Assembly (NCBI GenBank): GCA_001724265.1 | Contig: MEDY01000004.1 | Coordinates: 186,001-250,000, forward strand | Source: Rhizaria sp. SCN 62-66 | Taxonomy: Eukaryota | Direction of reading: 5' to 3' | Length of the DNA: 64,000 nt | Shown: positions 1 through 64,000 of the stretch, in pieces | How positions within the stretch are numbered: the stretch's first letter is position 1 | Layout: each line of letters begins with the position of its first letter | Notes under the pieces: model-generated | The model's input: the letters and a program-made list of their open reading frames with translations, nothing else | Told to the model about the DNA's origin: nothing | Databases searched by the model: none | Made by a program: the position numbers and the translations under genes

Positions 1-3000
1 GCGCAGCCGAGGCGGCGGGTGTCGGCGCGGTCAGAGAGAGCGAGTGCGCCTGCGCATGTGCTTGAGCGGGCGGCTGCGTTCCTGCGGCCGCAGCGCTGCC
101 CGGCAGCGGTGCGACGGTCGGCGACGCGGGCCGGTCCGCGCCGCGCTGGCCGGGGCCGGAGCCGGTGCCCGTGGGCAGCAAGGGCGGGGAGAGCGGGCGG
201 CGTGCGGGCGGCAGCTGCGGGCTCGCGTGCCGGCTCAGGGTCGGCGAGCCGCGCGCGGGCGTGAGCGACGGGGACGTCGCCGGCACTGAGCTCGCTGCCG
301 CGACGGGCGCAGACGCCAGAGACAGCGGGGGCACCGCGCCGAGCCCGCGCGCAGCAGCGCCGCGCCGGCCGGCCGCCAGAGGCGTGTTGGCGCCGCTCGC
401 GCCGGGGCCGGACGCAGCGGCTGCGGGCAGCGCGGGAGAGCCAGCAGGCGCGGACGCGGCGGCAGTCATGGCGACGGGGCCGAGCGAGGGCGAGGGTGGC
501 GCAGCGGCGCCCCCGCGCGCGACAGTGCGCGTGCTGAGCACAGAGCCACGCAGCAGCAACGCCGCAGCAGCCGCGGTTGAGCTGGCCGCGAACAGCGCGT
601 CACCGCGTCCGCGACCGGTGGCACGAGTGCGCGCGCGCTGCGCAGGCGTTGCGGCGCCGCTAGCAGTGCCGTAGCCCTGCCCGTAGCCTTGGCCGTAGCT
701 GGGGCTTGAGCTCTGCCAGGGGTTGTAGTTGCGCACGCGCGCAGGCGAGGTGAACAGACTGCTACTGCTGGTGCTGCCGACCTTGGGGCTGTCGCCGGGC
801 GCTGGCGGGCTGTAACGCGCGCCCGCGCCGCCGCCACCACTGCCGCGCACCGGTGTGGCGAGCGTCGCCACGCCGGCGTCGCCGGTGTTGACGGGCGCGT
901 TCGCGAACACCGCGCGCTGCGGCAGCGCGAGGTCCGCGGCGTCGGGCAGCAGGAGCGCCAAGTGAGACAGCGAGCCGCCCATGTTGCCGGCCGACTGAGC
1001 ACTAGCGGTGTCTGTACCCGCGTTCGTGATGACAGGACCGCCCCCAAGCGAGCTGCTGGTTGACAGTGCACGCATCAGTCCCGTGGCGCCCGCATCTACG
1101 GCAACTGCACCGGCTGCTGTCTGCACGGATGCCGAGACAGACGTAGATGCAGAGGGGGCGTCGGTGGAGCCAGAGAGCGACCGCATGTCGGCCTTCCACG
1201 CGCGCACACGGGCGGCCGCGGCCTGCAGAGCGGTCGGCGCGGGCGGCGACGGCGACGGCGACGGCGTGCGCGGCGAGGCCAGTACAGGCGGGGAGTCAGC
1301 GACAGAGGCGTTGGCAGCAGCGAGCGTAGCGGCCTCGGACGCGGAGCGCAACACAGAAGGACGGGCGCGGGGTGCGACTGTGGGCGCAGGCAGGAACGTC
1401 GTCAGTCGAGGACCTGTGATGTGTGACTGCATTGGATCAGCGACCATTGGACTGTCCTCAGCTTCAACATCGTTGGTGATGTCAGTGTCCGGGTTGACAT
1501 CAGCATCGTTGTAAGCAACTACATCTCCAGCGATCGGCAGCAGCGTGCTGTTGCTCTCGGCAGAACGCGCTGGCACGACAGTGTCGGTCCCAACAAACGC
1601 AGACGCGGATGCAGTGGCGGGCGCGGGACGGAAGCCCAGCGCAGAGAACGAAGCAGTGCGCAGCGCATGCACCGGTGTCGCCGCGGCTGACTGCGTTGCA
1701 GGCTGCACAACGCCGTGTGTGGCGGAATGCGAGGGCGACAGTGTGGGGGACGGCACAGGCGAGGGCGACGGCGCAACACCACAAAGCCCGGCAACATCAA
1801 CAGCGGCCACACTCGCGGTGGCGCCAGGCACGGGCGCGGGCACGGGCGATGATGCAGTTCGGAGGAACGGCGTCGCGCCGGCAAAAGCTGGCGCGGGGCG
1901 CGGCGCCACTTGGGTCCGCGGCGCCGCGCCCGCCCTCGTCTTGGGCTTGGTCTTCGCCGCGGCGTCGCGCGGGGAGCGCTGCACCCGCGTCGCGCGGCGC
2001 GGCGGAGGGTCGGCGTTGAACGCGCCGGTGGCGATCGCACTGGCGGGCTCGCCCGCGGGCTGGCCGGCCGCCATGCGCAGCAGCTCGGCCGCGGTCACGG
2101 GCTCCGAGGTCCCGCTCGCGCTCGCGGCCGCACTCGCGGCAGCCAGGCTGGAGCTGGCGGGGCGCGGGCGCGCGCGGCCGGAGAGTGCAACGCGTGGCAG
2201 CAGCGCGAGCGCGAGCCCATCGATGGCGGCCGCGAGGCGCGCGCGGCGGCGCAGTTCGGCGCGCGCGTCCAGCACAGGTACTAGCACCGGCACCAGCGCG
2301 CACTCGTCGGCGTTGTTGGACGCTGAGCTACTCTTGCTGTTGCTCGTCATGTTCGCATCTCCAGTTAAAGTCTCGGGGCTGTTGCTGGAGACGGGCACAG
2401 GGACCTTAATGCGCACAGTGCGGCCGGACTCAGCGTCCACAACAAGGCGGTCTTCGAGGAGATACGCCGTCTCTTTGACTCCGTGACGCCTCGAAGCGGC
2501 AGTGTCAGCATCGGTGTCAGTGTCGGCACCGCCAGTGTTTGCCCAGTCGCTTGACTCAGCGCCTTTGTGCGCATCACTGTCATCCTCGCTATCGTCGTCT
2601 TCGTCTTCGTCCTCGGCGTCGCACGACTCTTCTTCATCGTCATCGTCATCGTCGTCATCATCATCATCGTCGTCAGAGGAAACACCAGCAAGCCAGGCAG
2701 GGCGACTCTTGCGCTTGTCCTTATTGCCCTTCGCAGCAGCTGCCTTGTCCTTGGTCGCTTTGGCGGCGGCAACTGCAGCCTCTGTCTTGGCGGCCGCCTT
2801 GGTCAACGGCGCCACAGCAGCAGGAGTAGACTTGCCCTTCCCGCGTGCCGAAGAGGCGGCAGCGGGACTTGGCGCAGCTTTGCCGCGGCCACGCACCGCG
2901 AATGCCTTTTCCTCCTCCTCTTCTTCTTCGTCGTCGTCATCGTCGTCGTCGTCTTCGTCGAAGTCGCCCGCATGGCCCGCGCCGCGCCAGCGCCCCGCCC

Positions 3001-5119
3001 GGGCGCCCGCCTGCGCCGCGGCGACCGCGAAGCGCTGCGCGCTCGCTCGGGCGACGAGCTCCTGCTCGATGTCGGCTGCCAGACGCGCCGCGTCGCCCAG
3101 CAGCTGCTCGGCCCACGCGTCGCGCCCCGACGGTGCCGTGCCGACGTTCGCGGCGTTTGCACTCGCGTCCGCGGCGGCCGCGACACTGGAGCCGACGGAC
3201 GCGCTCGGGACGGCGACTTTGCGCACATGCCGGCTGTAGAAGCCCACGGTGCTGCTGCTGTTGCCCGCAGTCGGCGCCCCGCTTGCCGCCGCTGCGGGGC
3301 CCGCCGTGACCGCCGCCGCTGTGACGCACTCGTCGCCAGAGGTCGTGAAGGCCAGCCCCAGGGGCGCGCCGGCGACCGCTGCGCCCCCACTCGCGCCAGC
3401 GTCGGTGGCGCTCAGGCCCAGGTAGCCGTTGCTGTTGCTGTTGCTGTTGCTGCGCGCGCTGAGACTGGGCCCGCCGCTGAGCGTGGGGCCCCCGCCGCTG
3501 AGGCTCGCGCCGCTGAGACTGCGGGACGCCAGCAGGGCGAGCGGGGTCAGCAGTGCGGAGACGGTGTTGCTCACGCCGCCGCCGTATGCGCACTGCCCAG
3601 TCGCGTTCGCATTGGCACCGACGCCCGAGCCCGAGCCCGAGCCCGAGCCAGTGCCGGTGGGAGTGCCAGTGAGGTGCGGGGAGGCGGCGACGCGCGCGCC
3701 GACGGGGCTCGTTGCAGCGCCGTCGCCGGCCGTAAAAGCCTTACCCAACGTGACGTCGCTTGTGTTCGGGTTCGTGGTGGCGGTGCTTTCGTGATTCATA
3801 TTGTCTTGATCGCTGTCATCGTCGAGGCCGTCGTCGATGTCGTTGTCGTCGTCCGCGTCAGCGTCACAGTCGCCGTCGTCGACATCGTCGCCATTCTCGT
3901 CGACACACTCAGGAGCCACCGCCGTCGCCACCCCCGTCTCAGCGTCCGCAGCAGCATCCGCCGCCGCAGCCGCGCTGGCAGCAGCCCTGCTGCGCTCCGC
4001 GCGTGCTGCCCTGGTCGCGTCCCTGCGCTGCTGTTTCGCGGCCGCGGCGGCGGCGGCCCTGGCGCGCACGCGCGCGTCGAGCGTGACGACTGCGGCCGTG
4101 GCGGCGGGCCCCAGCGGCGCGCTGTCGAGCCCTAGCCCGCAGCGGATCAGCGGCGAGCGCGCGTGCGCCGCCAGCCAGCGGGACAGCGGCGCGCCCGTGA
4201 CAGCGCCCGTGGTGGGGGCGGGGCAAGTGCTCCGGTCTAACGTCGGGGCGTTCCCGTCGCCAGTCCTGGTGCTGTGGCTGCGGCCGGTGCCGTTGCTTGC
4301 GGAGGCGGAGGCGGCGCGAGACGAGAGGGGCGAGCCGCTGAGCGGCGACAGGGCCAGGCCCGATCCGAGCGCGTCGCCGTTGCCAGTCGCGGCCACAGCA
4401 ATCCTCGCAGCGGCGCCGGCGGCCGGCGCAGTGACGCCGGCGCTGGTCGACGCCCCTGTCTGCGTCTGCGTCTGCAGAGTCTGCGCTGCGACCAAGGCCG
4501 CGTTGTTGGCGGGGTCGACTGGGCCGGGCGGGAGGCGCCACACGTCGAGCACAACCGTGCGCGGGTGCGTGGCGGCGAGGTGCGCGCGCCACAGCAGCGG
4601 CGCGCCCGCGGGGGCGAGCAACAACCCAGCCCAGAGGCGGCAGACGCGCGCCGCGGCGGGCAGCGCGCGCGCCGGGAGGAAGAGCCAGATGAGCTCCAGC
4701 AGCGGCGCGGGCAGCGACGCGAAGCACGCACGGCGGGCCGGCGCCGCGGCGGGAACGAGGGCAGAGGCCGCAGCTGCCTCGGCCGATGTAGACGCAGAGG
4801 CCGCATGTGCGTTATGATTGTTGTTGCTGCTGAGACTGAGCGCTGTTGTGGACGGGAGGGCGGTGGGACTGAGCACGGGCGTGGCCAGCGCGGCAGTGTA
4901 CCTGGAGGCGGACGCGGCAACCCGGGCGACAGTCGCGGTAGCGAGCTCACGTGCGTAGACACTATCGCCGTCGTCGTCTTTGCCCGCCTTGTTGTCGCTG
5001 TCGTCATTGTCACTGTCCGAGGATGAGGAGGAAGAGTCGGGCGCGTGGGGCAGACGGCGCCGGTACCGAGGGTCGCCGACAAAGCGGACCTGCTTGAATC
5101 CGCGGGCAGGTGCGCTCAT
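1..5119 (-). CDS. Large F-box-motif protein with low-complexity Ala/Asp/Ser tracts; 3' end runs off the window
   Basis: ATG at 5119 next to an AT-rich spacer (MSAPARGFKQVRFVGDPRYRRR...). The ORF track lists no terminated ORF in this frame, consistent with an open frame to base 1. F-box-like motif FASLPAPLLELIWLFLPARALPAAARVCRLWAGLL at about 4725-4620. Confidence 0.75.
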   Translation of the reverse strand, partial: MSAPARGFKQVRFVGDPRYRRRLPHAPDSSSSSSDSDNDDSDNKAGKDDDGDSVYARELATATVARVAASASRYTAALATPVLSPTALPSTTALSLSSNNNHNAHAASASTSAEAAAASALVPAAAPARRACFASLPAPLLELIWLFLPARALPAAARVCRLWAGLLLAPAGAPLLWRAHLAATHPRTVVLDVWRLPPGPVDPANNAALVAAQTLQTQTQTGASTSAGVTAPAAGAAARIAVAATGNGDALGSGLALSPLSGSPLSSRAASASASNGTGRSHSTRTGDGNAPTLDRSTCPAPTTGAVTGAPLSRWLAAHARSPLIRCGLGLDSAPLGPAATAAVVTLDARVRARAAAAAAAKQQRRDATRAARAERSRAAASAAAAADAAADAETGVATAVAPECVDENGDDVDDGDCDADADDDNDIDDGLDDDSDQDNMNHESTATTNPNTSDVTLGKAFTAGDGAATSPVGARVAASPHLTGTPTGTGSGSGSGSGVGANANATGQCAYGGGVSNTVSALLTPLALLASRSLSGASLSGGGPTLSGGPSLSARSNSNSNSNGYLGLSATDAGASGGAAVAGAPLGLAFTTSGDECVTAAAVTAGPAAAASGAPTAGNSSSTVGFYSRHVRKVAVPSASVGSSVAAAADASANAANVGTAPSGRDAWAEQLLGDAARLAADIEQELVARASAQRFAVAAAQAGARAGRWRGAGHAGDFDEDDDDDDDDEEEEEEEKAFAVRGRGKAAPSPAAASSARGKGKSTPAAVAPLTKAAAKTEAAVAAAKATKDKAAAAKGNKDKRKSRPAWLAGVSSDDDDDDDDDDDDDEEESCDAEDEDEDDDSEDDSDAHKGAESSDWANTGGADTDTDADTAASRRHGVKETAYLLEDRLVVDAESGRTVRIKVPVPVSSNSPETLTGDANMTSNSKSSSASNNADECALVPVLVPVLDARAELRRRARLAAAIDGLALALLPRVALSGRARPRPASSSLAAASAAASASGTSEPVTAAELLRMAAGQPAGEPASAIATGAFNADPPPRRATRVQRSPRDAAAKTKPKTRAGAAPRTQVAPRPAPAFAGATPFLRTASSPVPAPVPGATASVAAVDVAGLCGVAPSPSPVPSPTLSPSHSATHGVVQPATQSAAATPVHALRTASFSALGFRPAPATASASAFVGTDTVVPARSAESNSTLLPIAGDVVAYNDADVNPDTDITNDVEAEDSPMVADPMQSHITGPRLTTFLPAPTVAPRARPSVLRSASEAATLAAANASVADSPPVLASPRTPSPSPSPPAPTALQAAAARVRAWKADMRSLSGSTDAPSASTSVSASVQTAAGAVAVDAGATGLMRALSTSSSLGGGPVITNAGTDTASAQSAGNMGGSLSHLALLLPDAADLALPQRAVFANAPVNTGDAGVATLATPVRGSGGGGAGARYSPPAPGDSPKVGSTSSSSLFTSPARVRNYNPWQSSSPSYGQGYGQGYGTASGAATPAQRARTRATGRGRGDALFAASSTAAAAALLLRGSVLSTRTVARGGAAAPPSPSLGPVAMTAAASAPAGSPALPAAAASGPGASGANTPLAAGRRGAAARGLGAVPPLSLASAPVAAASSVPATSPSLTPARGSPTLSRHASPQLPPARRPLSPPLLPTGTGSGPGQRGADRPASPTVAPLPGSAAAAGTQPPAQAHAQAHSLSLTAPTPAASAA

Positions 5120-6555
5120 AGAAAAATGAGGCAAACACTCCGCAGTGAGCGGGGTGGCTTCTGTTCGCGCGGGTGTCGGTCTGGGGAGCAAGCTACTTGA
5201 TGGAAGAGCGGGTTGCGCAAGAGGTTCAATAAGCTGAGTACGACGTCACAGTCTCCGTAGAATAGCACATAGTCCAAGTATCAAATAAAAATTGCAATAT
5301 TTGCTCCGGAGAAACTAAGATTATTTGTTAAAGTGATGTAGTTGGCGATGAGTACTTCTTCTAGTTATTGTCGCGCCTTTGGCCTCGAGCGAAGCAAAAC
5401 TCGTTTGTGGTGGGAATAAACTTTCACTTAGTAAGCGACCATATCTCTGCAACCATTCAACCTCACACAACTACTATAGGGTATCTACCAAAATTACACG
5501 TGTTGGTAGAAGTCATACTTCGCCGCGCGGCTATGCTACCGATATTAATGCACTTTAGTCTAATTGCTCGAAGTTTTGTGGTTGATATCGTCACTACACA
5601 CGACCTTCTCTGCGTGCGAAGCAATATGTTCACATCAGGACACTCACTGACAGTAGTCACACTAACATTCTTCGTATAATAACAGTTCGACCTTCTGGCT
5701 GCGCGCGAATCATACGTCGCTGCTCGCTGTAATAGCTTGCGTAACAGTCGACGACTCAAAAATCTAACTTTCGGACGACTATAACACGAGGAAGTTATTG
5801 CAGAGTACATATTGTTCTCCGTGGTTTACTACATCGTCAAACACCACAGCGCACCAACTTTGTTTCTTCCCTTCATGTGATCATGGCATGGCGATGCATG
5901 TCCACACCGAAAACTGATCATCAATGTAAGGGCATCACGAACCCACACCCAGTGCTTTACAGCGAAGACCATTGCTTGGGAAAAAATAATCAGTTAACAT
6001 GTCTAACACCACAGGAAAATGACGACTTCACAGAAGTCTTTTAAAAAATAAGCTATATGGTTCTCAATAACCTGCCATACGTACGTTTTCCACGTCTGCG
6101 AGCCATGGTTGACTAGCCCACGGTCACCCTACCCCCCCCCCGAAACTCACCAGTAGCTCTTTTGCTGCTTTTAAAAATGCGTTCTCTGCATTTTCTGTCC
6201 GTGTCTTCGAAGTGAAGAGGTAATATTCAATAATATGCGTGGTTTTATGTGCTTTATTTGAAATGAAACCTTGATCTGGGACAACTATTGAGGTCTAGTG
6301 GCTTCATAAGCGGGGCGATATCTCGACCAACCTGTTTCATTTCTTTTGAGCTCTTCTATCGGCTGGTGGACAGGCTATATTCCCACAAGCGTGCTCTATC
6401 ACAGTGATTGTCTACAAAACCAACTTAATTATTTCACAAATTTGTCTTATTTTCTTCCTACCCCTCTTTCTGTTGCACTGTCGCGTCGGTTTCGCACATT
6501 GGTTTTTGCTGCCCACCACAAACGATAAAACACGATTCCCAGCTTCTAGCTTACC

Positions 6556-8133
6556 ATGCTGCGCGCGCCCCCGCTGCCGTTTGCCGTGCTGACGGACTCG
6601 TACAAGTCCAATCATTATCTGCAGTACCCCGCTGTGACCGCCATGGTTGCCTACGGCGAGTTCCGCGGCCCCTACGAGAAGGACTCGACCGACACCCGCA
6701 TGGTCTTCTACGGCATGCGGCACCTCATCGAGAACTACATCGCTGTCCGCTGGACCGTCGAGGACGTCGCGCGCGTTGAGGCATTTTACGCCACGCACTC
6801 GGCGGGCGCCACTCCGATGTCGTTCCCCAAGGAGCTGTTCCTGAAGTTCATCGCGGAGAACGACGGCTACCTGCCCATCACGATCCAGGCCCTGCCGGAG
6901 GGCACCGTGGTCAACGCGCGCACGCCCGTGTACCAGCTCACGGCCACGGGTGAGTACGCGCGCCTGGCGACGTACCTGGAGACACTGCTCACGCAGGTCT
7001 GGTATCCGACGACGGTGGCCACGCTCTCCCGCCGCGCGCGCCAGCTCATCGCCGATGCCTTCGCCACCTCGGTCGACGCCGACTCCATGTTCCTCCTCGA
7101 CTCGCGGCTTCACGACTTTGGCTTCCGCGGCTGCACGTCCGTCGAGCAGTCAGTCATCGGTGGCACCGCACACCTGCTTAACTTTAACGGCACTGACACG
7201 CTCGCGGCCGCGTTCCACGCGCAGTACGTGCTCAACGGCGGCAAGCCCGTGGGCTTCTCGGTCCCGGCCTCGGAGCACTCGGTGATGACCTCCTGGCCCA
7301 CGGAGGAGGAGGCGATGCGCCACATGATCTCCACCTTCGGCGGCCCGGGCGCGGTCTTCTCGATCGTGATGGACTCGTACGACTACGAGAACGCGCTCTA
7401 CAACGTGCTGCCCAAGGTGGCGGCGCAGCACCTGGCCAAGGGTGGCGTTATGGTGCTCCGGCCCGACTCGGGCGACCCGGTCAAGTGCGTGCTGCAGGCG
7501 CTCGACGCGTGTGAGAAGGCCTTTGGCGTCACGGTCAACAGCAAGGGCTACAAGGTGATCAACGCGAGCGGCGTGCTGCAGGGCGACGGCATCAACATCG
7601 GCACCATCAAGACCATCTTGGCCGCCGTACTCGAGGCCGGCTACTCGGCGCAGTGCGTGTGCTTTGGCATGGGCGGCGGGCTGCTGCAGAAGGTGAACCG
7701 CGACACGATGGCGTTCGCGACCAAGCTCTCGCACATCGTCACGCCCGACGGCGCAGAGGTCGATATCATGAAGCGGCCCAAGACGGACGGCGGCAAGATC
7801 TCCTTCCCGGGCCGCCTGCAGGTGCGCCGCTGCCCCGCCACGGGCGCACCTACGGCGTACCCCGTGCTGGCCGACGGCAGCTCGCCCGCGGACGTCGACG
7901 GCGTGGGGCCGGACCTGCTAGAGGTCGTTTACGACTGCGGGCCTGTCAAGGACCTCGCGTGGCCGCTCTTCGACGAGATTAAGGCGCGCGTGGAGAAGCA
8001 GTGGGCCGAGGTGCCCCGCAAGCACAGCCCCATCTCGGCCGCGCTGCAGACCAAGATCGACAACTGGCGCCCCTACGCCCACCTGGAGGCCAAGAAGGAC
8101 GACGAGGACGACTGCAAGAAGTGCAAGGAGTAA
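6556..8133 (+). CDS. NAMPT: Nicotinamide phosphoribosyltransferase (NAMPT/NadV), intronless
   Basis: Motifs LTDSYK, LHDFGFRG (the NAMPT-type Asp), ASEHS, LRPDSGDP, QGDG and FGMGGGLLQKVNRDT; strong GC3 bias; ends in TAA. Confidence 0.93.
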   Translation: MLRAPPLPFAVLTDSYKSNHYLQYPAVTAMVAYGEFRGPYEKDSTDTRMVFYGMRHLIENYIAVRWTVEDVARVEAFYATHSAGATPMSFPKELFLKFIAENDGYLPITIQALPEGTVVNARTPVYQLTATGEYARLATYLETLLTQVWYPTTVATLSRRARQLIADAFATSVDADSMFLLDSRLHDFGFRGCTSVEQSVIGGTAHLLNFNGTDTLAAAFHAQYVLNGGKPVGFSVPASEHSVMTSWPTEEEAMRHMISTFGGPGAVFSIVMDSYDYENALYNVLPKVAAQHLAKGGVMVLRPDSGDPVKCVLQALDACEKAFGVTVNSKGYKVINASGVLQGDGINIGTIKTILAAVLEAGYSAQCVCFGMGGGLLQKVNRDTMAFATKLSHIVTPDGAEVDIMKRPKTDGGKISFPGRLQVRRCPATGAPTAYPVLADGSSPADVDGVGPDLLEVVYDCGPVKDLAWPLFDEIKARVEKQWAEVPRKHSPISAALQTKIDNWRPYAHLEAKKDDEDDCKKCKE

Positions 8134-9454
8134 GCTACTGTGAGTCAACTCTCTAATTTTCTCTCATCTGATTGCGTTTTTGACTGATGTGATTTTGCTG
8201 ATGTTCGGAGGCTGTATGAACTCCATCAGCAAGTCTTTCATCATGAGGCTCAGAAAATCAACACAGTTCACATTTTTGCTTACCTTTTCTCAGACAGTCA
8301 CGCAGTCACAGTCGTGCCTCGTTTTTTCTTTTTCTTTTTGTCTCTTTGCTTTGTTTTGTCTTTTTCTTATTTGTCTGCTGTTGTTTCTGAATCAAACACC
8401 ACAATAGCGTCATGTTTACACATGTGACTCATTTGTCATATGGCACCATCTATGCTTCTGAACTCATTTTTTGTTCTTCAGCTTTCTGTCCTGCTTCGTT
8501 TTTGTTACACCCCCACCACCTTTTGTGTATTGTATTAATCACCAATCAATCCCACTGTGCGTAAGCGTGCACATCTTTGTTGCTGTTTCGTGCTTTGTCT
8601 ATGTGTCCGTGTTCCTTGATTTTAGACCTTGTTTTTCATTTTTTTGGAGTACTTATTCAACTTTTTAGCCTCTCAGCTTTTTCGATGAAAGAGTCTTTGT
8701 CTTGCACCCCGCATGACGCGGGCCCATGCAGATGTCCTTGCGGTGATGAATACATATCAAATTGCCCTGTACACCGAGGTTGCACTATCAAAAGGGATTA
8801 AAGGAAGGTTCCCGCTTAGTTGCCACCCAGTGCGAGAGTCCTTGAGTGCCCACAACGGAAAGAGGCAGACGGCACCCAATGACCCACATCGGGTCAAACA
8901 TAAGCTGGATCCCTCAGTATGCCTATCTATTGCGACGTGCGTTGGTCGCGAGCTGGTTTCTAAGTGGTATACCACACCCGTTGAGGGAAAGTTGTAGGGC
9001 TACAATTCAAGCTCTAGCATCCCAAATCCCGAGGCATAATACATACTCGCGTCTGGTGTGCTCGCTGTGAGCAGGTACGCAGAACATGGAACTCAAACAC
9101 CAGTAAGAATGCTCAGGCTGTCGAAGTTTTGGGAAGGAGACATTCCCATTGGTATACACATGTTTAGGAGCATTTTAAATAGCCACCAAGTGCAATCCAC
9201 CAAAATCACCTTGATGCATACGTGCTTATACTAAATGACGGATATACATGTGTATATCGTTGTAAATAGCTTGAGATCAAGTTTTACTCTCTTCCTGCTT
9301 CTCAATCGACCGACTGTGGTCGACTGACCGTGAGCCAGTCCCCCGCCTCCCGATAGTAGGAAGTCAGGCCGCGGGGGGTCCTCGGTCGTCGCAGAGAGAG
9401 CTCGACCAGTCCTCTCGAACCGTTCGCGCATTCACTTTTCGTGTGATAAGTACA

Positions 9455-10356
9455 ATGGTACGTGTTCTAGTTCAGCCCTAAGATGGTTTGCTTCATATTG
9501 TTTCTATTTCGTTAGCCTACGCGTTTCTCCGCGGTCGTTTGCGCTCTATCCAGACGGTTTACCGGGCCAAGCACCCGCACTCGACTAGCCCTGTTCAACC
9601 CCACTTTGCTCGAGAGTAGCCCCCTGCTCTTTGGCGGTGCTGCGCTGCTTTGTGATACTTTTGCGCTGTTAGTAGACTCTTCATTCTAGCATATTGCCTC
9701 ATGCTGTCTTTTCCCACCCTCGTTTGTGCCTCCTCCGCGCCCTTCGCTCTCTCCCTTCATGTCGTCCCTTCCGTCTCGGTCCCTACAGTCTAAGACTCCC
9801 AAGGTCAGCTCTGGCGAGCAGGTGTTCGCCGTCGCGCACATCTACGCGTCCTTCAACGACACCCACATTCACGTCACCGACCTCACTGGCCGCGAGACCA
9901 TCGCCAAGTACACCGGTGGCATGAAGGTCAAGGCCGACCGCGACGAGTCCTCCCCCTACGCCGCCATGCTTGCCACCCAGGATGCTGCCGAGAAGGCCAA
10001 GTCCCGTGGCATCACCGCCGTCCACATCAAGCTCCGTGCTATGGGTGGCACCCGCACCAAGACCCCCGGCCCCGGTGCTCAGGCTGCCATCCGCGCCTTC
10101 GCCCGCTCCGGCCTCAAGCTCGGCCGCCTCGGTACGTTCCTTCACGCACTCCCTTCGTTCCCGCATGTGCGCCGCTCTCCCCACTGGGTATCTCGGTCCC
10201 GCGATTGCTTCACCGCCTTTCTCATGAGATATTCTTGCTCACCATCTTATTCGCTTTGATCCTGCTTTCGCTTTTCCCCCATCTACAGAGGATGTTACCC
10301 CCATCCCCACCGACACTACCCGTGCCAAGTCCGGCCACCGTGGTCGCCGTCTCTAA
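9455..10356 (+). CDS. RPS14: 40S ribosomal protein S14 (uS11); exons 9455-9457, 9789-10131, 10289-10356
   Basis: [25 protein letters not shown]...[17 protein letters not shown]...[13 protein letters not shown]...[12 protein letters not shown]...GRRL*. Both introns are GTACGT...CAG; the spliced CDS is 414 nt and ends in TAA. Confidence 0.95.
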
Positions 10357-10922
10357 TTTAGCCGGCTCTAGAGAGATACTAATACAAGACATTGTAGCAT
10401 AATACCATTTTCCTCCCACCCTTGTACCTTAATTACGCTATCTGAAACGTCTCCGCCCTGCTTTGAGTCGTCAAGTCCTCTCTTTATGCTGTTTTTTTCA
10501 CGCCAATCCGTGCGCCAGTCTGAGCTTCACCAGCCAGCCAAGCGCGCCCGTTGCTGAACGAGGGCGCGAAGACCTGCATGGCCTTTTCGAGGCTCGCTGA
10601 GGACTCCGTTGTTTGGTCAAATTCGATGCTGTAGTCTTATGTATAGCGTCCATGACGCGGCCGCTTTATTCGCACTTGTAACGCGACTGCTTTAACCTTG
10701 CTCAAGACATATCTCACCTGCCCATGCTTTAACAGCCTAGTGGCTTGGGCTGCGTGCCAGATCTCTTTTTCAAAATTGCGACGTCTCACTTCAAGATTCT
10801 TTATCTGTTAACTTGTATTCCCTTATTACAGATTTGATCTAAACCATTTCTGTCATTGAATTTCTAGCTTGTCGTTGAATTGTCCTTCTGACGAGGTGTC
10901 AAAGGCCTGTCGTCCCCGCCTC

Positions 10923-13900
10923 ATGTCCTATCATCCCGCCAACCGCGGTCCGTCCCCTCAGGCGGCCCCACGTGACGGCCTCTCGGCGTCCTACGGCCCT
11001 GCGCAGCACCATGATGCCCCACGCCGCCCCGCTAGCCACTACGACCCTGCGCCTGCAGCCGCCTCAGAGCCCTACGTCGGCCGCGGCGCTGCCAACGGCC
11101 ACAACAATCAAGTTGCCGGCCCCGCTGCCGCTGCTGCGCACGGCTACGGTCACGGCGGCTCCGGCCAGCAGCGACCCGCACCGGGCCCCCGCGGCCCCGC
11201 CGTGCCCGCGCCCGTGCGCGGCCCGCAGCCGCAGCAGTACGCGCCCGAGCCCGACGGGGCGAGCTCAGCTTACGGCTCATATGGCACTTCCGGGTCCTAC
11301 GGGAACGCTGGCGCCCCCCGTGGCCGCTCGCACCAACCCCAGGGCAACGCCGACTACGACTACGGCTACGACCAGCAGTACCCGCCCCAGCCGCCGCCGC
11401 CGCAGCAGCAGCAGCAGCAGCAGCAGGGCTACGGCGGCAATGCTGGTTACGCGCCCCGCAGCGGCGGTGACGACCACGGCTTCCGGCAGTACGGCGGCAG
11501 CAACCGCGCACAGCCACACTACCAGCCGTCGCTGTCGCAGCAGCCGCTGTCGCAGCAGCCCGGCGGCCACCATAGCGGTTTCGCCCACGAGCGGCCCCAG
11601 CAGCAGCGGCCGCCGTCGCAGCAACGGCCTCCCTCCCAGGGCCGCGCGCCCTCAGCATCAGCCGCCACAGGCTCTAGTTCTGGTTCTAGCGCGCCGATGC
11701 GGCCGCCATGGCTGGAGCGCGGACAGGCGCCGCCGCCGCGCACGCGCACGCGCGAGATGCTCGCCTACTCGCGGTCCTCGCTGCTGCAGCAGCCGCGCGA
11801 GTACGGACTGGGCGAGGCGCGGCCGGCGCCCGCTGCGGGCGAGCTGGCGGCCGTGCTGCGCGTGGAGCGCGAACAGGCCGAGCACTTCCGCCCGCGCGAC
11901 GAGCGCGTGGCTGAGTGGTCGCGGCACCTGCGCGGCGGCGGGCTGGGCGGCATTGCAGTCACGGCCTCGGCCGCCGTCGCGCCGCCGCTGCTGGCTGAGC
12001 CTGGGGCCGTGCGGACGCGGCGGCCGAGTTTACCGCGCAGCGGCAAGCCCCTGCCGTCGCAGCAACAGCAACAGCAGCCGCAGCACCATCAGCAGGTGAG
12101 GGCTGACAGTCGTCCGCGCCAGCAGCAGCAGCAGCAGCAGTTTCAGCAGCAGTTTCAGCAGCCCCAGCAACAATATGACAGTGACCCGCGCAACGACCCT
12201 CGGTACAACAACGGCCAATTCTCGCAGCAGCAACACCAGCAGGGGCGTTCGCAGCAGCTTTATGCCCAGGGCCCGCCTCCGCAGCAGCAGCAGCCGTATC
12301 CGCCTCAGCAGCAGTACCAACGGCCACCACAGCAACAACAGCAGCAGTACCAGCCTGAATACGAGCACCCGTCTCAGCAGGCTCAGCCCCGTCGCTCGCC
12401 TCAGTCTCAGCCTCAGCCTCAGCAGCGCCCTCGCGCCCCTGTCCAGCCCCAGTCCCAGGCCCCCGCGCCCGCGCCTGTGCCCGCGCCTGCGCGCGCGTCC
12501 GCGACCGCGTCTTTGACCGCCGCTGCGCCGAGCCGTTTGGCCGCCCCGCTGGCCGTGAACCGCCCCTCTGCCGACTACGACGACGACGATGACGACGACG
12601 ACGACGACGACGGGGAGTTTTACGATGCGCACGGCCCCGCGCCCGCCGCGGCGCCCGCGCCGGCCTTTGTGCCCACGCTGGCACTCGACCGGGTTAAGGT
12701 GCCACCTGTGTCGCCCGTCAAGAGGAGCGAGAAGAGCCACGGCCACGGCCACGGTCACGGTCACGGCCACGGTCCGAGTCAGAAGCCGGCTGGCGCAGTG
12801 AACAGTGGCGGCGGCGGTGGTGGTGGTGGTGGTATGAGCGATGACGAGATTCCGCCGCCACCGCCGCCGCCCGACACGCCACCGTCGCGCGGCCGCGCGC
12901 GCACGGCGGCGCCGCACGGGCAGCCCGCTCACGACCCCCACGGCCACCTGCTGCAGCGGCCGCAGCAGCAGCAACATCAGCAGCAGCAGAGCCAGCAGCC
13001 CGCGGACACGTGGTCCCCCAGCCAGGCCCCGCCTCCGCCGCCGCCGCAGCCGTACGCACAGCCACCGTACGCGCCCCAGTCCCAGCAGCACCAGCCGCAA
13101 GGCTACGGCCCTCAGGGCCAGTCGACTCTGGTGCGCCGGACGTCGCGCGAGCTGTACGCCGCTGCCGCCGCTCTACGCGAGCGCTCCCGCTCCCGCGACG
13201 CGCACGGCGACGGCTACGACGCCTATGATGGCGTGTACAACGACAACGCGTATGACCGCGACCGGGAGCGCGACTACTACGACCGTGAGCGGGAGCGCCA
13301 GCTCGGCGGCTACGGCGCCCACGGTCACGCCCACGGCCACGGCCACGCGCAGGGTCACGCGCAGGGGCGCAACGTCACCGGCTCCCCCTCTGCCCCCGCG
13401 CCCGCGCCCATGAGCGCCAGTGCGAGTGCAAGTGCGGGCGCGGGCGTGGGCGTGGCGCCGCTGCGCGACACGACGACGTTCGCGACGACGCGGGATGAGA
13501 TCGCCCGCGCCCGCTCGCGCGCGCAGGCCGCGACGCGCGAGGCGCTCGCCGAGCCCGTGCCCGGCCGCGCGGGCGCCAACAGCGCCACGGCTGCGGGGGT
13601 GAGTGCGAGTGGGGGGTACCACCAGCCGGGGTACGCGCAGCGCAGCACGGCGCGGTCGCCGGCGCGGCCCGCGAAGCTGCCGCCGATGGTCTTCTCCAAG
13701 GCCAACTACGCGCGCCCGCTGCCGCCCGCCGTGATCGCGGCCGCGCTGAACCTTGGCGGCACCGCGGCCAGGACGCGGTCCGCCTCGCGCGGGGCCTCGC
13801 AGACGCGCAACAGCAGCAGCTACAGTGAGGAGTACCCGCGCTATGACGACGGTTATGGCAACGGGTATGATAACGGGTACGATAACTGTGGGCGCATGCC

Positions 13901-16900
13901 TGAGCCCGCATACCCTGAGCCCGCATACGCAGAGCCCGAGCCCGAGCCCGAGCCTGCGTCCACTGAGCCTGAGGCTGAGGCCGCGGTCGACGAGGCTGAG
14001 GCCGAGGCCGAGGCCGGCGTGGACACGGCTCTGGAGGGCGACGCCATTGACGAGGGCGATGTGGTCGCAGAGGGTGACGCCGTCGCCGAGGGCGACGCCT
14101 ACGCTCTCGGAGTCGAGGGCGACGCTGCGGCCGTGGAGGGCGACATTGCGGCCCTCGAGGGCGATTTCGCGCACGAGGGCGACGTTGTTGTCGCGGCTGA
14201 GGAGGAGGTCGGCACCATCGACGCCGATGACAACGCTGACAACGCCGACAACGCTAGCGCCAGTGTCGATGCCGACGCCGCCGAGGCCGCTGTCGCCGCC
14301 GCTGCCGCCGCAGTCGCCGCCGCAGTCGCCGCCGCCGACGCCGCCGCCGAGGCCGAAGCCGCCGCCGAGGCCGAGGCCACCGCTCAGGCCAAAGCCAAGG
14401 TGGAGGCTGAGGCGGTGGCGCAGCCCGCTGCGCCGGCGGCGGCGGCGTCACTGGAGGGCGAGTTGGTGCACGTGCTGTCGCAGCTGGCCTCGCTGCTGGC
14501 GCGCGCCGACGCCGCCGCGACCGCGGACCCCGCCGCCGCGGCCGTGGGGCAGCGCGTCGCCGCCGCGCTCGGCGCCATTGTCGTGCCGCGCGCGTCCGCC
14601 GCGACCAGCAGCGACGCCACTTCTGCCGCCGCTCCCGCTCCCGCTGCGGCCGAGGCTGCGGCTGCGCCCGTGAAGGCGAGCCCCGCGGTCAGCCGTGCCC
14701 CGAGCACGAGCGCTGCCGACGCTGAGGCCGAGAAGGCTCAGACTGAGGCCGCCGCTGACACCAAGGCCGGCGATGACGCTGAGCTCGAGCCTGAGGCTGG
14801 TGCCAATGATGCCGCCGCCGGTGCCGCTGCTGATGCTGATGCTGATGCTGAGGCCGGTCCTCTCGCGGGCGTAACGGTCTCGACCACGCTGCTGCCGCCG
14901 CTGCCGCCGCTGCCGCCGATGCCCACCGTCGCCGTCACGGTCGACGTCACGGCCGGCGCCCGCCGCCACCACAGCTACAGCAACAGCAACAGCAACCGCA
15001 ACGGCGACGGCGACGGCGACGGCGACGGGGACCAAGGTGAAAACCCCGGTCGCGGCGACGGCCACGGCGAAGACCACGACGACAGCGCGTTCCCCAGCGC
15101 CGCCGTGACCCCCGCGCTGGCCCCGCTGTTGCCCTACGCGCGCCCCACCCCCGTCCCAGCACCCGCGCCTGCACCTGTGTCTGTCTCAGTCTCGGGCTCG
15201 GCCAACGCCGCGGATGCTGACGCTGCGGCGGGTGAGTCGACGTCGGTGTCGCTGATGCCATGCCCGGCGACCGCGGAGCCTATGGAGGCTGTCCAGCCTA
15301 CGGTCACTGCGGTCACTGTCACCGACGACGCGGCTGCTCCTGGCGCTGACGCTCCAATTGCTGACGGCGACATCGAGGCCCAGATCGCTGCCGCAGAGGT
15401 TGAGGCCGCAGCCAAGGCCGCCGCGGATGCCGAGGCCGAGCTGGACATCTCGAGCGTGAAGCCGCTCTCGACCTCGGCCTCGCTCTCCGCCGCCATCTCA
15501 GAGGCCGGCGAGCCCCACATGCAGATCCTCACATAGGCGCCCCCGCTCATCGACGGGCTCACGGCTGCTGAGACTGACACTGCGGGGGGTCTGGAGACGC
15601 CCGCGGAGGCGACGCACGGCGCGCCGCTGACGCCGCCGCCGCGCGCGCCGCACTCGCGGCACCGCAGCTTCACGACGCCGCCCACGGCCGAGGCCACGGC
15701 GGCGCCCTCCCCCGCGCCCTCCGACCCGGCCCCCGCGGACAGTGCGGCTGCTGCTGCGGCGGAGAGGCCTGCGGTGGTGTTCCGCCTGACCGAGGGCGGC
15801 GCGGCGCACGCGGCGGGGTCGACCGCGCCCGCGGCCGTGGCCGAGGCGACGGCGTTCCTGGACTCGTTCATCGCCGCCGCGCTGGCCGCGGGCGACGAGG
15901 CCACCGCGCAGGCCGAGGCTGCCGCCGCCGCCGCGCACGCGCACTACGCCCACAGTCACGGGGCCGGTGGGCCGGCTGACCCGGCGGAGGGACTGGTGCG
16001 CACGCGGGCCGACATGATGTCGCGCATCGCGGCCCACATGGACCACTCGAGCGCCGCGCAGCACGCCACCAGCGGCAACGGCAACGGCGGCGCTGTGGTG
16101 GTGCAGCTGCCGTCGCCGATCAAGGCCAGCGCGGTGGCCGGCGTCGGCGCGAGTCCCAACGCCAGCGCCGCGCGTGCCACCGCCGCTGCCGCCGCCGCCG
16201 CCGCCGCCGCCGCGAATAACCCGAGCTCTGCTGACCCCCATAGTCACGTCCATAGTGACGGTCACGGCGACGGGCACGCTCACCCCGACCGGGGGCTGAG
16301 CCAGTCGGAGGCGGCAGCGCTGGCGCTGGCGGCGCACACTGGCGAGGGCACGCTGTCGCGCGCGCTGCTGGTGCACACGTTCGTGACGTCGGCGGGCAGT
16401 GGGCCCGACGAGGACATGCAGCGGCTCGCGGAGCTGCCCAGCTCTGACGACAGCGACGAGGACGAGGACGAGGATGAGGACCGGGGTGAGAGCGACGGCG
16501 ATGGCGAGGACGGTGCGCGCGACGGGTGGGGCAAGAGCTACGGCACTAAAATTCCCCGCCGGAAGCGCATCGCCGCCAAGCACTCCCACTCTGATGACCA
16601 TGACAGCCACAGCCACAGTCAGAGTCAGAGTGACGGTGAGAGTGACGGTGTGTATGATGTTGACTACGAGGGCCGTGGCCACGAGGCTGGAGGGGAGCTA
16701 GGCAACTGGGACGACTACGTGAACGACATCAACGCCGTTGACGACATCAATGACGCTGCGGACAACGCCACTGCGCACGCCGCCGCCGCTGACAACATCA
16801 ATAGCAACAGCAAGTCTGACGCCGAAGCCGCTGCTGCCGCCAGTGCGCAGCCCCGTGAGCACGCTCAACCCGAGTCAAACGCCACCACACAGGCTGCCGC

Positions 16901-17684
16901 CACCGAGACTGCTACTGAGGCAGCAGAGAGCGCTGCGGCGGAGAGAGCTGAGGCGGAGGAGAGCGACGACACCGAGGTCGAGGAGGAGGTCGTGCTCGAG
17001 GTCACCGTCGCGCCTGACGCGAGCTCCACCGCCAACGCCAATACGAACCCTGTCTCTGCCTCTGTGATTGAGCCCGCGCCCACGCCCGTGCCCAGCGCGG
17101 CCCCCGCGGCGTCTGAGCGGGCGGCGACCGTGGCCGACGGGGCCGAAGTCACCTTCGCGGTCGACCACTCGCACGCAGAGCACGCGCCGCCGCGAGCAGA
17201 GCCCGCGCCCGACGCGGCGGCAGCCAGCTCTGGCGCTAAGGTTGATGGCGGTGCTGAGGCGAAGGCTGTCGCCAATGCCGAGTCCGAGGCTGACGCCGGT
17301 AAGGCGGACGCCGACAACTCGGACGACAGCGTGGACCTCAGCGACCCAGACGCGTGGGACGAGAGCCTGGGCGACCTGTCGGCCATTGCCATCGCGCCCG
17401 CTGCTGCCGCCGCCACAGCGAGTGACCACGCGGGTGCCGCCAAGGCGGGCCCGGCCAGCGGGTCGAACCGCGCGTCCGCCGTGACTGCGGCGGCGCACAA
17501 GCCGCCCAACACTGCGCACGCCGCGCCGGCTGTGGCTGCAGCTGCGGGGGCGGGTTCTGACAAGCCGCCGCAGCAGCAGTTGCAGCAACAGCAGCAGCCC
17601 GTACAGCGGGGCCCGGTGCAGCTGGAGCAGGACGACGGCGGCGACCTGAGCGACTTCTCGATCGGCTCGCTTGACCTTGAGTAA
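10923..17684 (+). CDS. Uncharacterised ~2250-aa low-complexity (Q/P/A/D/H-rich), probably disordered protein; internal TAG at 15534-15536
   Basis: ORF-track pieces 10869-15536 and 15774-17684 are in the same frame, separated by one TAG and 79 open codons of identical GC-rich coding style. The AT-rich UTR begins only after the TAA at 17682-17684. Confidence 0.75.
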
Positions 17685-18098
17685 TTCATACACCTTAGCG
17701 CGCGGTCAAGACACCTTGAGAAATATAAAGGAATGCAAATTGACGAATTCAAACGCACAATATCAAGAAACACAACTCTTTTCACAATACATAACTATTT
17801 TACATCATTCTAGCTCAGTTTTTTGATATTTCAGATTGTTTTTACCGCGGCGACTCGACGGGCTCGCAACGGCTATCTGGCGCGCGTATCAGATTTGCAT
17901 GAAATAGCTTTTAATGCGGCATATTTTCGAATTTCGCCATTGAATTTTACTAGAATGAACACACATGATCATGATTTGTTTCACACATGTTCATTAACGG
18001 ATTTATGACAGTGTATTTTCTGGTGTTGTTTTCTTATCCTCAAGTTTGCTCTCTCCTCACTGTTTCGTTATCATTGGGCTATTTTCTGTCTGTCCCTA

Positions 18099-21000
18099 AT
18101 GCCAGGCCAACTCATGTTTAACATATTCGGCTACGGTAGCTCTGCTTCAGCTCCAGCTGCAGTGTCACCTGACGAGGCTGAGTTGCTGAAGCGCCTGCCG
18201 CCGCCCCCGTCGGCGCTTCCCGACGAACACACCCCAACCTCACACCCTGAGCAGTCGCAGGCACAGTCGCGTGCACCTGCCACGCTTTCGCAGCACGCGA
18301 CTCTGGATCCCGACCACTCGTTAGCAGGTTACTTTGACCTTGCGCCCGCGCCCCCGCTGCCCGACAGCTTCGAGTTCTCCGTCTCGCGCTCCACCAACAC
18401 GTACGGCAGCTCCAGCTACAACTCGAGCTTCATCATCAACAACAATACCAGCACGTACTCGGCGCTAACCGGCTCTGATGCTGCGACGATTACTACGCCT
18501 GGTAACTCGCTTAGCGCCGCGCAGTCCGCACCTGGTCCGCCCCCGCCGCCGCCCGCACACACGCATACGTACAGCCACGCTACCCGCGGCAGCCACCACG
18601 GCTTCGGTGCTGACGGCGACGCAGATGGCCCCCGCGTCATCACGGACTCGGGCGAGTTCCCCCCGGACGCCGCCGCCGCCGCTGAGGAGGCCGCGGCCGC
18701 GATGCTGGGCGTGTTCGACTACGCACCCCCCGAGGCCCTGCAGTCCTTCACCGCAATGGCCCTGGCATCCGCCTCGGCCTCGCATTCACAGTCTCACTCT
18801 GGCTCTGGGGCTAGCTCTGCAGCGAGCTCAGGCGCTGTGTCCGCCGCGTCCTCCGGCTCCGTGCCGCCCGCGCACGCTGCCCACGGTTACTTTGCTGCCG
18901 GCCCCGGTCACGGCCAGCATGGGCGCAACACGCTCAACGCCCACGCCGCGGCCGCAGCAGCTCACGCCGCGGCCGCCGCCGCCGCCGCGACCGCGCTGGC
19001 GGACCCCAGCTCGGTGCTCTCATCCTTCTCGGGCTACCCGCACGACGTGCACGGCCACGGCCACGGTCACGGCTCCAGCGGGTTGAGCGGCGCTGACTCC
19101 ATCGTCACTGGCTCCGACTCAGGCTCTGGCGGCGCTGGCGCTGGCGCGGGGCTGGGCGCGGCGTGGCGCGCGGGCACACAGCTCGACTCGGCGACGCGGC
19201 TCTCGTACTCGTCGCTCTGGGAGTGGGGCAAGGCGGCCAACGCGCACGTCTTCGCGCCCTCCCCGCACGCAGCAGCGTCACGAGACGTCGCGGCAGCTGC
19301 TGCGACGGCGATGGACCCCACAAGCGCGGGCGCGGTGACGGTGCCGCTGCCGCTGGCGGGGCCCGCGCGCGCGCCTGGCGCCGGGCAGCTCATCTCGCCC
19401 TCCGTTGCAGTCTCCAGCGCAAGCTCCACCTCAGGCTCCGGCTCGACCGGTTCCGTCGCCGGCGCCGCTGCGGCTGCGGGCAGGGGCGAGGCGCCGGCGC
19501 TGGCGCGCGCGCGCGGCGCCGGGTGCTCCGCGGCGACGGCCAAGGCGCTGGCGCAGACGATCCTGGCCTACGCAGATGCGTGCCGGCCGACAGGCACATC
19601 GAGAGCCCACAATGCAGACGGTGACGCGAGCTTCGCTGCCGACAGAGCCACTTACAGCGACGCTACCGCCGCCGGGCCGCCGTCACCGCCGCCGCAGGTG
19701 ACGGTGGTTGAGTTTGGCGGCGGCGTGGGCAGGCTTGCCTTCCTCGTCCTCACCGCGCTTGTCGACGCCGGCGCGCTCACACTGCCGCAGCCAGCCGCCG
19801 CCCCCATCGCCCCGAGCGCAGCGTCCGCCGAGTCGGTGTGCTCGGCGGCGTCCGCGGCGGCCGTGCCCCGCGCCGCGGTGCGGTACGTGCTGTGCGAGAC
19901 GGATGCTGCGCTGCTCGCACACGCGCGGCGGCACCCGTCGCTCGCTCCCTTCATCGCAGCGGGCGCGCTCGACTTCGCGCTGGCGGACCCCGAGGACGCG
20001 GACGCGCTCCACCTGCTTGAGGCCAACGAGGTCGTTGTGCGCCCGCGGCCCGGAGCGTGCGGCCACTACGCCAGCGCAGGGGCGGCGGGCGCGGGCGCGG
20101 GCGCCGGCGTGGACGCGAGCTTCGTGGCGCTGGGCGGGGGGCTCGACGACGCGACGCTGCGCGACGCCTTCGCCGTCACCGCGGCCGCCGCGGCCATGGC
20201 CGCCACGCTCGCGCCCGCGGGCTTCGGCGCATACCGCGTGCCCGCCGACCCCGCGGCGGCCGCGGCGCGCGCCGGCGTCTCTTTATCGCTGTTGCCGCCC
20301 CAGTCCGCGGCGCCGGACTCGAACGGCGGTAGCGGTGGGAGCAGCGCTGCTGCGGCGGCGCCGCCCACTGCCGACGGGTGGCGGTCGCCCCGCAAGCGCA
20401 ACCCCAACGGCTCCGCGGGCGGGCGGCTCTCTACGCCCGCCAGCCCCGTCGCTAAGCCCAGTCCGAGTGCGAGTCTCAACAGCGTTGCGGCCCAGGAGAG
20501 CGCGGTGCTGAGTGCGGCCGCCGCTGTTGCCGGCGCTTACGCGTACTCGCTGACGCCGCACCAGCCACGCGTGACCACGTTCCCGGGCCCCGTCGTCGCG
20601 CTTGCAAACAACTTGCTTTCGGCGTTGCGCCACGACGCGTTCACCCTGGTCCGAGCGCCGCTCGATAGCAATACGAACAATCTTAACGCTTCTATTGCGA
20701 AGATTGCGGCTGCTGCTGCGGACCCGGTACCCGCGCCCCCGGACTTTGCCCTATCTCTGCTCGAGTGCTCTGTTAGTCTGTGGACCGCGTCCGCGTCCGC
20801 CGCCGCCGCTGCCGCTGCCGCGGCCGAGGACTCGGCGCTGCTCTCGTGCTCGCGGCTCCACTGGGACCTGCGCACCGTCGCCTCAATCCCCGTCACGCGC
20901 GCGCGCCTGCTCGCGTCGGTGCCCAGCGGCGCCGCAGTCGGTGTGGCGGCCGCGACGGCTGCCGCAGCAGCGTCGGCGCTGCTGGCGGGCCCGGCCGCGC

Positions 21001-23033
21001 CCGCGCTGCGCTACTACTCAGGCGTCGACCGCGACCTGAACCCGCTGCTGGGCGACGCCGTGGTTGCAGCCGCCGCGACGTACGGCGTCGCCGACGAGCT
21101 GCGCGCGCACACGCTGCGCCGCCGCGCCGCGCGCTCCGCCTCCGCCTCCGCCTCGGCCAGAACCGGCGGGCCTACTGGCGGCTCCGGCGGCAGTGCGGTG
21201 CCCGCGTCCGTGGCGTGGGGCAGCACCTTTTCGCGCCGCTCGCCGCCGCAGCTGCTCACAGTCCCCATCGGCGCGCTCGCGCTGCTGCGGTCGCTGCGCG
21301 CGCTCTCGGGCGGACGCTGCATGCTGCTCGCCGTCGACAAGCTGGCGCAACCCGCGACCCCCGTGCTGGCGCACGACACGCGCGCTCCCCCCGCGGCGTC
21401 GGCGGCGTCGCTGGTCACGACCGGCGCGGCCGCGGGGCCCGGCGCGGACGCGGGCGTGGCCCCGCTGCTGCTCCCGGGCCGGCGCGCGCCCGCCGTCGTG
21501 ATCGCGGGCGGGCAACCGTCCGTGGTGCTCAACGCCGCCGCGCTGCGCGCCTATGCGCACGGCACGGGCGGCGCGTGCCTTGTCTCGGCCGCCGACGCCG
21601 CGGGCGCGCCAACGGGCGCGGGCGTCGTCGCGGTCGTGTACAATGACGCAAGCCCCGCTGCCGCGCTCGCTGCCGCCGACGCCGACGCCGACGACGCCGG
21701 GCTCGACGGCGGCAGCGGCAGCAACGCCGCGCTGTTGCTGCGCCGCGCGGCCCACATGGCGGACCTGCGCGCGCCCGCGCTGCCCCCGCTGCAGGGCGCC
21801 CCGCTTGCGCCCGGGCTGGCTGTGCTGCCGCCAGCCGTTGCCGCGGCTGCTACCGCTGCTGCCGCGCTTGCAGCTGGCGACGCAGCGGCCGCTGGTGCGG
21901 GCGACGTCGGCGTGGACGCAGAGGCGATCGCGACGCTGGCGACGCTGGCGCTTGCCGCCGCCGCGCCCGCGACACCCGCGCTGGCGGCGACGTTCGACGC
22001 GCTCGCGGCCGACGCCGAGGCCTCCGCGCTGCCGCTGCCGCTGCCCGCGCACCTGGCGCTGCCGCTGCTGCCGCACGAGCCTGTCCCGCCATGCCCGCTG
22101 CTGGCATTCCCGCCGCGCCTCGCCGCCGGCTGCGGGCCCGCGGCGGGCGCCAACGCGCCTGCGCTGCTGCGTCTGCGCCGCTGGGGTCTCCGCGCCGCCG
22201 CCGCGGCCGCGCTGGGCCCGCTCTCGGCCGCGCCGCGCCACGCGCGCTTCCTAGCGCTGGCTGCGGAGGCGCTCGCGCGCGGCGTCGGCTCCGATCTGCC
22301 CCCGCAGCAGCCGCTCGGGTCCACTCTCGCTGTTGGCAGCGGCCACGGCAGCGGCAGCGCGAGTGCGAGCGCGAGCGCGGGGGCCGAGGCGTCGCTGCGG
22401 CTGCTGTGGGACGCGGTGGCGCTGCTGCGTGAGGCCGACTGCGATCCGCTGCTGCTGGCCGCGCTCAGCGACTGCCTCGTGCACCACGTCGCGCGCCTTG
22501 TCCGCGCCGCCACCGCCGCCGGCGGCGACGCTGCCCCCGCGGGTAGCGGCGCCGGCGCCCAGCAGAAAGGCCAGCAGGGGCAGGGGCGCGCGCGGGGCGG
22601 GTCCGTGTCGGCGGTGTCCTCGGGCGCGGGCGCGGCGTCGCTGCCGGCGCCGCTGCGCGCGTGCTGGGCCGCGCTGCAGGACTGCCTGCTGCGGGCCGTG
22701 GCGCGCGACTACCCGCTGCCGCAAGGCGCGGACGTGTCGTTCGCGGCGGGGCAGACGCTGCTGGCGATGCGCGCGTACCCCTGCGCGGTCTCGTGCTTCG
22801 CGCTCAGCGTGGTGCGCCACGGAGAGCACTGCGCGACTGCGCACAATATGGGGCTCTGCATGCTCTTTATGGAGAAGCCCGTCGCCGCGCTCGCGTGGTT
22901 TGACGAGGCGCTGGCGCTGGAGCCCGCGCTGACGGAGGCGCGACGCTGGCGCAGGGCCGTGCTCAAGCGCATCGAGGCTGACGAGCGCAAGAGGTCGTAT
23001 ATGGCAGCGCAAAACGCACGCAACAGGGCATAA
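18099..23033 (+). CDS. MidA/NDUFAF7-like SAM-dependent methyltransferase-fold protein with C-terminal TPR, expanded by Ala-rich inserts
   Basis: Motif-I-like VVEFGGGVGRLAFLVL, then RYVLCETD, RHPSLAPFIAAGALDFA, PVVALANNLL and PIGALALLRSLRALSGGRCMLLAVDK. C-terminal TPR-like helices HNMGLCMLFMEKPVAALAWFDEALALEP; ends in TAA. Confidence 0.65.
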   Translation: MPGQLMFNIFGYGSSASAPAAVSPDEAELLKRLPPPPSALPDEHTPTSHPEQSQAQSRAPATLSQHATLDPDHSLAGYFDLAPAPPLPDSFEFSVSRSTNTYGSSSYNSSFIINNNTSTYSALTGSDAATITTPGNSLSAAQSAPGPPPPPPAHTHTYSHATRGSHHGFGADGDADGPRVITDSGEFPPDAAAAAEEAAAAMLGVFDYAPPEALQSFTAMALASASASHSQSHSGSGASSAASSGAVSAASSGSVPPAHAAHGYFAAGPGHGQHGRNTLNAHAAAAAAHAAAAAAAATALADPSSVLSSFSGYPHDVHGHGHGHGSSGLSGADSIVTGSDSGSGGAGAGAGLGAAWRAGTQLDSATRLSYSSLWEWGKAANAHVFAPSPHAAASRDVAAAAATAMDPTSAGAVTVPLPLAGPARAPGAGQLISPSVAVSSASSTSGSGSTGSVAGAAAAAGRGEAPALARARGAGCSAATAKALAQTILAYADACRPTGTSRAHNADGDASFAADRATYSDATAAGPPSPPPQVTVVEFGGGVGRLAFLVLTALVDAGALTLPQPAAAPIAPSAASAESVCSAASAAAVPRAAVRYVLCETDAALLAHARRHPSLAPFIAAGALDFALADPEDADALHLLEANEVVVRPRPGACGHYASAGAAGAGAGAGVDASFVALGGGLDDATLRDAFAVTAAAAAMAATLAPAGFGAYRVPADPAAAAARAGVSLSLLPPQSAAPDSNGGSGGSSAAAAAPPTADGWRSPRKRNPNGSAGGRLSTPASPVAKPSPSASLNSVAAQESAVLSAAAAVAGAYAYSLTPHQPRVTTFPGPVVALANNLLSALRHDAFTLVRAPLDSNTNNLNASIAKIAAAAADPVPAPPDFALSLLECSVSLWTASASAAAAAAAAAEDSALLSCSRLHWDLRTVASIPVTRARLLASVPSGAAVGVAAATAAAAASALLAGPAAPALRYYSGVDRDLNPLLGDAVVAAAATYGVADELRAHTLRRRAARSASASASARTGGPTGGSGGSAVPASVAWGSTFSRRSPPQLLTVPIGALALLRSLRALSGGRCMLLAVDKLAQPATPVLAHDTRAPPAASAASLVTTGAAAGPGADAGVAPLLLPGRRAPAVVIAGGQPSVVLNAAALRAYAHGTGGACLVSAADAAGAPTGAGVVAVVYNDASPAAALAAADADADDAGLDGGSGSNAALLLRRAAHMADLRAPALPPLQGAPLAPGLAVLPPAVAAAATAAAALAAGDAAAAGAGDVGVDAEAIATLATLALAAAAPATPALAATFDALAADAEASALPLPLPAHLALPLLPHEPVPPCPLLAFPPRLAAGCGPAAGANAPALLRLRRWGLRAAAAAALGPLSAAPRHARFLALAAEALARGVGSDLPPQQPLGSTLAVGSGHGSGSASASASAGAEASLRLLWDAVALLREADCDPLLLAALSDCLVHHVARLVRAATAAGGDAAPAGSGAGAQQKGQQGQGRARGGSVSAVSSGAGAASLPAPLRACWAALQDCLLRAVARDYPLPQGADVSFAAGQTLLAMRAYPCAVSCFALSVVRHGEHCATAHNMGLCMLFMEKPVAALAWFDEALALEPALTEARRWRRAVLKRIEADERKRSYMAAQNARNRA

Positions 23034-23335
23034 AGGCCTAACAGCAATTGCAAACCGTTATATTAGAACTTTTGATTGAAATGTCTGGCGCGCTACAGTT
23101 ATTGTACCGACAGATGCACTAAGTACTCATCATAACAAACAATACACACACTATTTTCTATTCGATGTGGTTAACATGAGTTGAATTGCGATGACTATTG
23201 TATTATTCCTATTATTTAAACGATGAACAATGATATGAGAGATATATGTTTTCACGACTCACGATGCTGCTATAGTAGTTCCTGATGTGTTCTTCTTTGC
23301 TTGCTCTGTACATTTGCTTAAACTTTACTTGTGCT

Positions 23336-25161
23336 TTACTGCGTGGTGCCGATCTGACGCGCGGTCTCGAGCACGGCGGTGACATAGCCCACGGCAACGG
23401 TCTCATCGTCCCTGCGCAGCGAGAAGCGCGCGATCTCGGGGAACTCGCCGATGGGCTGCAGCAGCGCGAGCCCCTGGTCGAGGACGGTGAACTCGACGAT
23501 CGCGGTCGCGCCGGAGGGCACGAAGCGCGGCGGGCGCGCGACGCGCGAGCCGTGCTCATCAAGCTGCGCAACAAGCTTTGCCACGGCAACAGGGCCCTTG
23601 AAGGCGGCCGAGTGCAGCACTGCGATGGAGCCCGGGAGCATGGGGACCTTCTTGCGCGCCTGCTCGGCGATGATCTGCGCCTCGAAGCGCGTCACCACGG
23701 GCACCACCTGCGCGGCGGAGGACTCGACCGAGAGCTCGCACAGCACGGCACCCGGGCGCAGCGCCGCGTCGGGGCACTGTACCTTAAGCTCGACGTCGTC
23801 GCCCGCGAGCGCGAGCTGGACAGTCTCGCCGTTGCGCGTGATGGTCTGCACCTTGACGGGCACAGCGCCCGGGGACAGCATTACGGTCTCGCCCGCGGCC
23901 ACGGCGCCCGCGCAGACCTTGCCGCGCACGCAGCCCGGGTACGCGTCGGCAGCGACGAGGCGGAAAGGGGCGGACACGCGGCGCGCGGGCGGCTGCAGGG
24001 CGTCAACGGCCGCGAGCAGCGAGGGGCCCGTGTACCAGGCCTTGAGCTCCTCAGGCGCGGGCGACGCGGCGGAGAGGTTGTCGCCGCGCATGGCCGACAC
24101 GGGCACGAACGACACGCGCGCGTCGTCGAAGCCAATCGAAGTGAGGTAGGGACGCACGTGGCCCTCAATCTCGTCGAAACGCGCGCGCGAGAAGGGCTCC
24201 TGCGGGAATGCGTCGAGTTTGTTGACGACGACGACCATCTGCGTGATGCCGAGCGACTGCGCTAGACGCGCGTGCTCCTTGGTCTGCCCCTCGAGCAGGA
24301 AGCCGGCCTCGAACTCGCCCGGCAGCGCGGAGACTACAAGCAGCGCGGCATCGGCGCGCACAGCGCCAGAGACCATGTTGGGCACGAAGTCGCGGTGGCC
24401 GGGGCAGTCGAGCACGGTGACGCGGAGGTTCTCGGTCTCGAACCAGTTGCTGCCGACGTCAACGGTCACGCCGCGGCGGCGCTCTTCCTCGTTCTCGTCC
24501 AGCAGGTACGCAAGCGCAAACGACGGCTTGCCGTGCTCCACACTTGCCTTCTCCGCCTTACGCGCGTCCTTCTGCGTGAAGCGGCCCTGCTTGAGCAGCA
24601 GGTGACCAACCAGCGTGCTCTTGCCAGAGTCGACGTGGCCCACAACAGCCATGTGCACGTTAGGCTTCTCAGTGGTCGTACCGTCAACGGCGCCAGCGGT
24701 AACCTTGGCAAGCGCTGCGGCCTTGTCAGCAAGCTGGCTCGCAATCGCGGCCTTTGAGATAGAGTTAGAGGAAACAGCCTCGAGCGACGGGGCTGCTAGA
24801 GGTGTCGCGGGCGCCAGAGCCTTGTTGTCCTGTGTAGCACTCGCAGTGGACGAAGCTGCAGACGGGGTCTGCGAGGCGAGCTTGGAGGCAGCAGTAGCCT
24901 TGGTGGGCGTCTGCGCGGCAGTGGCCTGCTTCGGCTGTGCAGGCTTCGCGGCCGCCTTGGCAGCAGGCTTCTTAGGAGCAGTCTTCTTCTGCACGACACC
25001 ATAGTCGTCTCCATAGCCTTCGTCATCATCATCTAGGTTATGAAGTTTAAGAGCGAGTTGAAGGTATGAGGGTAGGTCTTGTATATCATTTCGCTAGATA
25101 GGAGCACAACGTGAATTGTTTGAAACGTACAGTAGTCGTCGTAGTCGTCGTAATGAGACAT
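23336..25161 (-). CDS. HBS1: HBS1-like translational GTPase (ribosome rescue, Pelota/Dom34 partner); exons 25161-25131, 25032-23336
   Basis: GHVDSGKST, GKPSFALAYLLDENEEERRRGVTVDV (HBS1-type), DCPGHRDF, GQTKEHA, VNKLD, C-terminal ARFSLRRDDETVAVG. Intron 25130-25033 is GTACGT...TAG; ends in TAA. Confidence 0.9.
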
Positions 25162-25648
25162 AGTTTCCTGAGGGCGAAGAGGGTTTCGTAGGGAGAGAAA
25201 TGGCGTGTTAGCAATAAATTCAGCCAATGTGAAAACAAGTTTCGAATTAAATGAAACAAAATTCATTCAAAAAGTCGTACGAAACCTTTATACAACGATG
25301 TCTTATGTCGATCGAGGTGCAACAAATAATACTCGAGCTCGCCTGCCCAATCACCACAATTTGCTTTCGACCCGTTAGCCATGTCACGAGCCTACATCCC
25401 ACAAAACTAAGTCGTGTTGCATGTACTCGTGGCCAACAGGTACTTGCAACGAGAATAATACAGGTTACACCTATCATAGATCACAAGTCGAAATAACTTT
25501 TACTCAGGATATCGTTTATGCTACAAACAAGAGTCGCTAATAATTGTGATGTTAGCATGCACTAATTCGAAAGCAACTTGCGTCCGAGGATATAATAACA
25601 AAACTGTATAAACATAGTTCTAGATAGTTTCAAAGTTTAGATCACATT

Positions 25649-28600
25649 TTACATGTTCATCATGTACTTGCGCAGCGCGAGCGCCGAGAGTTGCGCAGTC
25701 GACAGCGTTTGCACATCCTTGGCCGCGATGCCTTTGTCTGTCGCTGTCGCACCCGCAGCCAGCGTTGAAGACTGCGCGCTACCTGCGGGCATACTGTTAA
25801 CAAGTGCAAGACCGGCCGTGCGCGCTGCAGTTGCAACGCGCCGGACGTTGCCACGCGCTGTATTGTTCCGCCCCAACGCAGCGTGCTGCTGACTCGCAGC
25901 GGCAGCGGCTTCGGCAGCGTCGCGCTTGGCAACATGTTGCGCATACTGGCCCGGCGTGATGATAGCAATGGCGGGCGCCGTAGCTTCCACCGCAACCCAG
26001 CGCGCATCCCCCACACCGTTGGTCCCAACAACACGCGCCGTCTGCGCCCGTGTATCCACAGCGCCAGCCGTCGCCGTCGCCGCGAGCGTAGCCAAGTGCG
26101 CCGCGACCGCAGTCCCACGCGCACCAATCGCCGTCCCGGTGACCCTGCCGCTCGCCGCAGCCGCCGCACGCGTGGCGCGCTCGCGGGCTCTGGCCTCGGC
26201 CGCAGCCTGCTGCTGCTCGACGCGCTGCAGCCCTTCGTCCAGCGCAGCGCGCAGCAAGTCGAGCGAGCGCCGCTGCCGTTCCCAGCCCCACTGTAGCTGC
26301 AGCAGCCGCGCAAGCCGCGCCTGATCGGTGGGGCCCAGCGCGACAGCGAGTGCGCCGTTGGTCGGCGCCGGGTGCGGTGCGCGCAGCGGCAGGAAGCGAC
26401 CGGGCACCGAAGGCAACAACCCTGTCGACGCGGGGACCGCGGCGCGCTCGACGATGAGCTCGCCGTTGGGACCGACACGTGTGCGCGGCAGGGCGGGTCC
26501 AGCTGCAGCGCGGGTGGCCGCGGGGAAGCGCGCAAAGAGTGTGAGGTGCGCAGGCGGCAACAGCGGCTCGGTGATGCCACCAGCAACTGCGGCGGTGAGC
26601 GGCCGTGCCGGAACGATGGCGTAATCGTAGGCGTACAAAGAGCCGTTGCTCGCGCCAAGCACGGCGTTAACCGCGGGGGCAGACAGCCCCGCGCCGGTGC
26701 CCGGTCGGCGACCGCGACGCGACGTGCCAGTCAGACCAAGCGCGCCGCGCGCTCCCGCCGAGCCGGGGGCGTGGTAGCCCGCGGCGTCGAGCGCGTCACT
26801 GTTGAATTGCGCGTTGTATCCCAGTTCAGCAGAGTCAGCTCCACGACCGCCCTCGGCCTCGCCCGCGACGGCACCGCCCTTGCCAGCGAGCGGCAGCAGC
26901 ATAAGTCCTGAGGCAGCCGGCGCGCGGCCCTGGTCGCCGAAGCGCAGCAGCAGGTCCGCGGCGGGGCCCAGTGCGGCCACGACGCCGTCACGCATGCCGC
27001 GCAGCGCAGCCGCCACGGCAGCGGGGTCGTGCGCGGCTGCCACAGTTGTGCCGAGTCCGCGCGCCGTGCCCCGCGTCGTGCGCCGGCGGCGGTACTGGTT
27101 GCTACCCACATCAGCCTCGGGATCGTCAGGCACTGTGGAGTCAGGCACGTCTTCCAGCGCGCGACGACGGGCCGCGCGCCAGGCTGCCTCGGCCTCAGCG
27201 TCCGCCTCGTCGTCGTACTCGCCTTGCACGGGCGACGGCGGGAGCTCGAACCCCTCGAGTGCAAGGTCCCGGTCCTCTCGGCTGGGCTCGGGCAGGGTGA
27301 GCGTGCAGTCGTCGCCGCAGCGGTAGTTGGGGAAGAGCGTGGCCAGCAGCGCGCGCACAGCGGCCAGGTCGAAGCCCTGCTCGCCGGGGTACCAGATTGT
27401 CCAGTCTTCGAGCGGCACCACGGGCGCGAACGGCGCCATAGCGGGCTGCCGCCCGCACAGCTCCGCGTACCACTCGTGGTCGCGCCGCATCGTCACGGCA
27501 TAGCGTTCGCCGTCGACAGTGAGTGCCTCACGATACAGTGCGAAAAGCGACAAGAGCAGCCGCCTCATCGCCGAGGTGACTGTAACAAGCGCGCCGATCG
27601 CTTGCGCCAGTCCCGCGCCTGCAGCACGCCGTTCCTCAGCAGCTGCAGTCGCCGCCGCAGGCGTAGGCGCGGACGCGGGCGGAGCGCGGAGTCGCGCGTC
27701 AAGCGTTTCAGCCTGTCTCAACAGTGCTCGGCGCAGCAGTACAACGTCCGCACAATGCTCCCAAGCCTCAAGCGCACCGGATAGTAACGGCGCAAAGGCG
27801 GAGAGCGAGAACTTGGCCACGCAGGCAAGCCGCTCTTCGACGGGTGTGGCAAAGAAGTCCCACACACGCTGCAGCCGGTCCAACAGCGTTGACTTAAACG
27901 CACTCTCAGCCTCAGCCGCGGCGGCAGAGGCGCGCGATGCGGCCTCTGCAGCAGCACGTCGCTCCTCGGGGGTAAGTCCATCGTCGCTGCCGTCGCCATC
28001 GCTGGCAGCGTCATCATCGGCGGCCAGCACACCAAGGCGGTCCGCGGCAACCAACGCACCGGTGGCGGTAGACGCGCCGTGCATCGCCGACGACCATGGC
28101 GTCACGAGCCCATGATACAGCGGCGCGGCCTCGGTGCGTCCACGCGTGACCACCAGCTGCTCACAGTCGGCACCGTCGTCGCCGTCGCTCCCGTCGCCGC
28201 GACGCCGGCGCCGCGCCGTGACTTCGGCGTCGCCGGCCTCTGCAGCGCGGCCACCGATGGCGGTCGCGGCGGCGCGGGCCAGCATCGCAGCCGCCTCGCG
28301 TGCAGATGACCGGCGCGCGGACCACTTACGGCCGCGGCGGCGGCGCCTGTGCGGGGAGCCCACGCCACCGTCGTCACTGGCCGCGCCGTCATCGCTGCGG
28401 CTATCACCACCGCCGTCATCACTGCTGCTCGTACGCAGGAAGCCGTCGTCAACGAGCCAGTCGCCGCGACGCCCGCCACCACGCTCGCGGTCCGCGCGGC
28501 GGCCGCGGCGCGCGTCGGGCGAGTCCGAGTCTGAGTCCCAGTCGCCGCCGCGGAAGCGCCCAGCGCTGTCTAGATCGCCGCGGGAGCCGGTGCGCGTTGA

Positions 28601-31600
28601 GGGGCCGTCCGTCGCACCGCCGGCCGCAGTCGACGCCGCGCCACTGCGACCACCAGCAGCAGTCTCGACACCCGCAGCACCTGCAGCAGCAGCACCTGCA
28701 GCAGGGGAGGTGTCTGACTTAGAGTCGGACAGGGAGTCGCGCTCTGAGATAACACTGAGCCCGCTGCGGCCATGCCTCGTGTGCGGAGTATCGTCGCCGT
28801 GGGCATCGACGCCATCGTCGTCGCCGGAGGGCGCAGACTCGGAGTCCGCCCCGTCGCCGTGTTTTGCGCCACGGCGACCGGAGCTACCATCTCCGCTCTT
28901 GCCTCGACCCTTGCCTGTAGCGGACTTGGCGGCGGCTGCCTCGCGCAAGCGGCGTTCATTCTGCTGCTGCGCAGCCTTGCGAGCCTCAGCGGCGCGTTGC
29001 TTGCGTTCGGCTTCCTTGCCGTCCGTGTTCGCGCGCTCTGCGGCGGCACCGCGCTGGCGTCGCGCCTCGGCGGCCTCGGCACCATGGCGGCGCTCAGTAT
29101 TACCCCAGTCGCCGCCGCGCGCGCCCTCGCCCTTGCCGCCGCGACGGCCCTTGCGGCCACCCTCACCTTCATCGCCGTCGTCATCGTCGCTACCACTGCG
29201 CCCCCCGTCAGCGTCAGCCCTGCCCTTCCCCGCCTTATCGCGTGACGGCTTGCCCGCAGCACCGGCACCCGCCGCGGCAGCGCGTGCCTTGGCAAGCGCG
29301 CCAGTGACAGTGCCACGGCGGCGACGAGCCTGCTGCCCTGGCGCGCGCGTAGGCGGGCGCACAAGATCGGGGATCAGCGCAGCAATGACTGCGGCAGGCA
29401 CAGTGCTGGGCTCGTCCGCGCTGCCGCCTGCGCGCGCGGCCGCGGCGGCGAGTGTGCGGAACAGCGCCGTCAGCGCCACAGCTGTGGTGCGCACGAAGCC
29501 GCAGTGGTGCGGGCGCACGTAGACCGAGAGCCGGCCCGCTGTCGTGAGCGCAGTGCCGTCACTGCCCACGGCGCCGGCGCCGGAGCCCGCGCCGGGTTGC
29601 GCCGCGGTAGAGTGCGCCGAGGCTAGGCCCAGCAGAATCTCGAGACTGGGCGAGTAGCCAGAGCCAGCGGCCGTGGCACGCGAGAGCGGCGGAATGCCCA
29701 GCGTGATGACGCCGCCACCAGGCGCCATGCGCGTGACCGAGGCCACCGCGCCCGCGCCGGTCGCGTTGCCACCTGCGCCGCTGCCGCCAGAGCCCGCGCC
29801 GCCGCGCGCTGCGCCGCCACCCTGAGTCTGGCTGCGGTGGGCGGAAGCCTGCGCGGCGCGTGCAGCTGCGGCTGCAGCCTTGGAGCCGGGACGCGGGAGC
29901 TCGCGCACGTCGAACGGATACTGCGCAAGGGGGCGATAAGCGACCGATGAAGACAGTGTATCAGCAAAGAAGAGGCATGATTGCGCCTCACCAGGACCCA
30001 GCGAGAGCGCAAGTCCAATGCGCAGACTCGCGGCTAGCGCGGCCGACGACGGCGCCGCGGCGACCGCGCCAGCGGGCAGCGACGAAGCAGTGAACACAGG
30101 TGCGCCCGCGGGGCCAAGCAGCAGGCGCGCAAGTGTCTGATGCGGCAGCGACGAGAGCGGGCCCGCGTCAGCAGCGTCGGGGTCCGTCAGCGCGGCCAGG
30201 AACGAGTCCGCGGCGGGCGGGCGCTGGTTCGCGAGCTGCACGCGTTGCACGGCGTCAGCGCGCAGCTTGACGGCGTATGAGTAATCGAAGCCATCGGAGA
30301 AGCAGAGCTCCTTGTGCAAGTCTGCGGGCGGCGCGGGTAGCAGCGGCAGCAACCAAGGCGAAGGAACGAGGAAGCCCGGCGCGGGCAGCAGAGCAAACGC
30401 GTCTTGAGTAATTACCTGCGACGGCTGCAGCGGCGTGAGCTTGAGGTGCGCGTTGACGTCGCTAAAGTCGCGCAGACCGTCGAACGACGGGAAGATGTCC
30501 ACGTTGCCGGGCGCGTCCGCCGCCGCCACTATCGGCACGCGCGACTCTAGCGGTGTGCGGAACATGCGGATCTGTCCCGCCGCGGCCGCGCTCGCGGTCG
30601 CAGCATCGGCAGCATCATCCGTAGCGTCCTCGGCCTTAATGGCGGCGTTGGCCCAGCCACTGTTGCCTTCGCTGTCGCCGCCAGTGTTAAGTGGGGCTCT
30701 AGTGCCGCGGCGATGCATTGCCCACGCCGCGCCGGTCGCCGTGCTGCCGCCCAGCACGGGGCCCGCGGGCGCCGGAGCAGACGCAAAGCCGGCGCGCACG
30801 ACGGCGGTCACACTCGTCGCCGGGCCCGTGAGGGCAGGCGTGGCAGAGCCGAGCACGGAGCTGGGGCGTGACGTGGCGGCACTGTTGTCGGCGGTGTTGT
30901 TGTCGTACCAGTCCGCACAGTCCTCGCGATTATCGCGATCATCTTCGTCGTCATCTTCCGGCTTGTCTTTCTCTGGCACAGTGGGACTGGCTTCAGCCCC
31001 GTCCGCTGCCGTCGGCGTCGCCGTGCTCGCGCGGGGCCCCGCGTTGAGCGCGGCGGTCATACGCGCCATCAGGCCCAGCGACGGCAGCTCGCCTCCGGAG
31101 CCGCCGCCGCCGCTGCTGGGGGCGGCCACCACGGCGCTGGTTGCAGCCGCAGACGCGGTTCCGGGGCGGGAGCCGCTGCCGCTGCCTGGAACCGCCGCTG
31201 CGGCGGCAGCAGCAGCAGCAGCAGTCGCCGCCGCAACAGCTGCCGGGTTCGCGGGCGCAATGCGCTGCGCGGCGCGGAGCTCCCAGCCCTCCCAGACGCG
31301 GTGCATCGCGGCGGCGTCCGCGGCCAGTGATGCCGTAGCCGCCAGCGCCGTGGCTGAGATAGCCGCCTGCGCGGGCGTCACCGGCGTGGGCGGGATCGCG
31401 CCGCCAGCGCTGGCGTCGGCGTCAGAGCCGGAGCGGGCTGACGGCGGCTGCGTGGGATCGAAGGGGGCGCGCACGGCGGCGCGCTCGGCTGCGGCGACGT
31501 CAAGCCGGTCGTCCTCCTCATCCTCGCCGTAGCCGTGGCGGTGTGCGCCGTCGTAGTCGTACTCGCCGCCGTCGCCCTCACCGTCAGCGCCGTCGTGATC

Positions 31601-34600
31601 GGACCACACAGCGCCGCCGTCGCCCTCTCCGCGACCACGGCGCTGCCGCGCTGCCGCCGCGCTCGCGAGAGCGGGGTTGTTTGCGGTGCGCGCACGGTGG
31701 TTGAGCGCGGCGACAAGGTTCGCGTAGTCTGCGCGGCCACCGCGGCGAATAAACGCCATGGCGGACGCCAGCGACTTGGTGTCCTTGTCGTCCGCGCCTG
31801 CACCTGTCACAGTGCCGCCATTTGCTGTGACGGTGCCAGCGGCAGTAGCAGTGCGCGGGCCAAGACGAGGGTCGTCGGACATCGTCATGTAGTACCCTAC
31901 TGTCGTGGCTGCACGCGCAGACTGCTGTTGTTGCTGCTGAGCACGCTGGCGCTGGGTCATTGGGCGCTGCACCTGCTGTTGTTGCTGTTGACCGTCATCA
32001 CGTGCAGCAGCCAGCAGGGATCGCGCGGCTGCCTGTGCGCGCGCGTGCCCACCAGTGATACTGTAGTCGTCTTCATCATCCTCGTCGTCATCGTCGTCGT
32101 CGAAGCGACTGCCAGGCGGAGGTAGGGGAAACGGGTCCGCACCGGCGCTCACAGTTGCAGCCGGAAGGTCCAGCGTCTCAAACTAGTCGTCCTCGTCTTC
32201 GCTGCCACCCTCCGCCTCTGTATCGCGAGCGTCAGCAGTTGCACGAGTGGTCGCAGCAGCGTTTGCGGCAGCGGCAGCGTCCGCAGTAGCAGCGGCAGAC
32301 GCTTCGCGTGCGGCCGTGGCAGCGCCCCGACGTACACCGGGGCCGAGGAACCACAGGTTGTTCGTGCCCACGGCGTCGCGGAAGGCCTGTGTAAACGCTG
32401 CGCGCGCGGGCGCACGCGGCTGCACACTACTAACAGAAACGCTCGCGTTCGGGCCACCGGTGATGGCAGCGACGGGCTGGGCCATCGACGACGTCAGGGT
32501 GCCGCGCGGACCGAAGCCGCCGTATGCGCCAGTGCCCACGCGGGGCACAATGTGGCGCCCGCTAGTATTCGAGGTAGACTCACGCTTGTTACGCGTTGAC
32601 GCCGCATCACCATGGGCACTCTTGTCGTCGATGTAGTCATACTCTTCGTCGTCGCAGTCTTCATCACTGTAGTCGCCGTCGTAGTCGTCGTAGTCGTCCT
32701 CTTCGTCACCGTCGCCGTCACCGTCGCCGCGGTCGCTGGCGCGCACGGGCCCGACGCCCAGCGCGCGCATCAGTTCGCGCACGCGTCCGTCTGCGGCTCC
32801 GCGTGCGCGCCGCCGCCTGCGCTCGGCGCCCGCCTTGCGCACGGCCTTCATGCGCGCCGCAACCTCCGGCGGACGGTGCCAGAGCCGGGACGCGGCTTCG
32901 GCGGGCGCGGGCCCAACCTCCACGGCCGGGTCCTCGGCCATCTGCGCGATCACGCGCGCGCGCATCGCCCCGTTGGCGAGCAGCCGCAGCAGCTCCTCCT
33001 TAAGCGCGGCTGCGGAGCGCAGGCGACTGGCGACCTGGTCCGTGACCGCGACGCGGTCGAGCCGGCGCGCGCGGCGCTCGAAGGCGAGCTGCAGCGACCG
33101 CAGACAGGCCTGGATGGCGGCCAAGAACCAGCCGCGCAGCGCGACGCGGTGCGGCCCGCGCAGGCGCGCCGCGAGCGGGTCGCCGCCGTCGTCGGCTCCC
33201 AGCCTCTCGCTCGCACCCGCGCTGCCGCTGCCGGCCGAGCCGGATGCGGTGGGGGGCGTGCCGCCGCCGCGCGCGGACACCGAGCCCGGCGCGCCGGATG
33301 TGGCGGAGCCGCTGAGCCCACGCGCGCGCCGGGCGGCCTCGGCAGAGCCGGCGCGCGATGAGGGCCGGGCTGGGACGCCGCCACGCGCAGTGTCGGACTC
33401 TGAGTTATTGTTAGTAGTCGCGCTGGAGACAGCGGCAGCGGGCAGAGAGGGGGCAAAGCTTGCCGTTTGGCCGGGGCCGGCGGTGGTGTGAACCTGCGGC
33501 AGCGAGCTGAGCGCGGCCGGGCGTGCGCCGGGGCCGGTGTGGCTGGTGTAGTTGGGCTCGGCCCGCGCAGTCGCAGTTGCCGCAGTAGTCGCAGTCGTCG
33601 CCGCAGCATTCCCACCCGCTGCCGCAGCCGCTGCTGCCGCCCGCGCGGCGGCTGCGGCGGGAAGCGCGAGGTGCCTGGCGGCGCGACCACGCTTGATCTC
33701 GAGCCAGCTGGGCGCGTCCTCGGGCTCCGCGGCGGAGAAGTCGTGGAACACGCGCGCCGCCGCCGGGTCGCGGCACAGCGCGCGGTGCAGCGCGCCCAGG
33801 GAAGGAAAGCCCAGCAGGTGCAACCAGAAGGCGGCCGCCGCGGCGGGCGACCGCGGGACCGCGCTGGGGTCCAGACTGGGCACCGCGGCAGAGGCGCCTG
33901 CGACGGCGGAGGCGGTGACAGCGCTCGACGCGGGGGCCGCTCCTCCAGTGCCGGCGCGCGCTTGCGTCGCACGCTGCTGCTGTTGGGCCTGTTGCTGTGC
34001 GTACGCGCCGCCGCCCAGCGCCGCAACAGCGGTGCCCGTGGCATTGCGGGCTAACGCGCCGGCGACGTTCTGCGGGCCGAAGGCCGACACGCGCGGCGGG
34101 GCCGCTGACAGCGCCGCCGCGGCTGCCGCGGAGGGCAGCAGCCCGCGCGAGGGCGCTTGCGCAGCCCCGTGGTCGCCCGCGCCCTCGTACACGTTCCCTG
34201 TCGCGGGGTTGCTCGCGCTGGTAAAGTTGGGCGGAGGGCACAGCGCCGTGGCAAGGTTCTCGCGCGTGAGCCGCAGCCCCGCGACCGAGGGCGCGGCCGT
34301 GCGGCTGCGCGCCAGCAGGTCCAGCTCCAGCGCGGCCGCGGGCGGCAGCGGGCCCGACCCGGCGGCTGCCGCGGAGGCCACGGCGGCGGCGCGGCGGCGC
34401 GCGGCCGAATGAGCGCGCTCAAGCGAGGCGGCGGCGGCGGAGGCGGCAAGCAGCGCGTCGGAGCGGCGCACCTGTTCATGCGTCTGTGCGCGCAGGGCGT
34501 CCAGCCGTGCGGCGGACGAGAACGCGTCGCTGGACCCAATGCCGCCGTTCGAGGCCGCCGCAGATGACGCGCCCGCAGAGTCACCACTTGTCCCAGAGCC

Positions 34601-35434
34601 AGAGCCAGGGACGGATCCAGGACCACGAGAGCCTGAGATTGAAGAGTTGGCGTTCGCTGCAGAGAGCGCAGCCGCGGAGTCGTACACAAGCGCCGGTGCG
34701 GCGTGCGCGGCGACAAGTTCCATCGCGCTGGGCCCCGCCGGCCCACGTGCGTTGGCATTGCTGCTGCTCGCTTCGCTGGCGCCCCAGCCGCCGGAGGAGG
34801 CCGACGATGTCGTATTCGGAGCAGTAGGGTAGCTCGTGGCAGAGCCGGGAAGCGCCGAGGGCGGATGCACGCACTCGTTCTTAAGAAGCAAGAGCACGCG
34901 CTTCGCGCGCGCGTGCATCAGCGCGTCGGGCGCGACGGGAAACAGCGGTGCCTCGTCGGTGATGTGCTCGCCGACGCCGGGGGCCGCATTTCCGCCGTTG
35001 CTGGCACCGGGGCCCGGAACAGCGGACGGGACGGGGCGCCGGGCCGGGGCGTTGGCGTTCGCGGCGGCCGTGGCAATGATGCGCGCGCGGTTCGCGGCGA
35101 CCTGCGCGCTGGGCAGCGGGTTGGGGCCGTGCAGCAGCAGCGAGCGGTCGACCGTGGCCCACTCGCGCGGGCCGGCGCCGGGCACGGGGGCTTGCTGCGA
35201 AAGGACCTCAGCCTCAATCGCGGCCACCGTGCGCTCCAACGCGGCCGGGTCTGGTGCCGCAGATGGCTCAGAGTAGGCGAAATGGGACTGCGAGGTCGCG
35301 CGGGGCAGCGATGGAGCGTTTGAGATCGACGACCGTGAACTAGGCGGTAGATCACTGCTGGGACTGGCACCCGGCGCCGGGTCAGAAGGAGGCGCCAGCA
35401 GCCACTCAGGCGGCGGGTTGCGCGCCTGAGACAT
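25649..35434 (-). CDS. ~3260-aa protein with a CCDC87-like (MAP65/Ase1-related) C-terminal helical domain; internal TAG at 32185-32183
   Basis: ORFs 35434-32183 and 32152-25649 are in frame and joined by TAG-TTT-GAG-ACG-CTG..., with no AT-rich gap. Segment RLQRVWDFFATPVEERLACVAKFS...LEAWEHCADVVLLRRALL...YREALTVDGERYAVTMRRD (about 27900-27470) resembles the CCDC87 C-terminus; ends in TAA. Confidence 0.65.
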
Positions 35435-35975
35435 GCGTTCTGTAGTTCGAATGACCTGTTTAGAGGTCTGGGTGTCGTTTTGTTAGGAAGTAAACTGGCT
35501 GCGCCGAGAGCGGTTACCCGATTCGAGATGGGCATGGGTTGTGAGGCTATTATGTAGCTTTAACAAACATTATTACATTGGCACATACAAAAAAAGCGAA
35601 AACAGCGTATATTTCTATGGCATTTGATTGGACGATAGGTATTATGAGATATGACACTTCAAACTCTGCAATTTTTGAACTGGCGAGCAGCACATTTTTT
35701 CGGTCGCAGCCCCGTCGCCCGACTCGTCTCTGATCTCACATCTTTGAGTGACGTTTCCTATGCCATCTGACCGTCATGCGAAATGATTTACGTTGAACCT
35801 TTGTGCCAACACGTTTTTACAGCTATATCTCTTTTAACGCACCCCGGTGACTTTGCCTTATCTTTCACGAGACCTGACCTTATTCATCTGTCTGCGGGCA
35901 TGTTTTGCACCACACACTGTTCTCGCCTTTGCAGTTCTAACTCAACCTTAAGCTGTCACTCGCTACGCTGAGTTT

Positions 35976-38900
35976 ATGGCAGACCACGCGGCGCCGATCG
36001 CGCCGCCTATGGTGTCTTAGCTTAGTGACGCGCTGTCATAGGGATAGGCACGCGCGCGTGTGCAGCTGCTGTCGTCGCTGTATCCTCGCCTTTACTCAGA
36101 CCCGACATCCTGGTCCTCCATCTCGACGCATTCACCCGTTTCAGGCTTGCTACCGGCGGCTTTAAGTGGGTCATTAGTTGCAGGCGAGGCTTACGGGCTT
36201 GTGCACGCACCAAACTCCAAGTTGTACGCTGCTGGAGCAGTGTCTGCCGCGTCGTGTGCAGAGCGTGTTCAAGTGCCACCGCTCACTGGCAGCCTCCTGG
36301 CGCTGCCGACAACGGCGCTCACCCTTATCCTCCAGCTACTGACGCCACGCGAGCGCGCACGTTTGTCGACCGCAAGTCGCAGCGCGTATGCGTCGCTTGG
36401 CCCAATGGTTCGCAGTGCAGACGCTGCGGGCTATGACTTGCTCGTGAATGCTGCTCCAACGATGCGCGCCGCCGATTACGTTTACACGCCGGTCATTTCC
36501 CACGCTCCTGTCGCTAGCAACCACGCCACTGCAAGTGCGCGTTTTGGTTCCATTCCGACTCGGCCGCGCCCTCAGTTTGCATCGCAGGCCTTTGCTTGCG
36601 CCGCTGGTCTATTGCAGCAACCACTACAGCCAGTATTGTCGACGGATCAGACATCGAACGACACGCAAACTAATCGTGTACCGATGTCTGGTGGCGTATA
36701 TCCACGGCACATTGACCTTTCTTTGCCACCACTGCCACCACTGCCGCCGCTATCGCCGCTGTCGTCAACGGTGCCCTGCGCCAACGGCCCGATGCTTGGC
36801 GCGACGGCCGCTGCGCACTGCCCCACAGCGCATCTGCACTGGCTGGCCCGGTCGCTGGCCGAGCGCGCTGCCGCTGCTGACAGCACTCTGTCGGCCACTC
36901 GAGGTGGTGCGCCGAGTCGGTTTGAGCCCGAGAGCATTGCCACTGCCGGGGCTGGTTTCCCCTCTCTAGCTGCTATTGCCTCGAGTGTGACCACCTCTTG
37001 CGCGAACATGCCGACGTGTTCTGGGCGTGCGACTCTTGCAACGAAGACGTGCAGCGCTGCGTTTGACGACGGCGAGGTGAGCAGTGCTGAATGTGATGCG
37101 GACAGTGAGAGCGGAGACGACTCCGAGTCGGACACAAGAGACAATGATGACACGGATGAGTGCGACCCAGAGCCATATCCTTATGCGTTTTCATGCGGTA
37201 AACGCACCGCAAATAGCAAGGCATCAGAGACTACATCTTCGAGTCATAACGTTGGCACGCTTTATCATGCAGCGCAAAATCCTGCTCACAACGCAACGAA
37301 TACTGAGGGTGTGTACGACTGGCATCGGCACGAGGCACAGCGACGCACCGCACTTTCGAAACTCCAGCAGCTTTGCTTTGCAATGCTCTTGTCAGTTCTT
37401 GAACACCACGATACAATCGAGACCCATCTTGTGCAGTCATCGAAAATGACACATGATGCGCAAACCGCCATGATTCGTACTCTCACTTTGCCCAATACCT
37501 CAGAGGATGCCACCATCCCCGTGCGCTTTAGTGGTTGGTCAACGTTGCAGTCGCTAACGTTAACAGGCTTACCTCTTGCATTGACGGAACCTGCGTTAGC
37601 CCGCGTGCGGTTGGCTGGTGGCGAGTATCTGCGTGTGCTCTTGTTGTCCGCAGCCCAAGTCACCACCGCTGCGCTCACTTCTCTGCAGTTACCTCGACTT
37701 GTGGCACTGGACCTGGCCCGTGCGCGTCTTGTACAGTCACAGCCTGCTGATGGCGACGCACTATCATCCGTGCTCTCACACGCGCCGAGGCTCCGCGCAT
37801 TTGCAGCGCCACCGCAACTGTCGCTGCCTTCTGCACTTACTCGCCTCGGCGTTTCGGTTAATGACGCTTATTTTGGGCGCGCTGGAGGCGGCCTACAGCT
37901 TTTGCGTGCACTGTCGCTAACCGGTGCACGCATTTCTGAGCCGGACCTTGTATCGCTGCTGACGCACTCGACACTAGGACGGTTTCGTGCCAATCCACCA
38001 GAACGGCTTTGGTTGCGCTTGTCTGAGCAAGGTGAAAATGCCGCCACTGCAGCGACACGTCCAGCGACCGCGCGTGAGCGTCGAATGTTGCGGCGTGCTC
38101 TCACCGCACGGTTCCCCCGTCGCGAAGTGCGTCTTGACTTTCTTCCACTCAGCGAGACAAGCATCCGCGCTTTGGTGCTGCCGCCATTACCGCCTGCATC
38201 ACATCTTGCAGCGGACTGCGCGCCACCCACGCTTGCAGCGATAAACAGTGCGAACGCGGCTGCGGAGGCCTCGCACATCTCTGCCCCGGCACTGCTTGGC
38301 CTTTGGCCTGCACCTCCGCTGACAGCTGCCCCCGCGGCCGCTCCTCACAGTGATACACATCCGCCGGTGCGACTTTCGCAGCCGCGCTCTGATGTGTTTT
38401 GTGGCTTGACGACGATTTCTCTGCAAGGCGCGCGTGCCTTGGGCGACCTTGACGTTGCGCTGGTTCTCCGTGCGTGCCCTCGACTTGAATCGCTGACAGT
38501 TACTGCGGCGCGCACGTTGGGGGACCGCGCCTTTGATTGGCTTGCACTTGCTCGTCTTGCAGAAGCCTTGCCTTTGCCAGGTTGCTCGCGTGGTCCCACC
38601 GCAGCGGACTGGTTTGGAAACACCGTAGATGCCGCATCGACTCTTGCATGGGTTCGTCGCCGCGGCGACCAGGCTGCGCGACTGCCGGCTCCGGCGCCCG
38701 CGGAGGCTGCTGCTGGCGCGGTCGTGAGTGCGTGGTGCGCACCGCTGTTTTCTACCCCAGCGCGACTTCGTACCCTTACCGTCACCGGGCAAGCGGGTGT
38801 CACGCTTGCAGGTGCGACCGCGATGCTGGCAGCAGCACCAGCGCTTCAGTCTCTCGATCTCACGGTTGCAGCTCCCACTGCGGCAGTGGAGAGTGCACTT

Positions 38901-40931
38901 GAGCTGGGCAACTATCTTGCTGCTCGTGCGCGCTCTGCCCTCATGTGCGCTACCACAGTACTGCTCGCTGCAGCTGTTGCTGTTGATCCCAGTGCAATCG
39001 TCGTTACAGAACCAATGTCGCCGGTTGCAAGCGAAGAACCTCACTACGATCCAGATAGTGACGATGAGTCCTCTGATGATGCCTCCGCATCATACCAGCC
39101 CTGGAGGCTGGACGTACCTGTCGCGCGCGCCTCTGTGAAAGCTTTTCCGCGGCCCGTTGTTCACAGGGAGCTGCACCCCATCTCCCTTGCGCGCCGTTCT
39201 CGTGCGGTCAACACCACAATTCGGGCGCCTACAGTTGCCCTTGAGGAAGAGGAGGATGATGATGGAGCTCGCGCACGCTCTGCGATGCTGATGCCAGCAC
39301 CTGGCCGTCCTCTTCCTGCTGTATTTCGCATACCTGATCTCACGGCGCCACCTCCTCAGATCAGAGAACGTGCTCGGTCGGCAACGCCTGCAGTGGCGCG
39401 TAGCAAGATGCGCGAAACTGACGCGAGCGCGTTGTCAGAAGAACCATTTGCAGCACCCACAATGTCGCTTAGTACGGCTCTGGAGGCGACAGGTCTAGAT
39501 GCGTTGATTACAAGCGCATTTAGCTCAACTATGTCCTTGTCCCATGCTTGCGAGACTGTTGCGACTGTGCGCGGGCTTATGGCTTCACTGCCACAGCTTG
39601 AACGTCTGTCGCTTGCAGTGTCCGCGACAGCTGTTGGTGATTCTGTGTCTGGACGCATCATCTCTGCATTCGTTCGGTACTTAGAGCCAATTGCTGCAAG
39701 CGAGCTTTGCTCAACTGTCGCCCGAGCTATCGCTTTCTGTTCGTAGTGTGCCCCTGCAGCTGGTGTCGTGGGGCTCGCAGATACCACGCCCACCAGTTGT
39801 GCATGGTGTAACACTCCAGTGGCTCTTGCAGAGATTGACGCCATGTCTTTGTTACGCAAGGCACCGGTGCGCGGACAGTTGCAGGCCTTGCTTGTCACGT
39901 TAGCCAAGTTCTCTGATACCAACACGCGTGTTGCTGTACCGGCAAAACTTGCACACGCTTTTTCCCCGATGCCCAAGCTTAACGAGCTTTTGATTGCAGA
40001 GCCCATCTCCACTGGTGCGCAACAAACACCACCCGCACCTGCTTTCGCTGCATCTGCATTTGCTCTTCAGCACACATGCATTGTGAGCGATAACAATACG
40101 GCGACTTTGCGAGTCAGTCCGCTTGCTTTGCTATTGTCTGTGTCATCACTCCGGTCATTAGTCTTGAGTGGTCCATCCTTGCCTGCAGGTGCGCTGGCCG
40201 CTGCTGCTCGCACACTTCCTCTTCTGCACCACCCCACTGTGCCTTTGCAGAGTCTCTCACTGGCCCACCAGTCGCACGTGACGGATTCAGATCTCGCGGC
40301 CCTGCTGCCATGCCTACCGTCGCTGCGCTCCTTGCACGTTCCTCACGCGCGGACTTTGTCCGACGGTTTTCTGTCCATGTGGGCTGAAGGTAACGACACG
40401 GGCGCGCACGTGGGCTCTTGGCCATGCGTGCAGAGCTTGGATGTGTCTGCGACAGCAGTGACAGACAAAGGCATATTGCGGCTGCTCGGTGGTCCGGCTC
40501 CGCTGCGTCGGCCTGCAAGTGCAATGGCTGCATGGTTATGTGCACACCCAGTGACCCCCGTTGCGGCAACAGCGCTTGAGTCATTGCGCGCCGCGGGCTG
40601 CGCGGTATCAGACTCACTACTGCGCTCGATTGCCGCACGCTGCCCGCGTCTCGTGCTGTTAGACGTCTCACGATCGCTCGTCACTTTTGATGGTCTCTCT
40701 ACGCTTCTACCACCAAAGTCTTTAATTGCACCGATGAGTGGCACATTACCTGAGAGAGGTTCAGAGCACGTTACTACAGTGTCGGTACCTGTGCTTAGCG
40801 CCCCGCGAGAGGTAATTGCGCGCGGCGTAGCGCGAGGTGTCAACGGCGGTAGGGATCTGGCACGACTTGCAGAGGGGTATGCCGGGACTACGACGCTCAT
40901 TTACGAGGACATCAACGAAATGGGAATGTGA
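35976..40931 (+). CDS. F-box / leucine-rich-repeat (FBXL-like) protein, ~1650 aa; internal TAGs at 36018, 36039, 36045 and 39744
   Basis: ATG 35976 (MADHAAPIAPPMVS*LSDALS*G*ARARVQLL) is in frame with ORFs 36060-39746 and 39768-40931. F-box-like LLALPTTALTLILQLLTPRERARLSTASR. LRRs occur on both sides of the 39744 TAG (ACPRLESLTV; LQSLSLAHQSHVTDSDL; RCPRLVLLDVSRSLVT); ends in TGA. Confidence 0.75.
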
Positions 40932-41230
40932 TGGATGATCGGTGAAACGTTCACTGCAAGTATCCTTCAAACCATTATTTCTTTAATCCACTTTAGTACT
41001 TACCTAGACTGAAACTACATACGTAGTAAACTTCCAGATAAAATCAATACACATACACGATGTTTTGCGATTACCTGCTTCTCAATTGACGATGTATTGT
41101 TGGTCTGTGTATGATGAAAATATTAACCGAGTCTAAGTAGTTGCTGTGATTATATAAATTTGATTACGACGCTGTAACGTCCGATACCTCACTTGCAGTA
41201 ACGTTTACAGTCGTCCCATTATGGTTGCAT

Positions 41231-44200
41231 TTACTCGCTGCCGCAGCAGTCACTGGGCTGCTCCCAGCCGCCCGCGCGCGCCATCTCCGCCTCCGCCAGC
41301 AGCAGCGCACGCTTGCGTTCCCAGTAGACCACAGCACGTGTACACGCGTACTCGAGGTACCCAAACCGTCCGGTGCCGTCATCGCTTGACGTGCCTTCGT
41401 CATCAGCGTTGTCACTGCTGTTGTTGTTGTTTGCACCGAAGAGCGTGACGCCCCAGAAGACCCACTGCAGGTGCCCTGCAAGCTGCGCCCACGCTGCCTC
41501 GTACAGGAGCCGCGCAGGTGCCAGGGAGCGAACTGCACGCGCACGCTCGCGCCGAAGACGCCGCTTCCAAGGCCGCACGCCCGCGGCGGCCGCGCCAGAG
41601 TCCGCGGTGGCAACTGCCGAGGGGGACACTGCGCCAATCGTGTCGTCATCGTCCTTCTCGACGCTAGCGTCAGCGTCGGTGTCGGCGCCAGCGCTTTCGT
41701 CTCCGCTGCACTAAGACCCTGTACCGCCACTGCTACCGTGAGCGGCGCGATCGCGCTTGTTGCCGTACACCGCAGCCGCTGTGGCGGCGGCGCCAGTGGC
41801 CATGCCGTGCGCGTAGCACTGCGCGAAGGCGTGCTCCTGAGCGGTGAAGCAGTCGGGCGACAGTTGGGCCAGCAGCGTGCGCCATGACTGCAGACTGCGC
41901 GGCGCGCTGGGATGGAGCGGGCTCCACTCTGCGTTGGCGTCGCAGTCGTCCGTAGAGTCGGACAAGGTGTCGGCACGGGACTGCGGGATGACCTCAAGCA
42001 TCTGCGTCGCGGCGGCAAAGTCGAGGTAGAACCCCGGATACGCGCCGGCATAGGCCATCGTGCGCTCACCGATAGAGTTGGTGATGTCGAAGGCGCGATA
42101 GTTGGGACCGGAGTACTCGAAGTCGATCACTGTGTACGCTGCGGACTCTGCAGCCGCAGCCCTTACAAGACTAGCAATGGTCGTGTGTTCACTGTCGTTC
42201 ACAGTCTTAGCATTCTTGCCGCTGAGTTTACTCTTGCATTGCTTGTGCTTCTCATCGTCGACCATCACGTTGCCGCTATGTAGGTCGTTGTGGCAAAAGA
42301 CCGTGGGCACCCTGAGCGCGTGCAGACGCCGCAGCACCCACGCGGCCTCGCGCCGCAGCGCGGGCAGGTCGATAAACCGCAGTAGCGCTGCCGCGGCCGC
42401 GCGCGAGGGTACTGGGCTGCGCGGGCCCGCCGCGGCCGCCGAGTCGCTGTCGCGGACCGCTGCCGGCGGCATCGGGAGGAAATGCGTCCGCAAGTACGGC
42501 GCCACGGCAGGCGGTAGCGGCGCGGGCAGGAACGCCAGCGACGGGTCCGCGGCGATGTCGGCCGCGGAGCGCGTGGGCGGGGGCGCAAGGCGCATGCGGA
42601 CTTGCTGTCGTGCTTGCTGCTGCTGTTTATGCTCGGGTTGCGGAATGATTTCGTCGGACTTAGCGGGAGAGTAAGTGTACGTGTATATAGACGTGAGTGT
42701 AACAGTCAGCGCCGGCGATGCAGTAAGTACATGCGGCGGAGCAGTCGCGAGCGCAGCGGCGGCAGCGGAGGCCGCAAGCGCGTACCACGACGATAGGTAC
42801 TGCGCAAGTGATGTCGCGGGCGCGCCGGCGGGCCGTGGGACGGCGGCGGTAGACCGGTGGGGGTCGATGAGCTGCGGCGCGGAGTGCAGCAGGCGGGGGA
42901 CTACCTCTAGCGGCTACGCAAAAATAACATTGTTGAATAAGAAACATGAGAATAAGTCATACAGTGATCATATGCACCATACATGAGTGGATGAAGATAT
43001 TTGTAATGCTGACGTACAAGTGCGTGCATGCGGCCCATCGAGTAAGCCACCACGGCGATGACCGCTGGGACGTGCCACTCAGGAGCACGCAGTGTGCGGC
43101 CGCGGATGAACGACACAATACGACCGTTCAACGGTACACTATTGGGACTCGAGCTTGTACCCGGACTCGAGTTTGGAGTCACGTTCACGGTCACGATGGC
43201 AGACGCAGCAGGTTTGCCCGATGCGCGGCTGTCGGCAGAGAGAGTGAGCGATGTGGCTGGTTTATCTGCAGCGTCTACTTGCGCAGCACCGTTGAACGGG
43301 ACGAGCTTGGTTTCACCAGAGTTACCACTGCTGCTGCTGCTGCTACTGCTGCTGCTAACTGTGACAATTGAGTTCGCATTAACATTGCTAAAGCTAAGGT
43401 TCGCGTTGCTAACTGCGTTCGCGTGTGCGTTGTCGCTGCTCTTGCCGCTGACGCTGTCAGTGTTGCTGCTCAAGTCCGCAGCCTCGTCCGCGAACTCGTG
43501 GAATACAGTCTCGCCGAGCCCGAAGCGCGAGGCGAGTGCGACCATGGCCATCTCATGCCCGCGGTCAGTGAAGTCCGCCTGCCCGAACAGTCGCAGCACG
43601 CACTCGCCGGGCATCGCCCCTGCTGCGGACGCCGCCGCGGACTGCGCGGTCGCGGCTGAGGTCTGGGAGTCGCTTTGAGTCTCCATCTGGGTCAGATCGC
43701 ACTGGGAGGAGGTCACTGTGGGCTCAGTGGGGAAAGCGGCTGCAGGCAGAGTGAGCTTAAACATGCGGTTGGTTAGTCCGCCTGTGATGACGGAGACCGC
43801 GATGTCTTGCCAGACAGCCGCGGGGATCGACTGCGCGGGGCGGGGCGGGGCGGGGTAGAGCGACAAAGAGAAACGTAAAAAAAAGACAATATAGACAAGT
43901 TAAAACGTTACTGTTATGCATTCAATAGAAAGTACATAACAGAGAGATGACTGTTTCAATGCGGTTCGCGGTGACAAGCTCACGTACGTCCCAGCCCGTG
44001 ACCTTAGTGCGCGCGAGCTCGATCAGACGGATGAGATGCGCGTCCGAGACCAGCGCCGCCACGTCAGGCCCGCGCACGCGCTCCAGGTCCACCGCAAACT
44101 CCGGTGGCGCAAGGCGCGTGCCAGAACCGGGCGGGGACTGCTGCGAGCGCGAGACAGTGTTGTCGAAGTTGTAGGTGTCGGAGTGCACTGAGTGGGCGAG

Positions 44201-44527
44201 CGAGGCCATGCTGGCGCCGCCGGGGAGCGGGGACATCGGCTCCTCAGTCGTGGCGGAGTCGCTGCCATCAGCAGGAAAAGTGCCAGAGTAGAACAGTTCT
44301 TCCTCAGCCTCTGTTGTGGCGTCAGCGTTGTCGTTGTCATCATTCTCGTTGGTGCTGTCATTGGCTGCGAGCGACGGGTCGGCGACGGGCGAGCTAGCGT
44401 TGGGCGCGTTGCGACGGGAAAAGCGCCGGGACGGAAACAGAATTCGCCGGCTAGTTGCCCAGCCAGTGGCAATTGCGCACGTAATAGCGATGCGCCAGCT
44501 GGAGGACTTGCTCCATTGGACCGACAT
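41231..44527 (-). CDS. Choline/ethanolamine kinase; exons 44527-43988, 43830-43018, 42913-41231; internal TAG at 41713-41711
   Basis: ITGGLTNRMF, VLRLFG, MGRMHAL, Brenner motif FCHNDLHSGNVM and IDFEYSGPNYRAFDITN precede the TAG. The C-terminal block HLQWVFWG...FGYLEYACTRAVVY follows it. Two phase-0 GTACGT...AG introns; ends in TAA. Confidence 0.88.
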
Positions 44528-45472
44528 GTTGCGTGTCAAGCGCGTGGAGAGTGGAAGAAACGGGGAGAAGGCTGACAGAATAACAAGACGACGTGGGGTG
44601 ATAACAAAACGATCAGTTCGTAGAATTAAAGACTCAAATAAGATATACACGTGTAAATGTGGCAGTCATATCCTATAGCTACTGACGGTCATATGACTCC
44701 AGTATAGTTGAGCGAACAAAGTTCCATCGAACGCACTCCGTGCACTCGAGCAGCACACATTATTTACTCGTGTATGCACAGCATCACAAGTGATAGCATG
44801 TGCGCATGTTTTTATAACGTTTATACACTTTAAAGTGCGTTACTAAAAATTATGCATGCATTTTTATTCGGTATATGGCTTGGTATCTGTTGCTTTGCTA
44901 GGCTCACCACGAACACTTCGCAGTGCATGACAAAGCCCTCCATGCTTGCGCTAAGATACTTAAGTCAGATAGATGTGAAATAATATCTTGAAATATGAAA
45001 TAGCACACCAAAAGGCAGTCAATCGTGCATCGAAACGCCCTGCGAAACGTTGCCATATACTGTCATATACATGGTGCAGATGTTCATACCAGTTCTAAAC
45101 AAAAATAAGCATTGTATTCAGAGTTGAGATTCATTCACGATGCCTTCATGCTCTCAAACTCGGCCCCGCAGCAGTATAATCACACATACAGCATTGCAGT
45201 CGACCTCGCTTGCCTGCACCCGAAACTTGATGACGTTCAGGCATTGCGAAACGCAACCGTCAAGACATGAACAAGGAATCTAAAACTAAGTAAACTAAAC
45301 ACCACACAGAACGGATGTGTGCAAAATACACATTAATAGTAATGTTCTCATAAAACCTGGACGTGTGAGATCAACAAAACGCAAGTTATCGACCTCTGTC
45401 ACGACTTGTTTGTCGTGACTGCAAGTGCACACACGTCCGAAAGCAAAGCAAGCAATCATGCTGACATCACGC

Positions 45473-48262
45473 TCACGCTTTCTTCTTCGCAGGCGTGTTG
45501 TCACCCTTGCCCTTGCCCCGAGGCTTCCCAGCGCCAGCTTTACCAGCCGAAGCCGCGACCGAGCTCGCCTTATTCTCCGCGTCAGCATCAGCCTCAGCCT
45601 CAGCGTCGTTGTCGTTGTCGCAGTCATCGTCGCCATCATCCTGTGCTACGGAAGCGGCGGCGCCGAGGCCGCAGATCCAGCCGACGCCGCAGTCACCGGG
45701 CTGGTCGTCGTCGTCATCCTCGCCCTCAACCTCGACGAGCGTGCGCGAGTTGGCGGGCAGACAGAGCAGCTGGAAGTAGACGAGGAAGACGAAAGCGAGC
45801 CCGAAGGGCACGAAGCCGCCCACGGCGAACATGAGCTCCTTGAGGAAGGGGTACCGCTCCGACGCGGGCGCGAAGGCGTCGTAGGCGTGCACAAGCAGGA
45901 ACATGACCTGCATGGCCGTGGCCACAGACACCGAGAGGTCTTCGCGAACGCTCTCTCCACTCACGACTCCAGGTGCAGGCGCAGCAGCAGCGGGAGCGGC
46001 GGACTTGCTACCCGTCTGCGAGGACTCTGAAGCAGACTGCGACTGTGAGGATGCAAAAGAAGATGGGGGGGAGAAAAGGCGCGCACAGAGGGCGTTGGTA
46101 CCGGTGGAAAAGAGCGTGGGGACGCGGTAGAGTGAGACGCTGTGGATGGTCGACCCCATGAGCCAGGCGATGTGCAGGAACACGTATGGGATCACGAGCC
46201 CGTCGCGGCGCAGCAGCGGGAACATCGAGAAGAGCGCGGCCGAGCCGAGCGTGACGACGAGCCGCGGGTGGTAGAGCAGCAGCAGCGTCAGTGCCGTGGT
46301 GGGGAAGATGATGCTCTTTTCGTGGACTTGAAATGAGAAAAGGAAGAAGGCGAAGGCGATGGCCGACAGCGAGTAGACGAAGCGACGGCTTGTGGGCCGC
46401 AGCACCAGGTCCACGCAGCTGGGCAGCGCGGCCGCCAGCGTGAGCAGCAGCGAGAAGAAGGCCAAGCGTTCGGGCGCGAAACGCTCCTTCCAGCGGAAGA
46501 CGACGGCCGATACGCACCAGAAGTTGGCGACCTTGTCCTCGAAGATGTTGCGGCCGACGGGGAACATGCGGCGCAGTACGTGGCCCAGCCCCGCCGCGGC
46601 CTCGCTCAGCGAGCGCGCAAGCCGCGGCGCGGGCGCCGGAGACAGCAGGTCCGCCTCGGTGCGCGCGGCCGAAAGCGGCAGCTCGGGCGAGTCGGCCGTG
46701 GGAGTCAACAGCGCGAAGGGGGCCAGGATCACGGCCAGCGCCAGGATCACGGTGGCGCCGATTGCGGCAACGCGCTTGACGGCGGCAATGCTCAGGCGCG
46801 GACCGGGCACGCGCGCGTCAACAATCGAACTGGCCGCGACAACAGCAGCAGCAGCAGCAGCAGCATCAGGAGGAGCCACTGCGGGAGCAGGAACGGAGTT
46901 CTTGTTGCTGTTGCTGCTCTTGATCTTAGCGGAGTCAGCGTTCTCTTGCGCGGCGGCCGCAGGTGCAGCTGTCGGGGTGGGCGCGGGCACAGGCGCGGGT
47001 GCGATGCGGAGAGCTGCGCCGAGCATGACTGCGAAGAAGGGCAGTGCGTAGTAGAGCGCGATGTGCTTGAACATGAAGGAGCCGACGAAGCAGAGCGCGG
47101 CCGTCTTGTAGTTGCGGTTGAGCACAAACGACACAGCCCACAGCGCAAGTCCCACGGCAATGCCGTTGTACTGGAAGTGGCCGTGGTCGATGATGAGCAG
47201 CGCCGGCTGCGTCAGCAACGCTGTGGCGACGAGCGCGCGCGACGAGGCGGGGTAGCGCTTGTAGAGGGCCCAGCAGGCGTAGAAGGCGGCGGGGATGTAG
47301 ACCACCAGGTCGCCGCAGATAACCGACCAGCGCATGAACATCTTGCTGGGCGCCGACTCGTACCCGCGCGAGAGGAACTGCGCCGTCAGCGAGGGCACCA
47401 CGAGCGCGTCGGCGGCCGCGCCCCACAGGTACGCCCAGTAGGCCGACAGCGGCGGGTAGTCGAGCCCCCAGTAGAGCAGGTCGTTCTGGCGCGTGTTGCG
47501 GTACCAGTCCGAGACTGGCAGCGAGCGTGTGACCTCCATCCAGTGGCGCTGCGCCTCGTAGTCGCCGCGCATGGCGCCGCCGCCCGAGGCGAGCGAGCCG
47601 GAGAAGGAGTGTTGGCCGACCGAGATGCGGATGAACAGCCCGGCAAACACCAGCACGCCCGCGCCTGTCCAGAACAACGCGTGGTTGCGGGCCAGGCGCG
47701 CGAGCAGGCGGCGCAGGCGCTCCTCAGCCGGGGACGCCACGGGCCGCGGCGGCAGCGCCGAGTCGGCGCCAGGCGGGAGCTCCGTGTCGAGTCCGCCGAG
47801 AGCGCCGCGGGAGAGCGTGAGCGACGACGAAGACCGCAGCGACGGATCCGCGTCGTCATCGCTAGGCGTATTCGCGGGCGCCGCAACAGCGGCGCGCGGG
47901 GGCCCCGCGAGCACGGCCGCCAGCGCAGCGGGGTCGGCCGTGTAGGCGCGCGGGATCGGGGTGCGCAGGAAGAGCCACTCGAACTTCCACGCGTCGCGCT
48001 TGGCGCGGGGCGCACGGTAGCAGTAGATGGGGCTCGGTGGAGGGTCGCGAAAGAAGTAGCGCAGGAAGCCCTCGGCGCCGGAGTCCATGATGTTGCCGCC
48101 GACGTAGCGCAGCGTGCCGAGTTTGTAGCGCAGGCGGTCCAAGTCAACGCGCCGCCGCCGCTGTCGCGTGTCGTCGGTGGGAACGTCCGTCGCAGTCGCA
48201 GTGGCCGTCGCCGCGTCGGGCGAGTACACCGCGCTCAGCTCGTCGCTGGCCAGGAAGCTCAT
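45473..48262 (-). CDS. ALG6: Dolichyl-P-Glc:Man9GlcNAc2-PP-Dol alpha-1,3-glucosyltransferase ALG6
   Basis: GDYEAQRHWMEVT, YWGLDYPPLSAY, IDHGHFQYN, FEDKVANFWC and FFLFSFQVHEKSI; multiple TM segments; C-terminal KKKA dilysine ER signal; ends in TGA. Confidence 0.92.
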   Translation of the reverse strand: MSFLASDELSAVYSPDAATATATATDVPTDDTRQRRRRVDLDRLRYKLGTLRYVGGNIMDSGAEGFLRYFFRDPPPSPIYCYRAPRAKRDAWKFEWLFLRTPIPRAYTADPAALAAVLAGPPRAAVAAPANTPSDDDADPSLRSSSSLTLSRGALGGLDTELPPGADSALPPRPVASPAEERLRRLLARLARNHALFWTGAGVLVFAGLFIRISVGQHSFSGSLASGGGAMRGDYEAQRHWMEVTRSLPVSDWYRNTRQNDLLYWGLDYPPLSAYWAYLWGAAADALVVPSLTAQFLSRGYESAPSKMFMRWSVICGDLVVYIPAAFYACWALYKRYPASSRALVATALLTQPALLIIDHGHFQYNGIAVGLALWAVSFVLNRNYKTAALCFVGSFMFKHIALYYALPFFAVMLGAALRIAPAPVPAPTPTAAPAAAAQENADSAKIKSSNSNKNSVPAPAVAPPDAAAAAAAVVAASSIVDARVPGPRLSIAAVKRVAAIGATVILALAVILAPFALLTPTADSPELPLSAARTEADLLSPAPAPRLARSLSEAAAGLGHVLRRMFPVGRNIFEDKVANFWCVSAVVFRWKERFAPERLAFFSLLLTLAAALPSCVDLVLRPTSRRFVYSLSAIAFAFFLFSFQVHEKSIIFPTTALTLLLLYHPRLVVTLGSAALFSMFPLLRRDGLVIPYVFLHIAWLMGSTIHSVSLYRVPTLFSTGTNALCARLFSPPSSFASSQSQSASESSQTGSKSAAPAAAAPAPGVVSGESVREDLSVSVATAMQVMFLLVHAYDAFAPASERYPFLKELMFAVGGFVPFGLAFVFLVYFQLLCLPANSRTLVEVEGEDDDDDQPGDCGVGWICGLGAAASVAQDDGDDDCDNDNDAEAEADADAENKASSVAASAGKAGAGKPRGKGKGDNTPAKKKA

Positions 48263-48716
48263 TGACGGCGAAAATGGTCTCACAGCGCGAGCGCAGTACG
48301 ATTACGAGTGGGTTCGAATATGATGGTGGCGAAGAAAGCTACCGTCGAATCAAGAGGCGTACACACATGAATAAATCGCGTGTGAGATTACCGTTGAAAT
48401 AATAAACAGGACACTCAAAACCAAATAAGATAATCGACGGAAAAATGTTAAACATGCTGCTACACGGCGAGTATGCTTCTCTAAAGTTGGCCTTCTCGCC
48501 ACGGCTGAGACGCTCGGCTGCCCCAGAAGTTTTTGTGGCTGCCAGCTAAGCTCACAAGTCCGATGACTAAAGCAATGCATCTGCCCAGTCAGACTCCGTC
48601 AACCAGGGACAGCGCAACGTGTTTGGAATTACCAAACTTGTTTTGTATATGATCCTATTATTGTTTTACTTCCGACCTCTAACTATGCCTTCCCTGTCGC
48701 TTTTCTCCCCCAGCAG

Positions 48717-49679
48717 ATGCTCTCCCGAACACTGTCCCGGGCCGTCTTCGGCCCCGCGCGCGCAGCGCCGCTCTTGGTCCGCGCCTCGCGTCTGGCTCCC
48801 ATCACAGGAATGTTCACCCCTTGTGTTGCGTCCACGCCGCGCTTCCGCTTCAGCTCCGCCAAGAATGACGACGCGGCGCAGCCCAGCGGCATGCAGCACG
48901 CCCCGGTCTACAACAGCAGCAGCCACAACCTGACTGCCCGCGAGCTCGAGCTGGAGGAGCTGAAGCAGCGTCTGCGCGCGCTGGGTCCCTCACCGCTGGC
49001 AAAGCAGCTGGGCCGCGACGCCGACGTGCCGGCCGACTACCGCGACCCGCGCTCTGTGTCTGGCAACCCCGCGCTCGCCACCGTGCCCGTCCGCGCCATC
49101 GACGATAGCGACGCGGCTGCGACCGCCGAGTCGACCGCGACTGCTGCGGCGGCGACGGGTGCGGAGCCCAAGCGCCGGCTGGTGCGCGACGAGGAGGAGA
49201 CCGCCGTGTTTCACCACTCGCCCGCGCCCATCGCCGTCGGCAGCGCGCACACGGTGGCTCCCAGTGACACAACCGCAGTCAGCGACGGCCCCGGCGGGGT
49301 GGCGATCGGCCAGGTGTCGCCGCGCATCGTGATCGGCATGACGTGCGGCGTGTGCAACACGCGCCTGGTCAAGACCATGTCTAAGCTGTCGTACACCAAG
49401 GGTGTGGTGCTGATCCGCTGTGACGGGTGCAGCAACACGCACCTGGTGGCCGACAACCTGGGTTGGTTCGACGACCACAGCGTTAACATCGAAGACATCA
49501 TGCGCGAGCAGGGCCAGGAAGTCACGCGCGCCTCGGCTGACGACGGCATCGACGCGCTGACCCCCGAGGTTGTGGACAGGATTGCCCGCCTCGCCAAGGA
49601 GGCCCGCGAGAGCGACCTGGCCGCGCCACTCACCGGCGTCGCGGGACTCAAGGCCAATGAGAGCAAGGATGCCAAGTGA
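48717..49679 (+). CDS. DNLZ: Mitochondrial DNL-type zinc-finger Hsp70 escort protein (Zim17/Hep1/DNLZ)
   Basis: TCGVCNTR...MSKLSYTKGVVLIRCDGCSNTHLVADNLGWF; Arg/Ser-rich, acid-free N-terminal presequence; ends in TGA. Confidence 0.9.
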   Translation: MLSRTLSRAVFGPARAAPLLVRASRLAPITGMFTPCVASTPRFRFSSAKNDDAAQPSGMQHAPVYNSSSHNLTARELELEELKQRLRALGPSPLAKQLGRDADVPADYRDPRSVSGNPALATVPVRAIDDSDAAATAESTATAAAATGAEPKRRLVRDEEETAVFHHSPAPIAVGSAHTVAPSDTTAVSDGPGGVAIGQVSPRIVIGMTCGVCNTRLVKTMSKLSYTKGVVLIRCDGCSNTHLVADNLGWFDDHSVNIEDIMREQGQEVTRASADDGIDALTPEVVDRIARLAKEARESDLAAPLTGVAGLKANESKDAK

Positions 49680-49972
49680 GCCCGCTATTTATCTAGGACT
49701 TGGGACATAATGGGATCGTGTTGTCGTGTGTGTTTGAAGAAGAGCATATGTTTGGTCGTAATTTAAGCGTGATCTCTTTTGCCGTTCTCGGGCCAACCAA
49801 TACATAATGCATTGCCTAAACAAAATGAGGATTTCTTGTGGTTACATCAACACATGTGTGTGTATTTGAAAGTAAGACAAACGAAAACACTAGTTATTGT
49901 ACAGAACAGAGACAAACCGTATCTACAAATCGAACCTCACTATTTGAAGTGCGGTTACCAAGTCCGCACACT

Positions 49973-51325
49973 TCAGCGGCGCGAGGGCTGCTCCATGGCG
50001 CGCTGGACGAGGATCTTGAACTCGCTCTTAGTGTACGAGTCCGAAGACAGCGAGTGGAAGCTGTCCATAGCGTAGCCAAGCCCCTCGAGCGCGCCGCGCG
50101 CCTGCTCCTGCGTGAGCACGCCCTTGTGCGCGGCGTCGACCATGCCGAAGTAGGCGTCGATATCCTCGTCGGTGAAGAGCGAGAGCGCCGACAGCGCACC
50201 CTGGGCCTCCTGCAGTCGCTGCAGCTCGCGCACAATGAACGCGCGCGCGTCAGCGGGCTTGTGGTACACGAGGCTGGCGCAGATGCGCTCCATGGTGGTC
50301 AGAACGCCGTGCTTCTCGAGGTACGCGGCGGCCGACTTGACCGCGTCGTCGCGCTCCTCGGTCATGACGGCGAAGCGCGTGAGCGTCACGCCCGCCTGCT
50401 CCAGCGAGACCTTGACGCGCGCCACGGCCGCTGTCGCGGGCAGCAGGTCCGCGCCGGCGCCGCCCACGGCCGCGGAGGCCGACGAGGACGTGGAGAGCGC
50501 GGCCGTGACAGAGGCGCCGTCGGCCGCGGCGGCGGTGCCAGGCAGCAGGTGCAGCGCACACACGGCGTCGAGGATCACGTGCGCGTTGTACCCGAGCTTC
50601 TGCGCCGCGATGGCCGTGCGCGCAAGGGCGCCCTCAAAGGCGAGCCCGACGAAGTAGACGTCGCTGACGTTGGCGGCCGAGAGCACGCGCGCGAGCTGGG
50701 TCTGGCGCAGTGTGATGTCGTCACTGAAGAGGTCGGGCGAGTCCTCGTCGGGGTTGGTGCCCTTGCGGATCACGACGTCGCCGGAGTAGCGCTGCAACGC
50801 GGGCGCAAAGGCGGCGCCGTGCGAGTCCTGCAGGCAGTGGTCGGGCCACACGGTCTGCTCCATCAGCCGCGTCGGGTCCGCCTTGGAGGGCAGCGTGACC
50901 GTTGTGAAGGGCAACACGCGCTGCGTCTCCAGGTGGTGTGACAGCAGCGAGACGTGCGACGGCGGGTGCCAGTCCTGCGACAGCACGACCACGTCAAAGC
51001 GGAACGCGTTGCGGATCTTGTTGATGACAGAGACGGCCTGGTCAGACTTGGGGTAGGGCACGGTGCCACCCGTCATGAAGTCGTTCTGCACGTCCACGAT
51101 GATGAGCGCAGACTTGCGGCCGCGAGGAGGCTCAAGACTGTTAGTGAAGAGGCACAAATAATAACAGTCATATGAACTGTGTAAGCCATGGTTAGGAACG
51201 CGCATATCAAGTCATGCCGCGGTCGTGAGGTGCGAATAAGAGAATGTTGGTAGTATGAAGGGGGCTGGGACGTACGTGCTCTGCTTGGCCTCGTAGACGA
51301 GCTGAGCATCAAGATCAGTTGCCAT
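49973..51325 (-). CDS. Nicotinamidase (PncA/Pnc1)-like domain fused to an EFCAB10-like docking + EF-hand domain; exons 51325-51276, 51137-49973
   Basis: ALIIVDVQNDF, SQDWHPPSH, WPDHC and IRKG, followed by YLEKHGV...SLVYHKPADARAFIVREL...DIDAYFGMVDAAHKGVLTQEQARGALEGLG. Intron is GTACGT...CTAACAG; ends in TGA. Confidence 0.85.
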
Positions 51326-51740
51326 GGTAGGGCTGTGTTGGTAGAAACCTCGCACTAGAAAGTCGCTTCAATGCGAACAAGTGACAGGTAGAGACTGTGC
51401 GCAAGGGCGAAAGAGTATCAAAATGTCTATGACTCGACTCAGAGAGTGTGTGAAGACCTGTGCCGAGGGAGACAAAGAAAAGCAATTGTAGGGTGTTAAT
51501 TAAAAATAACAAATAGTGGTACATGTTGAAACCCAAGAAAAGTTGCAATAAAGCAACCAGACGGATGCTTGGTGGTCTGGGACCGTCATTTTAGAATTGA
51601 ACCGTTACACGCAGCGTGTGGTCGCCGACTGCCGACTCGTTTGCTCACGGTCACTTCTCGGCGGGCCGATTTCGGGCCCGAGCGGGGGGCCGAAAAAGTT
51701 CGGCAATGCATTTCATGAAATAGCTTATCGGCACCTACTG

Positions 51741-51758
51741 TGACGTGATTTGACGTAA
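51741..51758 (+). promoter_or_regulatory. Tandem CRE/UPRE-like TGACGT elements in the divergent promoter upstream of the bZIP gene
   Basis: TGACGTGA at 51741 and TGACGTAA at 51751, 10 bp apart, about 150 bp upstream of ATG 51902. Confidence 0.35.
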
Positions 51759-51901
51759 TTGATACCAACTTATGCGATGTAATGTACTTATATAATTATT
51801 ATATTTTTGCCACTCTTCTTAGCGATAGTATATCACCAACTAACCACGCTTCACGTTATCTGCTGCCGTCATCTCTCCCACTTCCCCAGCCTGATCCCAG
51901 C

Positions 51902-54339
51902 ATGTCCCTGTCGTTTGACGCGGTGCATGCGCACAACTTCGACCCGGCGATGTATACCAACACGAAAAACTCCATCGCAGCTGCTGCGGCGCGCGGTGAG
52001 CATGCTCCTGACGGAGTTATGAGTTTGGACGACGTTCTGGGTGACTCGGGCGCGCTCGACGCCCACGTCGCCCCTGTTCTCGCCACAGCGCGCCTGCCCG
52101 CCTCCGGCGCGTCTGCAAGCGTGGTTAACACGTCCCTGGCTGCCAAGAACCAACCCTACGACGCCCCCGAAGGCGGATTCCTGAATTTGTCGTCGGGAAT
52201 GTCGCTGGGTGCTTCTGTCAGCGATGACGACCACTCCGCTCAGATCCGTTCAAACATGGCAGTCGCGCCGACCGTCGCCCTGGCCTCTGACCCTGGTCCT
52301 CTGGTCGCGCTGCCGAACATTGTGCCGCCGATCTCGCCCAAGCGCGCTTCTCTGGCCCACGAGTCTGTCCCGTCCTCACCCTTCTCCTCCCACGCTGGCT
52401 CCGACAACGACGACCACGTTCCTGTCCAGCAACAGGCCCGGCAGCCACTGGTCGAGGACCCTTCGCCCACCCGTGGCGGCCGCGCGCTGCCCGTGCCCAT
52501 TCTCACCGCACAGACCGAGCCCACCGAGGACCCCCTTGCGCAGTTCACGAACTACACAGGCACCGCGGCCGGCAGCAACGCCGGGGGCTCCTTCTTCCCG
52601 CTCGGCGGCTACGGCAACTTCCTTCTCGGCAGCGGCGGCGGCGGCGGCGGCAACGGCGACGACGACGACGACGGCAACGACGAGCGCCGCCGCCGCCTCG
52701 CCGCAGCTTTCGGCCACCACGGCAACGGCGGCTACCGCTACGACAACGACGACGACGATGACAACGACCGCAGCAGCAGCAGCAGCAGCAGCGGCAGCAG
52801 CAGCAGCAGCAGCAGCAGTAGCAGCAGCAGCAGCAGCGGCAGCAGCGGCGGCAATAAGGACGTCGGCGAGGACGCGGTGGGCGTGAGCGGGCGCGAGGCC
52901 ATCATCGCCGCGACCGGCCTGGCTTCTACCGTGGACACGATGAACGGCGCGCAGATGGCGCCGCTGATGCAGATGCATCACCGCGGTGGTGACATGGACG
53001 CGCTGGGCCCGCTCGGCTACGCGCACCACGGCCACCAACACAGCATGAGTCCCGCTCACGGTCACTCCCACAGTCACCACGGGCTTACTCATGGCCACGG
53101 GCACATGATGTCCCCTGCGCAGTCCTCGTCCTCGTCCTCGTCGTCCTCCGCGGCGTCCTCGTCCTCCTCGTCGTCCGGCGCCGCGGCGTCGCACCCACAC
53201 GTGCATGCACACCTCCGCGCCTCCATCGCCGCCCACACACAGTCCCTCGCCCACGGCCACGGCCACAGCCACGGCCTCTCTGGCCACCACGGCGCCCACG
53301 GTCACGGCGTGGTGTCCCTGGGCCCGGACCAGTCGTGCGCGTCCAGCGCCGGCCTCGGCGTGTCCGGGCTGCCTCCGCACTACGGCCCCGTCCCGGCTTC
53401 GGCCGCGCTCGGCGCGCTCGACTCGGCCGGCACCGGGAGCGCGGCGGGCTACTACCACGCGGCCGCGGCCACGGCCTCGGCGTCGACGGTCTACGTCGGC
53501 CACGTCGCCGCGCACCCGCACGCTCACGGCCATGCAAACCCCCACCCCCACGGCCACGGCCACGGCCACCACGGGCACAACCACCTGATCCAGCCCACGG
53601 TGTCCGCGGCCGACGCGGGCGCGCTGGGCGTCGCCAGCGCGCTCGCCGCGCAGCAGCAGCCCGCCGCCAGCGCCGGCACCCCCATGGCGACGGGAACCGG
53701 CCGGCCGGCACGCGGCAAGCGCTCCGCCGCCGCCGCCTCAGCCGCTGCTGGGACCGCGGGCTCCCGCCGCACGTCCTCGGCCTCCGCCTCCGGGGTCGCC
53801 GACCACCACGGTGGCGTCAACCACAACGGCAACGGCGGCATGTCCGCGGCGGCGCTGCACATGCCGCTGCTACCGCAACCGTCGTCGGTGGAGCTGTACA
53901 ACCGGCTGGGCCTCGCCTCGGCCTCGCTGCTCGCCGGCGCGGGCTCGACCGGCTCCGGTTCCGGCAGCGAGAGCGCGCGCTCCCGCGGCGCGACGCTAGC
54001 GCTGTCCACCGCGCGCGCCAGCGTGCTTGCTAACGCGGAGGAGGCGGTGGACGACGACGAGGAGATGATCGAGTTCCTCGAGTCGCGCGCGGGCCAGAGA
54101 CTGACCAAGAAGGACCGCAATAAGCTCTCGGCGATGAAGTACCGCAAGAAGCGCAAGATGTTCCTCTCGGGACTTGAGGACAAGGTCGGCGACCTGGAGA
54201 CGCTGATCCACATGCAGCAGCAGGACATCGCCAAGCTGGCCCAGGACAACCTGCGCCTGCAGCAGCAGCTTGTCACGGCGGGGCTCATCCCCGTCACCGT
54301 GCTTCCCGCCAAGCCCGGCCGCAAGCCCAAGGCCGTGAC

Positions 54340-54370
<31 letters not shown>

Positions 54371-55915
54371 GCGGCTGCCGTTGCGGGGCCCGGCGCGGCC
54401 CAGCTGGGCGCCCCGGGCACTCTCGGCGCCGGCTACGCGCAGATGGCCGTGGCCGCCTCGGCCGCCGCCAACGGGGCCGCCGGCGGTGCCGCCATGCAAC
54501 AGGCCAAGCGCGCGCGCGCCGCGTCCTCCACCGGCGCCGCCGCGGCCCGCCGCACCGCTTCCACGGCCACCGGCGTGTCTGCCGCTCTGCTCGCTAATGC
54601 CAGCAACGCCAGCGCCATCGCGATTGAGGACAACAGCGAGCACCAGCTGGCACCCCCCGCGGCCTCGGCCGGCGGCTCGCTGCTCTTCGTGCTCTTCTCC
54701 TGCCTGCTCGTCTTCGCGCCCGCGACGCTCGGCGCGCTCCACGACGCCGGTGCCCTCGCGACCCACGGCAGCGCCGCGCTCGCGGTTGACGCGGCGGCCT
54801 TCGCGCCTGCCGCCGTCGCGGGCGAGGACCGCCACGCGCCCGCTGCCTCGGCGGCCGCGCGCACGCTGCTCTCCGTCGCCGACACCGCCGTTGACAGCGC
54901 TGCTTCTGCCGACGCTGACTGGCTGGCCAAGGCGTCGGCCGCGCCGCTCTCGCTGCCCACTGTGACCGTGAGCGCCCCAGCGTCCCCGGCGGCCGCGTGG
55001 CTGTCCGCGGCCGCCGCGGTCGTCGCGCCCTCGTCCCGCGGCTCGGCCGGCGCGTTGCTGCTGGCGCTGTGGCAGTCACTGGTGCCCGTCGCGCTGCTGC
55101 TGCTCGCGCAGCGCGTCGGCGTCGTCGCGCGCGTCAAGCTGGCACTCGGCAGCAAGCCCGCTCTCACTGACGTCAAGGCTGCTTCCATCGCCCAGTGCGA
55201 TGCCGCGGAAGTTGAGGCCGAGGCTGCTGCTGCTGCTGCTGACACTGTCGCTGACGACGACGATGCCGACGCTGACACCACTGGCGCTGGCTCTGTCGAC
55301 GCCGCGGACGTCCTCGTTGCCGAGGACGAGGACTGCGACGACGATTGCGGGTCTGACCGCGTAGCGGCCTCGGATGAGGACTTTGGCGACGGCGAGCACA
55401 GCGACGACGCAGATGCCTACGCCGACTCGGTCTCCGACGCCGACGCAGACACCAAGGCCGAGGCCGAGGCTAAGACTGCTGCCATCGCCACCAACAAGAG
55501 CGTCGTGAGCGCTGACAAGAAGGATACTGCCGCTGCCGACTCTGCTGTCCCCGAGGCCGCCATTGCTACCGCGCCTGTGACCGCGACCGCGACTGTGGCC
55601 GTTGAATCCGCAGAGCCTGTGGTGCCGGAGCTGGACGAGATCGCCGCCATGAAGACGGCCGCGCTCATCACCCAGCGCGTCATCCCGCGCCGCGTCCGCG
55701 TCCCCGGCGCCGCCGCCTCCTCCGCGTCCGGCGCCGGCGCTGGCAACGGCGCGGCGACGGCGGCCGACGAGTCGGGCGCCCTCTCCGCGGCCGCGCTGGA
55801 CGACACCGAGGATGACCTCAACCCGCCCGGGTTCGACGCGGAGGCCTTCGCGGCGCCGCGCGTCATCGGCGACGACGCGGACCCCGACGGCGGCCAGCCC
55901 GGCAAGGCCTGTTAA
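51902..55915 (+). CDS. Membrane-tethered bZIP transcription factor (ATF6/CREB3/bZIP28-like architecture)
   Basis: Basic region KKDRNKLSAMKYRKKRK plus a leucine heptad (about 54100-54270), TM-like SLLFVLFSCLLVFAP (about 54675-54722), and RTLL at 54860-54871; ends in TAA. Confidence 0.8.
52771..52845 (+). repeat. Imperfect (AGC)n coding microsatellite giving poly-Ser in the bZIP; one of many trinucleotide tracts in the CDSs
   Basis: Directly visible cagcagcagc run encoding SSSSSSSGSSSS... Confidence 0.85.
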
Positions 55916-57027
55916 GCGCCTAACCAGCAAACATGTACAGCATGTCTGCGGTTTGCCATTGTGTGTTCATGGACGGGGCTATTACTGTTGGGACGATGTT
56001 GGATGCATGACGTGTTGCTCAGAACCCAAACACGCTGTATACGCACACTAGCTATCTCTCTAATATTCGCTCTTGCTATAACCATTGCACTTTCTGCCAT
56101 CGCTGCCCATTGGTTGCGTTGGTGGCCATCAAACAAGGTTGTTTGAATGAAACTCGTTTATGAAATCTGTTTTGTTTGAATCCACTCTCGTTTTTTTTTG
56201 TTGAATGTTTCTTTAATCACAACAACATAGCCATTTACATTTTAGCCTTTATTTCTCGGGTGGATCTTCAGACGTGTGTTGTTTCACTTATGATAACGAC
56301 AACTTTGCGTCGCTGCACGAGTCCTTTTGAGTGCAATTAATTGTAGCTCGTTACATCGCACAACACACTCTGAATTAAACACTGGCGTGTATTATGGCGC
56401 TCATGGCATTCGTGACGTTTTTTAACCATCGATTCAGAACACACCAACATGTTTCTGTCGCACGCTACGGGTACACGGCACTCTCTAATAATGCTCATGG
56501 CGTTTGTTCAAGTATATTTTCTGTATTCCTAATCTCAATGGCAAACGTCTGCACCGCGTTTTTGTGTGTGTCATGTCCCATTGCCCCCGTTTATGATTGG
56601 TTTCTTGAAGCGTCTCTTAGGCACTCCACACTTTCCTGGCTTGCATGCATTCTCATGCAGTACTTCTGCATATAAGTTTATTTTACTTGACGATACACTA
56701 CTTTACGATTCATCTTCTTTAAATTTCCGTGCATTTGCGTTTATATCATTTTAATCAATTGTTTCTAGTTGCTACGCACTCCATTTATAGTGGTGCTGTA
56801 TTAGTTTAATCATCACAGAATTGTCGATCTTGTCTCACCACGCCAGCCATCCACTCTCTCGAGTCGCTCAACCATTGATAACAACATAGAAAATACTCTA
56901 GAGAGTGTAAGCTATGCTCAAAGAGAATCAAAGTCAAAGCAGCGAAACAGCGGGGACTGAACCCACGTGGTCACATGTAAGCTTAGTGTCATTTCCTCAG
57001 CGGAAAAAGGCGCTGCTGCTGCTGCAT

Positions 57028-58377
57028 TTACGCGTTCTTGGCCTTCTTGTCAGTGTGCGTGACCTCTTCGGCGGACTCCTTGGCGGCGCGCGCGGTCTGC
57101 TCGGCGGGAGCGCAGTACTTGCCAGCGAACTCTGCCGGGACCTCGCCGCCGGAGAGCACGTCTTGGAGGAACTTGGGGAGCACAAACGCGGCAGAGTGGA
57201 GCTCGGAGGTGTAGTACTTGAGGCCGAAGCCCTCGGGCACGGTGCGGACGGGGACCTTGCAGGACACGGTCTTGACACTGGCGTCGGCGGAGGCCTTGCC
57301 GCAGATGATGAAACCGATCTGGCCGAGCGGGTAGGTGGGGATCTGAGTGGTGGCGTACTCAACCGTCTCGAACACGTTCATGGCGCGGACCTCAGCGATG
57401 AGGCGCGCGATGAGCTGCACGTCCTTCCACATCGACTCGCCTTGCGTGGCGACGCGGCCGCCGGGGGCGAGCGCGGCGGCGAGGTCGGCGTAGAAGGGGC
57501 GCTCGAAGAGCGCAGCGGCGGGGCCCACGGGGTCGGAGGTGTCGGCGACGATGACATCGAACTTGCCCTTGTTCTCCTCGGCCTTGATGTAGACCGAAGC
57601 GTCGCCGCAGATGAGCTTCACCTTGGGGTTGTCCCACGCAGAGGCAATGTGGGGGAAGTACTTCTTGCCGCAGTCGATGACCATCTGGTCGATCTCGCAG
57701 ATGTGGACCTCCTCGACGCTGTCGTGGCGCAGGACCTCGCGGATGACGCCGCCGTCGCCGCCGCCGATGATGAGCACCTTCTTGGGGTTAGCGTGGGAGA
57801 AGAGAGGGATGTGCGCGATAGGCTCCTGGTACGCGATCTCATCGAAGTCGGTGATCTGGACGACGCCGTCGAGGACAAGGACGTTGCCGAAGGTCTTGGA
57901 CTTGAACACGACGACGTGCTGTTTGAGTGTGCGGGGTTGATGTTGATGAAGGACATAAAAGAGAGGTTAAAGAGTAAGGGACACTGCTGCTGATTGACAG
58001 GTTGTCAAGCTATTATTCCACTGAAAGAAGGCAATATGCAGCCGAGAGATCAAAGTATGCCGGATTCAGAGTCAACCGCAAGTGTGGAGTGGGAATGTGC
58101 GTACCTGGTAATCGGACTTGGCGTCGTGGAGGACCTCCTCAACCTCGAGAGCAAGGGCAGTGCCTACACATAGTTGGTACAGAGAGATAAGAAGTGACAC
58201 AAGTGAGACTCACGGCAGAGTGACAAGAGGCGTGGCATTGTGTCGACAGGCATCCCAAGTGATGCGAGAAGTGCCAGCGGCGAAGGTGCATCTTGGCGTA
58301 TAGAGAAAGTGGATTAACGTACCAGGCCACTGCTCGTTGACCTCAACAAACCATCCCTTCATCTTGTCGAAAGACAT
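57028..58377 (-). CDS. SRM: Spermidine synthase; exons 58377-58323, 58163-58105, 57918-57028
   Basis: GWFVEVNEQWPG|TALALEVEEVLHDAKSDYQ|HVVVFKSKTFGNVLVLDGVVQ, KVLIIGGGDGG, CEID, FDVIVADTSDPVGPA and IPTYPLGQIGF. Introns are GTACGT..TAG and GTACGC..CAG; ends in TAA. Confidence 0.95.
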
Positions 58378-59175
58378 TGCGAAAACGAACGCTGCAAGGC
58401 AGGAAACAGAGAGAAACACAGAAAGCGATGAGCAAGCGCACGACTAAGATGACGAGCGAACAAACAGGCCTCACACGCTCAAACAACGAGTTGATAGAGG
58501 AATAAAATATTTTGACGGTGGAAATCAACAAATAAAACGACCATTCAGAAGTCTTTGAGTTGGATTATGAAGCGATAAAGCAAGGCTCATCAAATTGCGC
58601 TGCATCTTCAATCAAGCTGATCCGATCGTCACTGGCGGTAGCGGGCTGGGCCAGCAAGCGATTTTTTGCGAACTCTCGAGCGTGCACCATCTCCACACAC
58701 ACTTTCTCGTTTTAATCAACGTTCAAAGCACATTAGGCATCCGACCGCTGCAACTGCAGCGCTACTATGGTATACTACACATTTAGACCTACGATATCCC
58801 GTGTTTATACTACTTCAAGCGATCACTTGACTGTGAATGTCTCAGTTGGAAGACACACCGGAAGCGTGCCATCGAATCTACGTGACTTTGACACTTTATG
58901 TACTGTAGCTCACTGCTGTTTCACTTCGTGCATATGTACTCGATCTTTTCACATTACGCGCATTTTAAAATACTATGTTAGCCTTGCTATAACTCAGAAA
59001 AACTCAATTTCTGGCTGAAGAAGCCTCTATCAAACCAACACAGGCTCATCCTTGTTGCTGCCCGCTTCAGCTAAACCCGACACAGCGGCCCACAGGCTGT
59101 CACCAGCTTTGCGAGCAGTTCTAACCCGCGGTACCCGCTTTACCGCCTCCGGCGCCGTCCGCCCATCCCAACTGG

Positions 59176-62100
59176 ATGTCGGTCGACAGCAAGTCCAGCG
59201 AGATGCTGGGCCTCTTCCTGGCGGACCTGCGCTCGCGCTCGCTCGAGACGCGTCTCGTCGTCGCTAAGGACCTGCGCCGCTACGTCGAAGAAGAGGCACG
59301 CACCAAGTCCGCCGAGAGTTTCACGCACTTCATGAACGATGTGAACCGCGTGGTGATGGACCTGGTCAACTCGCCCGACCTGAGCGAGAAGCTCGCCGGT
59401 GTCATGGTGCTTGACGAGCTCGTAGAGGTGCCCTACGAAGAGAACGAGACTAAGGTCATCCGCTTCGCAAACTATCTCCGCATGATTCTCTACGGCGACA
59501 GCATTAACACGCAATTGCTACTCGCTGCGGCGCGCGCATTTGGACACCTCGCGCGCGCTTCCGGTACTCTGGCGTCTGACGTTGTGCTGACAGAGGTGCG
59601 CCGCGCGATTGAGGCCCTGCGCATGGGCAAGGCTGACAAGTGGTTCACTGCGCTGCTTGTCACTCGCGAGCTGGCCGAGAACGCGCCCACGCTCTTTGCT
59701 CCGTACCTTGAGCCGTGCTTGGACGCGCTCTGGGGCCCGCTGCGCGACGCGCGCGAAGGCGTGCGCGGGCCCGCCGTCGACGTACTGCGCCTCACCATCG
59801 TGTTATCGTACAAGCGACCTGTCTCGCACCGCGTGCAGCTGTACACGCGCGTGTTCCACGAGATTCAGAACAGCCTCAAGACGTCCACGGTCGAGGCCGT
59901 GCACGGTGCGCTGGCGTCGCTGCACGTGCTGCTCGTCACCACCAACGACTTCATGACCCCGCGCTTCGACGAGGTTTGCCAGATGGTGTTTCGCTACCGC
60001 GACCACCGCGACAGGCTGGTCCGCGAAGCCGTTATTGAGCTGCTGCCCAAGGTTGCCTCGCTGTCACCGCCGGCCTTCACGAACCCCGTCACGGCGTACG
60101 CGCACCTGGCGCTCTCGCACCTCATCGCGGTCATCGGCAAAGGCGCGCCCGAGACGACACTTGCGGCGGCCTTCACCGCGCTTGGCGAGCTGGCACTGAT
60201 CGTGCAGTCGACGGTGCTGACCAAGCTCGACGTCATCGCTACGCTGCTCAAGGACGCACTCACAGCGCGCGCGCGCAGGCCCGCGATCGTGGCGCGCGTG
60301 CTCGACTGCGTGTCGATGCTTGCTCGCGCGCTGGGCCCCGCGCTGCTGCCGTACGTCGCCGACCTCATCGACCTCATGTTCGCGGACGGGCTCTCCGCGC
60401 CACTCGTCGCCGCGCTGACGAACCTCTCGCTGCACGTGCCGACCGTGCTCCCGCACGCGCAGCACCGCCTGCTCACCGCCATCGCACTCATTATCTCGCG
60501 CCGCTCGCACGGCGGCGTGCGCGGGCCCACAGCGCTGGGGCTCGGCGCCGCCATCGGTTTCGGCGGCCCCGGCGCCGGCGCCACGGACTCGTTGCTGGGT
60601 CTGGGAGACTTCGGCCGTCCCCCGGGCTCCGCGTCGCTGGCTCCGCAGTCGCCTGTCTCCGAGACCCCCGGCTCACCCACCGCGTCCGCGTCGTCGCTGC
60701 TCAGCGGTCTTACGGCGCGGCTCCGTGGCCAAACTACGACCGCCGGCCCTGCCGAGGGCGCGCGCTCGCTCTTCTCCACGCTCCACGCGGGTGGCGCTGA
60801 CCCTGTCGCCGCCGCGGCGGCTGCGGCGGCCGCAGCTGCGGCGGGCGGCTCTGGCGCGCAAACTGCCGGACAGGGCGCGGGCGGTGCCAGTGGCAGCTCT
60901 GGCGCTTCGGGCGCGGGTGTGGCCGGCGCGGGGCTGAGCGCGGCGGATAACGAGAGCCGTCTGATTTCGCTGACGATTCTGTCACTGCAGACGCTGGGCT
61001 CGTTCGACTTCGACGCGCACAACCTACTGCCGTTCGTGTACGAGGACGTCGTCGGCTATCTCAGCCACGATGTACCCATGGTGCGCAAGTGCGCCGCCGT
61101 GTGCTGCGTCAACATCTTGCTCCGCCCGCCCAAGTCTGTGTCGCAGTCGCGGCTCGACCTGCTGCAGCGCCAGCAGGCACAGATGTCTGCTGAGATCCAC
61201 GCCCTCGAGGCGCGGCTGCAGCAGCAACAACAGCAGCAGCAACAACTCGACAGTATCATCAATGCTGGCCCCGCGACTGGAGCCCCGACTTCAACTCAGA
61301 ACGACGGCGCTCAGGCGCGGCTGTTGCACGTGCGACCCAGTGCCCTGCAAGCCACTCTCACGGCCTCCGTGTCGAGCTCCAGCTCCAGTTCCAGCACCGC
61401 TGCTGCATCCGGTCCGCTTTCGACCGCAATGCCGCGCCAGCGTCGCGCGGGCATCCTGGGCTCTGCCTCGGCCACGGGCTCCGCGCTGAGCTCCATCGCA
61501 GGCCCGGCCGGTGCGACTCTCGGCGACGGCGCACAGTCTCCTCTTTCCGGACTGCCCTCGGTCGACTCGATTGCGGCGACCGCTGCGGCCGGCAGTATGA
61601 CGCTGCGCCCGTTCGCGCTGCCCTCGGCGCTGGGCTCGCCGCTCAGTCCCAACGGCAGCAGCAGCGGCGGAAACAGCATCGCACAGAGCCTCGACGGTCT
61701 GCCGACTGCGCGCGGGACCGGGCCGGCGCTGCGCGCCCCTCGCTCGATGCAGCGACTGACACACTCGCGCCTCGCCGCCGCTGCCGCTGCCCTCACCGCT
61801 TCAAGCTCCTCCGCGGCCAATGGCGCGACTGGCGGTAGCAGCAACGCATCAGCTGCCGAGGCCGCGGCCGCCGCGAGCGCTGCCTCCACTGGCGCACTTG
61901 AGCCCGTTGTCGCGTCCGCGCCCGTGTCGCTGCTCGCGTCGTCCACCTCGGGCGCCGTGGTCTACCCCAAGGGTTGGCTCGCAATGATGGAGGCCGTCCT
62001 ATAGCGCCTCGTCGCGACCGCGGTGGCGGACCCCGATCCCGCGATCCGCCTCGTTATCCTGCGGCTCTTCGCGCGCGACTTTGATCCTTACCTGCTGCAG

Positions 62101-64000
62101 CCGCGGTACTTGCACGCGCTGTTCGCGCTTGTGCGTGATGCCTCGACCGCGATTCGCCAGGCCGCTCTCGGCATCGTGTGTCGCATTGCGCGCCACTCGC
62201 CGGCGTTCATCCTGCCCTTCCTGCAGCAGCTGCTGCTGGAGCTGCTCACCACGGTGCAGAGCGCCACGGAGCCGCGCGCGCGTGAAGAGGCCGCGGGGCT
62301 GCTGGCATACATGGCGTCGTCTAACCTGGCGCCGATTCGGCCGTTCATCCCGCCCGTGCTGCGCGTGCTCACGCCTCTTACACCCGACGTGACCTCGGCC
62401 GCGGTCACCACGGCGCTGCTGACTAGCATCGGCGCAATGTCGCAGCTAGGTGGCCGCGACGCGTTTCCCCATGTTGCCCCGCTTGTGCCGCTCGTCATCC
62501 GCATTTTAATTCACAAGGAGGCCGCTGGAGCACTCTCTGTCGCTGCGGCTGCCGCAGCCTCGTCTTCCACGATGGGAGCTGGCGCTGCGCCCACCGTTCA
62601 GTCCGGTATGGCTGCACGCATGGGTGGCGCCGCGCGCGGGGCCGGTGGCTTTGGCGTCGGCGTCGGTAGCCGCGACGTCACGGCTGCCTCGCTCGGCGGC
62701 TGGGGCGGCATGGCGGCCGGCGCAGGTGGCTCTGGCCCCATGGTATCGGCGCAGGCGCTCGAGTCCTCGTGCACGATTGCTGCTGCGGCAGCTGCGGCTG
62801 CTGCCTCCGCTGCGGCCGGCTACGCGGGCTCTGCTCCCGGCGCTGCGGCGTCGGCTGCTCAGCAACAGGCTGCCGCGTCTGCGGCTGAGCTCACGATGCG
62901 CGTGCTGTCTGCGCCGTCACCGCTGCTGCAGGCTGTTCGCCACGACACTGCGCTGCGCACTCTGGCGCAGATCCTTGGTTCTACAGGCTGGGTCGTGTCT
63001 CCCTATTTTCACTTCCCGTACCTGCTCCCACTGCTGCTGATGTTGATCCAGACCACGACAAGTCTAAGTGTGCGTTCTGAGGCCGTCACTGTGCTCGCAA
63101 TCGCGGGTCCGCTGGACCCGCACACGGTGCGCACGCTGCAGTCCGCGGCCGCGTCGGCGCGGCTCTACCGCAACGTGCTACGCCAGGCGGACACGGGCGC
63201 TGCGGCGCTGGACCTGGAGGCGCTCGAGGACGAGGTGAATACGACGCTGCACATCGCTGAGCGCACTGCGGGTCAGCGCGAGTCCTCGCTGCGCTGGCAC
63301 GCTAATAAGGCGGCTGCAGTCGCCGCGGCTGCCGTCGCGAATGCAACCGCTGCTGCCGCAGCCGCAGCCGCGAACGCGCAGAACCTGGCTGCTGAGGAGC
63401 ACAAGCAGGCCGAGATATCGCATCATCACATGGGTACAACTGCTGCTGTCGCCGCCGTCGCGGCCGCCGCAGTTGCCGCCGTCCGCGCCGCAGGCGTCAC
63501 GGCAGTGCACGACGGCCACGCGGCGCGCGTGTACGAGCACACGCTGCGGCTGCGGCAGGCGCTGGCTGTTGTCCTCGCGCCCGGCGCACCGCTGCCCGCG
63601 CGCGGCGACGTCGTGCAGCGCGGGCCGAGCTTTATGGCGACATCGCACGCCGCTGCGCACGCTCGCTGGGTGCACGCCGTGACGGACGAGTCGGGCCACC
63701 AGCCCCCGCTGCGGTACCGCCACTACCAGCACCAGGTCGGCGCGTCCGCTGCCGGGGCCGGTCACGGTAGCCACGGCCACGTCGAGGACGGCCCTGCGGC
63801 CGCTGGCCCGACTGAGGCGTACGGCGCTATGGCGATGAACCCCGCCTCGCCGGTGCCGCAGCAGCCGTGGGAGAACGAGTACCAGGCGCGGCAGTTGGCT
63901 GCAGAGCAGTGGGCCGGCTCGCAGGGTTATGACGCCACTGCGTCGCCGTTGCCCCCGTCTGCGGCCACGCTGAACTCGACCGCACTGTCAAGTGAGAGCA
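59176..64000 (+). CDS. TOR: Target of rapamycin kinase, N-terminal HEAT-repeat part; internal TAG at 62002-62004; runs off the window
   Basis: TKVIRFANYLR, RELAENAPTLF and LQTLGSFDF precede the TAG. After it come RLVATAVADPDPAIRLVIL...FDPYLLQ...LFALV...PAFILPFLQQLLLELL...AREEAAGLL and ALRTLAQILGSTGWVVSPYFHFPYLL...AGPLDP, all matching TOR. Confidence 0.92.

Follow-up and report, generated by a model that had tools for sequence, protein, structure and literature searches.

The question raised by this locus is whether UAG still stops translation in the organism from which the DNA comes. This is an uncultured GC-rich eukaryote that recurs in wastewater and bioreactor metagenomes, and the stretch analysed here (the window, 64 kb in all, drawn from a metagenome assembly) has a GC content of 0.50–0.77 per 2 kb. 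The original prediction held that TAG is a sense codon, with eight in-frame examples in five genes, and that TAA and TGA remain as stops. Our analysis supports the idea that UAG probably stands for an amino acid in this organism and that only UAA and UGA terminate.

In-frame TAG codons

A sequence check found all eight TAG triplets where the prediction had put them and on the same strands. When TAG is read as X, translation of the window yields five single ORFs, each of which contains at least one TAG. The genes and their TAG codons are as follows.

10923–17684, + strand: low-complexity orphan gene, 2253 aa, one TAG, TAA end
15534..15536, + strand: TAG of this gene, codon 1538 of 2253
25649–35434, − strand: low-complexity orphan gene, 3261 aa, one TAG, TAA end
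32183..32185, − strand: TAG of this gene, codon 1084 of 3261
35976 (or later)–40931, + strand: F-box/LRR-like gene, 1651 aa, four TAGs, TGA end
36018..36047, + strand: cluster of three TAGs (36018, 36039 and 36045) at the 5' end of the F-box/LRR-like model
39744..39746, + strand: TAG of the F-box/LRR-like gene, codon 1257 of 1651
About 44527–43943, 43857–43018 and 42913–41231, − strand: exons of the choline/ethanolamine kinase gene model
41231–42595, − strand: last-exon ORF of the choline/ethanolamine kinase gene, 454 aa, one TAG
41711..41713, − strand: TAG in this last exon, codon 295 of 454
59176–63999+ (continuing past 64000), + strand: TOR kinase gene, 1608 aa in the window, one TAG
62002..62004, + strand: TAG of the TOR kinase gene, codon 943 of >1608

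The TAGs at 15534, 32185, 39744, 41713 and 62002 are in-frame codons, an observation that is well supported. The prediction of eight such codons in five genes therefore stands for these five; the other three, at 36018, 36039 and 36045, are correctly placed as triplets but doubtful as codons.

Long open runs flanking stops are also common in the non-coding frames of the window (well over 200 are listed). In this GC-rich DNA a frame that merely continues therefore carries no weight without a test of codon usage. With the tested gene omitted from training, frame 0 outscored the other five frames on either side of the TAG in each of the five genes. A second codon model, trained on nine TAG-free genes only, placed frame 0 first in all 12 of the 50-codon windows that flank six TAGs; for the training genes the corresponding figure was 99% of 50-codon windows. 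The claim that the frame and coding-type sequence continue past the TAG is thus borne out by codon usage for five TAGs, with frame 0 on both flanks.

The first orphan gene (10923–17684) has 715 more open codons beyond its TAG, with a GC content of 0.69 ahead of the codon and 0.79 behind it. Frame 0 is the top frame on both flanks (codon score 0.22 upstream and 0.32 downstream, the gene being excluded from training), and a Pfam search of this gene returned no family. The second orphan gene (35434–25649) continues for 2177 open codons beyond TAG 32185, and frame 0 is again highest on either flank. In the F-box/LRR-like gene 394 open codons follow TAG 39744. Here too frame 0 leads on either flank, with a weak score owing to the atypical codon usage of this gene.

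In the choline/ethanolamine kinase the Choline_kinase domain lies upstream of TAG 41713 (Pfam, E 1.2e-17). Downstream of it, residues 407–431 carry a kinase C-terminal motif in which 11 of 25 residues are identical to chain 3feg_A, a match that alone is not significant. The codon scores of the two flanks are 0.31 and 0.27, both in frame 0, and the TAG itself is inside a low-complexity insert.

The TOR kinase gene provides the sole TAG site that can be aligned with homologues. A phmmer alignment of residues 936–1107 with residues 650–824 of human mTOR (78 bits) runs gap-free through TAG 62002, which lies within a conserved HEAT block, and sets X opposite Ser. Homology to mTOR picks up again at residues 1254–1317, past the TAG, and the Pfam domain mTOR_dom is found downstream at residues 1273–1373 (E 1.4e-12). 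These matches bear out the expectation of an in-frame UAG with homology beyond it. The codon scores of the 50 codons on each flank are 0.39 and 0.33 in frame 0. The column of the TAG is filled in all 23 aligned TORs and, when the 150 best representatives are taken, in 142 of them. It is a polar, variable surface column that is not diagnostic of one residue; the 142 sequences have Glu 46 times, Ser 16, Gln 15, Asp 9, Lys 9, His 8, Thr 7, Arg 7, Gly 6, Asn 6, Ala 6, Val 3, Leu 3 and Tyr once.

Gene ends and internal codons

The sample of gene ends is small, 13 ends in a window of 15 genes in all. A repeated tally agrees with the terminators first claimed, namely nine TAA, four TGA and no TAG. 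The ends are given below, with gene names from Pfam.

8131: NAMPT, TAA
10354: RPS14, TAA
17682: orphan gene 10923–17684, TAA
23031: gene end, TAA
23338, − strand: HBS1-like, TAA
25651, − strand: orphan gene 35434–25649, TAA
41233, − strand: choline/ethanolamine kinase, TAA
55913: bZIP, TAA
57030, − strand: spermidine synthase, TAA
40929: F-box/LRR-like gene, TGA
45475, − strand: ALG6/8, TGA
49677: zf-DNL, TGA
49975, − strand: isochorismatase, TGA

The GTPase at 23336–24994 is eEF1A-like according to Pfam and is presumably HBS1-like.

Behind all 12 ends compared (that of RPS14 is outside this comparison) the GC content drops from 0.60–0.77 to 0.33–0.49 within 150 nt, and a further in-frame stop follows 1–76 codons on. 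After the five solid TAGs, by contrast, the GC content holds at 0.59–0.79 and 100 codons pass without a stop.

Internal codons were tallied over 17 exon pieces of 15 genes (n = 17,664), leaving aside the opening 24 codons of the 35976 model with their three TAGs. The count was five TAG, no TAA and no TGA. The statement that internal TAA and TGA are absent is accordingly correct for these codons. What does not hold up well is the argument from exclusivity: under this codon usage 65–68% of random single-base nonsense changes give TAG, and since chance nonsense mostly yields this triplet, five out of five (P ~0.13) is weak evidence.

At the resulting frequency of 0.28 per 1000 codons, the cluster at 36018–36047 is not what is expected of an ordinary sense codon, as its three TAGs fall within 10 codons, 14 codons past the proposed ATG at 35976. 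The cluster may belong to an upstream exon, to a small intron or to the 5' UTR. The first in-frame ATG past it, at 36405, comes only after a weak F-box match (about 36294–36389; E 0.009, under the Pfam cut-off), which hints at a translation start upstream of the cluster.

Alternatives to a sense codon

A sense UAG best explains the window because homology in TOR runs through the TAG, the coding signal stays in the same frame in five genes, none of 13 ends is TAG, the fall in GC content comes only after true stops and the DNA is reproducible. Four other explanations were weighed against it.

Firstly, termination at UAG could be leaky. UAG would then still be a stop that eRF1 recognizes poorly and that near-cognate tRNAs often read through, an ambiguous intermediate with no dedicated tRNA. 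In keeping with this, UAG is very rare, its sites are all weakly constrained (low-complexity orphan proteins, the kinase insert and the variable TOR column) and RPS14, spermidine synthase, NAMPT and ALG6/8 have no internal TAG. A codon that still terminates should nevertheless appear at gene ends, where there is none in 13, and the essential, single-chain TOR would suffer a lower yield. We regard leaky termination as unlikely on these grounds, although sequence alone does not tell it from full reassignment. The rarity of UAG and its weakly constrained positions also fit a sense codon that is young or inefficiently decoded.

Secondly, the TAGs might be real nonsense mutations under the standard code, the five genes being pseudogenes or decaying or redundant copies. 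The bias of chance nonsense towards TAG makes five out of five unsurprising, the sites are at unconserved positions and, in a view of only 64 kb, a second and intact copy of TOR could lie elsewhere. Yet five of 15 genes would be affected with no frameshift or other stop in 17,664 codons, and past the TAGs coding signal and homology stay unbroken over 160 to 2177 codons. Moreover, the TAGs recur in separate assemblies, that at 39744 also in a run of 2025 that belongs to a different study, and the absence of TAG from the 13 gene ends counts against decay as well. This explanation is improbable.

Thirdly, under the standard code, in-frame introns could take the TAGs out of the mRNA or RNA editing could alter them. 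Spliceosomal introns in this genome are short and GT-AG, with the 5' site GTACGT; that of the kinase has 104 nt and is AT-rich (GC 0.34), and that of RPS14 has 157 nt and an intermediate GC content of 0.54. An in-frame candidate of 153 nt ends in the TAG at 32185, with a perfect GTACGT 150 nt upstream (GC 0.69), and a GT..AG candidate of 36 nt spans the cluster at 36018–36047. In the polyA RNA run X5 the listed contigs sit on genes and none lies over any TAG site. Against this, the candidates near the solid TAGs have a GC content of 0.58–0.69 and a frame-0 coding signal, and the 0.69 of that at 32185 is unlike an AT-rich intron such as that of the kinase. The best-looking candidate at 39744, GTACTT...TAG, would break the frame because it is 70 nt long (manual count). 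In TOR the column of the TAG is flanked by conserved residues and is occupied across the alignments, so no intron can contain the TAG without deleting conserved residues. Few precedents are known for U-to-C editing in nuclear mRNA. Removal or alteration of the TAGs at the RNA level is about as improbable as nonsense mutation.

The DNA itself is reproducible. A Logan contig of run X1 (depth 32), from a separate assembly, matches 22501–31159 and 31241–42500, 19.9 kb together, with no differences and covers six of the TAGs, although runs X1–X3 may be the source sample of the window, in which case the agreement is not independent. A contig of run X4, from a separate study of 2025, spans 39744, again with no differences, and none of the variants listed for the four runs falls on a TAG. 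In another ENA contig, 72,135 bp long, the ORF upstream of TAG 32185 stops at the same residue; a one-residue indel elsewhere distinguishes it from the window ORF ending at 32185. Assembly or sequencing errors are conceivable in a metagenome assembly of which X1–X3 are perhaps the source, but given the X1 contig, the X4 contig, the second ENA contig and the lack of a motif common to the eight sites they can practically be dismissed.

Proposed decoding of UAG and comparison with known codes

If UAG is a sense codon, a tRNA with a CUA anticodon would decode it and leave UAA untouched, and eRF1 would no longer recognize UAG efficiently. ARAGORN identified no tRNA genes in the 64-kb window, no Rfam family matched there, and eRF1 is not among its genes; the contig collections that were scanned do not include the organism. 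As to the amino acid, the residues found in the TOR column speak for Glu or Gln rather than Leu, Tyr or Trp. Combined with priors from the literature, this gives a rough estimate of 50% for Gln, 35% for Glu and 15% for any other residue.

A code with UAG as sense and with UAA and UGA as stops is of a rare type that is already known, and this genome is probably a further case. In Iotanema spirale (Fornicata), as described in PMC5304391, UAG encodes Gln and UAA and UGA are stops; 204 UAGs are given for 126 genes, with Gln at 22 of 28 hyperconserved sites, and the terminators reported there are 104 UAA and 15 UGA, never UAG. The likeness to the present case lies in internal UAG, in termination by UAA and UGA with UAA predominant (here 9 : 4) and in the absence of UAG as a terminator. 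The difference lies in the lower use of UAG here, five or at most eight in 15 genes, and in the very GC-rich genome; nothing indicates kinship with Iotanema. The account in PMC5304391 of the rhizarian exLh (Sainouroidea), an insect-dwelling organism, assigns UAG to Leu and retains UAA and UGA as stops, with 384 UAGs across 71 genes and few in highly expressed genes. There too UAG is split from UAA, and RPS14 and the metabolic enzymes of our window are likewise free of UAG. Leu, however, fits the TOR column poorly (three of 142 TORs), and the habitat here is wastewater rather than insects.

Further cases are compiled in PMC11687900, where phyllopharyngean ciliates are listed with UAG as Leu or Gln and UAA as stop, Protocruzia is also listed, and the green alga Scotinosphaera uses UAG for Ser; suppressor tRNA(CUA) genes are given for two of the MAGs. 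These share with our proposal repeated and independent reassignment of UAG only, UAA as the preferred stop and tRNA(CUA) as the mechanism. They differ in that UAG is widespread in them, whereas the present genome, GC-rich with long genes and a mixture of TAA and TGA ends, is not ciliate-like. Amoeboaphelidium protococcarum (Aphelida) is cited as reading both TAG and TAA as Gln (PMC6299283; PMC5304391; PMC11687900). It resembles our case as a non-ciliate microbial eukaryote with a sense TAG, but TAA is the main terminator here, at nine of 13 ends, and the code is therefore another one. A code with both UAA and UAG as Gln (NCBI table 6 type) was rejected, since the nine genes ending in TAA show the fall in GC content and the further stops, and no internal TAA occurs.

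Programmed readthrough has in common with a sense UAG that the ribosome passes the codon and the protein goes on. It was rejected because the TAGs are in five unrelated genes within 64 kb, in the interior of the proteins and not close to the C-terminus, no TAG terminator is present among the 13 and the 3' contexts are diverse. The eight contexts, GCG, TTT, CTT, GGA, GCA, TGT, TGC and CGC, are all different, as first listed, and we know of no readthrough motif that they resemble.

A bolder reading, which we put forward only tentatively, is that the window comes from a deep-branching, unsampled eukaryote whose capture of UAG is still early or ambiguous and arose independently of ciliates, fornicates and rhizarians. 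UAG would already have gone from the terminators while occurring still at 0.28 per 1000 codons and at unconstrained positions only. If true, this would be a natural snapshot of how UAG and UAA come apart in a genome that is very GC-rich and under no AT pressure.

In a set of 1.84 billion representative proteins no relative of the TOR protein exceeds 40% identity. Its best named matches include chytrid fungi, and the organism may thus have an affinity to Holomycota.

In-frame TAG codons and gene ends

We consider it likely that in this organism UAG is translated and only UAA and UGA serve as stops. The window, 64 kb of nuclear DNA from a eukaryote, is part of a metagenome contig, has a GC content of 0.50-0.77 per 2 kb and carries the following genes and introns.

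Genes and introns of the window
10132-10288 (+), RPS14 intron, 157 nt, GC 0.54, GTACGT...AG
10923-17684, very long low-complexity orphan, 2253 codons
18099-23033, very long low-complexity orphan, 1644 codons
23336-24994 (-), eEF1A-like GTPase, GTP_EFTU E 1.5e-44, Lys/Ala-rich N-terminal extension
about 25035-25075 (-), intron of the GTPase gene, after the first ten codons, 5' site GTACGT
25649-35434 (-), very long low-complexity orphan, 3261 codons
35976-40931 (+), F-box/LRR-like, one of two F-box-like proteins
42914-43017 (-), kinase intron, 104 nt, GC 0.34, GTACGT...AG
(-), choline/ethanolamine kinase, Pfam identity
(+), RPS14 (uS11), Pfam identity
TOR kinase, Pfam identity
NAMPT, Pfam identity
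ALG6/8 glucosyltransferase, Pfam identity
DNL zinc-finger protein, Pfam identity
Isochorismatase/EF-hand protein, Pfam identity
bZIP protein, Pfam identity
Spermidine synthase, Pfam identity

A first impression of an intron-less genome was ruled out by the spliceosomal introns, which are short and lie in very GC-rich genes; the long low-complexity genes are apparently intron-free. No Pfam family was found for the three long orphans. Those at 10923-17684 and 25649-35434 consist mostly of Ala, Gln, Pro, Asp and Gly runs together with His-Gly or Asp-Gly repeats. The F-box/LRR-like gene has a GC content of about 0.59, below that of its neighbours, and a markedly different codon usage. The GTPase, judged by its motifs, presumably resembles HBS1 and not eRF3; an HBS1-like GTPase is a translation-surveillance factor and is uninformative on the choice of stop codon.

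Eight TAG triplets had been predicted, at 15534(+), 32185(-), 36018, 36039, 36045 and 39744(+), 41713(-) and 62002(+), and all are present with the predicted 3' neighbours. When TAG is read as X the adjoining ORFs merge into five long frames. The original prediction had argued from the continuation of the frame, but an open frame by itself is uninformative here: a scan of the window in all six frames found well over 200 stops flanked on each side by 50 or more open codons. Codon usage was therefore scored instead, a GC3 scan of all stops having proved too noisy as a coding test. This scoring backs the same frame. When the gene under test is withheld from training, the TAG frame ranks first of six on either side of the TAG in all five genes; with a model built on nine TAG-free genes it ranks first in all 12 of the 50-codon windows that flank six TAGs. 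The same codon model, applied to its training genes, ranks the correct frame best in 99% of windows (mean score 0.34, sd 0.15). The F-box/LRR-like gene scores low throughout (-0.16 to -0.01), and in the scoring with the tested gene withheld it has -0.02 to -0.05, against 0.18-0.32 in the others; its codon usage is atypical, so that its TAG sites are those least supported by codon usage.

Among 17,664 internal codons (17 exon pieces of 15 genes, leaving out the first 24 codons of the 35976 model) there are five TAG and, as predicted, no TAA or TGA. UAG is thus rare, at 0.28 per 1000 codons. All 13 gene ends also proved to be as predicted, with nine TAA, four TGA and no TAG. Past 12 true ends (the 13th, the RPS14 stop, was left out of the comparison) the GC content drops within 150 nt, from 0.60-0.77 to 0.33-0.49, and the following in-frame stop is 1-76 codons away, whereas past the TAGs at 15534, 32185, 39744, 41713 and 62002 it remains at 0.59-0.79 and no stop occurs for 100 codons. 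By codon usage and by this comparison, the predicted continuation of coding through TAG is real at these five sites. TAA is the commonest terminator (9/13) despite coding regions of about 70% GC.

The prediction is not secured for the cluster at 36018-36047. Here three TAGs lie mutually within 10 codons, which is unexpected for a codon of such low usage. The first in-frame ATG past the cluster, at 36405, lies downstream of a weak match to an F-box (about 36294-36389, E 0.009, under the Pfam cut-off), and this hints that translation of the gene may begin upstream of the cluster. The cluster could possibly be UTR, a small intron or an upstream exon.

The residue at the TOR site

The TAG of the TOR gene is codon 943. 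Residues 936-1107 align gap-free with human mTOR 650-824 (phmmer), with X opposite a serine; the alignment picks up again at 1254-1317, and Pfam places mTOR_dom at residues 1273-1373. In a MAFFT alignment the TAG column is occupied in 23 of 23 TORs (E6 S5 T3 D2 Q2 N2 G2 A1). An exhaustive HMMER search with residues 930-1110 returned 738 proteins at E ≤ 0.001, and in the best 150 of these the column is occupied in 142 (E46 S16 Q15 D9 K9 H8 T7 R7 G6 N6 A6 V3 L3 Y1). Since both alignment and column run through the TAG, the codon is exonic and must be passed to make TOR.

Homology was more limited elsewhere. The choline kinase TAG sits within a low-complexity insert, and a C-terminal motif past it is identical to chain 3feg_A at 11 of 25 positions, a match that alone is not significant. 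No family was matched by the remaining three TAG genes; Pfam gave none for the F-box/LRR pieces on either side of TAG 39744 (38400-39743 and 39747-40928), and comparison with the other F-box gene as a paralogue found no similarity from which to read the residue opposite its TAGs.

The TOR column is polar: among the 142 proteins Glu (32%) and Gln (11%) are common, whereas Leu (2%) and Tyr (0.7%) are rare and Trp does not occur. Glutamine is the most frequent amino acid among known reassignments. From this one column and such priors we lean towards glutamine, to which we give about half of the probability, with about a third to glutamate and the small remainder to other residues.

Alternative explanations

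The window contains no tRNA gene or Rfam family. Leaky termination at UAG, without a dedicated tRNA, would be another way for ribosomes to pass these codons, and we regard it as unlikely.

It is quite improbable that the TAGs are real nonsense alleles. Given the codon usage here, a random single-base nonsense change produces TAG in 65-68% of cases, so that finding no internal TAA or TGA has a P of about 0.13 under a nonsense-mutation model. The case against pseudogenes is made from other observations. Five genes carry a TAG without any frameshift, coding signal and homology continue beyond the TAGs, the TAGs recur from sample to sample and TAG ends no gene.

Removal of the TAGs at the RNA level is very improbable. 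A perfect GTACGT 150 nt upstream of TAG 32185 yields an in-frame intron candidate of 153 nt, but its GC content of 0.69 and its frame-0 coding score make an intron less likely. The stretch before TAG 39744 resembles a 3' splice site, but the matching GTACTT gives 70 nt (by hand count), which would break the long downstream frame, and the TOR TAG is exonic by alignment. None of the listed contigs of X5, a public polyA RNA run, spans a TAG, and stretches without listed cover are uninformative. The joints listed in run contigs, with sides of 20-27 letters at repeats, were taken as spurious, and no splice joint was seen among the contigs listed.

Assembly error is scarcely credible, because six TAGs are reproduced in a separate assembly, one of them also in a further study, and another recurs as an ORF end on a second ENA contig. 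A single 22,564-nt contig from Logan, a separate assembly of public runs, matches 22501-31159 and 31241-42500 with no differences and covers six TAGs; it derives from run X1, possibly the source sample. From X4, a 2025 run of another study, a 1,962-nt contig matches 39578-41539 and bridges TAG 39744, again with no differences. Twelve variant positions are listed for the four runs compared, and none coincides with a TAG. The comparison spanned one 20-kb stretch; the TOR site lies beyond it, 20.3 kb from the nearest other TAG. Runs X7-X12, with small shares of the window DNA, were left out. In a public protein collection the window proteins are recorded on a 206,822-bp ENA contig, and the 1083-residue ORF ending at TAG 32185 is on record from both ENA and Logan. 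On a 72,135-bp ENA contig a copy of this ORF ends at the same residue, and ALG6/8 differs by a one-residue deletion. That contig represents a near-identical strain.

Recoding of the pyrrolysine or selenocysteine type was rejected, the sites being unconserved and without shared context; we know of no eukaryotic precedent for recoding of such a kind.

Known codes, relatives and occurrence

PMC5304391 and PMC11687900 describe a UAG split from UAA in Iotanema, a rhizarian, Scotinosphaera, Protocruzia and some phyllopharyngean ciliates. The present code resembles that of Iotanema spirale as outlined in PMC5304391, in which UAG is internal and never a terminator, UAA is predominant and UGA minor, and its pattern fits the other UAG-only cases summarized in PMC11687900. 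Unlike these, our case combines very low UAG usage with a GC-rich genome and an unplaced lineage. The NCBI 'Blepharisma' table 15 is described in PMC5304391 as an error, and Blepharisma is therefore not used as a precedent. Amoeboaphelidium is cited, in PMC6299283, PMC5304391 and PMC11687900, as reading both TAG and TAA as Gln; an aphelid-type code was rejected since TAA is the main terminator here. Supplementary files aside, our literature search turned up no GC-rich, non-ciliate eukaryote from wastewater for which this code is described. The code type is rare but known, and this organism most likely adds another case to it.

Nuclear codes that split UAG from UAA are few, and each added case tests the coupling of the two codons by wobble and eRF1. 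A GC-rich non-ciliate case with very low UAG usage would bear on whether reassignment sets out from codon capture or from an ambiguous intermediate, and its interest would rise if the low usage marked an early stage. There is also a practical consequence. Standard-code gene callers truncate the genes of this organism at TAG, as with the 1083-residue piece of the 3261-codon gene, which is stored as a separate protein in a public collection; proteomes and completeness estimates of such MAGs will be wrong as a result.

Protein searches with TOR found neither the organism nor a close relative in two contig collections, one of metagenomes and one of genomes. A metagenome scan with a four-sequence TOR alignment returned 30 loci, none of them above 37% identity. 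A protein word search with TOR 1-460 gave 19 TORs, the closest with 40% identity; those with 880-1400 and 860-1400 gave three and one matches, low-complexity words having crowded out relatives. None of the TOR relatives found exceeds 40% identity, and the named matches are mixed (a EukProt entry labelled Rmarinus, chytrids, the streptophyte alga Chlorokybus and animals). ALG6/8 has oomycete, diatom and basidiomycete clusters as its Atlas neighbours, and RPS14 scores similarly against animal, plant and fungal ribosomes.

The window DNA is present in 12 runs from eight studies, three of which runs may be the source; they come from wastewater, bioreactors, activated sludge and fuel cells and date from 2015 to 2025. 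The TOR stretch is represented by 99-100% of sampled words in three runs of 2015-2017 and is partly present in 2023-2025 runs from other studies. The organism recurs in engineered water systems.

Follow-up and report, generated by a model that had tools for sequence, protein, structure and literature searches.

In-frame TAG codons in TOR and four other genes point to UAG as a sense codon in a GC-rich eukaryote

The window, by which the whole 64-kb stretch of DNA analysed here is meant, contains 15 gene models with 17,351 codons in all, and within them TAG is found in frame five times, TAA and TGA not at all, and no frameshift is present. The coding regions are about 70% GC. Each of the five TAGs lies in a different gene. 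The first gene (10923-17684, forward strand) encodes a low-complexity protein of 2253 amino acids and ends with TAA, and the second (25649-35434, reverse strand) encodes a protein of 3261 amino acids and also ends with TAA. The third (36048-40931, forward strand), of about 1630 amino acids, has weak similarity to F-box proteins (E value of only 0.09) and ends with TGA. The fourth (41231-43764, reverse strand) is a choline/ethanolamine kinase gene (PF01633, E = 2e-17), which consists of two exons separated by one AT-rich GT..AG intron near 42.88-42.96 kb and ends with TAA. The fifth is the TOR gene, of which the first 1608 codons (59176-63999, forward strand) are present, with homology to mTOR on both sides of the TAG.

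The identity of TOR is given by a phmmer search against PDB sequences, in which human mTOR (5h64_A) is matched with an E value of 1.2e-87 and yeast TOR2 (5fvm_A, 6emk_A) matches the N-terminal HEAT region with an E value of 7e-79. Four significant aligned stretches with 5h64_A extend over query residues 6-1317. The one that crosses the TAG reaches residue 1107 and another covers residues 1254-1317, and the homology goes on for at least 375 residues past the TAG. The Pfam domain mTOR_dom (PF11865) is found downstream of the TAG at amino acids 1273-1373 (E = 1.4e-12, 48.4 bits against a cut-off of 27.6), and the window ends before the FAT, FRB, kinase and FATC half of the protein. As in human mTOR and yeast TOR2, the N-terminal HEAT region is alignable and mTOR_dom is present. 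Unlike these two, this TOR has long low-complexity inserts, rich in Ala, Ser or Gln (e.g., amino acids 445-590, 655-930 and 1120-1250), as well as the in-frame TAG. The GC3 of the gene is 0.80.

The TAG of TOR is located at 62002-62004 (forward strand, codon 943) in the context GAG GCC GTC CTA TAG CGC CTC GTC (61990-62010), between two open frames of the same phase, one of 959 codons (59125-62004) and the other of 665 codons (62005-63999), the second of which runs out of the window. A sequence-only reading of this DNA had placed the codon inside a conserved HEAT block of TOR by comparison with a block of human mTOR, and had taken its position for a helical one. Both claims are supported. The human block matches, and ammeavlXrlvatavadpdpairlvil is aligned with qvvadvlSkllvvgitdpdpdirycvl without a gap over the TAG, the column of which is Ser in the human mTOR block VADVLSKLLVVGITDPDPDIR. 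In a predicted model of 196 amino acids (mean pLDDT 77), the TAG position falls within a helix formed by residues 8-27.

The same reading had seen no splice signals flanking the codon. The introns of this organism are AT-rich GT..AG segments, and neither such a segment nor a dip in GC is found beside 62002, in agreement with that observation. Contigs of a polyA metatranscriptome (X5), the RNA library of which may contain DNA, match TOR on either side of the TAG (60086-60420, 60765-61119 and 62687-63018); among the X5 pieces listed, none spans 62002, and no difference is reported at 62002-62004. No credible RNA joint that removes the TAG is found in X5, as every joint has a short side of 20-27 letters in repeats. 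Stretches of TOR that lack X5 contig cover, and runs with small shares, are given no weight. Removal of the TAG by an intron is improbable, given the ungapped alignment, the absence of an AT-rich segment and the low-complexity repeats in which the short sides of the RNA joints lie. That the TAG at 62002 is an error of sequencing or assembly is exceedingly improbable; nothing was found in its support, and the assembly of run X3, from a separate study, is identical over 61847-62858 with 0 differences, as are the eight listed X3 pieces within 44260-64000. The same pattern at four further TAGs also argues against an error.

These four TAGs lie in unconserved or low-complexity sequence. The TAG at 15534-15536 (forward strand) is codon 1538 of the gene at 10923-17684, with codon-usage log-odds of +0.29 upstream and +0.38 downstream and a downstream GC of 0.79. 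The TAG at 32183-32185 (reverse strand) is codon 1084 of the gene at 25649-35434, where it interrupts an acidic run (EDEDD-TAG-FE), with log-odds of +0.21 and +0.16 and a downstream GC of 0.63. The codon score around the TAG at 39744-39746 (forward strand), in the gene at 36048-40931, is negative because the GC3 of this gene is only 0.54. The choline/ethanolamine kinase gene has its TAG, at 41711-41713 (reverse strand), within a low-complexity insert. When all six frames of the window are scanned for in-frame stops flanked on either side by 200 or more open codons, 19 are found (9 TAG and 10 TGA), and only three of them, 15534, 32183 and 62002, all TAG, have positive log-odds on both flanks; the upstream flank of 62002 belongs to the training set of the codon-usage score, so that independent evidence at this site comes from the downstream flank (+0.32) only.

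Among 13 recognisable gene ends, TAA is found nine times, TGA four times and TAG never, despite a coding GC3 of about 0.8. If the share of TAG among terminators were 25-30%, its absence from this small sample would have a probability of about 0.01-0.02. The base composition downstream also distinguishes the two kinds of site: GC in the 150 nt past the gene ends is 0.33-0.49 in 12 of the 12 measured (all but that of RPS14), a drop that confirms these ends, compared with 0.59-0.79 past the in-frame TAGs in four of the four measured (all but 41711), and these four TAGs therefore lack an intergenic signature. Since TOR and four further intact genes each contain an in-frame TAG, and TAG is missing from every gene end recognised, this codon most likely specifies an amino acid rather than a stop. 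Its occurrence in four further genes together with the lack of TAG ends makes this a trait of the organism and not of TOR. The reading that we favour, with a probability of about three in four, is a nuclear code that uses UAG, and neither UAA nor UGA, as a sense codon and retains the other two as stops. Among the facts that count against it, TAG makes up only 0.03% of codons, five-fold below the rarest standard sense codon, TTA (26 times), and only one of the five TAGs, that of TOR, is in a conserved column.

That all five interruptions are TAG carries less weight than it might seem. In this codon usage, TAG is expected to make up about 66-68% of random nonsense mutations, and five TAGs out of five would arise by chance alone with P of about 0.13-0.15, so that the count was rejected as a decisive statistic. 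The five TAGs might be true premature stops, the genes being pseudogenes or null alleles whose function is supplied by other copies, and the expected share of about 67% would suit this explanation. It is nevertheless improbable, since decay affecting 5 of 15 genes would have to have left 0 frameshifts and 0 TAA or TGA interruptions, TOR downstream of the TAG retains both homology and a coding signature, and the separate-study assembly has the identical sequence. It would also leave the missing TAG terminators unexplained.

A dual or leaky use of UAG, in which it terminates translation at some gene ends and is read through efficiently inside genes by context-dependent or near-cognate decoding, would resemble the ambiguity of the Condylostoma or Blastocrithidia type or a programmed readthrough. 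Ambiguous codes of this kind are mentioned in the accessible part of PMC5304391, and both the very low usage of TAG (5 of 17,351 codons) and the small number of gene ends (n = 13) are compatible with it. On the other hand, none of the 13 gene ends is TAG, and no stimulatory 3' context of readthrough is shared over the five TAGs, which are followed by G, T, T, T and C (TAG GCG, TAG TTT, TAG TGT and TAG CGC, and a Cys codon after the TAG of choline kinase). If readthrough at this site midway through TOR were inefficient, little full-length kinase would presumably be made. Dual use is thus considered unlikely.

If UAG is a sense codon, the amino acid that it specifies can be approached from the one conserved column, that of TOR. 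The sequence-only reading had favoured a polar residue over Leu or Trp and had called for an alignment of TOR orthologues at this position. In 143 orthologues the column is composed of E45, Q21, S15, D9, H8, K8, R8, T7, N6, G5, A4, L3, V3, Y1 and W0. It is polar in 136 of them and hydrophobic or aromatic in seven, which is in line with the preference for a polar residue, and the residue at UAG would most likely be Glu or Gln, as judged from this column. Leu, as in the rhizarian exLh, is unlikely, being found in only 3 of the 143 orthologues, again at this single column.

The orthologue column also bears on mRNA editing, by which the codon might be removed through A-to-I conversion of UAG to UGG or through U-to-C conversion to CAG. 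Some filamentous fungi are known to edit UAG to UGG by A-to-I conversion in transcripts of their sexual stage. Every interruption being TAG would agree with such a process, and none of the five TAGs is spanned by the listed RNA contigs. Editing is very improbable, however: none of the 143 orthologues has Trp at the TOR column, vegetative growth depends on TOR, and the best named matches of the HBS1-like protein encoded in the window, the sole translation GTPase there, are from green algae and Acanthamoeba (about 40-44% identical) and not from fungi. Moreover, editing would leave the absence of TAG terminators unexplained.

With UAG as a sense codon, UAG would no longer be a termination signal in this organism, and the TAG in TOR would be an ordinary, very rare codon that permits synthesis of full-length TOR. 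A tRNA with the anticodon CUA would be expected, which might arise by one anticodon change from tRNA-Gln(CUG) or tRNA-Glu(CUC), as would an eRF1 whose recognition of UAG is lost or weakened. Neither ARAGORN nor Rfam finds a tRNA gene of any kind in the 64-kb window, and eRF1 is not encoded there. The low count of TAG, 5 in 17,351 codons, suggests that the reassignment is recent or little used, with TAG codons arising now and then and being tolerated.

Relatives of the organism have been sought through both HBS1 and TOR. The HBS1-like protein has relatives at about 70-71% identity (L001) and at 56%, as well as a distant one at 45% (L002). L001, the closest relative found, is a contig of 2.1 kb and gives no test of TAG use because its only TAG is in a leader. 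L002, a piece of 21 kb, serves as a control: four of its seven genes end with TAG, and none contains it internally. Among 20 ends, the four that are TAG would all fall in L002 by chance with a probability of 0.007. For TOR, a comparison of the segment with 1.84 billion protein representatives gave 741 matches, none of them above 39% identity among the 150 listed. Protein homology searches with the TOR segment for closer relatives gave one weak match, from Cyanidiococcus (E = 1.5e-4). The TOR locus was found neither in metagenomes with query residues 944-1608 nor in genome contigs with query residues 1-942, and a protein atlas search with the TOR N-terminus gave generic HEAT clusters only.

Reassignments of UAG alone, with UAA and UGA kept as stops, are documented (PMC5304391; PMC11687900, both in part). 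Few nuclear code changes involve UAG and spare UAA; those named in the accessible parts of these two papers are in the rhizarian exLh, in Iotanema and in some phyllopharyngean ciliates. In Iotanema spirale (Fornicata), UAG is translated as Gln, UAA and UGA are stops, and UAG makes up about 8% of Gln codons (PMC5304391, in part). The organism described here resembles Iotanema in that UAG alone appears to be reassigned, UAA stays a terminator and UAG is a minor codon, and a polar residue fits the TOR column. It differs in being GC-rich and in having 5 TAG against 574 CAG and CAA codons, i.e., less than 1% if UAG encodes Gln, and there is no evidence that the two are related. In exLh (Sainouroidea), UAG is translated as Leu, the terminators are UAA (56), UGA (15) and never UAG, and 71 genes contain 384 in-frame UAGs, most of them where Leu is conserved (PMC5304391, in part). 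Here, too, a UAG-only change is suggested in environmental or contaminant sequence, with a similar set of stops (TAA 9, TGA 4), whereas there are only five TAGs in 15 genes and the single conserved column has Leu in just 3 of 143 orthologues. The usage of TAG in this organism (0.03%) is below the figures given for both exLh and Iotanema in the accessible part of PMC5304391, which also counts against UAG as a sense codon. In phyllopharyngean ciliates, UAG encodes Leu or Gln, UAA is the preferred stop and suppressor tRNAs are found in their genomes (PMC11687900, in part). Reassignment of UAG independently of UAA, a discovery partly derived from metagenomes and the preference for UAA as terminator are, as far as the accessible part of that paper goes, features in common with the present case. 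In contrast, nothing ciliate-like is found in the window, where coding regions of about 70% GC, long genes and GT..AG introns are present.

Tentatively, the DNA might represent a eukaryotic lineage not recognised before, without close relatives among named organisms and found repeatedly in wastewater and bioreactor communities, which has reassigned UAG alone and is at an unusually early or low-usage stage (0.03% of codons, about 70% GC in coding regions, TAA still the preferred stop), and in which UAG may encode Glu. The accessible parts of PMC5304391 and PMC11687900 contain no code that has UAG as Glu and keeps UAA and UGA as stops, and a literature search, supplements excluded, brought up no account of UAG as a sense codon in a wastewater or GC-rich eukaryote. 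Such a lineage would be a natural snapshot of the capture of a stop codon. UAG as a sense codon in this uncultured eukaryote, an apparently independent case, would be one more indication that recognition of UAG can be uncoupled from that of UAA, and would mean that GC-rich genomes, too, can lose UAG as a stop; with TAG so rare, reassignment could be seen here at an early stage. Standard gene callers would split or truncate the proteins of this organism, including TOR, leading to mis-annotation in metagenome catalogues.

The gene interrupted by the TAG at 62002-62004 (+) (...GCC GTC CTA TAG CGC CTC...) is identified by homology as TOR (59176-63999, with TAG as codon 943). An open frame of 959 codons (59125-62004) and one of 665 codons (62005-63999), which is still open at the window edge, lie in the same phase and are joined at this TAG. 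In a phmmer search of all PDB sequences, the product matches human mTOR (E 1.2e-87) and yeast TOR2 (E 7e-79). The TOR block named in the sequence-only reading is the very one aligned here, TAG being opposite Ser of VADVLSKLLVVGITDPDPDIRYCVL in an mTOR alignment ungapped across the codon. This alignment extends past TAG to query residue 1107, with an extra stretch at 1254-1317, and Pfam places mTOR_dom (PF11865) at residues 1273-1373 (E 1.4e-12), 330 residues beyond TAG. Homology and domain both continue beyond the codon. The in-frame TAG is confirmed. The 4.8 kb of TOR and most other genes in the window are without introns, and none of the reported joints flanks the TAG on both sides, all of them having 20-27-letter sides in low-complexity repeats.

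A sequencing or assembly error at this site is hardly credible, given that run X3, which belongs to a different study from that of the probable source, yields contigs covering 61847-62858 with 0 differences; the eight X3 pieces listed within 44260-64000 are also free of differences. In a polyA metatranscriptome (X5), contigs match TOR on either side of TAG, at 60086-60420, 60765-61119 and 62687-63018, each with at most one difference. None of the X5 pieces listed spans the TAG, and such libraries may contain DNA. RNA editing of the codon is considered very improbable.

TOR is not the only such gene. Four pairs of long open frames adjoin in phase with a TAG between the members of each pair, and 15 gene models (17,351 codons) contain five in-frame TAGs, at 15534 (+), 32183 (-), 39744 (+), 41711 (-) and 62002 (+); neither TAA nor TGA occurs in frame, and frameshifts are absent. 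The 13 definable gene ends use TAA (nine) or TGA (four), and never TAG; TAA is thus the top terminator despite a coding GC3 of about 0.8. Downstream composition cleanly separates the two classes: GC is 0.33-0.49 in the 150 nt beyond each of 12 gene ends measured and 0.59-0.79 beyond the four TAGs measured. A codon-usage log-odds score, trained on genes with homology support, was applied to the 19 stops in any frame (9 TAG, 10 TGA) with at least 200 open codons on either side. Only three, the TAGs at 15534, 32183 and 62002, are positive on both flanks; at 62002 the upstream flank was itself used for training, which leaves the downstream flank as the independent one. The score is negative at 39744, where the host gene has an atypically low GC3 (0.54, versus 0.75-0.93 in its neighbours).

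That these TAGs are nonsense alleles or mark pseudogenes is improbable, even though random nonsense mutations in this codon usage would yield TAG in about 66-68% of cases, and five TAGs among five interruptions thus have, on their own, a P of only about 0.13-0.15. The best-supported reading, to which we give a probability of roughly 0.75, is that the nuclear code of this organism has turned UAG, and no other stop codon, into sense, UAA and UGA being retained as terminators. It is drawn from the combination of intact genes free of frameshifts, an essential gene conserved downstream of TAG, the lack of TAG terminators, the lack of a compositional break at the TAGs, and sequence identity across studies. 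A dual or leaky UAG, sometimes read through and sometimes a stop, is less likely by far. TAG is five times rarer than TTA, the rarest ordinary sense codon (26 occurrences).

Named relatives are remote. Named HBS1 matches (Closterium, chlorophytes, Acanthamoeba) are at best 40-44% identical and metagenome ones 71% and 56%; no close named relative appears among the HBS1 matches or the 150 best of 741 TOR matches, and these 150, drawn from 1.84 billion representatives, are at most 39% identical to the 196-residue TOR segment. As a control we used L002 (GC 0.52, HBS1 45% identical), 21 kb taken from a metagenome contig of 131 kb. It has no TAG internal to coding sequence, and four of its seven genes end at TAG, including those for an ER-type Hsp70 (11508-13943 (-), ...KHEEL-TAG) and an LST8-like WD40 protein (20145-21383 (-), ...ALNDS-TAG). 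These two genes indicate that the L002 organism keeps the standard meaning of TAG. If the 20 gene ends are pooled, chance would place all four TAG ends in L002 with a probability of 0.007. The single gene of a contig from a closer relative (L001; 2.1 kb, HBS1 70% identical) terminates at TGA and is uninformative on TAG.

As to the inserted residue, the 150 best representatives and one earlier match were aligned to the TOR segment, and 143 sequences were counted that cover the column and retain D and R of the DPxxxIR motif, which mark the orthologous block: E45 Q21 S15 D9 H8 K8 R8 T7 N6 G5 A4 L3 V3 Y1 W0. The position falls within helix 8-27 of a single-sequence AlphaFold model (mean pLDDT 77). 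The earlier expectation of a polar residue rather than Leu or Trp is supported, and this one column favours Glu or Gln and disfavours Leu, Trp and Tyr. The acidic run around TAG 32183 (EDEDD-TAG-FE) gives a slight hint of Glu. Read as Gln, TAG would represent 5 of 579 Gln codons, and read as Glu, 5 of 674 Glu codons.

UAG-only reassignment was first described in rhizarian exLh (UAG = Leu, with 384 UAGs spread over 71 genes and with UAA (56) and UGA (15) as terminators) and Iotanema spirale (UAG = Gln, about 8% of Gln codons) (PMC5304391). Later cases are phyllopharyngean ciliates, with UAG as Leu or Gln and UAA as the preferred stop (PMC11687900). The present organism shares the defining UAG-only pattern with all of them, and its preference for TAA resembles that of UAA in other UAG-reassigned lineages. 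In contrast, its genome is GC-rich with GT..AG introns, nothing in it points to a ciliate, and its UAG usage is far below the figures given for exLh and Iotanema (PMC5304391). No report of UAG being sense in a wastewater or GC-rich eukaryote was found in the literature, where supplementary files might list more taxa. The present case is possibly a further independent UAG-only lineage, perhaps one caught early in codon capture, on the basis of 64 kb and five codons. By analogy with other reassignments, a tRNA(CUA) would have arisen through one anticodon change and recognition of UAG by eRF1 would have been weakened (on eRF1, PMC5304391). The 64-kb window contains no tRNA genes, and eRF1 lies outside it, as does the remainder of TOR. 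An HBS1-like translational GTPase (23336-24994 (-); best PDB match Hbs1l 5lzw, E 2.3e-88, above eRF3) is relevant to ribosome rescue and is neither eRF1 nor eRF3.

The window is eukaryotic nuclear DNA of metagenomic origin, found in bioreactor, wastewater and activated-sludge runs, with GC of 60-77% in coding regions and 33-50% in spacers. Spliceosomal introns are few, the two recognized being an AT-rich GT..AG segment in the choline/ethanolamine kinase gene (42880-42966 (-)) and one ahead of the last exon of uS11/RPS14 (10130-10280 (+), GTACGT...CTACAG). ALG6/ALG8 glycosyltransferase, DNL zinc-finger and bZIP proteins were also recognized, as was spermidine synthase (57028-57966 (-); PF01564, E 4e-61), opposite which a longer open frame (56911-57993 (+)) is spurious. 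Four very long proteins of 1644-3261 aa (2-5119 (-), 10923-17684 (+), 18099-23033 (+) and 25649-35434 (-)) consist mainly of Ala-, Ser-, Gln-, Asp- and Gly-His-rich low-complexity sequence, and have no Pfam domain except one weak F-box-like match. The gene carrying TAG 39744 (36048-40931 (+), open for about 1630 codons) has a weak F-box signal (E 0.09), and three more in-frame TAGs directly upstream, at 35976-36047, may belong to leader sequence. Domains characteristic of NAD salvage occur in two genes of this one window, those for NAMPT (6556-8133 (+)) and an isochorismatase-family (nicotinamidase-like) protein (49973-51205 (-)), the latter bearing a C-terminal EFCAB10/RIIa-like domain in an unusual fusion.
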